DNA of 64,000 nt. Origin: Octopus vulgaris (taxonomy: Eukaryota). The DNA is taken from NCBI GenBank assembly GCA_951406725.2, contig OX597815.1, positions 137,640,001 to 137,704,000 on the forward strand, written 5' to 3'. Both the position numbers and the translations under genes were made by a program. Position 1 is the first letter of the stretch. The number at the start of each line of letters is the position of its first letter. The notes under the pieces are model-generated. The model had not been told where the DNA came from and made no database searches. It was given only the letters and a program-made list of their open reading frames with translations. This document shows positions 1-64,000 of the stretch, piece after piece.

Positions 1-16
1 TAAATACATATATATA

Positions 17-52
<36 letters not shown>

Positions 53-594
53 TATATATACATACATATATATATATATACATATATATACATACATATA
101 TATATATATATACATATATATACATACATATATATATATATACATATATATACATACATATATATATACATATATATATACATACATATATATATACATA
201 TATATACATACATATATATATACATATATATACATACATATATATATACATATATATACATACATATATATACATATATATATATATATATACATATATA
301 CACATACCTATATATACATATATATATATATATATACATATATACACATACCTATATATACATATATATATATATATACATATATACACATACCTATATA
401 TACATATATATATATATACATATATACATATACATACATATATATACATATATATATATACATACATATATATATATATACATACATATATATATATACA
501 TACATATATATATATATACATACATATATATATATATACATACATATATATATATATATACATACATATATATATATATATATAAATATACATA

Positions 595-626
<32 letters not shown>

Positions 627-681
627 GATATATATATATACATACATATATATATATATACATACATATATATATACATAC
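1..681. repeat. (TA)n/(TACA)n compound microsatellite
   Basis: Direct inspection; TA runs interrupted by CA. Confidence 0.98.
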
Positions 682-2530
682 ATAGGAAAAACCAATGAGG
701 GTAAGTGAAATACTGAATGAACAATTCAAGAGTGTTTTCACTCCACCCCTTGGGCATTTCCAAATCACCAATCCAACTGACTTCTTTACCACTGCAGATA
801 TAAAATCAGAGGCGGCGACGATAAATTACATCGATATAAAGGAAGACGATGTAACCAAGGCTATAGATGAAATGAAAACAGACTCAGCTATTGGCCCCGA
901 TGGATTCCCAGCAATCCTCCTAAAAGTATGTAAGAGAGTCCTAGCAAGACCACTGCAGTTCCTCTTTCAGAGCTTCCTTGCAGCTGGCAAACTTCCAAGA
1001 AAACTGAAGGAAGGTAAAATATGCCCTATTCATAAAGGAGGTAGCAGAGCGGAGGCCAAGAACTACAGACCTATCTCTCTCACCTCACACATCAGCAAGG
1101 TCATGGAACGAATAGTTAGAAGGAAACTAATCAGCTTCCTTGAAGAAAATGACTTGCTGCCTGACACCCAACATGGTTTCTGACCAGGAAGAAGCTGCTT
1201 AACTCAGCTCCTACAACACTACGACTGGGTGCTGAAACAACTGCTCAACCACTCAAATGTGGAAGTCATATATCTCGACTTCCACATAAAGTCGATCATG
1301 GAATGATATGTCACAAACTGCGTGATCTTGGCATAGTTGGAAAACTGGGAGAATGGCTTCATGACTTTCTGAAGAATAGAAGTCAGGTGGTAGCAGCCAA
1401 TGGGGCCACTTCCATTAACACGCAAATAGTGAGCGGTGTTCCGCAGGGCACTGTTTTGGGACCACTACTGTTCATAATGGCCCTCTCAGACATGCCCTCA
1501 GCCACGCAGAGAGCCACGATCACAAGTTATGCAGATGATACAAAAGTTTCACAGGCAATACAGAACACTGAAGACACTAAGCACCTGCAATGTGAGCTGG
1601 ACGAAATATACAAGTGGGCTGAAAAGAATAGCATGCAGTTCAATGCTGAAAAGTCTCAAGCTTTATACTATCAGCATGCAAAACTGAATGCAATACCCAA
1701 TGAATACACTGGACCTGGAGGGATTGCAATCCCAGAGGCACAATCAGTGCATGACCTGGGTATTCACATGAGTGATGATGCAACCTTTCATGTACATGTT
1801 GCTAAACTGACAATGAAATGTAGACGGCTGGCTGGATGGATTCTTAGAACCTTTAGAACAAGAGAACAAGAAACCATGATGGTCCTCTGGAAGACACTTG
1901 TACTAAGCCACTTTGACTATTGCTCTCAGCTATGGTCACCATCCAGTGTCAAGTTGATCACAGAACTTGAGGCGATCCAACGAAGCTACACGAAGAAGAT
2001 AGCCTCTGTGCAGCATATGAGCTACTGGGAAAGACTCAAGAGATTAAAGCTCTATTCCCTGGAGCGTAGGCGAGAAAGATATGCCATAATATACATCTGG
2101 AAGATCCTGGAAGGTCTTGTCCCAGACTTTGGCATCGAGAGTCACACAAATGCCAGAACCGGACACCACTGCGTAGTACGAAGGACTCCAAATTTGCCAT
2201 CAAGATGTAGGACAAGATATTGTGATAGCCTGGGCTTCAGAGGCCCACGGCTCTTCAATATCCTCCCGAAGAACCTGAGGGACCTGCATGGTGTAGATGC
2301 AGATGTCTTTAAAGTAGGACTGGACCTCTTCCTGTCAGGTGTCCCGGATGAACCAACTTCACAGCAGGAAGTGCAGATGAGGGCAGCTGCATCGAACTCT
2401 CTCATGCATCAGATGGCGTTTGCTAAAAAGCATCCGTGAGGTAAAATCCTGTAGCAAACCAAATGGCGGTGCCCCAGCATGGCCACAGCTCATTAGCTGA
2501 AACTGGAAAAATCAAAAAATCAAAAAAATC
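682..2530 (+). mobile_element. LINE family A copy A1 (CR1-like group), 5'-truncated and disabled
   Basis: RT motifs NYRPISLTS, GVPQGTVLGP, YADD in ORFs 695-1183 and 1303-2439; CGA>TGA at 1181; deletion in YLDFAKAFD near 1281; family 3' UTR and (AAAAATC)n-like tail. Confidence 0.95.
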
Positions 2531-2547
2531 ATATATACATACATATA

Positions 2548-2855
2548 TCATCATCATCATCATCGTTTAACGTCTGTTTACCGTGCTAGCACGGGTTGGA
2601 TGGTTTCGACCGGGGTCTGGGAGCCAGGAGCTGCCCCAGGCTCCAGTCTGGTCTGGCAGTGTTTCTACAGCTGGATGCCCTTCCTAACGCCAACCACTCC
2701 GCGAGTGTAGTGGGTGCTTTTTACGTGCCACCTGCACAGGTGCCAGAGGGGTCTGGCATCGGCCACGGTCAGTTGGTGCTTTTTATGTGCCACCTGCACA
2801 GAAGCCAGTCGGGTCGGTGCTGGCATCGGCCACGTTCGGATGGTGCTTTTTATGT
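2548..2855 (-). mobile_element. RTE family 3' UTR fragment
   Basis: Reverse complement matches the 3' UTR of the RTE at 43810-44322, including the (GAT)n tail and GTGGCACGTAAAAAGCACC units. Confidence 0.85.
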
Positions 2856-3130
2856 GGGGGGAGGGTGCAGAAATATAGGGGAGCACCAGTGGGGAGGGGA
2901 GTTCGGAGAAACGATGACAGGTTCTAGACAAGTAGAATGTAGGATATCACGAGAGGGTAATGCATGGTGAAATAGCGTATTGAAGAGGGGAGTTCGAAGA
3001 GTAGACACCTATAATGGTGGTGGGAGAAGCGACATCCGGTATAGATGGAGCAAAATATAGAGATATCCGGTATTGGTGGTGGGGGTGTGGGTGGGGGTGG
3101 GCAAGGGCAAGGGCAAGGGCGGGTGCACCG

Positions 3131-4126
3131 GGAATATGCGGCGAAGGTTGAACTTGACGGGCTGGCTTAAAAATGCTCTTAGCAATGGAAGGGGGGAAAG
3201 GAAGAGGGGGAAGGGCAGACAACGTAAAAGAGGGAGAGAGAGAGAAGGGAATAGTGGAACCCCGCGAAAAATCGGCCGCCATTGAAAAACACCTGTATGG
3301 AGAAACTTAAATATCTATTCTGTATTTAGCGAGACACGAGGTCGGAAACCGATGGTCAACAATAACTAATAAATTATACAGAATATGCAATACGAGGCGA
3401 AGCTGAAAATAATAATAGTAATAATAATAATAATAAACAAATTGTCGACTGGGGATCAAAGGGATAATACTAATACTACTACTAATAATAATAATAATAA
3501 ACAGCTTAACCACTAGAGATCAGACAAATTTGCATGAGAATATTACTGGTACAGATTACGGGATGAATTAGATTAGAAAGATTTTCTTATCTTGGGAACA
3601 TTTCGATTTCGGCCTGACACGGCGAATATGCGAAGGTTGAACTTGACAGGCTGGCTTTAAAATGCTCTTAGCGATGGAAGGGGGGAAGGAAGAGGGAGGA
3701 GGGCAAACAACGTAAAAGAGGGAGAGAGAGAGAGAAGGGAATAGTGGAACCCCACGAAAAATCGGCCGCCATTGAAAACCCCTGTATGGAGAAACTTAAA
3801 TATCTATTCTGTATTTAGCAAGACACGAGGCCGGAAACCGATGGTCAACAATAACTAATAAATTATACAGAATATGCAATACGAGGCGAAGCTGAAAATA
3901 ATAATAATAATAATAATAATAATAAACAAATTGTCGACTGGGGATCAAAGGGATAATACTAATACTACTAATAATAATAATAATAATAATAAACAGCTTA
4001 ACCACTAGAGATCAGACAAATTTGCATGAGAATATTACTGGTACAGATTACGGGATGAATTAGATTAGAAAGATTTTCTTATCTTGGGAACATTTCGTTT
4101 TCAGCCTGACACGGCGAATATGCGAA
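3131..4126. repeat. ~490 bp tandem direct duplication (about 3131-3625 and 3625-4126)
   Basis: Near-identical copies from GAATATGCGAAGGTTGAACTTGAC to CCTGACACGGCGAATATGCGAA, both with (AAT)n tracts. Confidence 0.9.
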
Positions 4127-4982
<856 letters not shown>

Positions 4983-7900
4983 GATTGATTGATTGATTGA
5001 TTGATTCTAGTTTCAGCTTATGAGCCGTGGCCATGCTGGGGCACCGCCATTTGGTGTTGCTACTTGGTTTCACTTCATGGAGGCCCTCTAGCAACTGCTA
5101 CTTGGTGCATGAGAGAGTTCGATGCAGCTGCCCTCATCTGCCCCTCCTGCCGTGAAGTTGGTTCATCTGGGACACCTGACAGGAAGAGATCCAGCTTCAT
5201 TTTAAAGACATCTGTATCCACCCCATGCAGGTCTCTCAGGTTCTTCGGGAGGATATTGAAGAGCTGTGGGCCTCGGAAGCCCAGGCTATCACAGAATCTT
5301 GTCCTACATCTTGATGGCAGGTTTGGAGTCCTAGGCACCACGCAGTGGCGCCCAGTTCTGGCATTTGCGTAACTCTCGATGCCAAAGTTCAGGACACTTC
5401 CTCCAGGATCTTCCAGATGTATATTATGGCATATCTTTCCCGCCTACGCTCCAGGGAATATAATTTTAATCTCTTGAGTCTTTCCCAGTAGCTTACATTC
5501 TGCATAGAGGCTATCTTCTTTGTGTAGCTTCGTTGGATCGCCTCAAGTTCTGTGATCAACTTGACACTGGATGGTGACCATAGCTGAGAGCAATAGTCAA
5601 AGTGGCTTAGGACAAGTGTCTTCCAGAGGACCATCATGGTTTCTTGTTCTCTTGTTCTAAAGGTTCTAAGAATCCATCCAGCCAGCCGTCTACATTTCAT
5701 TGTCAGTTTAGCAACATGTACATGAAAGGTCGCGTCATCACTCATGTGAATACCCAGGTCACGCACTGATTGTGCCTCTGGGATTGCAATCCCTCCGGGT
5801 CCAGTGTATTCATTGGGTATTGCATTCAGTTTTGCATGCTGATAGTATAAAGCTTGAAACTTTCCAGCATTGAACTGCATGCTATTCTTTTCAGCCCACT
5901 TGTATATTTCGTCCAGCTCACATTGCAGGTGTTTAGTGTCCTCAGGGTTCTGTATTGCCTGTGAGACTTTTGTATCATCTGCATAACTTGTGATCGTGGC
6001 TCTCTGCGTGGCTGAGGGCATGTCTGAGAGGGCCATTATGAACAGTAGTGGTCCCAGAACAGTGCCCTGCGGAACACCGCTCACTATTTGTGTGTTAATG
6101 GAGGTGGCCCCATTGGCTACTACCACCTGACTTCTATCCTTCAGAAAGTCATGAAGCCATTCTCCCAGTTTTCCAACTATGTTGAGATCACGCAGTTTGT
6201 GACATATCATTCCATGATCGACTTTATCAAAGGCCTTTGCAAAGTCGAGATATATCACTTCCACATTTGAGTGGTTGAGCAGCCGTTTCAGCACCCAGTC
6301 ATAGTGTTGTAGGAGCTGAGTTAAACAGCTTCTCCCTGGTCGGAAACCATGTTGGGTGTCGGGCAGCAAGTCATTCTCTTCAAGGAAGGTGATCAGCTTC
6401 CTTCTGACTATTCGTTCCATGACCTTGCTGATGTGTGAGGTCAGAGAGATAGGTCTATAGTTCTTGGCTTCCGCTCTGCTACCTCCTTTATGAATGGGGC
6501 ATATTTTACCTTCCTTCAGTTTTCCTGGAAGTTTGCCAGCTGCAAGGAAGCTCTGAAAGAGGAACTGCAGTGGTCTTGCTAGGACTCTCTTACATGCTTT
6601 TAGGAGGATTGCCGGGAATCCATCGGGGCCAGTAGCTGAGTCTGTTTTCATTTCATCTATAGCCTTGGTTACATCGTCTTCCTTTATATCGATGTAATCT
6701 ATCGTCGCCGCCTCTGATTTTATATCTGCAGTGGTAAAAAAGTCAGTTGGATTGGTGATTTGGAGATGCCCAAGGGGTGGAGTGAAAACACTCTTGAATT
6801 GCTCATTCAGTATTTCACTTACCCTCATTGGTTTTCCTGTAAGTGTGCCATCCTTTTCGAGGAGTGGCCCTATTCTACAGTGCACTGTAGCTGTTTCTTT
6901 GGCATACCTGTAGAAAGCTCTGGGGTTAGATTTTATGTTTTCTATAGCCCAGGCTTCTTTGTCTGCTCTTTCTTTTTCATGGGAGAGTTGCAGACATTTT
7001 TCGATTTCCAACAGTTTTATTTTTAGGCGGGACTTTTCACTGCTTTCAATCTGTTTGTTTAGGCGATTTGAAAATTTTGTACGCCGTCTCATTAAAATTT
7101 TCCTCTCTCTGGGGATTTTGTTCTTGTGTACAGTGGCCTTTCTCTCTGGGACACATTTGTAGCATATGGCTTGCATTACAGACATGAATTGTTGAAGTTT
7201 CACGTCGATGTCTGGCGAGGAGAGACATTTAGGCCAGTTTTGTTTGAGGATCTCTTTCTCAATTTGTTTCCAGTTTGCCTTATGGTAGTTCAAGCTGGAA
7301 AGATTTTGAGGGTTTCTTGTAGGCTGCATGTCCGTGCTCTCTTTTGGCCCGTACATGGTCAGCTCTATCATGTTGTGATCCGAGAGTAGTGTCGGTGTCA
7401 CTTTCACATTATGGATGAGATCCATGTCATTTGTGAAGCAGAGATCCAGTGTGTTACCTGCCCTGGTTGGTTGGAGTATTACCTGCTCCATGTACAGGGT
7501 GTTGATGAGGTTCAGGAGGGACCTCGCCTGTCCTCGTTCACATCTTGTCATTCCTGGGAGAGAAAGGCCCTCGGGCCATCTGACATTGGGCAGATTGAAG
7601 TCTCCCATAAGAAGCACACCTATGTGTTGTTCTAATGTGGTTAGAATTTCTTCTATTTTTATAAGGCAGTCTTCAAACTTGCCCACATGGCTTGGGGCAT
7701 CTGGAGGCGATATGTAGCACACACAACTACATCAAGTTGCCTAATATGTACAATTAGTGTGTCACACACCGAGTTTGAGTATGACAAGAGGACCTGGGGT
7801 GTGAGGTCCTCACGGATGTACATAGCAACACCTCTGACTCCTTTCTTTCCTGTCGGTCCGTAGTACAGCATACTGTGGTATGTGTAACTCCGCATCTGCT

Positions 7901-8128
7901 ATGTCCGGTTTCAGGTGCGTTTCTGTAAGTGCTATGCATAAGGCTTGATTGCATGCAACAAAGTCTCTCAAGAACGGGATCTTTGTCCTGTTACTGAGTG
8001 TTTGCAGTCCTCTGATGTTCAGTAGGAGTATCGAGGTGAGGTGTACGTTGTTGCCGGCGGTGTCCATCCTGTGTCTGTTTGCTGTGGTGGTCTGGTATAT
8101 AGTGGGTAGTCCACCTGCGGGCTTGGGT

Positions 8129-8130
<2 letters not shown>
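4983..8130 (-). mobile_element. LINE family A copy A2; truncated in the ORF1/ORF2 overlap, ORF2 frameshifted
   Basis: EN motifs LLLNIRGL, LTETHL, GDFN, SDHN and RT YADD across ORFs 7810-8226, 7659-7895, 5389-7722 and 5075-5341; (AATC)n tail at 4983-5006. Confidence 0.96.
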
Positions 8131-8182
<52 letters not shown>

Positions 8183-8219
8183 GTATATATATATATGTGT
8201 ATATATATATATGTGTATA

Positions 8220-10480
8220 AATCCATTCATAATAAATTTTTTTAAGTAGTGTTGGTTTGCCACGTGGATATAGTTTTTAGTTCCATTTATTCTTTTTCTC
8301 CATTCATAATTTTAAATGACGTTTACTTTCCATGACGCGTATTCTTTTTTTACATAAGTTATTTCTATGGTAACGTAATTTTGGTTTGATTTTTTTAACG
8401 GCTAAGAATTTAATTTCACTTTATAATTTGAAACTGACTTGTAAGTATGTATTTTATTTATCCTTATGTCATATTGTTATTTTTGATATTCTGATTAATT
8501 ACGATGTATTTAATGTTTTTTTCATAGGAGTGTTTATGTATATGAGATTGTGTGTGAGTTTTTAGTTGTATAATTTATTTATCTGTATGAGTGTGGGTGT
8601 GTAAATATTGTTGTATATATCGAGTTTGGTGAGTATGTATATGCGTATATGTGAGGGAGTATATGTATCTGTGTGTGTGTGTGTGTTTTGCCTGTGTGTG
8701 TGTTTGTGTGTGAATGTGTATATGGGTTTGTTATTTAGGTTTTGGGATGTATGTGTTAATTTGTCTGTGTGTGGAGGGGGAGTGGATTTTGGTGTATATT
8801 GAGGTTTATAAGTTAGTATAGGTATGTGTGTATAAGTCGTGGGTCTGTGGTTTACGTGTGTGTATTTGTGTGTGAATGTTTAGGTTAGGGGGATTGCTAT
8901 ATAGGTTTGTTATGAGTTTAGCAAAGGGAGATTTTATCGTTATATGTTTTTAAGAGTTTTGGTTTATCATGGTTTTTTTGGAATTCGTGGTAATTTGTCT
9001 ATTTTCGATGTTGGTTGTTTTATTGCATTGTTTCATTCATAATTTTTGAGTGGTGTTCGCTTTTGCCACGTGATTATTATTTTTAATTCCATTTATTCCA
9101 TTTCTCCATTCATTAATTTAGAGATGTTCGTTTCTGGAGCGGTTATGCTTTTTATACATATGTTAAGTTCCTTGGTAAAGTAATTTTGTTCGTGTATATG
9201 TTGAGGCTTATATGTACTTGTGGGTGTGTGTGAGTGGGGTGGGTGTTTGTATTTGTTATGGGTGTGTGGTTTACATGTGTGTTTTTGTGTGTGAATGTAT
9301 AGGTTAAAGGGATTGCTATATAAGTATGTTATAGTGTTTAGTAAGGGAGGTTTTATCATTTCTGTTTTGTGAGTTTTAGCTTATCATGGTAGTTTTATAA
9401 AAGAATCCATTCATAATTTTTGTGTTTATTTGTCTGTGTGGGGTTGAGTGGGTTTTTGGAGTATATGTTGAGGTTTATATGTATGTATTGGTATGTGTAA
9501 GTGGTGTGGGTATTAGTATATGTCGTGGGTGTGTGGTTTACGTGTGTGTATTTGTGTGTGAATGTTTAGGTTAGGGGGGATTGCTATAGGTATGTTATAG
9601 AGTTTAGTAAGGAGATTTTATCATTATATGTTTTTGTGAGTTTTGGTTTATCATGGTAGGTTTGTTAAGGAATTCATGTAGTAATTTGTGTATATTTGCG
9701 ATGTCTGTTGTTTTATTGCATTGTTTCATTCATAATTTTTTAAGTAGTGTTCGTTTTACCAAGTGAATATAATTTTTAATTCCATTTATTCCATTTCTCC
9801 GTTCATAATTTTGAGTGATGTCCGTTTTCTAGAGCGTGAATGTGGGTTGTATGTGTGTGTGTGTGGGAGTATGAATAAGTATTGTGTTGAAGTTTTTAGC
9901 TATTTTATTTATTTTTATAGTTGCCTAGACGTTTTTATGTGTATGTATAGGGATATATATATAGGTGTGTGGTTTAGTGTATGTAGTTAGATATGGTTAT
10001 ATATAATTAGGTATATGTGTATGGGTGTATATATAGTTTATTATTATATTATTATTATTTTTGTTTTGTTTTATATTTTATATTTTATATTTTATATTTA
10101 ATTCTTGATAGGTTTATTTTAGTTTATATATTGTTTATATATTGATAATATATGGATTATATATGGGTTATATATGGATTATATATTTATATTTTTTCAT
10201 TCATACTTTAATTATTTTAAAATTATTATTTGTATATTTTAAAATATTGATATTTTAGATTGAAGTCCACCTGAAGATTGTCGATCAAGACAAGAAACGA
10301 TTGTAGTGGCGGTTTTTTTGACTATTTATTAAAATTTTATGTATTGATTAAGTCTTTCCTTGTTTGTTTTGCAAAATAGTGGTTTTGTCTCTAATAATAT
10401 TTTATAATATTTTACTATAAAATTGGATTTAATCCTAAATCTGATTTTTTTCCCTGTAAATTTGGATTTATTCCCTAATA
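8220..10480 (+). mobile_element. GT-rich, internally repeated non-coding element ending in a hammerhead ribozyme; probable Penelope-like UTR/pseudo-LTR
   Basis: Diverged repeats TCATTCATAATTTT..TCCATTTATTCCATTTCTCC at about 8222, 9033 and 9726; GTGTGTGAATGTTTAGGTTAGGGGGATTGCTAT-like units at about 8870, 9290 and 9555; ribozyme at 10267; flanked by TA tracts. Confidence 0.55.
10267..10309 (+). ncRNA. Minimal type I hammerhead ribozyme
   Basis: CCAC-CTGAAGA-TTGTC(GATCAA)GACAA-GAAAC-GATT-GTA-GTGG: stem I CCAC/GTGG, intact CUGANGA and GAAA core, 5-bp stem II, GUA cleavage triplet. Confidence 0.85.
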
Positions 10481-10489
10481 TTTATTATT

Positions 10490-10698
<209 letters not shown>

Positions 10699-11487
10699 AT
10701 CATCATCATCGTTTAACGTCCGCTTTCCCGCGCTAGCACGGGTTGGACGGTTTGACCGGGTCTGGGAAGCCAGGGGCCGCTCCAGGCTCCAGTCTGAATC
10801 TGGCAGAGTTTCTACGGCTGGATGCCCTTCCTAACGCCAACCACTCCGTGAGTGGATTGGGTGCTTTTACGTGCCACCTGCACAGGGGCCGGAGGGTCCG
10901 GCATCGTCACGATCGGATTCGAGCATTTTAACGTGTCAGCGGCACGGGAGCAACGAGGTCCGGGGTACTTTGGGGATTGGGGTATTTTGGGGATCCAGGG
11001 TACTTTGGGGATCCGGGGTACTTTGGGGATCCGGGGTACTTAGAATGGGTAGGGGGGTACTTAGAATGGGTAGGGGGTATGTGGAATTGCTGCAGAAAGC
11101 AGCCCGGGTCTTTGTAGTCACAGCATATCTCCAGAGATCTCGGTCCTTCGCCATTGCCTCAGTGAGGCCCAATGCTCTGAGGTCATGCTTGACCACCTCA
11201 TCCCATGTCTTCCTGGGTCTACCTCTCCCCCTGATACCTTCAACTGTTTGGGAGTGGCACTTCTTCACACATCTCTCTTCATCCATCCGCAGCACATGAC
11301 CATACCATCGCAAGCGTCGCTCTTGCACACACCACATCTGATGCTTCTTATATCCAGCATTTCTCTCAGGATACTTACACTCTGTTTGCGTGCACACTGA
11401 CACTACACATCCAGCGGATCATAGCTAGCTTCATTTCTTTCAAGTCTACGCATGTCTTCTGCAGTCACAGCCCATGTTTCATTACCA

Positions 11488-11488
<1 letters not shown>
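10699..11488 (-). mobile_element. RTE LINE, 5'-truncated (ORF C-terminus plus 3' UTR)
   Basis: [45 protein letters not shown] matches the C-terminus of ORF 42220-43809; (GAT)n tail at 10699. Confidence 0.92.
10960..11078 (+). repeat. G-rich minisatellite inside the RTE copy (18-mer x4 plus 21-mer x2)
   Basis: GGGGTACTTTGGGGATCC and GGGGTACTTAGAATGGGTAGG units. Confidence 0.9.
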
Positions 11489-15038
<3,550 letters not shown>

Positions 15039-18000
15039 GGGACAGAGGCAAACCCAGGGACAGAGGCAAACCTAACGGTCCATATGCCAAAAAGGATGGA
15101 AACAAGCAGCGCACACGGGTATGTAGGTTCTACCTGAAAGGTGCCTGCCGGCATGGAGAGGAAGGTGCAGGCTGCCGCTTTGCACATCCGGGACCCTGCC
15201 GCAGAAACCAACCACCGAAGAGGAAATGGGATGGACCAGGCATCACCTGCCCCAAAACGGAGGTACGCAGATGTGGTGCGTACCACAAACCACCAACGTG
15301 TTGTTGAAAGGGCAGCTGCTGAGCAGGAATCTTTTTTGTGCATGGCACAAAAGATTGTACAGCAGCTAACCTGGCTCCATCAGGCTCAGGCTCGCAGATG
15401 GAACTGCCCACAGTTCACGAGACCGCCACAGCAGATGGACCCAGGGTGGACAACGCCGGCAACAGCATACACCTCACCTCGATGCTCCTACTGAACATCA
15501 GAGGTTTACTAACACACAGTAACAGGACAAAAGTCCCGTTCCTGAGAGACTTTGTCGCATGCAATCAAGCCTTATGCATAGCACTCACAGAAACGCATCT
15601 GAAACCGGACATAGCAGATGCGGAATTACATACCACAGTATGTTGTACTACGGACCGACAGGAAAGAAAGGAGTCATGGAGGAGTTGCTATGTACATCCG
15701 TGGGGACCTCACACCCCAGGTCCTTTTGTCATACTCAAACTCGGTGTGTGACACACTAATTGTACACATAAGGCAACTTGATGTAGTTGTGTGTGCTACA
15801 TATCGCCCTCCAGATGCCCCAAGTCATATGGGCAAGTTCGAGGACTGCCTTTTAAAAATAGAAGAAGTTCTAACCACATTAGAACAACACATAAGTGTAC
15901 TTCTCATGGGAGACTTCAATCTACCGAATGTCAGATGGCCCGAGGGCCTTTCTCTCCCAGGAATGACAAGATGTGAACGTGGACAGGCGAGGTCCCTCCT
16001 GAACCTCACCAACACCCTGTACATGGAGCAAGTATACTGCAACCAACCAGAGCAGGTAACACACTGGATCTCTGCTTCACAAATAATATGGATCTCATCC
16101 ATAATGTGAAAGTGACACCGACACTACTCTCGGATCACAACATGGTAGAGCTGACCATGTACGGGCCAAAAGAGAGCACGGACATGCAGCCTACAAGAAA
16201 CCCTCAGAATCTTTCCAGCTTGAACTTCAATAAGGCAAACTGGAAACAAATTGAGAAGAGATCCTCAAACAAAACTGGCCTGAATGTCTCTCCTCGCCGG
16301 ACATCGACATGATACTTCAACAATTCATGTCTGTAATGCAAGCCATATGCTACAAATGTGTCCCAGAGAGAAAGGCCACTGTACACAAAAACAAAATCCC
16401 CAGAGAGAGGAAAATTTTAATGAGACGGCGTACAAAAATTTCAAATCGCCTAAACAAACAAATTGAAAGTAGTGAAAAGTCCCGCCTGAAAATAAAACTG
16501 CTGGAAATTGAAAATTGTCTGCAACTTTCCCATGAGAAGGAAAGAGCAGACAAAGAAGCCTGGGCTATAGACAACATAAAAACTAACCCCAGAGCTTTCT
16601 ACAGGTATGCCAAAGAAACGGCTACAGTGCACTGTAGGATAGGGCCACTCCTTGAAAAGGATGGCACACTCACAGGAAAACCAATGAGGGTAAGTGAAAT
16701 ACTGAATGAACAATTCAAGAGTGTTTTCACTCCACCCCTTGGGCATTTCCAAATCAGCAATCCAACTGACTTCTTTACCACTGCAGATATAGAATCAGAG
16801 GCGGCGACGATAAGTTACATCGAGATAAAGGAAGACGATGTAATAAAGGCTATAGATGAAATGAAAATAGACTCAGCTACTGGCCCCGATGGATTCCCGG
16901 CAATCCTCCTAAAAGTATGTAAGAGAGTCTTAGCAAGACCACTGCAGTCCCTATTTCAGAGCTTCCTTGCAGCTGGCAAACTTCCAAGGGGACTGAAGGA
17001 AGGTAAAATATGTCCTATTCATAAAGGAGGTAGCAGAGCGGAGGCAAAGAACTACAGACCTATCTCTCTGACCTCACACATCAGCAAGGTCATGGAACGA
17101 ATAGTCAGAAGGAAACTAATCACCTTCCTTGAAGAAAATGACTTGCTGCCTGACACCCAACATGGTTTCCGACCAGGAAGAAGCTGCTTAACTCAGCTCC
17201 TGCAGCACTATGACTGGGTGCTGAAACAACTGCTCAACCACTCAAATGTGGAAGTCATATATCTCGACTTCGCAAAGGCCTTCGATAAAGTCGATCACGG
17301 AATGATATGTCACAGGCTGCGTGATCTTGGCATAGTTGGAAAACTAGGAGAATGGCTTCACGACTTTCTGAAGAATAGAAGTCAGGTGGTAGTAGCCAAT
17401 GGGGCCACTTCCATTAACACGCAAATAATGAGTGGTGTTCCACAGGGCACTGTTTTGGGACCACTACTGTTCATAATGGCCCTCTCAGACATGCCCTCAG
17501 CCACGCAGAGATCCACGATCACAAGTTATGCAGATGATACAAAAGTTTCACAGGCAATACAGAACCCTGAGGACACTAAAAACCTGCAATGTGAGCTGGA
17601 CGAAATATACAAGTGGGCTGAAAAGAATAGCATGCAGTTCAATGCTGGAAAGTTTCAAGCTTTATACTATCAGCATGCAAAACTGAATGCAATACCCAAT
17701 GAATACACTGGACCCGGAGGGATTGCAATCCCAGAGGCACAATCAGTGCGTGACCTGGGTATTCACATGAGTGATGACGCGACCTTTCATGTACATGTTG
17801 CTAAACTGACAGTGAAATGTAGACGGCTGGCTGGCTGGATTCTTAGAACCTTTAGAACAAGAGAACAAGAAACCATGATGGTCCTCTGGAAGACACTTGT
17901 CCTAAGCCACTTTGACTATTGCTCTCAGCTATGGTCACCATCCAGTGTCAAGTTGATCACAGAACTTGAGGCGATCCAACGAAGCTACACAAAGAAGATA

Positions 18001-18524
18001 GCCTCTATGCAAAATGTAAGCTACTGGGAAAGACTCAAGAGATTAAAATTATACTCCCTGGAGCGTAGGCGGGAAAGATATGCCATAATATACATCTGGA
18101 AGATCCTGGAGGGAAGTGTCCTGAACTTTGGCATCGAGAGTTACACAAATGCCAGAACTGGGCGCCACTGCGTGGTGCCTAGGACTCCAAACCTGCCATC
18201 AAGATGTAGGACAAGGTTCTGTGATAGCCTGGGCTTCCGAGGCCCACAGCTCTTCAATATCCTCCCGAAGAACCTGAGAGACCTGCATGGGGTGGATACA
18301 GATGTCTTTAAAATGAAGCTGGATCTCTTCCTGTCAGGTGTCCCAGATGAACCAACTTCACGGCAGGAGGGGCAGATGAGGGCAGCTGCATCGAACTCGC
18401 TCATGCACCAAATAGCAGCTGCTAAAAAGCCTCCATGAAGTGAAACCAAGTAGCAACACCAAATGGCGGTGCCCCAGCATGGCCACAGCTCATAGGCTGG
18501 AACTGGAATCAATCAATCAATCAA
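15039..18524 (+). mobile_element. LINE family A copy A3: ORF1 3' half with CCCH zinc finger plus frameshifted ORF2
   Basis: [23 protein letters not shown] at about 15122-15190; EN/RT pieces 15338-15751, 15618-16109, 16088-16312 and 16309-18438; (AATC)n tail. Confidence 0.96.
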
Positions 18525-20789
<2,265 letters not shown>

Positions 20790-23700
20790 CTACCCGGCAC
20801 TAGACGCACTACCATAGGCCAAAGCACGCATCCCACAATAACATCAACACCACCAAATAGTAAATCGAAATTCAAAACACACACAACTCGGAGTCCCAAA
20901 ATCTGCCGGTATTCCCAACGTGAGAGAACATGTCTGCTGAGTGACTGTCCCTTCACTCATCTTCCAGGGACCCGACGCACAAACAGAAACGGGGCTTCAA
21001 GCCAACACACAAACCTGAATAAAAATAAAAATAGAAACACACCATGCTGCAGTAATGCTGGTCCAGTCTTTTCAGGAAGACACAAAAACAACAACAACAA
21101 AAGTGGAAACTACAACCCTATCCAACAGTGCAACCACACCTCCAGCCAAAAACTGCTCCCTAAGCAGGAAAATTCTTTTTAGCCATGTTGAACATGGCAA
21201 AAGAGATACACAAAAACATTCTAACCATCACTCAACACCATCCTATGCTATTACCCCAGTGCACCAATTCCCCACATTGCTGCCACTAACACACACAAAA
21301 AATCCAAGCCCCCTGCAACAGTCAAAACCAGCCACTACACTAACCTCCACATTCCTACTCAATGCACAAGGTGTCAGCCCTTCCATCAATGCACAAAAAT
21401 GGAAGGTCCAATTCATTGAAGACTGGGTTGGTAACCATTCACACCACATCCCTTTCTTCATTCTCACCGAGACCCACCTTGACAACTCCCACTTGGAAGC
21501 CGAAGTGAGAGTGAAGAATTTCACAACCATCCGTGCGGATCGTATCGGCAGGAGGAAGGGTGGAACTGCCATTTTCCTGCATGATTCAATTACGGCAGAT
21601 GGAAATAGTATATTCTCCAACGGCTACTGTGAATCAGTCACCGTGCACAACAAAGCCAATGACCTGACAGTAATTGGGCTCTATAGGCCGCCCCAAACAC
21701 CCATACTGTGCTTTAAAGAATGCCTCAACAGCATTAAGTGCTTTATTCAACAGTGCCATTCTAGCAACATACTCATGATGGGAGACTTCAATCTACCCTG
21801 TGTTGACTGGACTACAAACTGTTTGAAACCAAGCACTCCTGCCTCAACCGCTGACAAAGAAGCAGCAGAGTCACTTTTCGACTTTACGAATGAGTTTTTC
21901 TTGTCCCAACTTGTCCTTGCACCAACAAGACATCAGAACATTTGGGACCTAGTGTTTAGTAACCACACTAACACTATACATAACGTTACAGTGGAAAAAA
22001 CCCTTCTTTCAGACCATGACATGGTTCTCTGTAACATGAAATTCCACCAGCCGAAAGCTAATCCTAGTGACCTTCCTCCAGCCCACCCATTTGACAACAT
22101 GGATCTCCATAATGCCAACTGGGATGCAATCAGGAACGAGCTATCACATGTTGACTGGTCCTTTACACATACACACATCTCCACCAACCATAAAACATCT
22201 TGGCAGATCTTTGTAGATACCGTCACAGACATATGTGCAAAACACTCCCCACCAAGACCTGTGAACAAAAAGTGCAGAATCCCCCAAAATAGAAAAACCA
22301 TTATCAGAAAAATAAAAAGAACAAACAAAAAAATTAACAAACTAAAGTACTGCCAACAGCAACACACACATTCGACGGCTACCGCACTGCTTGAATCCAA
22401 AAAATATAACCTCCAACAATGCATGAAGACCCTCATCAATAACCAAAGATCAGCTGAGGAGAAGTGGGCCATTGAAAAAATCAAACTCAACCCCAAAGTG
22501 TTCTTTTCATTTGCGAGGAAACGCAGGGTCACTGTCTCCACTGTAGGCCCTCTAATTGACAAAACTGGCACTCTCCAAGATAATGCCAAATCCATGGCCG
22601 AGATACTGCAGAAACAATACTGCTCTGTTTTCAGCAATCCTGATATGGCCGATCTGGGCTGTATCAGTGATGTCAACCCCCAACACACTATATCGGACAT
22701 AACGTTTAGTGCCCCTGATGTCTTAGCGGCGATAAACGAAATAAAACACAATTCAGCAGTAGGCCCCGATAGGTTCCCTGCTTGTGTCCTGAAGGTGTGT
22801 CGACACCAACTTGCATCTCCCCTTGCTAATCTGTGGAGAAACTCACTGGATGCTGGCTATATTCCAAAAAACCTTCTGTCCCAGTCTGTTGTCCCAGTTT
22901 TCAAAAAGGGAAACAAGTCCCTTGCAATGAATTACCGTCCGATCTCACTCACCTCTCATATCATCAAGGTATTTGAGAGGGTGGTGAGATCTCGAATAAC
23001 CCAATTTCTGGAAAGCAACAGATGGCTGATCTCCAACCAACATGGGTTCCGTAATGGAAGGGACTGCCTAACGCAGCTCCTGCATCACTTTGAGGACATT
23101 TTGAGAGCTTTGGGAGAGGGCTCCAACACCGATGTCATCTACCTTGATTTCAGTAAGGCCTTCGACAGGGTCGATCACAAGATCCTATTGAAAAAACTAT
23201 CCAACATTGGTGTCTCTGGAAAGTTACTGAAATGGATCAAGTGTTTCCTGACAGACAGATCTCAACATGTTGTAGTTGAAGGGGTAAAATCAAGCCCAGC
23301 CAAAGTCAGTAGTGGCGTTCCGCAAGGCACTGTGCTGGGCCCACTTCTTTTCATCATTTACATTAATGACATTAATGACATCATCAAGCACAGCAACATA
23401 AAAATCTTTGCAGATGACTCCAAGCTACAGAAGGTCATAAATGAGGCGAGTGACCGGACATGCCTTCAGTCAGATCTACTGGCTGTTATCCAATGGGCAG
23501 AAAAAAACAATATGCTGCTGAACGAGGATAAATTTGAGCTAATCCACTTTGGAAAAGAGGATGCCCTGAAACTCCCATACTCCCTTCCTTCAGGTGAAAC
23601 TCTCGCGGCGTCCAACAACATCAGAGACCTGGGAGTAATTGTGGACAACAACATAAGCTGGGCCACTCATATAAACACCAAAGTTGACATGGCCCGCAGA

Positions 23701-24384
23701 ATGTGTTCCTGGATTCTCAGAACTTTCCAGTCGAGAGATATCCACACCATTATCCTTCTCTTCTCCACTTTTGCCCGACCCCACCTTGAATACTGTTGTC
23801 CACTGTGGTCTCCCCACAATACAAGGTATCATAAAAGTTGAAGCACCTCAAAGGGCAATCACAAAAAAGATAGATGGCATGACAGGCCTCGACTATTGGG
23901 GTCGACTAGAAAAGCTAAAACTCTATTCTCTCCAACGTCGTCGTGAGCGCTACATCATCTGCATGATGTGGAAAATATTCCATCAGCATTGCCCAAATGA
24001 TGTTGGCATCACCTTTAAGGTACATCCAAGGCTTGGGCCCCGTGCCATCCGCCCAAAACAAAAAATCGCACTCTCATCTCATAACAACAATACGGCACAA
24101 TTATTTCACCTGAATTGGCCCCGCTCTCTTTAACATTACACCAAAACACATTAAAACAGAAACTGACCCTATAGGGTTCAAGAAGTCTTTGGACAGATTC
24201 CTTCAAGAAATCCCGGATAAACCCCCTACACCCGGATATGTCTCTGTAAACAATAACTCTCTACTTGAGTGGGCCATAGTGCCTAAATTCTGACTTGAAA
24301 GACTTCACCAGGTGGTGCTATTAAGTTAGACATGGCCTGGGCCAATAATGGCTGAAACCTATCAAAGTATCAAAGTAAAGTATC
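20790..24384 (+). mobile_element. LINE family B copy B1 (distant sister of family A): ORF1 remnant with CCCH finger plus EN/RT ORF2
   Basis: [26 protein letters not shown] at 20901; ORF 21055-23841 with FLLNAQG, LTETHL, GDFN, SDHD, GVPQGTVLGP, FADD; 3' frameshifts; (ATCAAAGT)n-like tail. Confidence 0.95.
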
Positions 24385-24549
24385 ATACATACATACATAT
24401 ATACATACATACATATATATATATACATATATACATACATACATATATATATACATACATACATATATATACATACATACATACATATATATACATACAT
24501 ACATAAATATATATACATACATACATAAATATATATACATACATACATA

Positions 24550-24581
<32 letters not shown>

Positions 24582-24838
24582 CATATATATATATACATAC
24601 ATACATATATATATATACATACATACATATATATATACATACATACATATATATATACATACATACATATATATATACATACATACATATATATATACAT
24701 ACATATATATATACATACATACATATATATATACATACATACATACATATATACATACATACATACATATATATATATACATACATACATATATATATAT
24801 ACATACATACATATATATATATACATACATACATACAC

Positions 24839-24869
<31 letters not shown>

Positions 24870-25009
24870 CATACACATATATATACATACATACATACAC
24901 ATATATATATATACAAACATATATATATATATACATACATACATATATATATATACATACATACATATATATATATACATACATACATATATATATATAC
25001 ATACATACA

Positions 25010-25063
<54 letters not shown>

Positions 25064-25395
25064 GATACATACATATATATACATACATACATATATATAC
25101 ATACATACATATATATACATACATACATATATATATACATACATATATATATACATACATACATATATATATATACATACATACATATATATACATACAT
25201 ACATATATATATATACATACATATATATATATACATACATATATATATATACATACATACATATATATACATACATACATATATATACATACATACATAT
25301 ATATATGTATACATATATATATGCATACATATATATATGCATACATACATACATATATGTATATACATACATACATATATATATATATACATACA

Positions 25396-25426
<31 letters not shown>

Positions 25427-25892
25427 ACATACATACATACATATATATACACATACATACATATATATACATACATTCATACATACATATCAATACATAC
25501 ATACATATATATACATACATACATATATATATATACATACATACATATATACATACATACATATATATACATACATACATATATATATACATACATACAT
25601 ATATATATATACATACATACATATATATACATACATACATACATATATATATATATATACATACATATATATATATACATACATACATATATATATATAC
25701 ATACATACATATATATATATACATACATACATATATATACATACATACATACATATATATATATACATACATACATATATATGCATACATACATACATAT
25801 ATATACATACATACATACATATATATATATACATACATATATATATATACATACATACAAACATATATATATATATACATACATATATATAT

Positions 25893-25935
<43 letters not shown>

Positions 25936-26976
25936 CATACATATATATCTAAATCTAAATCGCATCACATAACGACAATACGGCACAACTATTTCACCTC
26001 AATTGGAGCCGCTCTCTTCAACATTACACTAGGACACGTCAAAAAAGAAACTGACCACACAAAATTCAAGAAGTCTTTGGACAAATTCCTTCAAACAGTC
26101 TCGGACAAACCACCCACACCCAGATATGTCTCCGCAAACAATAACTCTCTGCTCGAATGGGCCTTGGTGCCCAAATCCTGAATTGAAAGACTTCGCCAGG
26201 TGGTGCTATTAAGTTAGACATGGCCTGGGCCAATACTGGCCAAAACCTTTCTAAGTTATTCTAAGTTATATATACATACATACATACATATATATACATA
26301 CATACATATATATACATACATATACATATATATATACATACATATATATATACATACATATATACATACATACATATATATACATACATACATATATATA
26401 TATACATACATACATATATATATATACATACATACATATATATATATACATACATTACATATATATACATACATACATATACATACATACATATATATAT
26501 ATACATACATACATATATATATATACATACATACATATATATATATACATACATTACATATATATATATACATACATACATACATATATATATATACATA
26601 CATTACATATATATATATACATACATTACATATATATATATACATACATACATATATATATATACATACATACATACATATACATACATACATATATATA
26701 TATACATACATACATACATATATACATACATACATATATATATACATACATACATATATACATACATACATATATATATACATACATACATACATATATA
26801 TATACATACATACATACATATATATATACATACATATATATATACATACATACATATATATATATATACATACATACATATATATATACATACATACATA
26901 CATATACATACATACATACATATATATACATACATACATATATATACATACATACATACATACATACATACATACA

Positions 26977-27008
<32 letters not shown>

Positions 27009-27292
27009 CATACATACATATATACATACATACATACATACATATACATACATACATACATACATATACATACATATACATACATACATATATACATATA
27101 TATATACATACATATATACATATATATATATATACATACATATATACATATATATATACATACATATATACATATATATATACATACATACATATATATA
27201 TACATACATACATACATATATATACATACATACATACATATATATACATACATACATATATATACATACATACATATATATACATACATACA

Positions 27293-27324
<32 letters not shown>

Positions 27325-27410
27325 CATATATATATATACATACATACATATATATATATACATACATACATATATATATATACATACATATATATATACA
27401 TACATACATA

Positions 27411-27442
<32 letters not shown>

Positions 27443-27487
27443 CATATATATATACATATATACATATATATATACATATACATATAT

Positions 27488-27518
<31 letters not shown>

Positions 27519-27597
27519 CATATATATATACATACATATATATATATACATACATATATATATATACATACATACATATATATATACATATATATAC

Positions 27598-27628
<31 letters not shown>

Positions 27629-27891
27629 CATACATATATATATACATACATATATTATACATACATACATATATATATATACATACATACATACATATAT
27701 ATATATACATACATATATATATATACATACATACATATATATATATACATATATACATATATATATACATACATATATATATATACATACATATATATAT
27801 ATATACATACATATATATATATACATATACATATATATATATATACATACATATATATACATATATATATATATACATACATACATATATA

Positions 27892-27927
<36 letters not shown>

Positions 27928-28040
27928 CATACATACATACATATACATACATATATATATACATACATATATATTCATACATACATATATATACATACAT
28001 ACGTATACATACATACATATATATACATACATACGTATAC

Positions 28041-28073
<33 letters not shown>

Positions 28074-28153
28074 CATACATATATATATATACATATATAT
28101 ATATATACATATACATACATACATATACATACATATATACATACATACATATA

Positions 28154-28185
<32 letters not shown>

Positions 28186-28208
28186 CATACATATATATAC
28201 ATACATAC

Positions 28209-28239
<31 letters not shown>

Positions 28240-28340
28240 CATACATATATATATATATACATACATATATACATACATACATACATATATACATACATAT
28301 ATATATACATACATATATATATACATACATATATATATGC

Positions 28341-28402
<62 letters not shown>
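24385..28402. repeat. (TACA)n(TA)n arrays flanking copy B2
   Basis: Direct inspection. Confidence 0.97.
25949..26268 (+). mobile_element. LINE family B copy B2, 3' fragment
   Basis: [31 protein letters not shown] matches the B1 C-terminus; same 3' UTR; TTCTAAGTTA x2 tail. Confidence 0.92.
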
Positions 28403-28404
<2 letters not shown>

Positions 28405-29086
28405 TCTTAGAACCTTTAGAACAAAAGAACAAGAAACCATGATGGTCCTCTGGAGGACACTTGTCCTAAGCCACTTTGACCATTGCTCTCAGCTATGATC
28501 ACCATCCAGTGTCAAGTTGATCACAGAACTTGAGGCGATCCAACGTAGCTACACGAAGAAGATAGCCTCTGTGCAGAATATAAGCTACTGGGAAAGACTC
28601 AAGAGATTAAAACTCTATTCCTTAGAGCGTAGGCAAGAAAGATATGCCATAATATACATCTGGAAGATCCTGGAAGGACTTGTCCCAAACTTTGGCATCG
28701 ATAGCTACACAAATGCCAAAACTGGGCGCCACTGCGTGGTACCAAGGACTCCAAATTTGCCATCAAGATGTAGGACAAGATACTGTGATAGCCTGGGCTT
28801 CCGAGGCCCACGGCTCTTCAATATCCTCCCGAAGAACCTGAGGGACCTGCATGGTGTAGATGCAGATGTCTTTAAAGTAGGACTGGACCTCTTCCTGTCA
28901 GGTGTCCCGGATGAACCAACTTCACGGCAGGGGTGCAGATGAGGGCAGCTGCATCGAACTCTCTCACGCACCAAATAGCAGTTGCTAAAAAGCATTCGTG
29001 AAGTAACATCATGTAGCAACACCAAGTGGCGGTGCCCCAGCATGGCCACAGCTCGTGAGCTGAAACTAGATAAAATAAAAAATAAA

Positions 29087-29088
<2 letters not shown>
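28403..29088 (+). mobile_element. LINE family A copy A5, 3' fragment
   Basis: ILRTFRT..ELEAIQRSYTKKI..GVPDEPT; family 3' UTR; (ATAAA)n tail. Confidence 0.95.
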
Positions 29089-29119
<31 letters not shown>

Positions 29120-29184
29120 CATACATATATATATACATACATATATATATACATACATATATATATACATACATATATACATAC

Positions 29185-29221
<37 letters not shown>

Positions 29222-29321
29222 CATACATATATACATACATATATATATACATACATATATATATATACATACATATATATATATATACATATATATATAC
29301 ATACATATATATATACATACA

Positions 29322-29357
<36 letters not shown>

Positions 29358-29438
29358 CATACATATATATATACATACATATATATATACATACATATAT
29401 ATATACATACATATATATATACATACATATATATATAC

Positions 29439-29471
<33 letters not shown>

Positions 29472-30093
29472 CATACATATATATATACATACATATATAT
29501 ATACATACATATATATATACATACATATATATATACATACATATATATATACATATATATATATACATACATATATATATACATACATATATATATACAT
29601 ACATATATACATACATATATATATACATATATATATACATATATATATACATACATACATATATACATACATACATATATATATACATATATATATACAT
29701 ACATATATACATACATACATATATACATACATACATATATACATACATACATATATATATACATATATATATACATACATATATATATATACATATATAT
29801 ATATACATATATATACATATATATATATACATATATATATATACATATATATATATACATATATATATACATATATATACTATACATATATATATACATA
29901 TATATACATACATATATATATATACATATATATACATATATATATATATATACATACATATACATACATATATATATACATATATATATACATATATATA
30001 CATACATATATACATATATATACATACATATATATATACATATATATACATACATACATATATACATATATATACATACATATATATACACAC

Positions 30094-30128
<35 letters not shown>

Positions 30129-30413
30129 CACACATATATACATATATATATACACACATATATACATACATATATACACATATATATACACATATATATA
30201 TACACATATATATACATACATATATACATATATATATACACATACATATATACATACATATATATATACACATACATATATACATACATATATATATACA
30301 TACATATATACATACATACATATATACATATACATACATATATACATACATATATACATATATACATACATATACATACATATATATATATACATATACA
30401 TACATATATATAT

Positions 30414-30452
<39 letters not shown>

Positions 30453-30592
30453 CATATATACATATATACATACACATACATATATATATATATATATACA
30501 TACATATATATACATACACATACATATATATATATATACATACACATAATATATATATATATACATACACATACATATATATATATATACAT

Positions 30593-30623
<31 letters not shown>

Positions 30624-30682
30624 CATACATATATATATATATACACATACATATATATATACACATATATATATATATACAC

Positions 30683-30733
<51 letters not shown>

Positions 30734-30862
30734 CACATATATATATACATATATATATATATATACACACATATATATATACATACACATATATATATAT
30801 ACATACATATATACATACATACACATATATATATATACATACATATATACATACATACACTC

Positions 30863-30900
<38 letters not shown>

Positions 30901-31182
30901 CATACATATATACATACATACACACATATATATATACATACATATATACATACATACATATATACATACATATACATACATATACATACATATATACACA
31001 CACACACATATATACATATATACACACACACACACATATATAAATCTACGTATATATGTATATACATATATGAATACATATATACATATACACACATGTA
31101 CATATATATGTATATACATATATGCATATATATATATGTGTGTGTATACATACACATACATATATATATATATATAATGTAT

Positions 31183-31213
<31 letters not shown>

Positions 31214-31215
31214 CT
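29089..31215. repeat. (TA)n(TACA)/(CA)n array
   Basis: Direct inspection. Confidence 0.97.
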
Positions 31216-32644
31216 TATAAATAACATATAAATAATTTCAGTACAAGATGGATTGAACACGCTTTATTACAAATCACTACAACTGTTTAAACACACCATT
31301 GTTATTAGTTGTTAATTGCCGAATGTTACATAAATTATATGTACTTTTGTATTAATGATTCAACAGTAGCTGCACACACATTCTTGGGTGAGGAGAGTTA
31401 AAGTACTGCTTTATCATCTTATTTTTTCCATGTTTTATACCCACCACAAATACTAATTTTAGAATTCCTCTGACAGAGAGGTACAAGAAATTACCAAGCG
31501 ATATAAATGAGACAGAATACAACAAAAACAAATTACAGGAGTTAAAAAATAAAGAATCTTCGATGTTTAACCTCAGACTTGTTTAGAATTTGGCTGATTA
31601 ATTTCAATATATGGGGATCAGCTATAAGGCACATGTACTGTTCACATTCTGAGAAACTGAATATGTATATCCACATATTCAGCCCATAAATATAATATAC
31701 ACTTGTAAAACTGGTGTGATGGGTTGGATCACTTCATGTCAATAAACAGCGATTGATAAAATAAGTACTAAACTGAAATAAATACTGGTGCCAATATAAA
31801 ACCTTTGAAGGTGCTGTCTCAGTATGAATGCAAACAATGACTAAAACTTTAAAAAAATATATATTATATGTATTGTGTGCATGCATCTGTATGTATGCAT
31901 GTGTGTGTGTGTGTGTGTGTGACTGTGCGTGCGCACGCATGCACATGCCTTCAGAGAATGGGGGTTTAATAATGTTGTCTCCTTCAAATTCATAAAGAAC
32001 ACTGCACATATCAAGAAAACAATATTCTATCTGGCCCTTTCTTATCTTGAACAACACAAAATTATAACCCTCAAAGTTGCTACAAATACTAGGCTCAGTG
32101 ATCACTAATCTTTCAGATCTATAATACACCAAAAACTATATCCCCAAAGACTAACCTTTCCATTCAAGAAGAGAAATGGTTTCACTAGGATGCTACAAGA
32201 TTTCAATATATCAAATTGCACTGAACTGACAACCTAAAGCTATAGCAAAAGACATTTGTCTAAAATTCAATGTAGAGACATCAAATCTAAAACTATATAG
32301 TTATAAAGAATTTGTATTCATACAGACATGTTTGCACTTTTTTTCCTACTACTACAGCTCTGCCCCTCTAGGCAGACTACCTCCACTCAAACCTATCTTA
32401 CACACCCTTCACTCTTTTTCTTCATTTCCTCCATCTAAGTATCACCCTCCCCACACTATAAAATTTTCCCAAATCTTTCTCCAATAACATTAATCTTGTG
32501 AAATCTCCTCTCCACTGACATTTTTCTTGTTTTAGCTGAATGTCAATTTCATCAATCTCATTAGTTTTGGAGGGAGCTACAAAGGTCAAGGGTACCGCTC
32601 CATCCTTCTGACTGACATCATATATATATATATGGGTTTTATAG

Positions 32645-32698
32645 CATCATCATCATCATCATTTAATTTCTTCCTTCCATGCTAGCATGGGTAGGACA
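32645..32698 (-). mobile_element. RTE 3'-terminal remnant
   Basis: (CAT)n followed by CCATGCTAGCATGGGT, as at other RTE ends. Confidence 0.6.
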
Positions 32699-33074
32699 CT
32701 AGGGGCAACTATACTTATTGCAAACTCTGGTCATTCACTTCATAAAATAATTTTTTTCACAAACAATATTTAACTACATTCAACTATTTTAAGTGTATAA
32801 ATCATTTAAGAAATTATTTTATGTACTATATATATGCTACTGAAAGTGTATAAAAATTTCTTCATAAAGAAATTCTCATATCAAATCATAAAAGAAAGCA
32901 TTAAAATAAAAAGAAAAAAAAAAGGAAAAGTTGTGAAGATGATATATTTATAGACACAAGAAAACCTGTATGAAAGAAAGAAAAATAGGCAAATCTTAAA
33001 CTGGATTAATCCTTCATTCAAGCAAATTTATCAAAGATTATTAAATTTTGTATATGCACTCTTTGCATTTTTAC

Positions 33075-33467
33075 CATGATTGGTGTCCAAATTGGTATCA
33101 GAATCAATGTCAGCTTCGGTATCTGAATTGCAATTGTAGTCAGGTTCCAGCTCTTTAACTAAATCTCTCTGCTTATTTTTACAAAGTATTTCAAAGAAAT
33201 CCTTATGCCACATATCTTTTTTAGAAGGAATTATTTCCAAGAGACATTGGGCAGCAGTTATATCTCCTTTGTTTTCACGTTTCGCATCAACATCATCTTT
33301 GTCTCTTTTATTAATAACTTTAGCAGCTAAGAGCTTATCCAAAATTTCTAAAGTCTTTATTTTTTCAGTCAGCATTTTATGATGTGCAACTATTAATTGT
33401 TTATATACATTGTTAACTTCATCATGACATTTTCTACCATCAATCTTCAAACAAAGTTGTTCATAAC
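33075..33467 (-). CDS. Host exon: end of CARD1 plus MDA5/RIG-I CARD2-like domain and acidic linker
   Basis: Acceptor ctactttcag|GT, donor CATG|gtaaaa; 393 nt, phase 1-1; YKQLIVAHHKMLTEKIKTLEILDKLL..ENKGDITAAQCLLE..WHKDFFEILCKNKQRDLVKEL resembles RLR CARD2. Confidence 0.82.
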
Positions 33468-35409
33468 CTGAAAGTAGCAAGGGAAGTCATGTCTCAGTGA
33501 AATAACCAATCAGATATTCCTGTCAATATATGTTTACTGGTATACAAATGGTATCACAAATAATACTAAATTACAATTCAATTTGTTCTAAAAATTTAAT
33601 TTCATTTTCAAATTGAATACATGACCTTTTTTTTTCATATAGCATCTTACAGATACTGCACTTACCATCTATCAAATTTAAAAAAAGGAGAAAAGGTTAA
33701 ATGTAAAAATGTTAATTTATACTACCATATTATCATCCTATTATATTTTAGAGTTGTATTTGCCTTACAAATAACTTTATCCAAGGCCATGTATAGTAAC
33801 AGAAGAAATTACATTGTAGAAGAGCTATTTAGCCATTTAAGAACAACCTATAGGTCTAGTTTTCTCTTTTGACCACAGTCAGCATTAGTCACTTTTAAAT
33901 TCAATCATTCTGTTTTTCCCTCTTCATCTACATTGTAAATTTATAATATATATTTCATTATTACCAGTCCTATTTTTTTTTTAACACATGCAGTGGAATT
34001 CTAAGTAACCTGACTGCAAAAGTACAAAAGAAACAGTTTATGTTAGTTCTTCAATAGCTAAAATAGATTTTCCACAGTGTAATCGTTGTTCGATTGTAAA
34101 CTATACTTATCATAAAGGAAACTTGTTTCAAAGAGTAGTCTTTCCAGACTCTGTACCATCATATTTCATTACATCAAAGCATACTAACAGGCCAGTGATT
34201 TATTAATTCAAACTAAGACTGGAAAATTGGGACGTACTAATATTGAAATAAAAAGTGAAATAATTTTAACCTATAAAGAGGAAAATAAGTCTTAACATTT
34301 CAAGCAATTGTCTTCTTTCAGAGTGTAAAGGGTGCAAATATGCAAATATTAATCATAATAATACTAAAACTCTAGATGTTTGTTTGTTCCCAATATATCT
34401 CCGAAATAGTATATTTTATCTTAATTTCTTTTACATATATATTTTCATACTTACTTTATGCAGTGTAGTATGAGGTTTCATGATATTTGGACCTCTATTT
34501 ATTAATGAAAACGATTAAACACAATCTTTATTTGTTATTTCTTCATGAAAAAACATGGCTTCTTTGACATCAACACATATACACACATACAGAATACAGA
34601 CATATAATGAATGTCATGGCTTGTGAATCAACACAAACATGCTTTCTACACACAGTCTTCACACTCTATCACTCCCTAAGAAAAAAAAACATTGACTTTT
34701 TGACGTACACACACTCTCACATAGAGAAACATCTTTTTAGTGGAGATTACTTATCATCTCATCATTTCAGGTTTTATTCTATTTCATTCATTTGACATTT
34801 GTAATCTCTTTGTTGCTCTCTATAAAAGCTTATTGCTCACTCTGTGGATTTGTCAGTGTATGGGCATGTGCCTAAGGAATTTCATTAAGGCAATGGAGTG
34901 ATTTAAAAAAGGTATGCAAAATATTTATTTAAATAGCTTACTTTTCTGTTACTAAATGCTTTTGCATACACATGCGCAAACTCACTTAATATGGGGTGGG
35001 GCTAAAGATTTAAAGGTGTCTCCTTTGTTTTTAAGTGCATAGTGCAAAAAAAAAAAGCAGACAAAATCGGTTCAGATGGTGGGAAAGAGGCAAATCATAA
35101 GTTTCCAAAATTTTTTATCATTAAAAAGCTCTAATAATAATAATAATAATAATAATAAATCCTTTTATTGGCCACAAGGGCTGACAAAAATTAATTATAA
35201 CAAAAAAGGGACAAAACAGGAAATGATAATTATAGCAGCGATGCCAATAATGATAACGACAATATTAATAATAATGGTAACGCCTGCGTTGATATCGATA
35301 CTAGAAATGACAGTAATAATAGCAGCAACATTACGATCGATTCACCTAATATCACCCGAGTCACTACCAGAACTACCTCATCTCTCCCTCCAATTAACCA
35401 CTGAGGAAC

Positions 35410-36860
35410 CAATAACTGCAACTGCAGATCCCGGACAGATTGCTCGCTGCAAGCCCAATGCAGAAAATTCAATGTCATATACCAATGCACTGTTCACAAC
35501 ATGGCAAATAATTCTGTAGCTACTACTTTGATTCTAACACCAATTTTAAACAAAGGTATTATGCACATTTGAACTTGTTTAAATATAAAGAGAATAGTAA
35601 TTCCACATTACTAGCCAGCCACATACACCATCTAATTAAAAGAAAAATACATTATAAACTTTCCTGGGCTATAATAGACTCAAGTACCCCATATCAGAGT
35701 CAACACTCTAGTTGCAGACTTTGTTTAAAAGAAGCTCTCAAAATTCTAACCCTCAACTTACCATAATTGCTTAAATAAGTATGAGTCCTTCAATATGTGA
35801 AAGCACAAATTCTTCTGCACTTTTAAATTCTTTCATAAATATAAATGTAAGCTCGCCTCCCTACAAACAGTACCCACATACATACCCCTATGATCATTAA
35901 CGCATACCCCTTCTATATCTCTATAACTCTTATTTCTATCTTATGTCTTATCTCATCACACTATAAGATAAATGTTAATTCTTTCATTTATCCTCAATTT
36001 ATTTTAAACCTTAACCCCCAAAATCCCCTAATATAAACCCCTAGCTCGTAAATAATTTAATATTCAACTAGCCTTTCCTTTCTTGACCACCTACACACAC
36101 ACAGCCCCATTGTTAAAAAGTAATTCTATAGCCACTGACCTTAGCTGGGACAGACACTAGCAATTACTACCAAACGTCCTCCCCAACAATTTTAGACTTT
36201 GAAACTGCCAGACATCTACTACTCTCTTTAAATTCCTTTCATTTCGCTATACTTTTTTAATCTATTTTTTTACCCTATCTTCCTCTACTTCCTCATTCTC
36301 ACTCTTATCTTTTCAGCTACCCCATACATAATTCTTACACAACATACACATATATACATTACTTTATCATATAGCCAATCCTTAAAATTCCCCCTACCTC
36401 ACTCTATTCACCCTTCTTGCTATTTCTTTTCTTTTCTATACTTTTACCAATTACCAGCCACCTCTGCTAACATTCTGTTATTGAACATTGATATGTTTGT
36501 ATCTTTTTCTTGGGACGTCTATTATATAAGGACTTCAACCCACACGGATATATGCAGGATTATACCTAAGGACTCATGTGTGGTTTCTTCGCAAAGTTGA
36601 ACAATGAACTTTTATGCCTCTTTCTTCTTCTCTCTTTCCATCTCCTTATTCTTTAACTCCTTCCTCTATGTTATCATCTTATTGATATATACCATTCTCA
36701 TTTTCCATATTTTTTCCCCCAACTTGTCTCTGATGACGGAATATCCCATACTCGAGGATATCCTAGAATCAGCTGTAAGATGTTGAATTTATTCCTGTAA
36801 TAATATTGTATATGACTTGAGATGTTTGCCTTGCCTTAATGTTTGACATCCTGTTTAACA
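35410..36860 (+). mobile_element. Penelope-like element remnant: GIY-YIG endonuclease, pyrimidine-rich 3' UTR and degenerate hammerhead
   Basis: CNCRSRTDCSLQAQCRKFNVIYQCTV, NFKQRYYAH, STLLASHIHHL..LSWAII..PY..CRLCLKE motifs typical of PLE endonucleases. Confidence 0.8.
36726..36781 (+). ncRNA. Degenerate type I hammerhead ribozyme (PLE terminus)
   Basis: GTCT-CTGATGA-CGGAATATCC..GGATATCCTA-GAATC-AGCT-GTA-AGAT; the GAAA core is mutated to GAAT. Confidence 0.65.
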
Positions 36861-36864
36861 ATTA

Positions 36865-37722
36865 CTAGCAGAATGTTGCCAGCTCTGGACTCTCGGCGTT
36901 GCTCGGGGCTGAATTGCTTGAAAGTACTGTTAATGATTGCACTGAATTATGATGATTATTCAGGCAAATATTGATATAAGTTTACGGTGGGAGATAAGGA
37001 CTTAACGATCAAACGTGTGCCATTGCATTGTTTTGGGGGAACCAAATTTCTGATGAGCATTATAGGGGCACCAACTTTAAGTTTGAGAAAGTGTGGTGGT
37101 AGTCCGGGGTGCTCAAAGGAATTGAGTACCTCTATTGGATAGTTGATGACGTCCTCTGGGTCAGGAGTTGTATCGATAGACTGATATACATAGACTTCCC
37201 CAGGAATGAGTTTTAGCATTTCATCATTAATATGGTGAACAGTTTTATTCCTCGGGGCCAGTATAGCCTTTTGGCCAATCCAATCCATATTCTGATAATT
37301 AGCTTGTAGATCTGGGAACACTGCATCTCTGAGATCAGAAGGCGTCTTAACAATGTTACAAATGGAATCGATGGCAATATTACCATTTTCATCCTCTGGT
37401 ATTTTGCCTTCGCCAAGTGCAAGGAGGGTGTGAGGAAATGCTGCTGATGTGATATTACGTTGCATATGAGCACGCATATTGGTGTGAAGTTTGAGAGTTA
37501 CTTCCCTTTATTTAAAAAAATATGCATTAAAATGGAAAAAATGATGGTAAATTATTTGTAAAATCATCAACTCATCGTAGACGCGCGCTAATACCCAGAA
37601 GGGCTCGATATGAATCACGACTATAAGATACCCAGTTTTGGTTAAACTGCATCGCAAAATGTGGGAGTAGTTAGGAATCTAAATCGGAGTAGACAGACAC
37701 ACAACCTTTCTTTTATATATAA
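36865..37722 (-). mobile_element. Non-autonomous Helitron with a PIF1-type helicase fragment (36956-37500)
   Basis: NMR..AILAPRN..PPHFLKLKVGAPIMLIRNL..CNGTRL; 3' CTAG followed by T at 36865 with an upstream GC-rich CCGAGCAACGCCG motif; 5' end resembles TCTATATATAAAAG. Confidence 0.85.
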
Positions 37723-37984
37723 ATATTTTCGTCCTAAAAAACTTTGTATGGATTGAATGGTTACCTCTATGGAAATATATACACGCACATTATACATACA
37801 TGTGTGTATAGATGAATATATAAATACATTTAAATATCTATATACACTTTTGGGCGATCTTTCTGTTTCTTAGAGATAACTTTATCCCGTCCGATTCGCT
37901 CCAAAATTTACAGGGACATGTAGAATGAGGTGATGATGCTCGTGGGCTAGCTTAGAAATCCCTATCTTAAAAGGTGTGGTTGCT

Positions 37985-38518
37985 AGGGGCCATCTTCCTC
38001 ACTCACCCTATTTCCTCCAGTACCCTGTCACTCCTCTTCATTTGACAAGCCACTACGGTTATTTAATGTAAAGTCTTCCTCAAATCACTCTCTCGCTATT
38101 TACTCTCTTCCAAGAACATTTTCACTCACTCTTATCTCTTAGCTTCCCATACATTTTACTCATGTATCTATCAGCGTCATAGACAGAAACAAATATTACA
38201 TCGCCATCGCATTCTATTGTCTACCTGTCAACACACACACAGTGAATTACTTTCACTTTATTTGTTGCACACTGTGTGTGTGCGTGTGCGTGTGCTGTAT
38301 CCCACACTAAGAAAAGCATTTGACTCATACACCACAATGTGAGTTTTCTCTAAATTTTGCTTAATTGGGGTTGAAATTTTAAAAAGTGGACCTGGCAAGA
38401 CCCGATGCATTCTACTCTTAAAAATGCTAGGTAAATTGTAATTGAAGAAATCCTATATTGTAGATTTCTATAAGAGACAAAGGGAGGCAGATAAAATCTG
38501 CCTTTTATAATAAGAGAT
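37985..38518 (-). mobile_element. Probable Helitron-like non-autonomous fragment (5' end)
   Basis: Minus strand begins A|TCTCTTATTATAAAAG followed by the palindrome GGCAGATTTTATCTGCC; 3' limit uncertain. Confidence 0.45.
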
Positions 38519-38685
38519 ATACCCAATGCATTGGAAATCTGCAATGGTTCCATAACTACCATTTCGGCCATAATCTTGGATCCCTAGTAATCTGTTACAG
38601 CACTTACCTAGCATACCTAATCGTTTAGATCACCTGTGAACTAAACCCCCATACTTTGTATATATATATAATATATATATATATA

Positions 38686-39385
38686 AGCATGACCTTCAAA
38701 CAGTGGGCCCCTCCAAAGCAATGACTAGTGACTGGGACCTCTGGAAATATGCTGTGCTTGAGAAGACTCAGCAAGAGCAAGTGAGACCATAACCTTGTGG
38801 CCTATGCCAGGGGTGTAACCAGTCCACTTATGCGTGCCTTTCCTTCACTGGACACTAAACTCTGCTTGTGAAGACTTGTTGAGGCAAGTGAAATCGAAAA
38901 CAAATTCGATGACTGGCATCCATGCTAGTGGAGCGCTAAGAGTACCATATGAGTGAGAATGTGGCCAGAGCAACAAGCTGGCCTCCGTGTCGATGGCACG
39001 TTAAGAACACCATTCGAGCGTGATCATTACCTGCGTTGCCTTACTAGCACTTGTGCTGGTGGCACGTGAAAAAACATTCGAGCGAAGTCGTTGCCAGTGC
39101 CGGTGGACTGGCTCCTGTGCAAGTTGCACATAAAAATCACAATTTGAGCATGGCCATTGCCAGTACTGCCAGAATGGCCCTCGTGCTGGTGGCACATAAA
39201 AGCACCCACTACACTCTCGGAGTGATTGGCGTTAGGAAGGGCATCAAGCTGTAGAAACTCTGCCAGATCAGATTGGTGCCTGGCGCAGCCATCTGGTTCG
39301 CCAGACCTCAGTCAAATCGTCCAACCCATGCTAGCATGGAAAGCGGATGTTAAACGATGATAAGGATGATGGTGATGATGATGAT
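38686..39385 (+). mobile_element. RTE 3' fragment (last codons plus 3' UTR)
   Basis: KHDL..AMTSDWDLWKYAVLEKT; UTR repeat units; (GAT)n tail. Confidence 0.88.
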
Positions 39386-39581
39386 ACATACAAGGGGCTT
39401 CTTTCAGTTTCCATCAACCAAATCTACACACAAGGTTATGGTTAGCCTGGGGCTATCACAGAAGACAGTGGCACAAAATGCCATGCTGTAGCCATTATAG
39501 TCATTTTTTTAATGTGCTGGGAATTTTGATTTTGTTGTTGTTTTTTTAGGGTTTTTTTAAAACTATATAAATTGGAAAATA

Positions 39582-39998
39582 CTCTCTTTTTTTACTTGTT
39601 TCAGTCATTTGACTGTGGCCATGCTGGAGCACCGCCTTTAGTTGAGCAAATCGACCCCAGGACTTATTCTTTGTAAGCCTAGTCTCTTTTGACGATCCGC
39701 TAGGTTACGGGGACGTAAACACACCAGCATCGGTTGTCAAGCGATGTTGGGGAGACAAACACAGACACATAAGCATATACACACACTTACATATATATAT
39801 ATATATTATATATATATATATATATACATATGTACGACAGGCTTCTAACAGTTTCCGTCTACCAAATCCACTCACAAGGCTTTGGTCGGCCCGAGGCTAT
39901 AGTAGAAGACACTTGCCCAAGGTGCCGTGCAGTGGGACTGAACCCAGAACCATGTGGTTTGTAAGCAAGCTACTTACCACACTGCCACTCCTATGCCT
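39582..39998 (-). mobile_element. tRNA-derived SINE (CORE-like body, internal TA tract, LINE-A-like 3' end)
   Basis: A box TGGCAGTGTGG, B box GGTTCAGTCCC, CORE-like ACCTTGGGCAAGTG, 3' GGCGGTGCTCCAGCATGGCCACAGTCAAATGACTGAAAC; a partial copy lies at about 39390-39490. Confidence 0.88.
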
Positions 39999-40179
39999 AT
40001 TTAGATTTCTCAATTAAAAAGACACTGAGGTACACAAGATTAAGAATCACTGCACTATATGAAGATCAAGCGATATTCTTATAATCCAATAAATTTTAAG
40101 ATTAATTAATCATTAGTTATCACAAGCTAATCATTGAATTGTAATTCCTGTTTCAGCTCACATTTTCTCTAATGACATT

Positions 40180-40748
40180 TGAATTCGAAATCGAACCAAG
40201 TTCAAAGACTGGCACCTATGCCAACCTCCCTTCATTGGACACTAAACTCAGCTTGTGAAGACCTGTTGGGGCAAGTGAAATCAAAATTGAACCAAATTCG
40301 ATGACTGACACCCGTGCCAGTGGAGCACTAACAGCTCCATCCAAGTAGGATCACTGCCAGAGCAGCTGTCTGGCTTCCATGCCAGTGGCACGTAAAAAGC
40401 ACCATTTGAGCGTGATTGTTACCTGCGTCGCCTTACTGGCATGTGAACAAAACATTCGAGCGAGGTCGTTGCCAGTGCTGCTGGACTGATTCCTATGCAC
40501 GTGGCACGTAAAAAACACCATTTTGAGCATGGCCATTGCCAGTACTACCAGACTGGCCCTCGTGCTGGTGGCACATAAAAGCACCCACTACACTCTCGGA
40601 GTGATTGGCGTTAGGAAGGGCATCAAGCTGTAGAAACTCTGCCAGATCAGATTGGAGCCTGGCGCAGCCATCTGGTTCGCCAGTCCTCAGTCAAATCGTC
40701 GAACCCATACTGGCATGGAAAGCGGACGTTAAATGATGATGATGATGA
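40180..40748 (+). mobile_element. RTE 3' UTR fragment
   Basis: Closely similar to 38850-39385; (GAT)n tail. Confidence 0.88.
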
Positions 40749-40893
40749 CATCAACCTGCAGAAATGTAAAGTGAACATTATCTTCATCGGCTTCAACAGC
40801 ACAGAAGGTCCAGCTAAGTATTTAGCCACTTTCTTAAACTAAAATAAAACTGATAAAGAAAACAAAAATAAAAATTATAATAAATTACTTTAC

Positions 40894-41013
40894 CAGCATC
40901 AGAAAGAGCTTGATATAAAGTTTGAGATTTTCCTTGATACGAACTATGCTCATACATATGCATAACCTTTCCAATGTCAATTCTGTTGAATTCAATGTTG
41001 TTTGAAGGTAGAT
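40894..41013 (-). CDS. Host exon: second half of an RLR-type CARD1
   Basis: Acceptor cttattacag|AT, donor GCTG|gtaaag; 120 nt, phase 1-1; LPSNNIEFNRIDIGKVMHMYEHSSYQGKSQTLYQALSDA(G); splices to give ALSDAG|YEQL, compare RIG-I ALDHAG|YSGL. Not in the ORF track. Confidence 0.72.
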
Positions 41014-41318
41014 CTGTAATAAGATAAGATATGATAAAATAATATCAATAATAACTGTTTCTAGCATAGACACAGAGTCAGAAATTTGAGGGATAGGGTT
41101 CAATTTACTTAACAACACTTTATATTACTGATCCCCACAAAAGGATGAAAAGAAAGATAAAGAGCTAGAAGAAATTTTATAAGATATTTTATTGACTGCT
41201 CTAACAATTCCACCAATTCACCCATCAAAATAATAACGACAATAATTTTTTCTACTATAACCACAAGGCCTGAAATGTGTGGGGAGAAGGATAGCTGACT
41301 GCATCAACCCCTGTATAC

Positions 41319-41355
<37 letters not shown>

Positions 41356-41358
<3 letters not shown>

Positions 41359-44322
41359 ACATGTTGGACGGCATGTCGGGGGCTTCCATGGCGTTCATGG
41401 AGGCTACGGTTTTGGCTCTCGTAATGAGGAGGGAACCAGGTTGCTGGAGTTCTGCGATGCAAATGACCTTATGGTCTGCAATACCAACTTCAGGAAACCC
41501 ACCTCTCACCTAGTCACCTACCGTTCTGGCAGACACACTAGCCAGATTGACTACAACCTTGCCAGAAAAAGGGAAAGAGGGCTGCTTATAAATGCCAAAA
41601 CCTTTCCAGGCGAAGAAAGTACTCCTCAACATAGATTAGTAATTAGCGACTTCAGGATCAGAGCTAAATGGTTGCCCAGAAGAAGACCAGCTTGGAAGAG
41701 AAGGGTCTGGAAGCTTAAAGATCCTGCAAATGGACAGAGATTTAGAGACATACTACTCGAAGCCTTTGACGAAATAGAAGGGGATATAGCTTCACTTAAT
41801 GTGGAAGACAACTGGAGATTTCTACGGGACAATCTGCTGTCAGCCACTGACCAGATCTGTGGATGGAGCAAAGTACCATCTCGACCCAGAGTAACGTGGT
41901 GGTGGAACACTGTGGTTGACAGGGCTATTAGACAAAAGAGACAAGTTTGGAAGGACTGGAAGAACGGTGGTAGCAGGGAATTGTATCAGACAGCCAGAAG
42001 GGAAGCTAGGAGACAGGTTTATTTAGCCAGAGGGGAAGCGGATAAGAAAAAATTTGCCAATGTTCTGAGCCGTGAGGATGAAAGACTTGAGGTATTTCGT
42101 GTTGCAAGACAGTGTGTGAGAGAGAATCGTGATGTGGTAGGAGAGAAATGTGTCCGCATGGATGATGGTTCACTTGCGCTAAATGAGGATGCAAAGAGAG
42201 AGTTAAAGCAATTAGAAGCATGAAGACAGGGAAAGCCCCAGGCCCATCAGGAATTACTGCAGAGATGCTCAAAATATCTGGCAGTGTCGGCTATAACCTA
42301 GTCACCCGTATAGTCAACCAGGTGATACACGAAGGAGTCATATCCAATGACTGGTGTAGCAGCATATTAGTCAACTGCTACAAAGGTAAAGGTGACGCCC
42401 TAGATACAAATAATTACAGATGTATCAAGCTGTTGGATCAGGTAATGAAGTTTACGGAGAGGGTCATAGCCCAACTAATTAGAGAGAGAGTTAGTTTAGA
42501 TGAGATGCAGTTTGGGTTCGTGCCAGGGAAAAGTACCACTGATGCTATATTCCTGGTAAGGCAGCTGCAGGAGAAATACCTAGCCAAAGATAAGACCCTG
42601 AACCTGGCTTTCGTTGACATGGAGAAAGCCTTTCACAGGGTCCCCCGATCCCTTATCTGGTGGTCAATGAGGAAACTAGGGATAGATGAATGGCTGGTGA
42701 GGGCTGTGCAAGCCATGTACAGAGATGCCGTAAGTAAGGTTAGGGTTGGCAACATGTACACAGAAGAATTCAAAGTAGAGGTTGGGGTCCACCAGGGTTC
42801 AGTACTCAGCCCCCTCCTATTTATCATAGTCCTCAAGGCAATTACGGAGGAATTCAAGACAGATTGCCCCTGGAAGCTCCTCTATGCTGATGACCTTGCT
42901 CTAATTGCTGAGTCACTATCAGAACTGGAGGAGAAGTTCCAGGTGTGGAAGGAGGGTTTAGAATCGAGGGGCCTTAGAGTCAACCTAGCTAAAACCAAAG
43001 TACTAATAAGTAGGAAGGTAGACAATCCACAAATGTCTTCAGGAAGATGGCCCTGCTCGATCTGTAGAAAAGGTGTAGGTAGAAACTCTATAAGATGCAC
43101 CAAGTGTAAGCTATGGACACATAAGAGGTGCAGCAATGTCAAAGGTAGGCTAACTGGGAAGATAGTTTTTGTATGTGGCAGATGCTCGGGAGCATTAACC
43201 TCCGAAAATCTTCAGAAAACAACTTCTGTCACTTTCCAGGGGGAAAAAATAGAAGTAGTTGATAGCTTCCGTTATCTAGGTGACCAAGTCAGTAGTGGGG
43301 GTGGGTGCATTGAAAGTGTAACTGCTAGAATAAGAATAGCCTGGGCAAAGTTTAGGGAGCTCTTACCTCTGCTGGTGACTAAAGGCCTCTCGCTCAGAGT
43401 AAAAGGCAGACTGTATGATGCATGTGTACGAACAGCCATGCTACATGGCAGTGAAACATGGGCCGTGACTGCTAAGGACATGCGTAAGCTCGCAAGAAAT
43501 GAAGCCAGTATGCTCCGATGGATGTGTAATGTTAGTGTACATACTCGACAGAGCGTTAGTACCCTGAGAGAAACGTTGTACCTAAGAAGCATCAGGTATG
43601 GTCATGTGGCGAGAATGGATGAAGATAGGTGTGTGAAAAAGTGCCAATCCCTAGCAGTTGAGGGAACCCGTAGAAGGGGTAGACCCAGGAAAACCTGGGA
43701 CGAGGTGGTAAAGCACGACCTTCGAACTTTAGGCCTCACTGAGGAAATGACCAGCGACCGAGACCTTTGGAAATATGCTGTACATGAGAAAACCAGGCAG
43801 GACAAGTGAACCCAACCCACTTATGCATGCCTTTCCTCCCTTGGACACAAAGACCTGTTGAGGCAAGCGAAGTCGATATCGAACCTCATCCGACGACAGG
43901 CACCCATGCCAACCCCCTTTGCTTGCAAAGACATGTTGGGGCAAGTGAAATCGAAATCGGAATCGAAATTGAACTGGCACTCGGCAGATGCCAGGACCCC
44001 TGGACTGGTGGTACGTAAAAAGCACTATCCGAATCGTGGCCGATGCCAGCGCTGCCTCGACTGGCTTCCGTGCCGGTGGCACGTAAAATGCACCAATCCA
44101 ACCGTGGCTATTGCCAGCCTCGCCTGGCACCTGTGCGGGTGGCACGTAAAAAGCACCCACTACACTCACGGAGTGGTTGGCGTTAGGAAGGGCATCCAGC
44201 TGTAGAAACATTGCCAGATAAGACTGGAGCCTGGTGCAGCCTTCTGGCTTCCCAGATCCCCGGTCGAACCGTCCAACCCATGCTAGCATGGAGAACGGAC
44301 GTTAAACGATGATGATGATGAT
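41356..44322 (+). mobile_element. RTE-clade LINE, 5'-truncated, with an internal deletion/frameshift near 42200; EN, RT, PHD finger and 3' UTR
   Basis: GHVG..RNEEGTRLLEFC..SQIDY (EN); QFGFVPGKSTTDAIF, GVHQGSVLSPLLF, LYADD (RT); ORFs 41279-42223 and 42220-43809; (GAT)n tail running into TA. Confidence 0.96.
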
Positions 44323-45081
44323 ATATATATATATATATGAAAAAAACAAGTCAAGATAGAAAATGCTAGAATAATTTTATAAAGAACATTTCAGAACCGG
44401 TTTCAATCATTTGAGACCTTTTCAACTGTAACTATTAAATAATTAAATTTAGAAAAATTAAAAGAAAAGTTTTTTTTAAAGAATATTTGCATAGTGTTCA
44501 AATACAAGTGGCATTTTCCTTGTTTCTGCCTTTCTCTGTCTCTCTTGTTTACTCTTGGTAGGGAAGGAGGAGGAGGTGGTGGAAGGAGGAGGTGGTGGAA
44601 GGAGGAGGTGGTGGAAGGAGGAGGGGGAAAAGGGGAGGAAGAATTTGGGATTGCCTTGATTGTCATGGGTCAGTGGTGGCTAGCAGTTCCTGAAAATATC
44701 TCTATAATAAGCTGTACCAGATGAAGGACCAAATTAGTTAAGTAAACTGTATTACACACACACACAAATCTACACATATGATTTGGTTTTTGAAAATACA
44801 ACATTGAACAAAGGATATTCTAATATTTGAATGAAACCATTTCACTTTAATCTGTGGAATCAGTTGCTCCTGTATGATAAAACTTAATATTTAACTGTCA
44901 ATCAGTGAGATATTAGACTAATTCAATTGAAGATCAGACAACAGACTAGTGGTTGTCAGTTTGTATTCTGTCATCTGTAACTTTTTCTCTTTTTCAAGTA
45001 TGGACCTTATGAAATTTTGTTCATCATACATTGAAGGACAATGTTTCAATTTATAATTTAACAAATATAGTGTAGCATTTA

Positions 45082-45116
<35 letters not shown>

Positions 45117-45354
45117 GTGGTATAAATATCAACACAATTATTTCTTCCTCTTTTTTTCTTCTCTTCTGCAAACTCACAGACACCCACACACCTCCACAAA
45201 ACAATAATAAAAAGAATTTTTCTTCTCTAAAAACCAAAAACCTTTTGACCATTCCTCCTTAAACACACACACTCTCTCACAATGATAAAAAGGAAATATA
45301 ATTTATGGTCTACCTTCCCTCCCCTACCTTCCTTTTCTTCTTCTTTTCTAACAC

Positions 45355-45375
45355 TTCCTCCAGATATAAAAACAC

Positions 45376-45409
<34 letters not shown>

Positions 45410-45772
45410 ACATGCTCTCTCACTTTCTCCCCATTCACCACCCTCTTATACTGTCTTATGTCTCTGCCCACCACTACACACTCAATAACACTATAAAATG
45501 GTGAAAACCTAAATTCTTTTCCCCAAAATCTTAGACACCCCTTGGAGTAAACATCCTGACCAGCTAACCAGCAAAACCATTTTTTTCTTCTTCCCTCTCT
45601 CCCTTCCCCTCTTTTTCTTTAACACCCCCCTTCAAATACAAAAACACACACACGAACACACACACATACATGCTCTCTCTCTTACTTTCTCCCCATTCAT
45701 CACCTTCTTGTACTGTCTTATGTCCCTCCCCACCACTACACACTCAATAACACTATAAAATGGTCAAAACTT
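45355..45772. repeat. Diverged ~150 bp direct repeat (about 45355-45510 and 45630-45772)
   Basis: (CA)n-CATGCTCTCT..CCACCACTACACACTCAATAACACTATAAAATGGT occurs twice. Confidence 0.8.
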
Positions 45773-45944
45773 TTTTCACAGGAACTAGAGCAGCAGAAAG
45801 CTCTAATATATGATCTAAGTTATATGATGTATAAAAACATATTATATACAAATAAATATCTGTAAATATAAAACCATCTGAATTTCTGAGCACCTCATTT
45901 CCTCTAATATAAAATACCTCTACATGATCTTCAAACTTTCCAAT

Positions 45945-45962
45945 ACATATATATATTTTGTT

Positions 45963-46002
<40 letters not shown>

Positions 46003-46161
46003 CTCAGCCCCTCAATCTCTCTAAATATATAGACGCAAACATTATAAGTACAGTCGCAATTAGTTTAGTTTACATTCTTTAAAAATCTTTCGGCTTCTGT
46101 ATCAGCTCCGTCACATCTCTCTAACATTATTCAATTTTAGATAGACATATATTTATTTGTT

Positions 46162-46227
<66 letters not shown>

Positions 46228-46727
46228 CTCAGCCCCTCAATCTCTCTAAATATATAGACGCAAACATTATAAGTACAGTCGCAATTAGAAGAAAACGTTT
46301 GTAGCTACGGTCAGGTATATATATTTATAATTTACATCCTGTTAATAATCTTTCATTTTCTATTTCAGCTTTCCTGTTAATAATCTTTCATTTTCTATTT
46401 CAGCTTCGTAACCTCTTCTCTTTCTTTTCTTTCTCTCTGTCTCTTCACTTCTCTCTATCACACCATCTTTCTTCTTTCAGCCGTTCAATCTTTCCTTGTC
46501 TCTTCACTTCTCCACTTCTCTCCATCACACCATCTTTCCTCTCTCAGCCTCTCAATTTTTCTAAATATATAGTGGCGAACTTTCTTCTCTTACTCTCTTC
46601 TTATCTTCTCTCAGCTCTAAATCTCTCTAAATACATAAACACTTTCTTTCTCTATTTCTTTTCTACCCTCTATCACGCTATTAAATTTCAAATATAATTA
46701 GATAGATAAATAAATAAAATATCCAAA
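45945..46727 (+). promoter_or_regulatory. Putative repeat-built 5' UTR/promoter of LINE copy A6
   Basis: Two ~115-140 bp units each containing a TA tract; TCAGC..AATCTCTCTAAATA-like motif about 4 times; duplicated TTAATAATCTTTCATTTTCTATTTCAGCTT; lies directly upstream of ORF1. Confidence 0.45.
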
Positions 46728-47651
46728 ATGTCCAGAACCTGGAGAAGTAACGAATTGGCGTTGTTCCTGAGAGCCTGGCAATGCGCCGACGGAGATAATC
46801 CGAACAACATAATTACAGCTGCGCTGAAGAACAGTGGATATGAAAGAACAATAGTTCAGATAGAGCGAAAGAAGCAGGAGTTTATACGCTCCTATGCACT
46901 CATAAGATCTCACATTGGCACGCTTGATGCCATCTTTGACAACGAACAAAGTAAAGATGGGAAGGATGGAGACGCGGGTGCTGATGAAAGAAGTCACCCC
47001 CACTTGGTAGACACCCAGGAAGAAGATTCAAGTGAGAAACCTGCCTGGGAGGTAAACCCAAGTGCAAGTGCTCCTACCAGCACCAAAAGCCATAGAGATG
47101 AAAGAGTCAAAAAAGAAATAAAAGGAGGAAAAACTAAAAGAAAAACAAAAGATGAAACAGCCAAAGAAGGAAAAACTAAAACTCAAACAAAACCAAAAAG
47201 TGAAACAGCCAAGGATAGAAGCAAACCTGACTATCCATGTACCAAAAAGGATACAATCAGAAAGTGCACACGAATGTGTAAATTCTACCTGAAAGGTGTC
47301 TGCTGGCATGGAGAGGAAGGTGCAGGCTTCATAAGACCCTCCACAAACATGAAACAGGTCTGAAATGAACTACCAAAAGGAAAAGGAATGGACCACGCAC
47401 CACCTGCCCCAAAACGGAGGTACGCAGATGCGGTGCGTGCTACAAACCGCCAACATATCATTGAAAGGGCAGCTGCTGAACAAGAATCTTTTTTGTGCAT
47501 GGCACAAAAGATTGTACAGCAGCTAACCTGGCTCCATCAAACTCAAGCTCGCAGATGGGACTATCCACAATATACAAGACCACCACAACAAATAGACCCA
47601 AGGTGGACACTGCCGGCAACAGCATACACTTCACCTCGATGCTCCTACTGA
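46728..47651 (+). pseudogene. LINE ORF1: Myb/SANT-like N-terminus, Lys-rich linker, damaged CCCH finger; in-frame TGA at 47361
   Basis: ORFs 46728-47363 and 47388-47651 share a frame; TWRSNELALFLRAW..ITAALKNSGYERTIVQIERKKQEFIRSY fits the trihelix Myb/SANT pattern; the 3' half is homologous to A3. Confidence 0.75.
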
Positions 47652-50599
47652 ACATCAGAGGACTGCAAACACTCAGTAACAGGACAAAAATCCCGTTCTT
47701 GAGAGACTTTGTTGCATGCAATCAAGCCTTATGCATAGCACTTACGGAAACGCACCTGAAACCGGACATAGCAGATGCGGAATTACACATACCACAGTAT
47801 GTTGTACTACGGACCGACAGAAAAGAAAGGAGTCATGGAGGAGTTGCTATGTACATCCGTGAGGACCTCACACCCCAGGTCCTTTTGTCATACTCAAACT
47901 CGGTGTGTGACACACTAATTGTACATATAAGGCAACTTGATGTAGTTGTGTGTGCTACATATCGCCCTCCAGATGCCCCAAGCCATGTGGGCAAGTTTGA
48001 AGACTGCCTTATAAAAATAGAAGAAGTTCTAATCACATTAGAACAACACATAAGTGTACTTCTTATGGGAGACTTCAATCTACCCAATGTCAGATGGCCC
48101 GAGGGCCTTTCTCTCCCAGGAATGACAAGATGTGAACGAGGACAGGCAAGGTCCCTCCTGAACCTCATCAACACCCTGTACATGGAGCAAGTAATACTCC
48201 AACCAACCAGGGCAGGTAACACACTGGATCTCTGCTTCACAAATAATATGGATCTCATCCATAATGTGAAAGTGACACCGACACTACTCTCGGATCACAA
48301 CATGGTAGAGCTGACCATGTACGGGCCAAAGGAAAGCATGGACATGCAGCCTACAAGAAACCCTCAGAATCTTTCCAGCTTGAACTTCCATAAGGCAAAC
48401 TGGAAACAAATTGAGAAAGAGATCCTCAAACAAAACTGGCCTGAATGTCTCTCCTCGCCAGACATCGATGTGAAACTTCAACAATTCATGTCTGTAATGC
48501 AAGCCATATGCTACAAATGTGTCCCAGAGAGAAAGGCCACTGTACACAAGAACAAAATCCCCAGAGAGAGGAAAATTTTAATGAGACGGCGTACAAAAAT
48601 TTCAAATCGCCTAAACAAACAAATTGAAAGCAGTGAAAAGTCCCGCCTGAAAATAAAACTGTTGGAAATTGAAAAATGTCTGCAACTCTCCCATGAAAAG
48701 GAAAGAGCAGACAAAGAAGCCTGGGCTATAGACAACATAAAATCTAACCCCAGAGCTTTCTACAGGTATGCCAAAGAAACAGCTAAGGTGCACTGTAGGA
48801 TAGGGCCACTCCTTGAAAAGGATGGCACACTCACAGGAAAACCAATGAGGGCAAGTGAAATACTGAATGAGCAATTCAAGAGTGTTTTCACTCCACCCCT
48901 TGGGCATTTCCAAATCACCAATCCAACTGACTTCTTTACCACTGCAGATATAAAATCAGAGGCAGCGACGATAGATTACATCGATATAAAGGAAGACGAT
49001 GTAATAAAGGCTATAGATGAAATGAAAACAGAATCAGCTACTGGCCCCGATGGATTCCCGGCAATCCTCCTAAAAGTATGTAAGAGAGTCCTAGCAAGAC
49101 CACTGCAGTTCCTCTTTCAGAACTTCCTTGCAACTGGCAAACTTCCAAGAAAACTGAAGGAAGGTAAAATATGCCCTATTCATGAAGGAGGTAGCAGAGC
49201 GGAGGCCAAGAACTACAGACCTATCTCTCTGACCTCACACATCAGCAAGGTCATGGAACGAATAGTCAGAAGGAAACTAATCACCTTCCTTGAAGAAAGT
49301 GACTTGCTGCCTGACACCCAACATGGTTTCCGACCAGGAAGAAGCTGCTTAAATCAGCTCCTACAACACTATGACTGGGTGCTGAAACGACTGCTCAACC
49401 ACTCAAATGTGGAAGTGATATATCTCGACTTTGCAAAGGCCTTTGATAAAGTCGATCATGGAATGATATGTCACAAACTGCGTGATCTTAGCATAGTTGG
49501 AAAACTGGGAGAATGGCTTCATGACTTTCTGAAGGATAGAAGTCAGGTGGTAGTAGCCAATGGGGCCACTTCCATTAACACGCAAATAGTGAGCGGTGTT
49601 CCACAGGGCACTGTTTTGGGACCACTACTGTTCATAATGGCCCTCTCAGACATGCCCTCAGCCACGCAGAGAGCCACGATCACAAGTTATGCAGATGATA
49701 CAAAAGTTTCACAGGCAATACAGAACCCTGAGGACACTAAACGCCTGCAATGTGAGCTCGACAAAATATACAAGTGGGCTGAAAAGAATAGCATGCAGTT
49801 CAATGCTGAGAAGTTTCAAGCTTTATGCTATCAGCATGCAAAACTAAATGCAATGCCCAATGAATACACTGGACCCGAAGGAATTGCAATCCCAGAGGCA
49901 CAATCAGTGCGTGACCTGGGTATTTACATGAGTGATGACGCAACCTTTCGTGTACATGTTGCTAAATTGGCAATGAAATGTAGACGACTGGCCGGATGGA
50001 TTCTTAGAACCTTTAGAACAAGAGAACAAGAAACCATGATGGTCCTCTGGAGGACACTTGTCCTAAGCCACTTTGACTATTGCTCTCAGCTATGGTCACC
50101 ATCCAGTGTCAAGTTGATCACAGAACTTGAGGCGATCCAACGTAGCTACACGAAGAAGATAGCCTCTGTGCAGCATATAAGCTACTGGGAAAGACTCAAG
50201 AGATTAAAACTATATTCCTTGGAGCGTAGGCAAAAAAGATATGTCATAATATACATCTGGAAGATCCTGGAAGGACTTGTCCCAAACTTTGGCATCGAGA
50301 GTTACACAAATGCCAGAACTGGGCGCCACTGTGTGGTGCCAAGGACTCCAAATTTGCCATCAAGATGTAGGACAAGATACTGTGATAGCCTGGGCTTCCG
50401 AGGCCCACAGCTCTTCAATATCCTCCCGAAGAACCTAAGAGACCTGTATGGGGTGGATGCAGATGTCTTTAAAATGAAACTGGATCTCTTCTTGTCAGGT
50501 ATCCCAGATGAACCAACTTCACGGCAGGAGGTGCAGATGAGGGCAGCTGCATCGAACTCTCTCATGCACCAAATGGCAGTTGCTAAAAAGCATTCGTGA
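47495..50599 (+). CDS. LINE ORF2: APE endonuclease plus reverse transcriptase, uninterrupted (1034 codons)
   Basis: NIRGL, ETHL, YRPP, GDFN, LDL, SDHN; NYRPISLTS, QHGFR, YLDFAKAFD, GVPQGTVLGP, YADD. Confidence 0.95.
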   Translation: MHGTKDCTAANLAPSNSSSQMGLSTIYKTTTTNRPKVDTAGNSIHFTSMLLLNIRGLQTLSNRTKIPFLRDFVACNQALCIALTETHLKPDIADAELHIPQYVVLRTDRKERSHGGVAMYIREDLTPQVLLSYSNSVCDTLIVHIRQLDVVVCATYRPPDAPSHVGKFEDCLIKIEEVLITLEQHISVLLMGDFNLPNVRWPEGLSLPGMTRCERGQARSLLNLINTLYMEQVILQPTRAGNTLDLCFTNNMDLIHNVKVTPTLLSDHNMVELTMYGPKESMDMQPTRNPQNLSSLNFHKANWKQIEKEILKQNWPECLSSPDIDVKLQQFMSVMQAICYKCVPERKATVHKNKIPRERKILMRRRTKISNRLNKQIESSEKSRLKIKLLEIEKCLQLSHEKERADKEAWAIDNIKSNPRAFYRYAKETAKVHCRIGPLLEKDGTLTGKPMRASEILNEQFKSVFTPPLGHFQITNPTDFFTTADIKSEAATIDYIDIKEDDVIKAIDEMKTESATGPDGFPAILLKVCKRVLARPLQFLFQNFLATGKLPRKLKEGKICPIHEGGSRAEAKNYRPISLTSHISKVMERIVRRKLITFLEESDLLPDTQHGFRPGRSCLNQLLQHYDWVLKRLLNHSNVEVIYLDFAKAFDKVDHGMICHKLRDLSIVGKLGEWLHDFLKDRSQVVVANGATSINTQIVSGVPQGTVLGPLLFIMALSDMPSATQRATITSYADDTKVSQAIQNPEDTKRLQCELDKIYKWAEKNSMQFNAEKFQALCYQHAKLNAMPNEYTGPEGIAIPEAQSVRDLGIYMSDDATFRVHVAKLAMKCRRLAGWILRTFRTREQETMMVLWRTLVLSHFDYCSQLWSPSSVKLITELEAIQRSYTKKIASVQHISYWERLKRLKLYSLERRQKRYVIIYIWKILEGLVPNFGIESYTNARTGRHCVVPRTPNLPSRCRTRYCDSLGFRGPQLFNILPKNLRDLYGVDADVFKMKLDLFLSGIPDEPTSRQEVQMRAAASNSLMHQMAVAKKHS

Positions 50600-50761
50600 A
50601 GTAAAACCATGTAGCAACACCAAATAGTGGTGCCCCAGCATGGCCACAGCTCGTGAGTTGAAACTAGTATCAATCAATCAATATGTATATATACATATAT
50701 ATATATGTATACATATATATATACATATATATATGCGTATACATATATATATATATACATA

Positions 50762-50825
50762 TCATCATCATCATCGTTTAACGTCCGTTCTCCATGCTAG
50801 CATGGGTTGGACGGTTCGACCGGGG
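50762..50825 (-). mobile_element. RTE 3'-terminal mini-insertion in a TA tract
   Basis: (CAT)n-CGTTTAACGTCCGTTCTCCATGCTAGCATGGGTTGGACGGTTCGACC. Confidence 0.85.
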
Positions 50826-50859
50826 ATATATACATATATAAATATATATGTATACATTT

Positions 50860-51650
50860 CGTTTTTCTTGCTTCAGCTCAGAGCTGCGGACATGCTGATG
50901 CACTGCCGTTTTTTGCTACACTGTTTTTACGAAGCGCCTCGTCTAATATGTGGCACTTGGTGAAGAATGGACTTTGATATAGCTACTCTCATTTGCACCT
51001 CTTACCATGAGGTAGGTTCATCTGGTACTCTCGACAGGAAGATGTCCAGCTTTGATTTAAAAACCACTACATCTACTTTGTGCAAGTTGCTCAGACTCTT
51101 TGGGAGAATATTAAAAAGCTGTGGGCCCTTGAAACCCAGGCTGCACCAATCCTATGTGAAGGAGAATGCAGACAAAGAAGCCTGGGTTATAAAAAACATT
51201 AAATCAAACCCAATGGCCTTCTTTCATTACATGGTATGATATGCCACAAACTGCGTATCATGGTATGATACGCCACAAACTGCGTGACCTTGGCATAGCT
51301 GGAAAACTTGGAGTGTGGTTACATGACTTCCTGAAAGATAGGAGTCAGGCAGTAGTGGTTAATGGAGCCACCTCTATGAACACACAAATAGTGAGCGGTG
51401 TTCCACAGGGCACTGTCTTGGGACCACTGCTTTTTATAGTGGCTCTCTCAGATATGCCCTCAAATGCCCGGATAGCCACTCTGGCAAGCTATGCAGACGA
51501 TATGAAAGTCTCGCAGAAAATACACAACCCCAGCGATGTTGCACACCTGCAGCAGGAGTTGGACTCAATCTACAGATGGGCTGAGGATAATAATATGCAG
51601 TTTAATGCTGAAAAATTTCAGGCCCTGTGCTACCAGCATCCAAAACTAAA
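50860..51650. mobile_element. Older family-A-related LINE (A7) with inversion: 3' end on minus strand (50860-51145), RT fragments on plus strand (51150-51650)
   Basis: Minus: SLGFKGPQLFNILPK..PDEPT plus 3' UTR; plus: ADKEAWVIKNIKSNP, then HGMIRHKLRDLG..YADD. Confidence 0.85.
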
Positions 51651-52526
51651 TATTAAGTTCATTCTCCATGGGACTGACATGCTGGTAAACACTATCCAGT
51701 TTGTGGAATGAGCATTCTTATAGTATATTTTTAAGAAATAACATAGGTGGTTATTGCAGGTAGGTTGTAATGGAATACTACTCTGACATTCACTGGTACT
51801 GTTGCTAGGAAAAGCAGACTTCATATCATTATTATTCAGGACCAGAGTACTATATGGGTAAGCTAAAGTTTGGTTCCTAATATCATAATTATTGCTTGTT
51901 TTTTTTTTTTTTGGGGGGGGGGGGGTCGGAATTATTAAGTTTTCAACTGTTTATTACAGAAAATTACCAAAACCATAAATGTGTTCTATTATTTTTGTAT
52001 ATGTCTATGTTTCTTGACTGATGGAGATAAATTAGAACAATTGTCATGCTATTGAAGAAGAAACACATATCCACAAATCTCCTCTTATCTACAGACAATA
52101 AGCCTGTCCTTTTCCTTAATGGCATGTTCACTTTGGAGAATTCTTGATTCTTGAGATAATCTCCCCTTCTCATATAGAGTTGGTCTTACATGCAATTTAG
52201 TAATGTGACACATCATCTGGAGGCTAGGTTAATTTTAATAAATCAAGAATTTGTGTTGCATGTTATTTGTTTATGTTGTTCATAAACATTCAACAAACCA
52301 CACTGAGATATTTCTCTGAGCTGCTCATTTTTGCTTACATTATCCTTTAACAGGTTGGGTCAGTACCATAATGTTCATGGTTACATAGATACAGACTACT
52401 TTCTAACTCATCAGATGCTTAGGACTTGCATGAGAGAAATATAAATGGTTTCCTTGCAAGAATATTTGGAGTCCCCATTATTCAGTTCAAATCACATGGA
52501 TTAGTTGGTTGAGAACTGATAGCAGA

Positions 52527-52905
52527 ATCATCATCATCATTGTTTAACGTCTGCTTTCCATGCTGGCATGGGTTGAACGGTTTAACTGGGGACTAGCAAG
52601 CTAGATGGTTGCACCAGGCTCCAGCCTGATCTAGCAGAGTTTCTACAGCTGGATGCCCTTCCTAACGACAACCACTCCGAGAGTGTAGTGGGTGCTTTTA
52701 CATGTCACCAGCACGAGGGCCAGTCAGGCAGTACTGGCAACGGCTATGCTCAAATAGTGTCTTTTACATGTCACCTGCACAGGAGCCAGTCCAGTGACAC
52801 TCGCTTCTCGAATGTTGTTTTTCACATGCCACCGGCACAAGTGCCAGTAAGGCAATGCTGGTAATGATCACGCTCGAATGGTGCTTTTTACGTGCCACTG
52901 GCAAC
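52527..52905 (-). mobile_element. RTE 3' UTR fragment
   Basis: (CAT)n tail, CTACAGCTGGATGCCCTTCCTAAC motif and UTR repeat units. Confidence 0.85.
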
Positions 52906-53511
52906 GAATATTCTATCTATTATATCATATATTACAGGAGATAGTCTAGTAGCAACAACTGGTCCACACTGTGTAATATTTGATAACACAATAATGTCAT
53001 AGAGGGATGGTAAGGAATGTATCTGCTGTATCATGCAGCAAGGTACAAAGTTTGGTGTTGCTAGGTTGCATATCAACATAAGGAAGCTAAGTGTTATGTT
53101 GTGCATAGATGTGTGTGATTATTTTTAATTATTCTTAAAATATTACTTTAAAGTATTATTAATATACTTAAGCAACTCCATTTTTGCACACATTGCTCAG
53201 ATGATTTTTCAAAACAAACACATGTCAATATTTTCTTCATCACATCCAAATCATATTTCAAAATATATTCAAACAATAGACAATTCAAGAAAAAGCAGGC
53301 TTGAATTAACAGCTGAATGACTGGAAAAATGAAACTTAGAGTAGAAGAATAAACTTGACAAACAGTGCATGAATGCATGCACGTGTGTGTGTGTGTGTGT
53401 GTGTTTAATATTAATTGTGGTTATTTACTCATAGTAGCAAAAGCATACTTCCAAAGTTACATATCATATGAAAAGTAGTACTCTAGTAGTAAATAAAATA
53501 TTTTAACTTAC

Positions 53512-53640
53512 TTAGATCAAGCGATAATAGAAGCCAAATATCTCGTGGGTGGACAGTTTCGAGTATAACCTGACGCAATTGCATGATCATTTCAGCCCTG
53601 TTATTTGACACGCAATTTACTTCATCTTCACAGACAGGGA
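53512..53640 (-). CDS. Host exon: linker plus first half of an RLR-type CARD1
   Basis: Acceptor tttctttttcag|TC, donor CTAA|gtaagt; 129 nt, phase 1-1; EMIMQLRQVILETVHPRDIWLLL, compare RIG-I [23 protein letters not shown]. Confidence 0.72.
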
Positions 53641-54409
53641 CTGAAAAAGAAACATTTTTTAGAGAGAGAGTATTTTTATTTTGCATCCATTTGAGTCTAT
53701 GTTAGTATGAGAGAAAGTTTACTGTGGTAATCATAGCTCTAATGTCTTATTTAGCAGCAGGATGCCTTCTAAATACTAATTATACAATAATTAACTACAA
53801 AAACCAGTATTTTATGAGTCAAATAAACAGAAGCAATACGCTTACATCTTCAGCATTAACTTCACACTCTTCACAACCATTCGCTTCCATTTACATGGGA
53901 AAATGTTTTCTTGTTCTTTAAGAATTTAAATTTAAGTTTTGACATTTAAATGATGGATGCTTGGGAAAAGTTAACTTAATGATAAGGATGGTAATATCTA
54001 AGTTAACATTGATAAGGTAAGCATTCAAATAGTACCCTAGCTGGTGAATTGGTTAGAAAGGTTGTGGCAATTTTCTAAGGAAACAGTTCTCAAGTCAGGA
54101 GCAAAGTGAAAAGATAAACTAAAGGTTTTAGGCAGACATCAGGAGGTGAGGCATTTTATAGTTGTTACTTTGTGTAACTACAAGTCAGCTCTGCTTGATT
54201 AAACTTATGATCAAAAGAGGAATCCAATAGACTAAAATTATGTGATATGAGAATTTCAGCACCCATGACAAATTTCACCTGCTACAATCTGTGTGTGCTT
54301 TGATGCACCAAGCACCTAAATGAGAGGATCTCTCGAAGTTAATAATGCAGTATTTGGTGTTTTAACAAGGTATCCATGTTAAGTTGGACATAATGATTAC
54401 TTTTTGGTA

Positions 54410-54900
54410 TTAATACTGCTTCCATCACTAATAATTAAATCCAACTATGTTCATGTACTTTTTCGATGCTTACATAGGTTAGATAGAATTTATCAAGACA
54501 GATTTTCAATAACCAGATGCCCTTCATATCATCAACCCTCACTTGTTTCCAAACAAGGTAATATTTTCCTGTGGTTAGACAGGTTTTTCACAGAAGACAA
54601 CAACTGAACAAATGATCAATCTTGATAATGCTCATTTATAGTCATCACATGATGTCTAGACATGGGTAAATGCAAACACACTGACACATGGTTTAGTGGT
54701 TAGAGTGTTGGACTTATGATTGCAAGATCATAGTTCCAATTCCTGGAGCAGGTGGTGCATTGTATTTTTGAACAAAACTCTTTATTTCAAGTTACAATCA
54801 CTTTGACATCTGATATGTGGCACACCATAGAGCAGTACAGTCATTGTCAATTTGATGGAGGAAATGAGTGCAGGTTGTTCAGCATGACATTGTAAAATCT
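54410..54900. mobile_element. Old SINE/RTE-tail remnants
   Basis: CCAGATGCCCTTC motif near 54515; tRNA-like head TGGTTTAGTGGTTAGAGTGTTGGAC..GTTCCAATTCC at about 54690-54745. Confidence 0.45.
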
Positions 54901-54949
54901 TCATCAGTAATTTATGACAGGAGAGTTCACCATATAAATATATATATAT

Positions 54950-55400
54950 ATATTAATGGAATGAGAAGGCAACAAGAATTACATAATCAACTTCATTGGC
55001 TTACAGCTGTTTTTGGTATAAGAAGCAGTGCACTCACAGCTGAATGCTTATGCATCACCTTATAGTCTCCTTGGAGCCATTTAAAATAAAGTGTATGTTT
55101 ATTTGGGAAATCATTTGAATACGTATCTGCTACAGACCTAATCCTGAATAGGTCTAATCCTGAATATTTCCGGGAGTGGCCTCTCTCCTTCAAACTGTAT
55201 ACACCTTTACTTAAGAATTTTTATCATTTTAAAGGTGACCTTTTCCATACTCTCCAAAAAAAGACATACACTTTATTTTAATGAGTCTGAGGGAGTTATA
55301 AGGTGATGTACAGGTAGTCAGCACTGAATAGCAGAAATAGCTGAAAGCCAATGAAGTTGATTACATAATTCCTGTTCCCTCGTCATTCAATTAATTTTAT
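54950..55400. repeat. Fold-back element with ~150 bp diverged inverted arms
   Basis: TAATCAACTTCATTGGCTT..CATCACCTTATA..AAAATAAAGTGTATGT (54950-55110) is mirrored at 55255-55400. Confidence 0.8.
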
Positions 55401-55449
55401 ATTATGCTCTGTAGTCACATAACACTTTATTCTGAAACATATACTCATT

Positions 55450-55845
55450 ACTCTTTTACTTGTTTCAGTCATTTGACTGCGGCCATGCTGGAGCACCACC
55501 TTTAGTTGAGCAAATTGACCCCAGAACTTATTCTTTCTAAGCCTAGTACTTATTCTAGCAGTCTCTTTTGCTGAACCGCTAAGTTACAGGGATATAAACA
55601 CACCAGCATCATTTGTCAAGCAATGGTGGAGGGACAAACACAGATACATAAACATATGCACATATATATATATATACATATATACGATGGGCTTCTTTCA
55701 GTTTCCAACTACAAAATCCACTCACAAGGCATTGGTCGGCCCGAGGCTATAGTAGAAGACACTTGCCTAAGGTGCCATGCAGTGGGACTGAACCCGGAAT
55801 CATGTGGTTGGTAAGCAAGCTACATACCACACAGCCACTCCTGCT
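55450..55845 (-). mobile_element. tRNA-derived SINE, same family as 39582-39998
   Basis: Same head, CORE-like body, internal TA tract and 3' end; a partial copy lies at about 55950-56050. Confidence 0.88.
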
Positions 55846-55918
55846 TGATATGTATAATGAATTCTAACAACAGCTTATTAGTGTTGCTATGCCAAAGCAA
55901 AATCATAAAATATATATG

Positions 55919-55950
<32 letters not shown>

Positions 55951-56589
55951 CTTATACAATGGACTCCTTTCAGCTTCTGTCTACCAAATCCAATCGCAAG
56001 GTTCTGGTTGGCCCAGGGTTATAGTAAAAGACACTTACCCAAAGTGCCAAATTTCAATAATAGATTACTTTATACCAGAGGGGATATTATAAACAAATTG
56101 AATTTCTGATGGTTCTGTTGAAATCAGGATATCTCAGAAAGAGTAAACTGAGAGTGGTGATCTCTTTCTATTTTCCAGCTAAGATAGAGAACCGGAACAT
56201 GGCAGTACGAGCTACTGAAATGCTCATTAATTAATAGCTACTCAACAAAAACTGATATTGGTCTAAACATTATCATCGGCTTCACATAGTCAACCTAATT
56301 TTTCTATGCAGGCATGTCTTACAACTTTTCTCAGATGCCTTATGGTCTCAAGTCTGCCTTGAATCCTTCTTCCCAGAACTACCTGGTCTCCTGATACTCG
56401 CAATACTTTCCACTACAAACACAAAGCACCTCACTAGCTTACATTCTCCATTCAAACTACATTTTTTAAACCAGCCCAATCATCTCACATGCACAAATCT
56501 GACAAAATCTTTTCTAGCCCAAAATGAGAAACATAGGATAGAAATATTTGAGAAGATCTAACTGAAAAAGAAATATATATTTGTCTTAC

Positions 56590-56922
56590 CAGCGTTTTGG
56601 ATTTTTTTCCACAAATCATCTTTGCCTGGGATATTAAGATATTTGTCAAGGTCTTTCATCAGATATGATAAGGTAGAAGGAAAATATGCAAATAATAAAA
56701 TAGCAGCTGAATTGGGTCCTTCTTTTTTTTCAGTAAGTTTTATATCCTCCAGTTGACTCTCTAAAATAGTTTCCATAGTCTTCAAATGATTTGCAAATCT
56801 GATAATGTTTAATTGACCTTCAGTTATTTCAGTGCTGAATATTTCAAATATATTGCAGTAGGAGTTAAAATCATTTGTTTGTTCTTGCATAAATGCATAG
56901 AGTTTGCAAATTGAGTTAAATT
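56590..56922 (-). CDS. Host exon: additional, diverged CARD2-like domain
   Basis: Acceptor tctttatttcag|AA, donor GCTG|gtaaga; 333 nt, phase 1-1; EDIKLTEKKEGPNSAAILLFAYFPS aligns with DDVDAKRENKGDITAAQCLLEIIPS of exon 33075-33467 and with RIG-I AEKNNKGPMEAATLFL. Confidence 0.7.
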
Positions 56923-57044
56923 CTGAAATAAAGAAAAGATTAAATAATTATGTGAAATAGATAATTAAGTAAATAGATAAATAGATAAAAAGAAAATGGA
57001 AAAAATAATACAAAAAATAAAAGGTAACAGTATAAAATACCCAA

Positions 57045-58270
57045 GCAGGTCAGTTAGGTGGGTATGCACAGTTGCAGAATGTCACTGCATCCACCATTTG
57101 TCAGTATTTGCTTGGGTCATCCCAAGCAACCCTCCAAGCAGTGTCCCAGTTAGTCCCCTTCTGTGCGAGTTACTTTCTCACCTGCCATTACCATATGACA
57201 TGTGGTTGACCAACATAAGCTTTCAATTTAGGGGATATCTAAGGATTCCAGACAACATCCAAGTCTCACAACTATATAGCAAGACTGGAAGGAGCAGAGA
57301 ACTGAAGACCAGAACTTTTGTCCACTTCCACCGATATCATCAGCACCAAACATCTTTATTCGGTGAGTCAACAACTGCATCAGCACATCCAAGTTTTTTT
57401 TTAACTTTAGACTCTCATCTACTACCAAGATAAGTGAAGTAGTCAACAATTTCATTCTCACCCACAAAGGAGTCAGACAAGATGGAGTCCCTTAGGAAGC
57501 AAACAAAAGATTGGATCTTTTTCTTGACCCAAGAAACTCTAAGGTTAAATGATTTCACTTCCTTACTCGGCGAAACAGAGCACTCATTAAGACATCCAGA
57601 GACTCAGCAAGAATAACTGCATCATCAGCAAAATCCAAGTCAGTAACCCTAGTTTCACCAATGAATACATCACAACCCAATCAAGCCACTATCTGGCCAG
57701 GTATCCAGTCTATGCAGACATTAAACAGAGTGAGAGTCAAAACACAACCCTGATGGAACCCAGATTCTAAGTGGGAAAAGTTAGATGTTGAGCCCTCTGA
57801 ACAGTCCCAGTCAGTTTCCATCTCTTCAAGGTACTTCCTCATCTGCCATGACCATGTGACTTCCAACAGCCCAAACAACCAGGGCAGTATACCTTGCAGC
57901 TCCAGAATCCTCTAGAGCACACCCCTGTCCACCAAGTCAAATGTTTTGTGGAGGTCAACATAAGCAGCAAGCAGTCCCTGCCAAAAGCTACACCTGTGTT
58001 CAATGAGTACACAGAGAGCAAGGATTCTCTAAGTAGCTGACTTTTTTTATGTGAGCCCTTACTGCTCCAGCTGCTGAGAGGCAAGCAGGTGATTTAATAT
58101 AGTGTTTAGAAAAATGCTGGCAAAGACCTTACCGGGCACTGAAAGGAGTGTAACAACCCTATAATTATTGCAGTCGTGGTATTCACCTTCACCAATTCAT
58201 AGAGGGGTAATTATGTCTCTCTTCCAGTCAGGCAATATGATAACACTGCTCCAAATTGAGCAGATATCTG
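57045..58270 (-). mobile_element. Old, decayed RTE-clade LINE (different family)
   Basis: Residual WKRDII..DCNNYR..LLSVPGKVFA, QGCVL..LFNVCIDWI and DLDFADDAV motifs with many stops. Confidence 0.75.
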
Positions 58271-58800
58271 CTACAAGAACAAGACTGCAGCAGGCCAACA
58301 TTTCTTGCTGTGGGCCATCGTGCATTCATCCCAAACGATAAGCTTGCATCGTCTGAAGACTTCTGCCTGATCGGAGCTGTTACTGATGTTGCAAGTTGGT
58401 GTCTCAGTCTTCGCTAAGACAAGTGGAAGCTTGAAAGTGGAGTGAGCTGTCCTGCCGCCTGGCAACAAAGTAGCTGCAATTCCAGATGATGCCACAGCTA
58501 GGGCAATGCCTTGTGTTTGCCTAATCTCAGCCAATATTAATTTGTTGACAAAATTTTTCCCAGTGCCCCCAGGAGCATGCAGGAAAAAAATCCTCCCAGT
58601 TTTGGCCCGGACAGAATTAACAACGGAGTTGTAAGCGAACTTGTGTTCTGGAAGGAACTTTGGTTCATTGTCGGCTATGTACTCGGCAAGCTCATCAACA
58701 TTAAAACATGTCTCACACAGCAAATGTGAAGACAGAGTGTTTGTGCCTTCCCGGTTTGTTGAACGTAGGCCATAGATCGGCAAAGCACTACCGCCCATAT
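58271..58800 (-). mobile_element. Helitron RepHel helicase fragment (PIF1 family)
   Basis: Walker A APGGTGK, AVASSGIAATLLPGGRTAHSTFKLP, Walker B LIVWDE. Confidence 0.88.
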
Positions 58801-59039
58801 CAAGTACAGTATCTTCGAACGTAGTTTGTTACCACGCAGCCACACCTGCCCCTATGTATGTGTGTGTGTGTGTGTACGTGTGTGTGTATGGGTAGATATA
58901 TTATGCATGTATATATGTGTATATATATATGTGTACATATTACATGTACATCTATATATATATATATATATATACATCTACACATAAAATACAAAATACA
59001 AAGTTATATCTTGATATCACTAGTGATAACAATACTCAA

Positions 59040-59356
59040 AATATGTATATATATGTATATGTATATATATATGTATATGTATATATATATGTATATGTAT
59101 ATATATATGTATATGTATATATATGTATATGTATATATATATATATGTATATGTATATATATGTATATATATATGTATATGTATATATATATGTATATAT
59201 ATATGTATATATATATGTATATATATATGTATATGTATATATATATATGTATATGTATATATATATATGTATATGTATATATATATGTATATGTATATGT
59301 ATATATATATGTATATGTATATGTATATGTATATATATATATGTATATGTATATAT
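59040..59356. repeat. (TA)nTG microsatellite, opposite polarity to the arrays at 1-31215
   Basis: Direct inspection. Confidence 0.97.
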
Positions 59357-62197
59357 GACTGATTGATTGATTCTAGTTTCAGCTCATGAGCTGTGGCCAT
59401 GCTGGGGCACCGCCATTTGGTGTTGCTACATGGTTTTACTTCACGAAAGCTTTTTAGCAACTGCCATTTGCTGCATGAGAGAGTTCGATGCGGTTGCCCT
59501 CATCTGCACCTCCTGCCGTCAAGTTGGTTCATCTGGGATATCTGACAGGAAGATATCCAGTTTCATTTTAAAGACATCTGCATCCACCCCATGCAGGTCT
59601 CTTAGGTTCTTCGGGAGGATATTGAAGAGCTGTGGGCCTCGGAGGCCCAGGCTATCACAGTATCTTGTCCTACATCTTGATGGCAAATTTGGAGTCCTAG
59701 GCACCACGCAGCGGCGCCCAGTTATGGCATTTGTGTAACTCTCGATGCCAAAGTTTGGGACAAGTCCCTCCAGGATCTTCCAGATGTATATTATGGCATA
59801 TCTTTCCCGCCTACGCTCCAAGGAATATAGTTTTAATCTCTTGAGTCTTTCCCAGTAGCTTATATTCTGCATAAAGGCTATCTTCTTCGTGTAGCTACGT
59901 TGGATCGCCTCAAGTTCTGTGATCAACTTGACACTGGATGGTGACCATAACTGAGAGCAATAGTCAAAGTGGCTTAGGACAAGTGTCCTCCAGAGGACCA
60001 TCATGGTTTCTTGTTCTTTTGTTCTAAAGGTTCTGAGAATCCATCCGGCCAGTCGTCTACATTTCATTGCCAAATTTAGCAACATGTACACAAAAGGTTG
60101 CGTCATCACTCATGTAAATACCCAGGTCACGCACTGATTGTGCCTCTGGGATTGCAATTCCTCCGGGTCCAGTGTATTCATTGGGTATTGCATTTAGTTT
60201 TGCATGCTGATAGTATAAAGCTTGAAACTTTTCAGCATTGAACTGCATGCTATTCTTTTCAGCCCACTTGTATATTATGTCCAGCTCACATTGCAGGCGT
60301 TTAGTGTCCTCAGGGTTCTGTATTGCCTGTGAAACTTTTGTATCATCTGCATAACTTGTGATCGTGGCTCTCTGCGTGGCTGAGGGCATGTCTGAGAGGG
60401 CCATTATGAACAGTAGTGGTCCCAAAACAGTGCCCTGCGGAACACCGCTCACTATTTGCGTGTTAATGGAAGTGGCTCCATTGGCTACTACCACCTGACT
60501 TCTATCTTTCAGAAAGTCATGAAGCCATTCTCCTAGTTTTCCAACTATGTTGAGATCACGCAGTTTGTGACATATCATTCCATGATCGACTTTATCAAAG
60601 GCCTTTGCAAAGTCGAGATATATGACTTCCACATTTGAGTGGTTGAGCAGTAGTTTCAGCACCCAGTCATAGTGTTGTAGGAGCTGAGTTAAACAGCTTC
60701 TCCCTGGTCGGAAACCATGTTGAATGTCGGGCAGCAAGTCATTTTCTTCAAGGAGGGTGATCAGTTTCCTTCTGACTATTCGTTCCATGACTTTGCTGAT
60801 GTGTGAGATCAGAGAGATAGGTCTGTAGTTCTTGGCCTCCGCTCTGCTACCTCCTTTATGAATAGGGCATATTTTACCTTCCTTCAGTTTTCTTGGAAGT
60901 TTGCCAGCTGCAAGGAAGCTCTGAAAGAGGAACTGCAGTGGTCTTGCTAGGACTCTCTTACATACTTTTAGAAGGATTGCCGGGAATCCATCGGGGCCAG
61001 TAGCTGAGTCTGCTTTCATTTCATTTATAGCCTTTATTACATCGTCTTCCTTTATATCGATGTAATCTATCGTCGCCGCCTCTGATTTTATATCTGCAGT
61101 GGTAAAGAAGTCAGTTGGATTGGTGATTTGGAAATGCCCAAGGGGTGGAGTGAAAACACTCTTGAATTGCTCATTCAGTATTTCACTTACCCTCATTGGA
61201 TTTCCTGTGAGTGTGCCATCCTTTTCAAGGAGTGGCCCTATCCTACAGTGCACCTTAGCTGTTTCTTTGGCATACCTGTAGAAAGCTCTGGGGTTAGATT
61301 TTATGTTGTCTATAGCCCAGGCTTCTTTGTCTGCTCTTTCCTTTTCATGGGAGAGTTGCAGACATTTTTCAATTTCCAACAGTTTTATTTTCAGGCGGGA
61401 CTTTTCACTGCTTTCAATTTGTTTGTTTAGGCGATTTGAAATTTTTGTACGCCGTCTCATTAAAATTTTCCTCTCTCTGGGGATTTTGTTCTTGTGTACA
61501 GTGGCCTTTCTCTCTGGGACACATTTGTAGCATATGGCCTGCATTACAGACATGAATTGTTGAAGCTTCACGTCGATGTCTGGCGAGGAGAGACATTCAG
61601 GCCAGTTTTGTTTGAGGATCTCTTTCTCAATTTGTTTCCAGTTTGCCTTATGGTAGTTCAAGCTGGAAAGATTCTGAGGGTTTCTTGTAGGCTGCATGTC
61701 CGTGCTCTGTTTTGGCCCGTACATGGTCAGCTCTACCATGTTGTGATCCGAGAGTAGTGTCGGTGTCACTTTCACATTATGGATGAGATCCATATTATTT
61801 GTGAAGCAGAGATCCAGTGTGTTACCTGCCCTGGTTGGTTGGAGTATTACTTGCTCCATGTACAGGGTGTTGATGAGGTTCAGGAGGGACCTCGCCTGTC
61901 CTCGTTCACATCTTGTCATTCCTGGGAGAGAAAGGCCCTCGGGCCCATCTGACATTGGGTAGATTGAAGTCTCCCATAAGAAGTACACTTATGTGTTGTT
62001 CTAATGTGATTAGAACTTCTTCTATTTTTATAAGGCAGTCTTCAAACTTGCCTACATGGCTTGGGGCATCTGGAGGGCAATATGTAGCACACACAACTAC
62101 ATCAAGTTGCCTTATATGTACAATTAGTGTGTCACACACCGAGTTTGAGTATGACAAAAGGACCTGGGGTATTTACATGAGTGATGACGCAACCTTT
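59357..62197 (-). mobile_element. LINE family A copy A8, truncated in the EN domain, frameshifted, with an inverted tag at its 5' end
   Basis: ORFs 61906-62157, 60057-61988 and 59519-60109; (AATC)n tail at 59357. Confidence 0.96.
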
Positions 62198-62216
62198 ATA
62201 TATCAATCATATATAT

Positions 62217-64000
62217 GATTGATTGATTGATTGATTGATTGATTCTAGTTTCAGCTCACAAACTGTGGCTATGCTGGGGCACCGCCATTTGGTGTTGCTA
62301 CATGGTTTTACTTCACGAATGCTTTTTAGCAACTGCCATTTGGTGCATGAGAGAGTTGATGCAGCTGCCCTCATCTGCACCTCCTGCTGTGAAGTTGGTT
62401 CATCTGGGATACCTGACAGGAAGAGATCCAGTTTCATTTTAAAGACATCTGCATCCACCCCATGCAGGTCTCTTAGGTTCTTCAGGAGGATATTGAAGAG
62501 CTGTGGGCCTCGGAGGCCCAGGCTATCACAGTATCTTGTCCTACATCTTGATGGCAAATTTGGAGTCCTAAGCATCACGCAGTGGCGTCCGGTTCTGGCA
62601 TTTGTGTAACTCTCGATGCCAAAGTTTGGGACAAGTCCTTCCAGTATCTTCCAGATGTATATTATGGCATATCTTTCTCGCCTACGCTCCAAGGAATAGA
62701 GTTTTAATCTCTTGAGTCTTTCCCAGTAGCTTATATGCTGCACAGAGGCTATCTTCTTTGTGTAGCTACGTTGGATCGCCTCAAGTTCTGTGATCAACTT
62801 GACACTGGATGGTGACCATAGCTGAGAGCAATAGTCAAAGTGGCTTAGGACAAGTGTCCTCCAGAGGACCATCATGGTTTCTTGTTCTCTTGTTCTAAAG
62901 GTTCTAAGAATCCATCCGGCCAGTCGTCTACATTTCATTGCCAATTTAGCAACATGTACACAAAAGGTTGCGTCATCACTCATGTAAATACCCAGGTCAC
63001 GCACTGATTGTGCCTCTGGGATTGCAATTCCTCCGGGTCCAGTGTATTCATTGGGTATTGCATTTAGTTTTGCATGCTGATAGCATAAAGCTTGAAACTT
63101 TTCAGCATTGAACTGCATGCTATTCTTTTCAGCCCACTTGTATATTTTGTCCAGCTCACGTTGCAGGCATTTAGTGTCTTCAGGGTTCTGTATTGCCTGT
63201 GAAACTTTTGTATCATCTGCATAACTTGTGATCACGGCTCTCTGCGTGGCTGAGGGCATGTCTGAGAGGGCCATTATGAACAGTAGTGGTCCCAAAACAG
63301 TGCCCTGCGGAACACCGCTCACTATTTGCGTGTTAATGGAAGTGGCCCCATTGGCTACTACCACCTGACTTCTATCCTTCAGAAAGTCATGAAGCCATTC
63401 TCCCAGTTTTCCAACTATGCTAAGATCACGCAGTTTGTGACATATCATTCCATGATCGACTTTATCAAAGGCCTTTGCAAAGTCGAGATATATCACTTCC
63501 ACATTTGAGTGGTTGAGCAGTCGTTTCAGCACCCAGTCATAGTGTTGTAGGAGATGAGTTAAGCAGCTTCTTCCTGGTCGGAAACCATGTTGGGTGTCAG
63601 GCAGCAAGTCATTTTCTTCATGGAAGGTGATTAGTTTCCTTCTGACTATTCGTTCCATGACTTTGCTGATGTGTGAGGTCAGAGAGATAGGTCTGTAGTT
63701 CTTGGCCTCCACCCTGCTACCTCCTTTATGAATAGGGCATATTTTACCTTCCTTCAGTTTTCTTGGAAGTTTGCCAGTTGCAAGGAAGCTCTGAAAGAGG
63801 AACTGCAGTGTTCTTGCTAGGACTCTCTTACATACTTTTAGGAAGATTGTCGGAATCCATCGGGGCCAGTAGCTGAGTTTGTTTTCATTTCATCTATAGC
63901 CTTTATTACATCGTCTTCTTTTATATTGATGCAATCAATTATCGCTGCCTCTGATTTTATATCTGCAGTGGTAAAGATGTCAGTTGGATTGGTGATTTGG
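62217..64000 (-). mobile_element. LINE family A copy A9, running off the window
   Basis: ORF 62207-63712 with RT YADD; (AATC)n tail at 62217-62244. Confidence 0.96.

Follow-up and report, generated by a model that had tools for sequence, protein, structure and literature searches.

−1 ribosomal frameshifting is established in retroviruses and in many LTR elements, and HeT-A is described as using a frameshift in gag (PMC5009743). The shift site of HIV-1 is U_UUU_UUA, and passage through it by the Phe-Leu or the Phe-Phe route is reported to depend on the supply of Leu-tRNA (PMC6547452). For non-LTR elements (LINEs), the routes to ORF2 translation covered in reviews are reinitiation, IRES and 2A (PMC2881922, PMC10275272, PMC3894237), with reinitiation (L1, SART1) and 2A skipping as the worked examples given, and the translation of LINE ORF2 is called an open question in one of these reviews (PMC3894237). 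SART1, with its UAAUG coupling, and human L1 are described as having a bicistronic mRNA and a low output of ORF2 that depends on the translation of ORF1 (PMC2881922, PMC10275272, PMC3894237). Among APE-type non-LTR elements, TRE5-A and TRE3-A of Dictyostelium are stated in a review to need a −1 frameshift for ORF2 (PMC5911963); they are amoebal, they target tRNA genes, and it is through that review's statement that they are likened to the elements treated here. In the literature searched, outside which lay most subscription papers and the Repbase entries, no report of frameshifting in animal CR1-type LINEs was found.

This analysis concerns a LINE family, termed B, represented in a stretch of 64,000 nucleotides from Octopus vulgaris (contig OX597815.1, positions 137,640,001 to 137,704,000; hereafter the window). 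Family B shares with HIV-1 gag-pol (PMC6547452) the heptamer U_UUU_UUA in the Phe-Leu phase, a downstream ORF in the −1 frame, an upstream protein with RNA-binding zinc fingers, and a downstream reverse transcriptase (RT). Unlike that of HIV-1, its heptamer belongs to a non-LTR host element, is followed by no conserved stem-loop after a spacer, and lies inside a hairpin in families A, B and D; the family also has no protease, and a fusion protein would remain in one piece unless cleaved by host enzymes. SART1 and L1 restart at or past the ORF1 stop and make separate proteins, whereas in octopus families A to D the ORF2 frame is open upstream to the heptamer. With LINEs of the CR1/L2 lineage (Jockey group), as described in PMC4120745, family B has in common an ORF2 with APE endonuclease and RT, a short tandem-repeat tail and 5′ truncation. 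Its ORF1, with Myb/SANT-like and CCCH matches, is unlike the ORF1 types described there: “CCCH” and “Myb” have no occurrence in the text passages of that paper, nor has “frameshift” in the text passages of PMC4120745, PMC11203168 and PMC9115989.

The ORF1-ORF2 junction of family B

The window contains, on the forward strand like every feature given below, a 5′-truncated family B copy set in a TA-rich microsatellite (20786..24385), delimited by its flanks and by an alignment to an intact copy (L034) that extends from 376 nt upstream of the junction through the 3′ tail. Family B presumably belongs to the CR1/L2 lineage, a label taken from its RT motifs. Intact ORF1s of the family encode about 409 amino acids, with a Myb/SANT-like N-terminal part and CCCH fingers, the first of which scores weakly on Pfam zf-CCCH_2. 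Throughout families A to D, the Pfam matches of ORF1 are Myb/SANT-like and CCCH, all below the curated cut-offs, and none of the domains of the described ORF1 types I–IV (RRM/CCHC, PHD, esterase) was found in these ORF1s by Pfam.

The 3′ remnant of ORF1 in the window (20786..21182; the frame itself spans 20766-21182) includes, by translation, the second CCCH-type finger (C-x8-C-x4-C-x3-H, 20904..20960), and is closed by a TAG at 21180-82 that is owed solely to a run of five T; six-T copies continue to a TAA at 21287-89. The original prediction, made from the letters of the DNA, had described the junction as CAG GAA AAT TCT TTT TAG, with a five-T run and a TAA at 21161, and this layout is borne out (TAA 21161-63, T 21176-80, TAG 21180-82). 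It had further proposed that one added T would give U_UUU_UUA: natural six-T copies, which read QENSFLAMLNMAKEI..., do carry this heptamer, found one T short at 21176..21181 in the window, and their ORF2 (−1) frame is shut by the TAA at 21161..21163, four codons before the run. The predicted coordinates are right, with two refinements: FLLNAQG, placed at 21361, begins at 21352, 21361 being the codon of its Asn, and the finger, placed at 20901, begins at Cys 20904, 20901 being Ile.

The ORF2 frame from the run to the endonuclease motif forms a linker (21181..21351) that was predicted to have no Met, and indeed family B has no AUG there; the first ATG of the ORF2 frame past the run is at 21775, within the endonuclease domain. 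ORF2 proper (21352..24293), with an APE endonuclease and an RT (Pfam PF14529, PF03372, PF00078), is disrupted in the window, where 2 nt are missing near 23815 and one extra nt is present near 24060. It is followed by a 32-nt 3′ UTR core, identical across families B, C and D (24309..24340), and by a short tandem-repeat tail of the TATCAAAG type (24359..24385). A comparison of frames in five-T and six-T copies places the ATG at 21055..21057 in the ORF2 frame solely in the former, and it is no start of the family. The ORF start at this position had been taken for a probable artefact of a single lost T; it is a by-product of that loss, but the loss is no one-off and affects about a third of B copies.

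One-base loss at the T run

Exact pattern matches in the genome yielded 315 family B junctions, 209 with six T, 100 with five and 6 with seven. Six T is the working form of the family, because the five-T copies form no lineage, a duplicate assembly of the same insertion has six T, and so do contigs from public runs. A five-T consensus with a conserved upstream AUG for ORF2 was looked for in family B and not found. Twenty six-T and twenty five-T copies, made up of the first ones among the matches listed and of the neighbouring copy L050, were compared. ORF2 (1,037 codons) is intact in 6/20 six-T copies vs 8/20 five-T copies, and private substitutions (0.09% in five-T vs 0.16% in six-T copies, p 1.0) indicate equal age. 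On a 40-copy tree, from which one 19%-diverged copy was excluded, the five-T label changes 13 times, vs 13.6 with shuffled labels. A five-T subfamily was rejected, since the SNP common to the first 30 loci is the majority allele and five-T and six-T copies are mixed across the tree; with it was rejected a lineage that now used a +1 shift at UUU_UAG, or started at the AUG of 21055, because the five-T copies form no lineage.

A general homopolymer error was likewise rejected, as twelve other runs of 6-7 nt show a one-base loss in just 12/448 copy-sites, far below the 32% at the junction, so that the loss of T is specific to this site (the control runs are of A or C, family B having no second T6 run). 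By family, the loss amounts to 32% in B, 19% in A (19/100 among the matches listed), 7% in C (4/59) and 1% in D (1/100 among the matches listed), and seven-T copies occur in every family (6/315 in B, 1/59 in C, and, among the matches listed, 3/100 in A and 2/100 in D). The loss is commonest where the run forms one side of a strong hairpin; a strict dependence of T loss on hairpin energy was rejected, as energies of −16 (B), −9.3 (A), −1.4 (C) and −4.7 to −6 (D) kcal/mol leave C and D in swapped order.

The first part of the window (1-23264) recurs 28 kb upstream, in a duplicate whose end coincides exactly with a 100-N scaffold gap. With microsatellites set aside, 66 substitutions and 140 indel columns separate the two versions over 15.8 kb, and these versions look like two assemblies of one locus, or alleles. 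The upstream version has six T at the B site, and its A site has five T against six in the window; such disagreement between duplicate assemblies of one insertion points to error. The sixth T is also found in contigs from four public runs that cross the site (25,258/25,438 summed depth in X3, a spanning contig in X9, single contigs in X5 and X1), which drop variants and are possibly from related species, and thus lend support, not proof. The five-T form of the window is fairly likely to be a systematic assembly error at a hairpin-bound run. Long reads are known to err by calling too few bases in long homopolymers (PMC8486125). Slippage of the reverse transcriptase at insertion is a more doubtful source of the five-T form, and a later mutation an unlikely one. 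HIV RT is reported to add a base at U6A in vitro in 1.4% and to omit one in 2.1% (PMC5737442). Such slippage (PMC5737442, PMC5737552) resembles the present case in that a single base is lost or gained at a motif also used for ribosomal slippage, but the omission of about 2% in vitro compares with 32% of B copies in the octopus assembly.

The junction codons in other families and in distant ORF1 relatives

Genome searches with two foreign endonuclease queries (genome size, 2.8 Gb) found families C, C′ and D beside A and B. The junction codons are TCT TTT TTA in B, C, C′ and D, and TCT TTT TTG in A. In the ORF1 frame (X_XXY_YYZ), the heptamer is U_UUU_UUA in the 209 B copies and in C and D, and U_UUU_UUG in A (47489..47495 in the window, with a second copy at 15332-15338); it is absent in the five-T window copy. 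The slippery layout, originally proposed as common to A and its sister family B, is thus conserved far beyond these two, with the qualification that in A the heptamer ends in G (U_UUU_UUG) and the linker holds two Met codons. ORF2 identity is 80% between B and D, 62-65% between C and these two, and 38-39% between A and the rest, and fourfold sites are 30-39% identical between A, C and B/D, which is near saturation, and 64% identical, unsaturated, between B and D. Judged by these sites, the four families in the genome are three synonymously saturated lineages, all of which keep TCT TTT TTR. Given Ser-Phe-Leu, the junction codons have a probability of 0.017-0.035 per family, and the other x-Phe-Leu in the four ORF2s use them in 0/22 cases.

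Measured from the run, the Leu-Asn of the endonuclease lies 53 codons away in A, 61 in B, 44 in C, 72 or 76 in C′ and 55 in D, and in each family it is reached in the −1 frame. Over these 44-76 codons the −1 frame has no stop in 10/10 representatives of A, B, C, C′ and D, and the third frame has 1-5; upstream of the ORF1 stop, the ORF2 frame is open for 32-54 codons, back to the slippery heptamer. With the ORF1 protein held fixed, an open −1 overlap has a chance probability of 0.10-0.47 per family, and its openness alone is weak evidence. The nearby upstream stop was rejected as evidence, being expected by chance: the −1 frame of ORF1 has 26 stops in 372 codons, or about one per 14.

More distant relatives were gathered with the finger-to-end part of the family C ORF1 as query, which gave 1,660 clusters (50% identity) at E 0.001 or better. 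Among the best 150 of these 1,660, Phe-Leu follows the last finger in 130, at a median of 73 residues from the end, and opens a helix-like stretch; it is absent in 20/150, several of these proteins being incomplete. A weak PHD match is also seen in distant relatives. The residue before Phe (n = 130) is S in 34, D in 34, H in 12, T, N and P in 10 each, A in 7, G in 5, I and Y in 3 each, and F and L in 1 each. Q, E, K, M and W are the residues that have no U-ending codon; they stand before Phe-Leu in 0/130, vs a background of 28% in the same tails, a result that indicates a U- or C-ending codon, not U itself, and that includes a few first Phe-Leu matches which are not the junction motif (e.g., P0008, P0099, P0103). 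In control positions of the same proteins, these residues make up 29/100 (before Phe-Leu upstream of the fingers), 8/24 (before a later Phe-Leu) and 44/130 (one position earlier), i.e., 29-34%. The motif x-Phe-Leu-Glu/Asp resembles a helix capping box, and N-capping could favour S, D, T and N; helix capping accounts for part of the preference for these four residues before Phe-Leu. When they are left out, Q, E, K, M and W still number 0/37, against 39% expected.

In two predicted proteins of other data sets, P0099 and P0156, the fingers are followed by Phe-Phe-Arg, some 100 open residues and then the endonuclease motif, as would be expected of a fused ORF1-ORF2 copy; the frame next to that of the P0099 peptide could encode the ORF1 helix of P0061. 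Searches for DNA of relatives from other animals gave one unrelated-looking LINE (L091) in metagenome contigs and none in viral contigs.

Translation of ORF2

In B, the U run makes up the 5′ arm of a predicted hairpin (21174..21206; upper stem GCCAUGU/ACAUGGC; −16 kcal/mol; z −2.3 to −4.8 depending on the stretch folded). This hairpin is weaker in A and D and absent in C, and a compensatory pair sets its B and D forms apart (GCC/GGC vs GCU/AGC). Since it begins at spacer 0, this hairpin is no classical stimulator, and the strong B form would be opened by the ribosome. The freed 3′ arm could pair further on, in an alternative stem-loop predicted for family B only (21187..21236), a candidate stimulator that starts 5 nt past the heptamer (−10.3 kcal/mol; z −4.0 over 54 nt and −1.9 over 74 nt on copy L038, in a stretch chosen after the fact). 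It sits in the majority allele of B, 54/72 matches having one haplotype; 8 carry 21224A, the allele of the window, which breaks one pair. In A, C, C′ and D, stem-loop prediction found no 3′ structure at a spacer of 5-9 nt (z −0.5 to +1.1), and no 3′ stimulator appears to be conserved across the families. A 12-nt duplex between the B junction and the 3′ tail beats 18/18 control windows; long-range pairing with the tail was rejected, as no such pairing occurs in C and D despite their identical tail core, and the duplex would start at spacer 0.

The conserved codons argue that a −1 ribosomal frameshift on U_UUU_UUA probably yields an ORF1-ORF2 fusion. Working copies would present six U at the junction, where most ribosomes would read ORF1 through Ser-Phe-Leu and the helix and stop at the TAA at 21287, 37 codons later. 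A minority would slip back one base on U_UUU_UUA and pass through a flexible linker into the endonuclease and RT, producing a Gag-Pol-like fusion, presumably at low yield. As no stimulator is conserved, the heptamer may act with little or no RNA stimulator; in B alone, the stem-loop at a 5-nt spacer could form once the ribosome had opened the hairpin that covers the site. The trans-frame peptides expected from such a slip are ...QENSFLSHVEHGK or ...QENSFFSHVEHGK. Against the frameshift stand the AUGs in the linkers of A, C, C′ and D, and family A with UUG in the A site.

Counted in codons from Leu-Asn, these AUGs lie at −31 and −3 in A, −19 in C, −47 or −51 in C′ and −25 in D. The AUG of D is 7 nt before the ORF1 stop (CAC ATG CCA T-TAA), and A has one at 10 nt (ATG CTC CTA C-TGA). 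Family B has a CUG at the place of the D AUG and a UUG one codon earlier, near-cognate codons of the ORF2 frame 7 and 10 nt upstream of the ORF1 stop of six-T copies (TTG CTG CCA C-TAA, 21277..21289, in 69/69 matches, their loci partly overlapping). The original claim that ORF2 would be reachable only by frameshifting was therefore too strong, given these codons and the lack of a conserved stimulator. A ribosome that ended ORF1 and restarted a few bases back (on CUG/UUG in B, on AUG in D and A) would make a free ORF2 protein, a mechanism reported for SART1 and human L1 (PMC2881922, PMC10275272). Yet C′ reads TTA or CTA in place of the CUG and has only a UUG beside its stop; C has lost the region, and its ORF1 stop coincides with the endonuclease motif and has no usable start nearby. 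In A, the Met closest to the endonuclease is preceded by LTS, residues shared with B and C, so that translation of A seems to start further upstream than that Met. Nor does termination-reinitiation account for the conserved heptamer, for its phase or for the 0/130 result, and we consider it unlikely; it could act beside frameshifting, and may hold for some families.

The seven-T copies of every family, among them L090 with a fused frame of 1,327 codons, and the slippage of HIV RT at U6A in vitro (PMC5737442) would suit a polymerase origin of the fusion, in which RNA polymerase or the RT of the element adds a U or T and seven-U templates encode ORF1 and ORF2 in one frame. Such slippage is nonetheless quite improbable: it needs no X_XXY_YYZ phase, yet the run is in phase in all families, and seven-T copies are rare, may be errors too, and are outweighed by losses. 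That the U run and an AG form a splice acceptor joining an upstream AUG exon to ORF2 is very hard to credit. B and D do read TTCTTTTTTAG or CTCTTTTTTAG, and the residue after Leu is E, D, G, V or A, with G-starting codons, in 93/130 relatives, but neither A (TTTTTTGTG) nor C (TTTTTTACTG) has an AG there, and splicing of a LINE mRNA would leave internally deleted copies, of which no joint at the site was seen in a 361-nt stretch (contigs only). There is as little to recommend the absence of recoding altogether, a reading in which the ORF1 helix (N-cap) dictates Phe-Leu and the preceding residue, the U run is incidental and ORF2 starts by another route. The helix of the ORF1 frame is kept as protein (FLAMLNMAKEI, FLAIMNLAKEL, FLLTYLENMKADL), and S, D, T and N account for 88/130 preceding residues; however, H, P, A, I and Y are tolerated (35/130) while Q, E and K are absent, and the TCT TTT TTR codons persist in three saturated lineages.

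Frameshifting at the heptamer is thus the reading retained here, and we lean slightly towards its broader form. A whole animal LINE clade with a CCCH-finger ORF1 (1,660 clusters at 50% identity) would, much like retroviruses, express its endonuclease-RT fused to ORF1, by means of a bare U_UUU_UUA slip unaided by any fixed RNA stimulator, its output could follow the supply of Leu-tRNA(UAA), and part of the five-T and seven-T copies may record the element's own RT slipping on the run. The slippery junction is a real feature of the family, seen in the window through a defective or mis-assembled copy. Gene callers place the ORF2 start wrongly at such junctions, and the one-base loss at the run, in about a third of B copies in the assembly, makes ORF2 look like a separate frame with an AUG of its own upstream. 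The conserved site of HIV type, found in a large animal LINE clade, offers a short, exact cassette for testing, and, if the fusion is true, ORF2p would be tethered to ORF1p, which would be a simple way to achieve cis preference and to hold the ORF2:ORF1 ratio at a fixed low value.

Length variation of the junction run

The T run at the ORF1/ORF2 overlap lies at 21176–21180 in the family B copy of the window and at 15332–15337 and 47489–47494 in two copies of family A. Loss of one T from this run varies by family, reaching 32% in B and 7% in C and, among the matches listed, 19% in A and 1% in D, and its frequency across families agrees roughly with the hairpin that surrounds the run. This family-dependent loss could possibly reflect either systematic sequencing error or a record of slippage by the reverse transcriptase (RT). 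Copies with seven Ts account for ~2–3% of each family (for A and D, among the matches listed); in one such B copy (L090, G000:C1:166989000-166996000), a single frame of 1,327 codons spans ORF1 and ORF2. The A6 run of B (CC-A6-CC; 22866–22871) lacks one base in 6 of 41 copies, a loss commoner than at the remaining A runs of this family.

Elements of the window and a stretch present twice

At least five copies of family A occur within these 64 kb (1165–2439, 5389–8226, 15040–18438, 46710–50599, and 60057–63889). Nearly all of them, and likewise the B copy, are bordered by a TA-rich microsatellite, which suggests either targeting of such repeats or accumulation there. Another LINE (41261–43809), broken and unlike A and B, has an RT that we take from its motifs to be RTE-like, and two minus-strand fragments (36956–37507 and 58271–58828) presumably derive from a Helitron, their motifs resembling a PIF1-type helicase. 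About 25 kb exist in two versions on either side of a 100-N scaffold gap (window 1–23264 and G000:C2:137611872-137635038, loci L071–L073); they differ mainly by small indels and probably represent ends of contigs that overlap and were falsely duplicated.

ORF1 termini, linker and 3′ UTR core

Two ORF1 relatives from other data sets (P0156 and P0157) carry near their N-terminus a motif, …EPNPGP, that we assume to be 2A-like, followed by a PHD-like region and then the CCCH fingers. At the opposite end, ORF1 of families B, C′ and D, like that of their close relatives (window 21271–21289; P0006, P0007, P0008), has C-x-H or CCH just ahead of its stop; this ending may represent a conserved terminal motif or else a nucleotide signal. 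Comparison of loci L112 and L179 with L145 and L133 indicates that C is derived from C′ via an in-frame deletion of ~30 linker codons, which took away the ORF1 stop, so that ORF1 of C now ends on the endonuclease motif. Although C has almost reached saturation relative to B/D at the fourfold sites of ORF2, families B, C, and D share exactly the same 32-nt core of the 3′ UTR (window 24309–24340), a candidate recognition element for the RT.

What the first reader, a model, noticed from the sequence alone, without database searches (positions are those of the whole stretch)
33075..56922. Hidden RIG-I-like gene with an expanded CARD array spread over TE-filled introns
Seen: four GT-AG exons, all phase 1-1, splice in frame on the minus strand: CARD2-like (56922-56590), CARD1 first half (53640-53512), CARD1 second half (41013-40894) and CARD2 (33467-33075). 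Known: human RIG-I exon 2 spans residues 36-80, ending at DHA-G|YSG; the junction here, SDA-G|YEQ, falls at the same position. Canonical RLRs have two CARDs. Inference: at least three CARDs, and probably four from a duplicated 2CARD module, since the first exon starts like exon 33467 and needs an upstream CARD1 beyond 64000. Symmetric exons would allow in-frame CARD skipping. No helicase exon is visible, so this could be a multi-CARD RLR or a CARD-only adaptor/decoy; the last exon can also read through to a stop at 33031.
Basis: partly seen in the sequence, partly recalled or inferred. Interest (0 to 1): 0.75.

Follow-up and report, generated by a model that had tools for sequence, protein, structure and literature searches.

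The report
Octopus RIG-I-like sensor with four CARDs
These four exons belong to an already annotated octopus antiviral RNA-sensor gene whose signalling tip appears to be doubled (four CARD domains instead of two), which likely changes how easily it or with what partner it raises the alarm.

Summary
The four exons are real, at the stated coordinates, GT-AG and phase 1-1. They are exons 3-6 of a 16-exon, 206-kb gene that NCBI already annotates (Octopus vulgaris RIG-I-like helicase, 1121 aa). Two more exons lie upstream and ten helicase/CTD exons downstream, beyond a 75-kb intron. So the gene is not hidden, not CARD-only and not split between paralogs. Pfam passes at most two of the four. The layout is shared by O. 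sinensis, O. bimaculoides and Argonauta. Mya arenaria RLRs carry a separate, younger 2x2CARD duplication. One junction is joined in contigs of 4 of 4 runs. The helicase-proximal module is the more canonical one and holds 14 of 19 vulgaris/sinensis substitutions; the outer module is strongly diverged. How the extra module works is inferred, not shown. My searches found no paper describing a four-CARD RLR. New variant of a known kind.

The parts
56590..56922 (-). Exon 3 (333 nt, phase 1-1), aa 78-188: end of CARD1a and all of CARD2a (outer module)
   Evidence: CARD2 profile 26.8 bits, 0 of 500 shuffles; model aa 94-191 matches Apaf-1 CARD at Z 8.5, rmsd 2.5, 92 aligned; no Pfam hit alone
53512..53640 (-). 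Exon 4 (129 nt, phase 1-1), aa 189-231: linker and first half of CARD1b; counterpart of exon 1
   Evidence: profile alignment
40894..41013 (-). Exon 5 (120 nt, phase 1-1), aa 232-271: second half of CARD1b; counterpart of exon 2
   Evidence: joined to exon 6 in 4 of 4 runs; CARD1b 13.8 bits on CARD1 profile, 0 of 500 shuffles, Argonauta ortholog 29.3 bits
33075..33467 (-). Exon 6 (393 nt, phase 1-1), aa 272-402: end of CARD1b, CARD2b and acidic linker
   Evidence: Pfam CARD_2 E 8.8e-15, 54.9 bits; MDA5 CARD2 E 1.2e-5; 100% identical to P0001
33031..33074 (-). Read-through of the exon 6 donor to a stop codon; possible end of a CARD-only isoform
   Evidence: one contig 32878-33104 in run X1, depth 27 against 71 for the exon; same extension ends the old O. 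bimaculoides fragment model P0006
1..33074 (-). 5' part of intron 6 (75,309 nt in all), LINE fragments and TA microsatellites; exon 7 lies 42 kb below the window start
   Evidence: 43% tandem repeat
56923..64000 (-). 3' part of intron 2; exon 2 lies at window-equivalent 76459-76328
47480..50599 (+). Intronic LINE ORF (1039 aa, endonuclease plus reverse transcriptase look; label from recall), one of many copies in the window
41261..43809 (+). Intronic LINE of a second type (two ORFs; RTE-like label from recall)

Best explanation
The exons encode the middle of a full-length octopod RIG-I-like RNA helicase whose N-terminus holds two 2CARD modules in a row (CARD1a-CARD2a-CARD1b-CARD2b by profile and predicted fold), and it likely works as a dsRNA sensor in which the inner module does the usual signalling while the outer module would add binding valency. 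Shown: one 16-exon gene; helicase, Hel2i and Zn-binding CTD; two full 2CARD matches; repeated exon pattern. Inferred from RIG-I/MDA5: at rest CARD2b is held on Hel2i; RNA binding frees the CARDs; they assemble into the helical seed that nucleates a CARD-adaptor (MAVS-like) filament. Since RIG-I needs four 2CARD units for that seed, a chain with two units would need fewer RNA-bound molecules. The origin is likely a tandem duplication of exons 1-3 before Octopus and Argonauta split, after which the outer copy diverged fast. Confidence: about 0.9 for four CARDs in one full-length RLR, about 0.5 for the valency role.
For: Gene: 16 exon matches in order on one strand, C2:137749125-137543386; Pfam DEAD, Helicase_C, RIG-I_C, RIG-I_C-RD, CARD_2 all over cut-off; contigs stop exactly at 33075 and carry 863, 1287 and 2208 further bases in 3 of 4 runs, as splicing to the helicase exons would give. 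Four CARDs: 2CARD HMM from 32 non-octopod RLRs hits aa 1-189 (40.1 bits, HMM 3-188) and 200-384 (89.5 bits, HMM 4-192); CARD1/CARD2 profile scores alternate 16.7/2.5, 3.5/21.6, 9.3/2.7, 24.3/73.5; outer module 43.4 bits against a best shuffle of 11.3, 0 of 500; same in P0004, P0005, P0022. Intron 2 (EA|E78) and intron 5 (DA|G272) fall in the same column, introns 1 and 4 within about one column (alignment). Outer module model pLDDT 94.3; aa 1-89 match RIG-I CARD1 at Z 10.0, rmsd 1.6. Tetramer and Hel2i mechanism: passages of PMC4763080. Oyster RLR CARDs bind oyster MAVS: passages of PMC5557890. A second, independent 2x2CARD origin in Mya suggests the layout is useful.
Against: No functional data. 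No adaptor was identified in this genome. The modules are only 18-22% identical and the tree neither shows nor rejects them as sisters (p-AU 0.498), so in-place duplication is inferred mainly from exon structure. The outer module sits on a very long branch (2.78 against 1.12) and lacks the tryptophan that the inner module and the six canonical rows shown have near the CARD2 end, so it may not fit one helical seed with the inner module. Its model matches RIG-I 2CARD only domain by domain (whole-module TM about 0.4, rmsd about 9, no Foldseek E <= 0.001), and the model leaned on an alignment with 34 canonical RLR rows, which is partly circular. The inner module was not folded well (full-length model pLDDT 32.6); CARD1b is the weakest unit (13.8 bits). 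Helicase motif III reads TAV, not TAS. Two of the three window junctions were not tested with reads.
Confidence: 0.6

Rival explanations
1. Same four-CARD protein, but the outer module has a new job: it recruits a different partner (another death-fold adaptor) or shields the inner module, rather than adding to one seed.
For: Long stem branch of the outer module, then strong conservation inside Octopus (83% and 78% vulgaris/bimaculoides against 65% and 73% for the inner module); different predicted domain packing; a cluster of 12 other CARD_2 matches on C24 offers candidate partners.
Against: No partner identified; predicted packing of two domains is unreliable evidence; both units keep their CARD1/CARD2 identity.
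Confidence: 0.3
2. The outer module is mainly a splicing-controlled brake or decoy: exon 2 skipping or read-through at 33075 makes damaged-CARD, three-CARD or CARD-only forms that tune the full-length sensor.
For: O. bimaculoides isoform X2 lacks exactly exon 2 (aa 34-77), like the RIG-I splice variant lacking 36-80. In this genome that skip gives TAA, and O. sinensis isoform X2 starts at the next Met, residue 89. Read-through contig in run X1; the 14-15 aa extension is nearly the same in O. bimaculoides.
Against: Isoforms are NCBI models whose support I did not see. The read-through contig is listed in 1 of 4 runs (table cut), and that run has low cover over all 30 bins, so unspliced RNA or DNA can explain it; P0006 is half of a split model in an old fragmented assembly. 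No AATAAA between 31501 and 33031, only two ATTAAA.
Confidence: 0.12
3. The gene is a CARD-only adaptor, or the 56.9-kb exon belongs to a separate tandem paralog.
For: No helicase exon within the window; old O. bimaculoides annotation had a CARD-only and a CARD-less model (P0006, P0008).
Against: One copy of each of 16 exons in order; one RIG-I CTD match in the genome search; single-chain models in four octopod species; contigs leaving at 33075.
Confidence: 0.03

Closest known systems
Vertebrate RIG-I (DDX58) and MDA5 (IFIH1)
   Same: CARD1-CARD2 module, DECH helicase with Hel2i, CTD with four Cys; best PDB matches are duck and human RIG-I (E 1e-88 to 1e-82); exon 2 covers the second half of CARD1.
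   Different: Two modules instead of one; motif III TAV; about 30% identity; adaptor and ubiquitin control unknown.
Mollusc two-CARD RLRs, e.g. oyster CgRIG-I-1 (PMC5557890) and the types of Yao et al. 2022 (PMC8998645)
   Same: Same family and helicase/CTD core; Yao lists the O. sinensis ortholog XP_029658486.1 with exon lengths 100,132,333,129,120,393.
   Different: The text read (Results part 1, section 2.4, legends, supplement part 1) names Death, CARD, CARD-CARD, DED, IG, SAM and CASc N-termini and no four-CARD type; the figures themselves, including types X1-X4, could not be seen.
Mya arenaria RLRs (P0040, P0174-P0176)
   Same: Two full 2CARD modules before helicase and CTD.
   Different: Modules 44% identical, about 210 aa apart, grouping with a single Dreissena module (99/99): a separate, younger duplication.
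RIG-I SV (exon 2 skipped, dominant negative; via PMC2860555, PMC3900705)
   Same: O. bimaculoides isoform X2 lacks the equivalent exon.
   Different: The octopus form would keep an intact inner 2CARD; in O. vulgaris the skip gives a stop codon.

Membership tests
RIG-I-like receptors (RLR) | SF2 DExD/H helicase with motif I, DECH motif II and motif VI | tested here: met
   PTGSGKT, DECH, QKRGRAR in P0001; Pfam DEAD 4e-23, Helicase_C 1e-14
RIG-I-like receptors (RLR) | Hel2i insertion domain | tested here: met
   PF18119 E 1.9e-8, 34.8 bits over cut-off 23.2
RIG-I-like receptors (RLR) | C-terminal Zn-binding RNA recognition domain | tested here: met
   PF11648 E 5.7e-19; genomic exon C2:137543515-137543832; CTSC and CDNC pairs
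RIG-I-like receptors (RLR) | Helicase motif III TAS | tested here: inconclusive
   Reads TAV in Octopus and Argonauta against TAS in RIG-I/MDA5; effect on ATPase coupling unknown
RIG-I-like receptors (RLR) | dsRNA binding, RNA-stimulated ATPase, signalling through a MAVS-like adaptor | not testable with these tools
   Needs experiment; no adaptor identified in this genome
Canonical two-CARD RLR (RIG-I/MDA5 type, V1) | Exactly two N-terminal CARDs | tested here: not met
   Two full 2CARD matches
Ortholog of vertebrate RIG-I rather than MDA5/LGP2 | Groups with RIG-I in a helicase/CTD tree | not tested
   No helicase tree built; PMC8998645 section 2.3 reports no RIG-I/MDA5/LGP2 split in lophotrochozoans
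CARD-only protein or adaptor | Reading frame ends after the CARDs, no catalytic domain | tested here: not met
   Exons 7-16 follow; contigs leave at 33075 in 3 of 4 runs; a minor read-through form is not excluded
Death-fold CARD (outer module) | Six-helix bundle matching solved CARDs | tested here: met
   13 helices over 191 aa, pLDDT 94.3; Z 10.0 and 8.5 for the two halves, the 22 best rows all CARD or death folds; alignment-driven, so partly circular

The most novel reading that the evidence does not exclude
Molluscs have repeatedly (octopods, Mya) built RLRs with a pre-linked pair of 2CARD modules, so that two RNA-bound sensors rather than four can seed the adaptor filament; octopus, with one such RLR found, tunes that threshold by skipping phase-1 exons and keeps two long-lived alleles of the inner module under pathogen pressure.
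Probability: 0.2. Interest if true: 0.75.

Novelty: new variant of a known kind. Interest (0 to 1): 0.48.

Why it matters
RLR signalling is taught as a two-CARD module that must tetramerise. A natural 2x2CARD sensor, kept from Octopus to Argonauta and evolved separately in a clam, gives ready constructs to test how CARD valency sets the antiviral threshold. It also shows that Pfam-level counts miss diverged CARDs, so invertebrate RLR architecture tables undercount them, and that the CARD-less O. bimaculoides RLR used in a 2022 survey is half of a split gene model. The gene itself is known, which limits the surprise.

Tried and rejected
Pfam on single exons finds only exon 6; 0 families for the other three. 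Full-length fold with a 6-row alignment failed (pLDDT 32.6) and was not used. Foldseek gave no match at E <= 0.001. ESM Atlas on aa 80-195 gave CARD clusters at 0.84-0.86, a lead only. Generic CARD profiles see only three of four units in P0001 at 6 bits or more. Pairwise module A/B alignment is weak (z 5.1 in O. vulgaris, 3.4 in O. bimaculoides). The tree cannot place the outer module. P0146 came up as multi-module but is one module split in two. No RNA holder is on record as RNA in the run list. No caspase domain was listed near the C24 CARD cluster (0 of 81 matches at 38.8-39.1 Mb). A-to-I editing as the source of exon 5/6 variants was rejected: the four coding changes seen are T>G, G>A, C>G and G>T on the sense strand. 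No squid or cuttlefish ortholog was identified among the hits that were named (20 of the 150 representatives were looked up), so the age of the duplication beyond octopods is open. Paper searches for three/four/extra CARD RLRs and for octopus or Mya RLRs listed nothing that describes this layout; several returned mostly unrelated papers. The scan's earlier findings held nothing.
Full report
Observation. Exon 33467-33075 alone passes Pfam CARD_2 (E 8.8e-15) and matches MDA5 CARD2; the other three pass no Pfam family alone. LINE ORFs cover 22% of the span and the first 33 kb are 43% tandem repeat.

What the gene is. The last exon is 100% identical to a named record, P0001, 'antiviral innate immune response receptor RIG-I isoform X1 [Octopus vulgaris]', 1121 aa. 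Searching the window's own genome with P0001 gave 17 matches: 16 exons in order on the minus strand of C2 (137749125 to 137543386, 206 kb) and one unrelated helicase ORF on C3. The window holds exons 3-6 (aa 78-402). Exons 1-2 lie upstream (window-equivalent 109125-109026, 76459-76328); exon 7 follows a 75,309-nt intron. The protein has DEAD, Helicase_C, Hel2i and CTD families over cut-off and its best PDB matches are RIG-I. One CTD match was found in the genome (counts are lower bounds). So the gene is annotated, complete and not CARD-only. Yao et al. 2022 (PMC8998645; seen: abstract, Results part 1, section 2.4, legends, passages, supplement part 1 of 2; figures not visible) list the O. sinensis ortholog and draw its exon lengths 100,132,333,129,120,393 in Fig. 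[quoted passage not shown]

Transcripts. No listed run is on record as RNA. In 4 of 4 runs laid (four study codes) a contig joins 40894 to 33467 with GT..AG ends; in 3 of 4 a contig stops at 33075 and carries 863-2208 further bases, as expected of splicing to the helicase exons (their letters were not seen); in 1 of 4 a contig reads through the donor (tables cut). The two upstream junctions were not tested with reads and rest on NCBI models of three Octopus species.

Number of CARDs. From 98 N-terminal regions I took the 32 non-octopod proteins with two clear CARDs and built CARD1, CARD2 and 2CARD profiles. The 2CARD profile matches P0001 twice over nearly its whole length (aa 1-189, 40.1 bits; aa 200-384, 89.5 bits). 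Units 1 and 3 prefer the CARD1 profile, units 2 and 4 the CARD2 profile. Each unit beats 500 of 500 shuffles on its preferred profile; nothing scores beyond aa 400. The pattern holds in O. sinensis, O. bimaculoides and Argonauta hians (P0022, 45% identical, its model starting inside CARD1a). Intron 2 and intron 5 fall in the same alignment column, introns 1 and 4 within about one. The outer module folded with pLDDT 94.3 on a 37-row alignment; its halves match RIG-I CARD1 (Z 10.0, rmsd 1.6, 89 aligned) and Apaf-1 CARD (Z 8.5, rmsd 2.5, 92 aligned). Against this: the alignment was mostly canonical RLRs, so the fold is partly imposed; Z values in this range can be common for helical bundles; the whole module matches RIG-I 2CARD only at TM about 0.4 with no E <= 0.001; the inner module has no good model; CARD1b is weak in O. 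vulgaris (13.8 bits) though clear in Argonauta (29.3).

How unusual. Of 173 stored proteins, 71 had a 2CARD-profile hit of 15 bits or more; 9 had two hits or over 230 aa covered: six octopod rows, Mya arenaria P0040 (two modules), Phallusia mammillata P0064 (three CARDs) and one split single module. The Mya modules are 44% identical and group with a single Dreissena module (99/99), apart from the octopod ones, so four-CARD RLRs arose at least twice. The octopod modules are 18-22% identical; the tree neither shows nor rejects them as sisters (p-AU 0.498), so tandem duplication is inferred from exon structure, and gain from another RLR gene is not excluded.

Divergence pattern. The outer module has a long stem (2.78 against 1.12) but is better kept inside Octopus (83%, 78%) than the inner one (65%, 73%; helicase 85%). 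14 of 19 vulgaris/sinensis substitutions lie in exons 4-6, 214 of 1121 aa (Fisher p 3e-7; region chosen after seeing the data). The three exon 5 variants shown give the O. sinensis residues (I243S, G246E, H250D), and both versions occur in 3 of 4 runs. Shared alleles, pooled samples or a collapsed paralog could explain this; I could not tell which.

Splicing. 19 of 21 joins among exons 1-7 keep an open frame; exon 1 to 3 and 1 to 7 give TAA. O. bimaculoides isoform X2 lacks exon 2 in frame, like the RIG-I variant lacking aa 36-80 (passages of PMC2860555 and PMC3900705). O. sinensis isoform X2 starts at Met89, which fits the same skip with a stop; this link is my inference.

Mechanism. Shown: architecture. 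Inferred from RIG-I (passages of PMC4763080: CARD2 held by Hel2i; released 2CARDs form a tetramer that templates MAVS) and from oyster (passages of PMC5557890: RLR CARDs bind MAVS): the inner, more canonical module is the one repressed by Hel2i and engaging the adaptor; the outer module most likely adds valency, with a new partner or a splicing-controlled brake as rivals.

Novelty. The gene is known; seven paper searches listed no description of a four-CARD RLR, but the library lacks most subscription journals and the figures of PMC8998645 (types X1-X4) were not seen. Other papers in those lists were seen as listings only, except passages of PMC3308963, which did not bear on the point. Verdict: new variant of a known kind, interest 0.48.

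Noticed in passing
G000:C24:38852643-39058600 (L004-L012): Cluster of 12 CARD_2 matches over cut-off on both strands within about 210 kb; no caspase domain listed there. Unknown CARD gene array, possible adaptors.
   Followed up: partly
L028:1396-2694 (-), G000:C3:142509285-142510388: Uninterrupted 432-aa ORF of a divergent RLR/Dicer-like helicase (23% identity, DEVH, GLTAS, QMRGRAR); a second helicase of this kind with no CTD match found.
   Followed up: partly
P0006 and P0008 (O. bimaculoides old models): The CARD-less ObiRLR (XP_014769581.1) used in PMC8998645 is half of a split model; the newer XP_052821716.1 joins both halves, so the exon loss drawn for it in Fig. S1 is likely an assembly artefact.
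   Followed up: yes
window 40960, 40971, 40980, 33245 and 33304-33449: Two haplotypes of exons 5-6 in the runs; the alternative letters give the O. sinensis residues, all four shown are amino-acid changes.
   Followed up: partly
P0001 aa 585-587: Helicase motif III reads TAV in Octopus and Argonauta instead of TAS.
   Followed up: no
P0040, P0174-P0176 (Mya arenaria); P0064 (Phallusia mammillata): Other multi-CARD RLRs: two 2CARD modules in several Mya records, three CARDs in a tunicate.
   Followed up: partly
P0085/P0171 (Styela clava), P0033 (Potamilus streckersoni): RLRs with effector-like N-termini: kinase plus Ribonuc_2-5A domain, and a HEPN domain; may be model fusions.
   Followed up: no
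G000 C5:54.15-54.52 Mb, C26:33.70-33.81 Mb, C28:6.29-6.38 Mb, C19:7.04-7.13 Mb: Large tandem arrays of caspase domains each encoded in one open frame (81 matches genome-wide).
   Followed up: no
window 36956-37507 (-) and 58271-58828 (-): ORF fragments that look like a PIF1-type helicase of a rolling-circle transposon (label from recall, not tested).
   Followed up: no
Fig. S1 of PMC8998645, Agr_RLR5 row: Chiton RLR with exon lengths 136,135,333,170,52,155,369 before the helicase, which may be another doubled module; column reading of the PDF is unsure.
   Followed up: no
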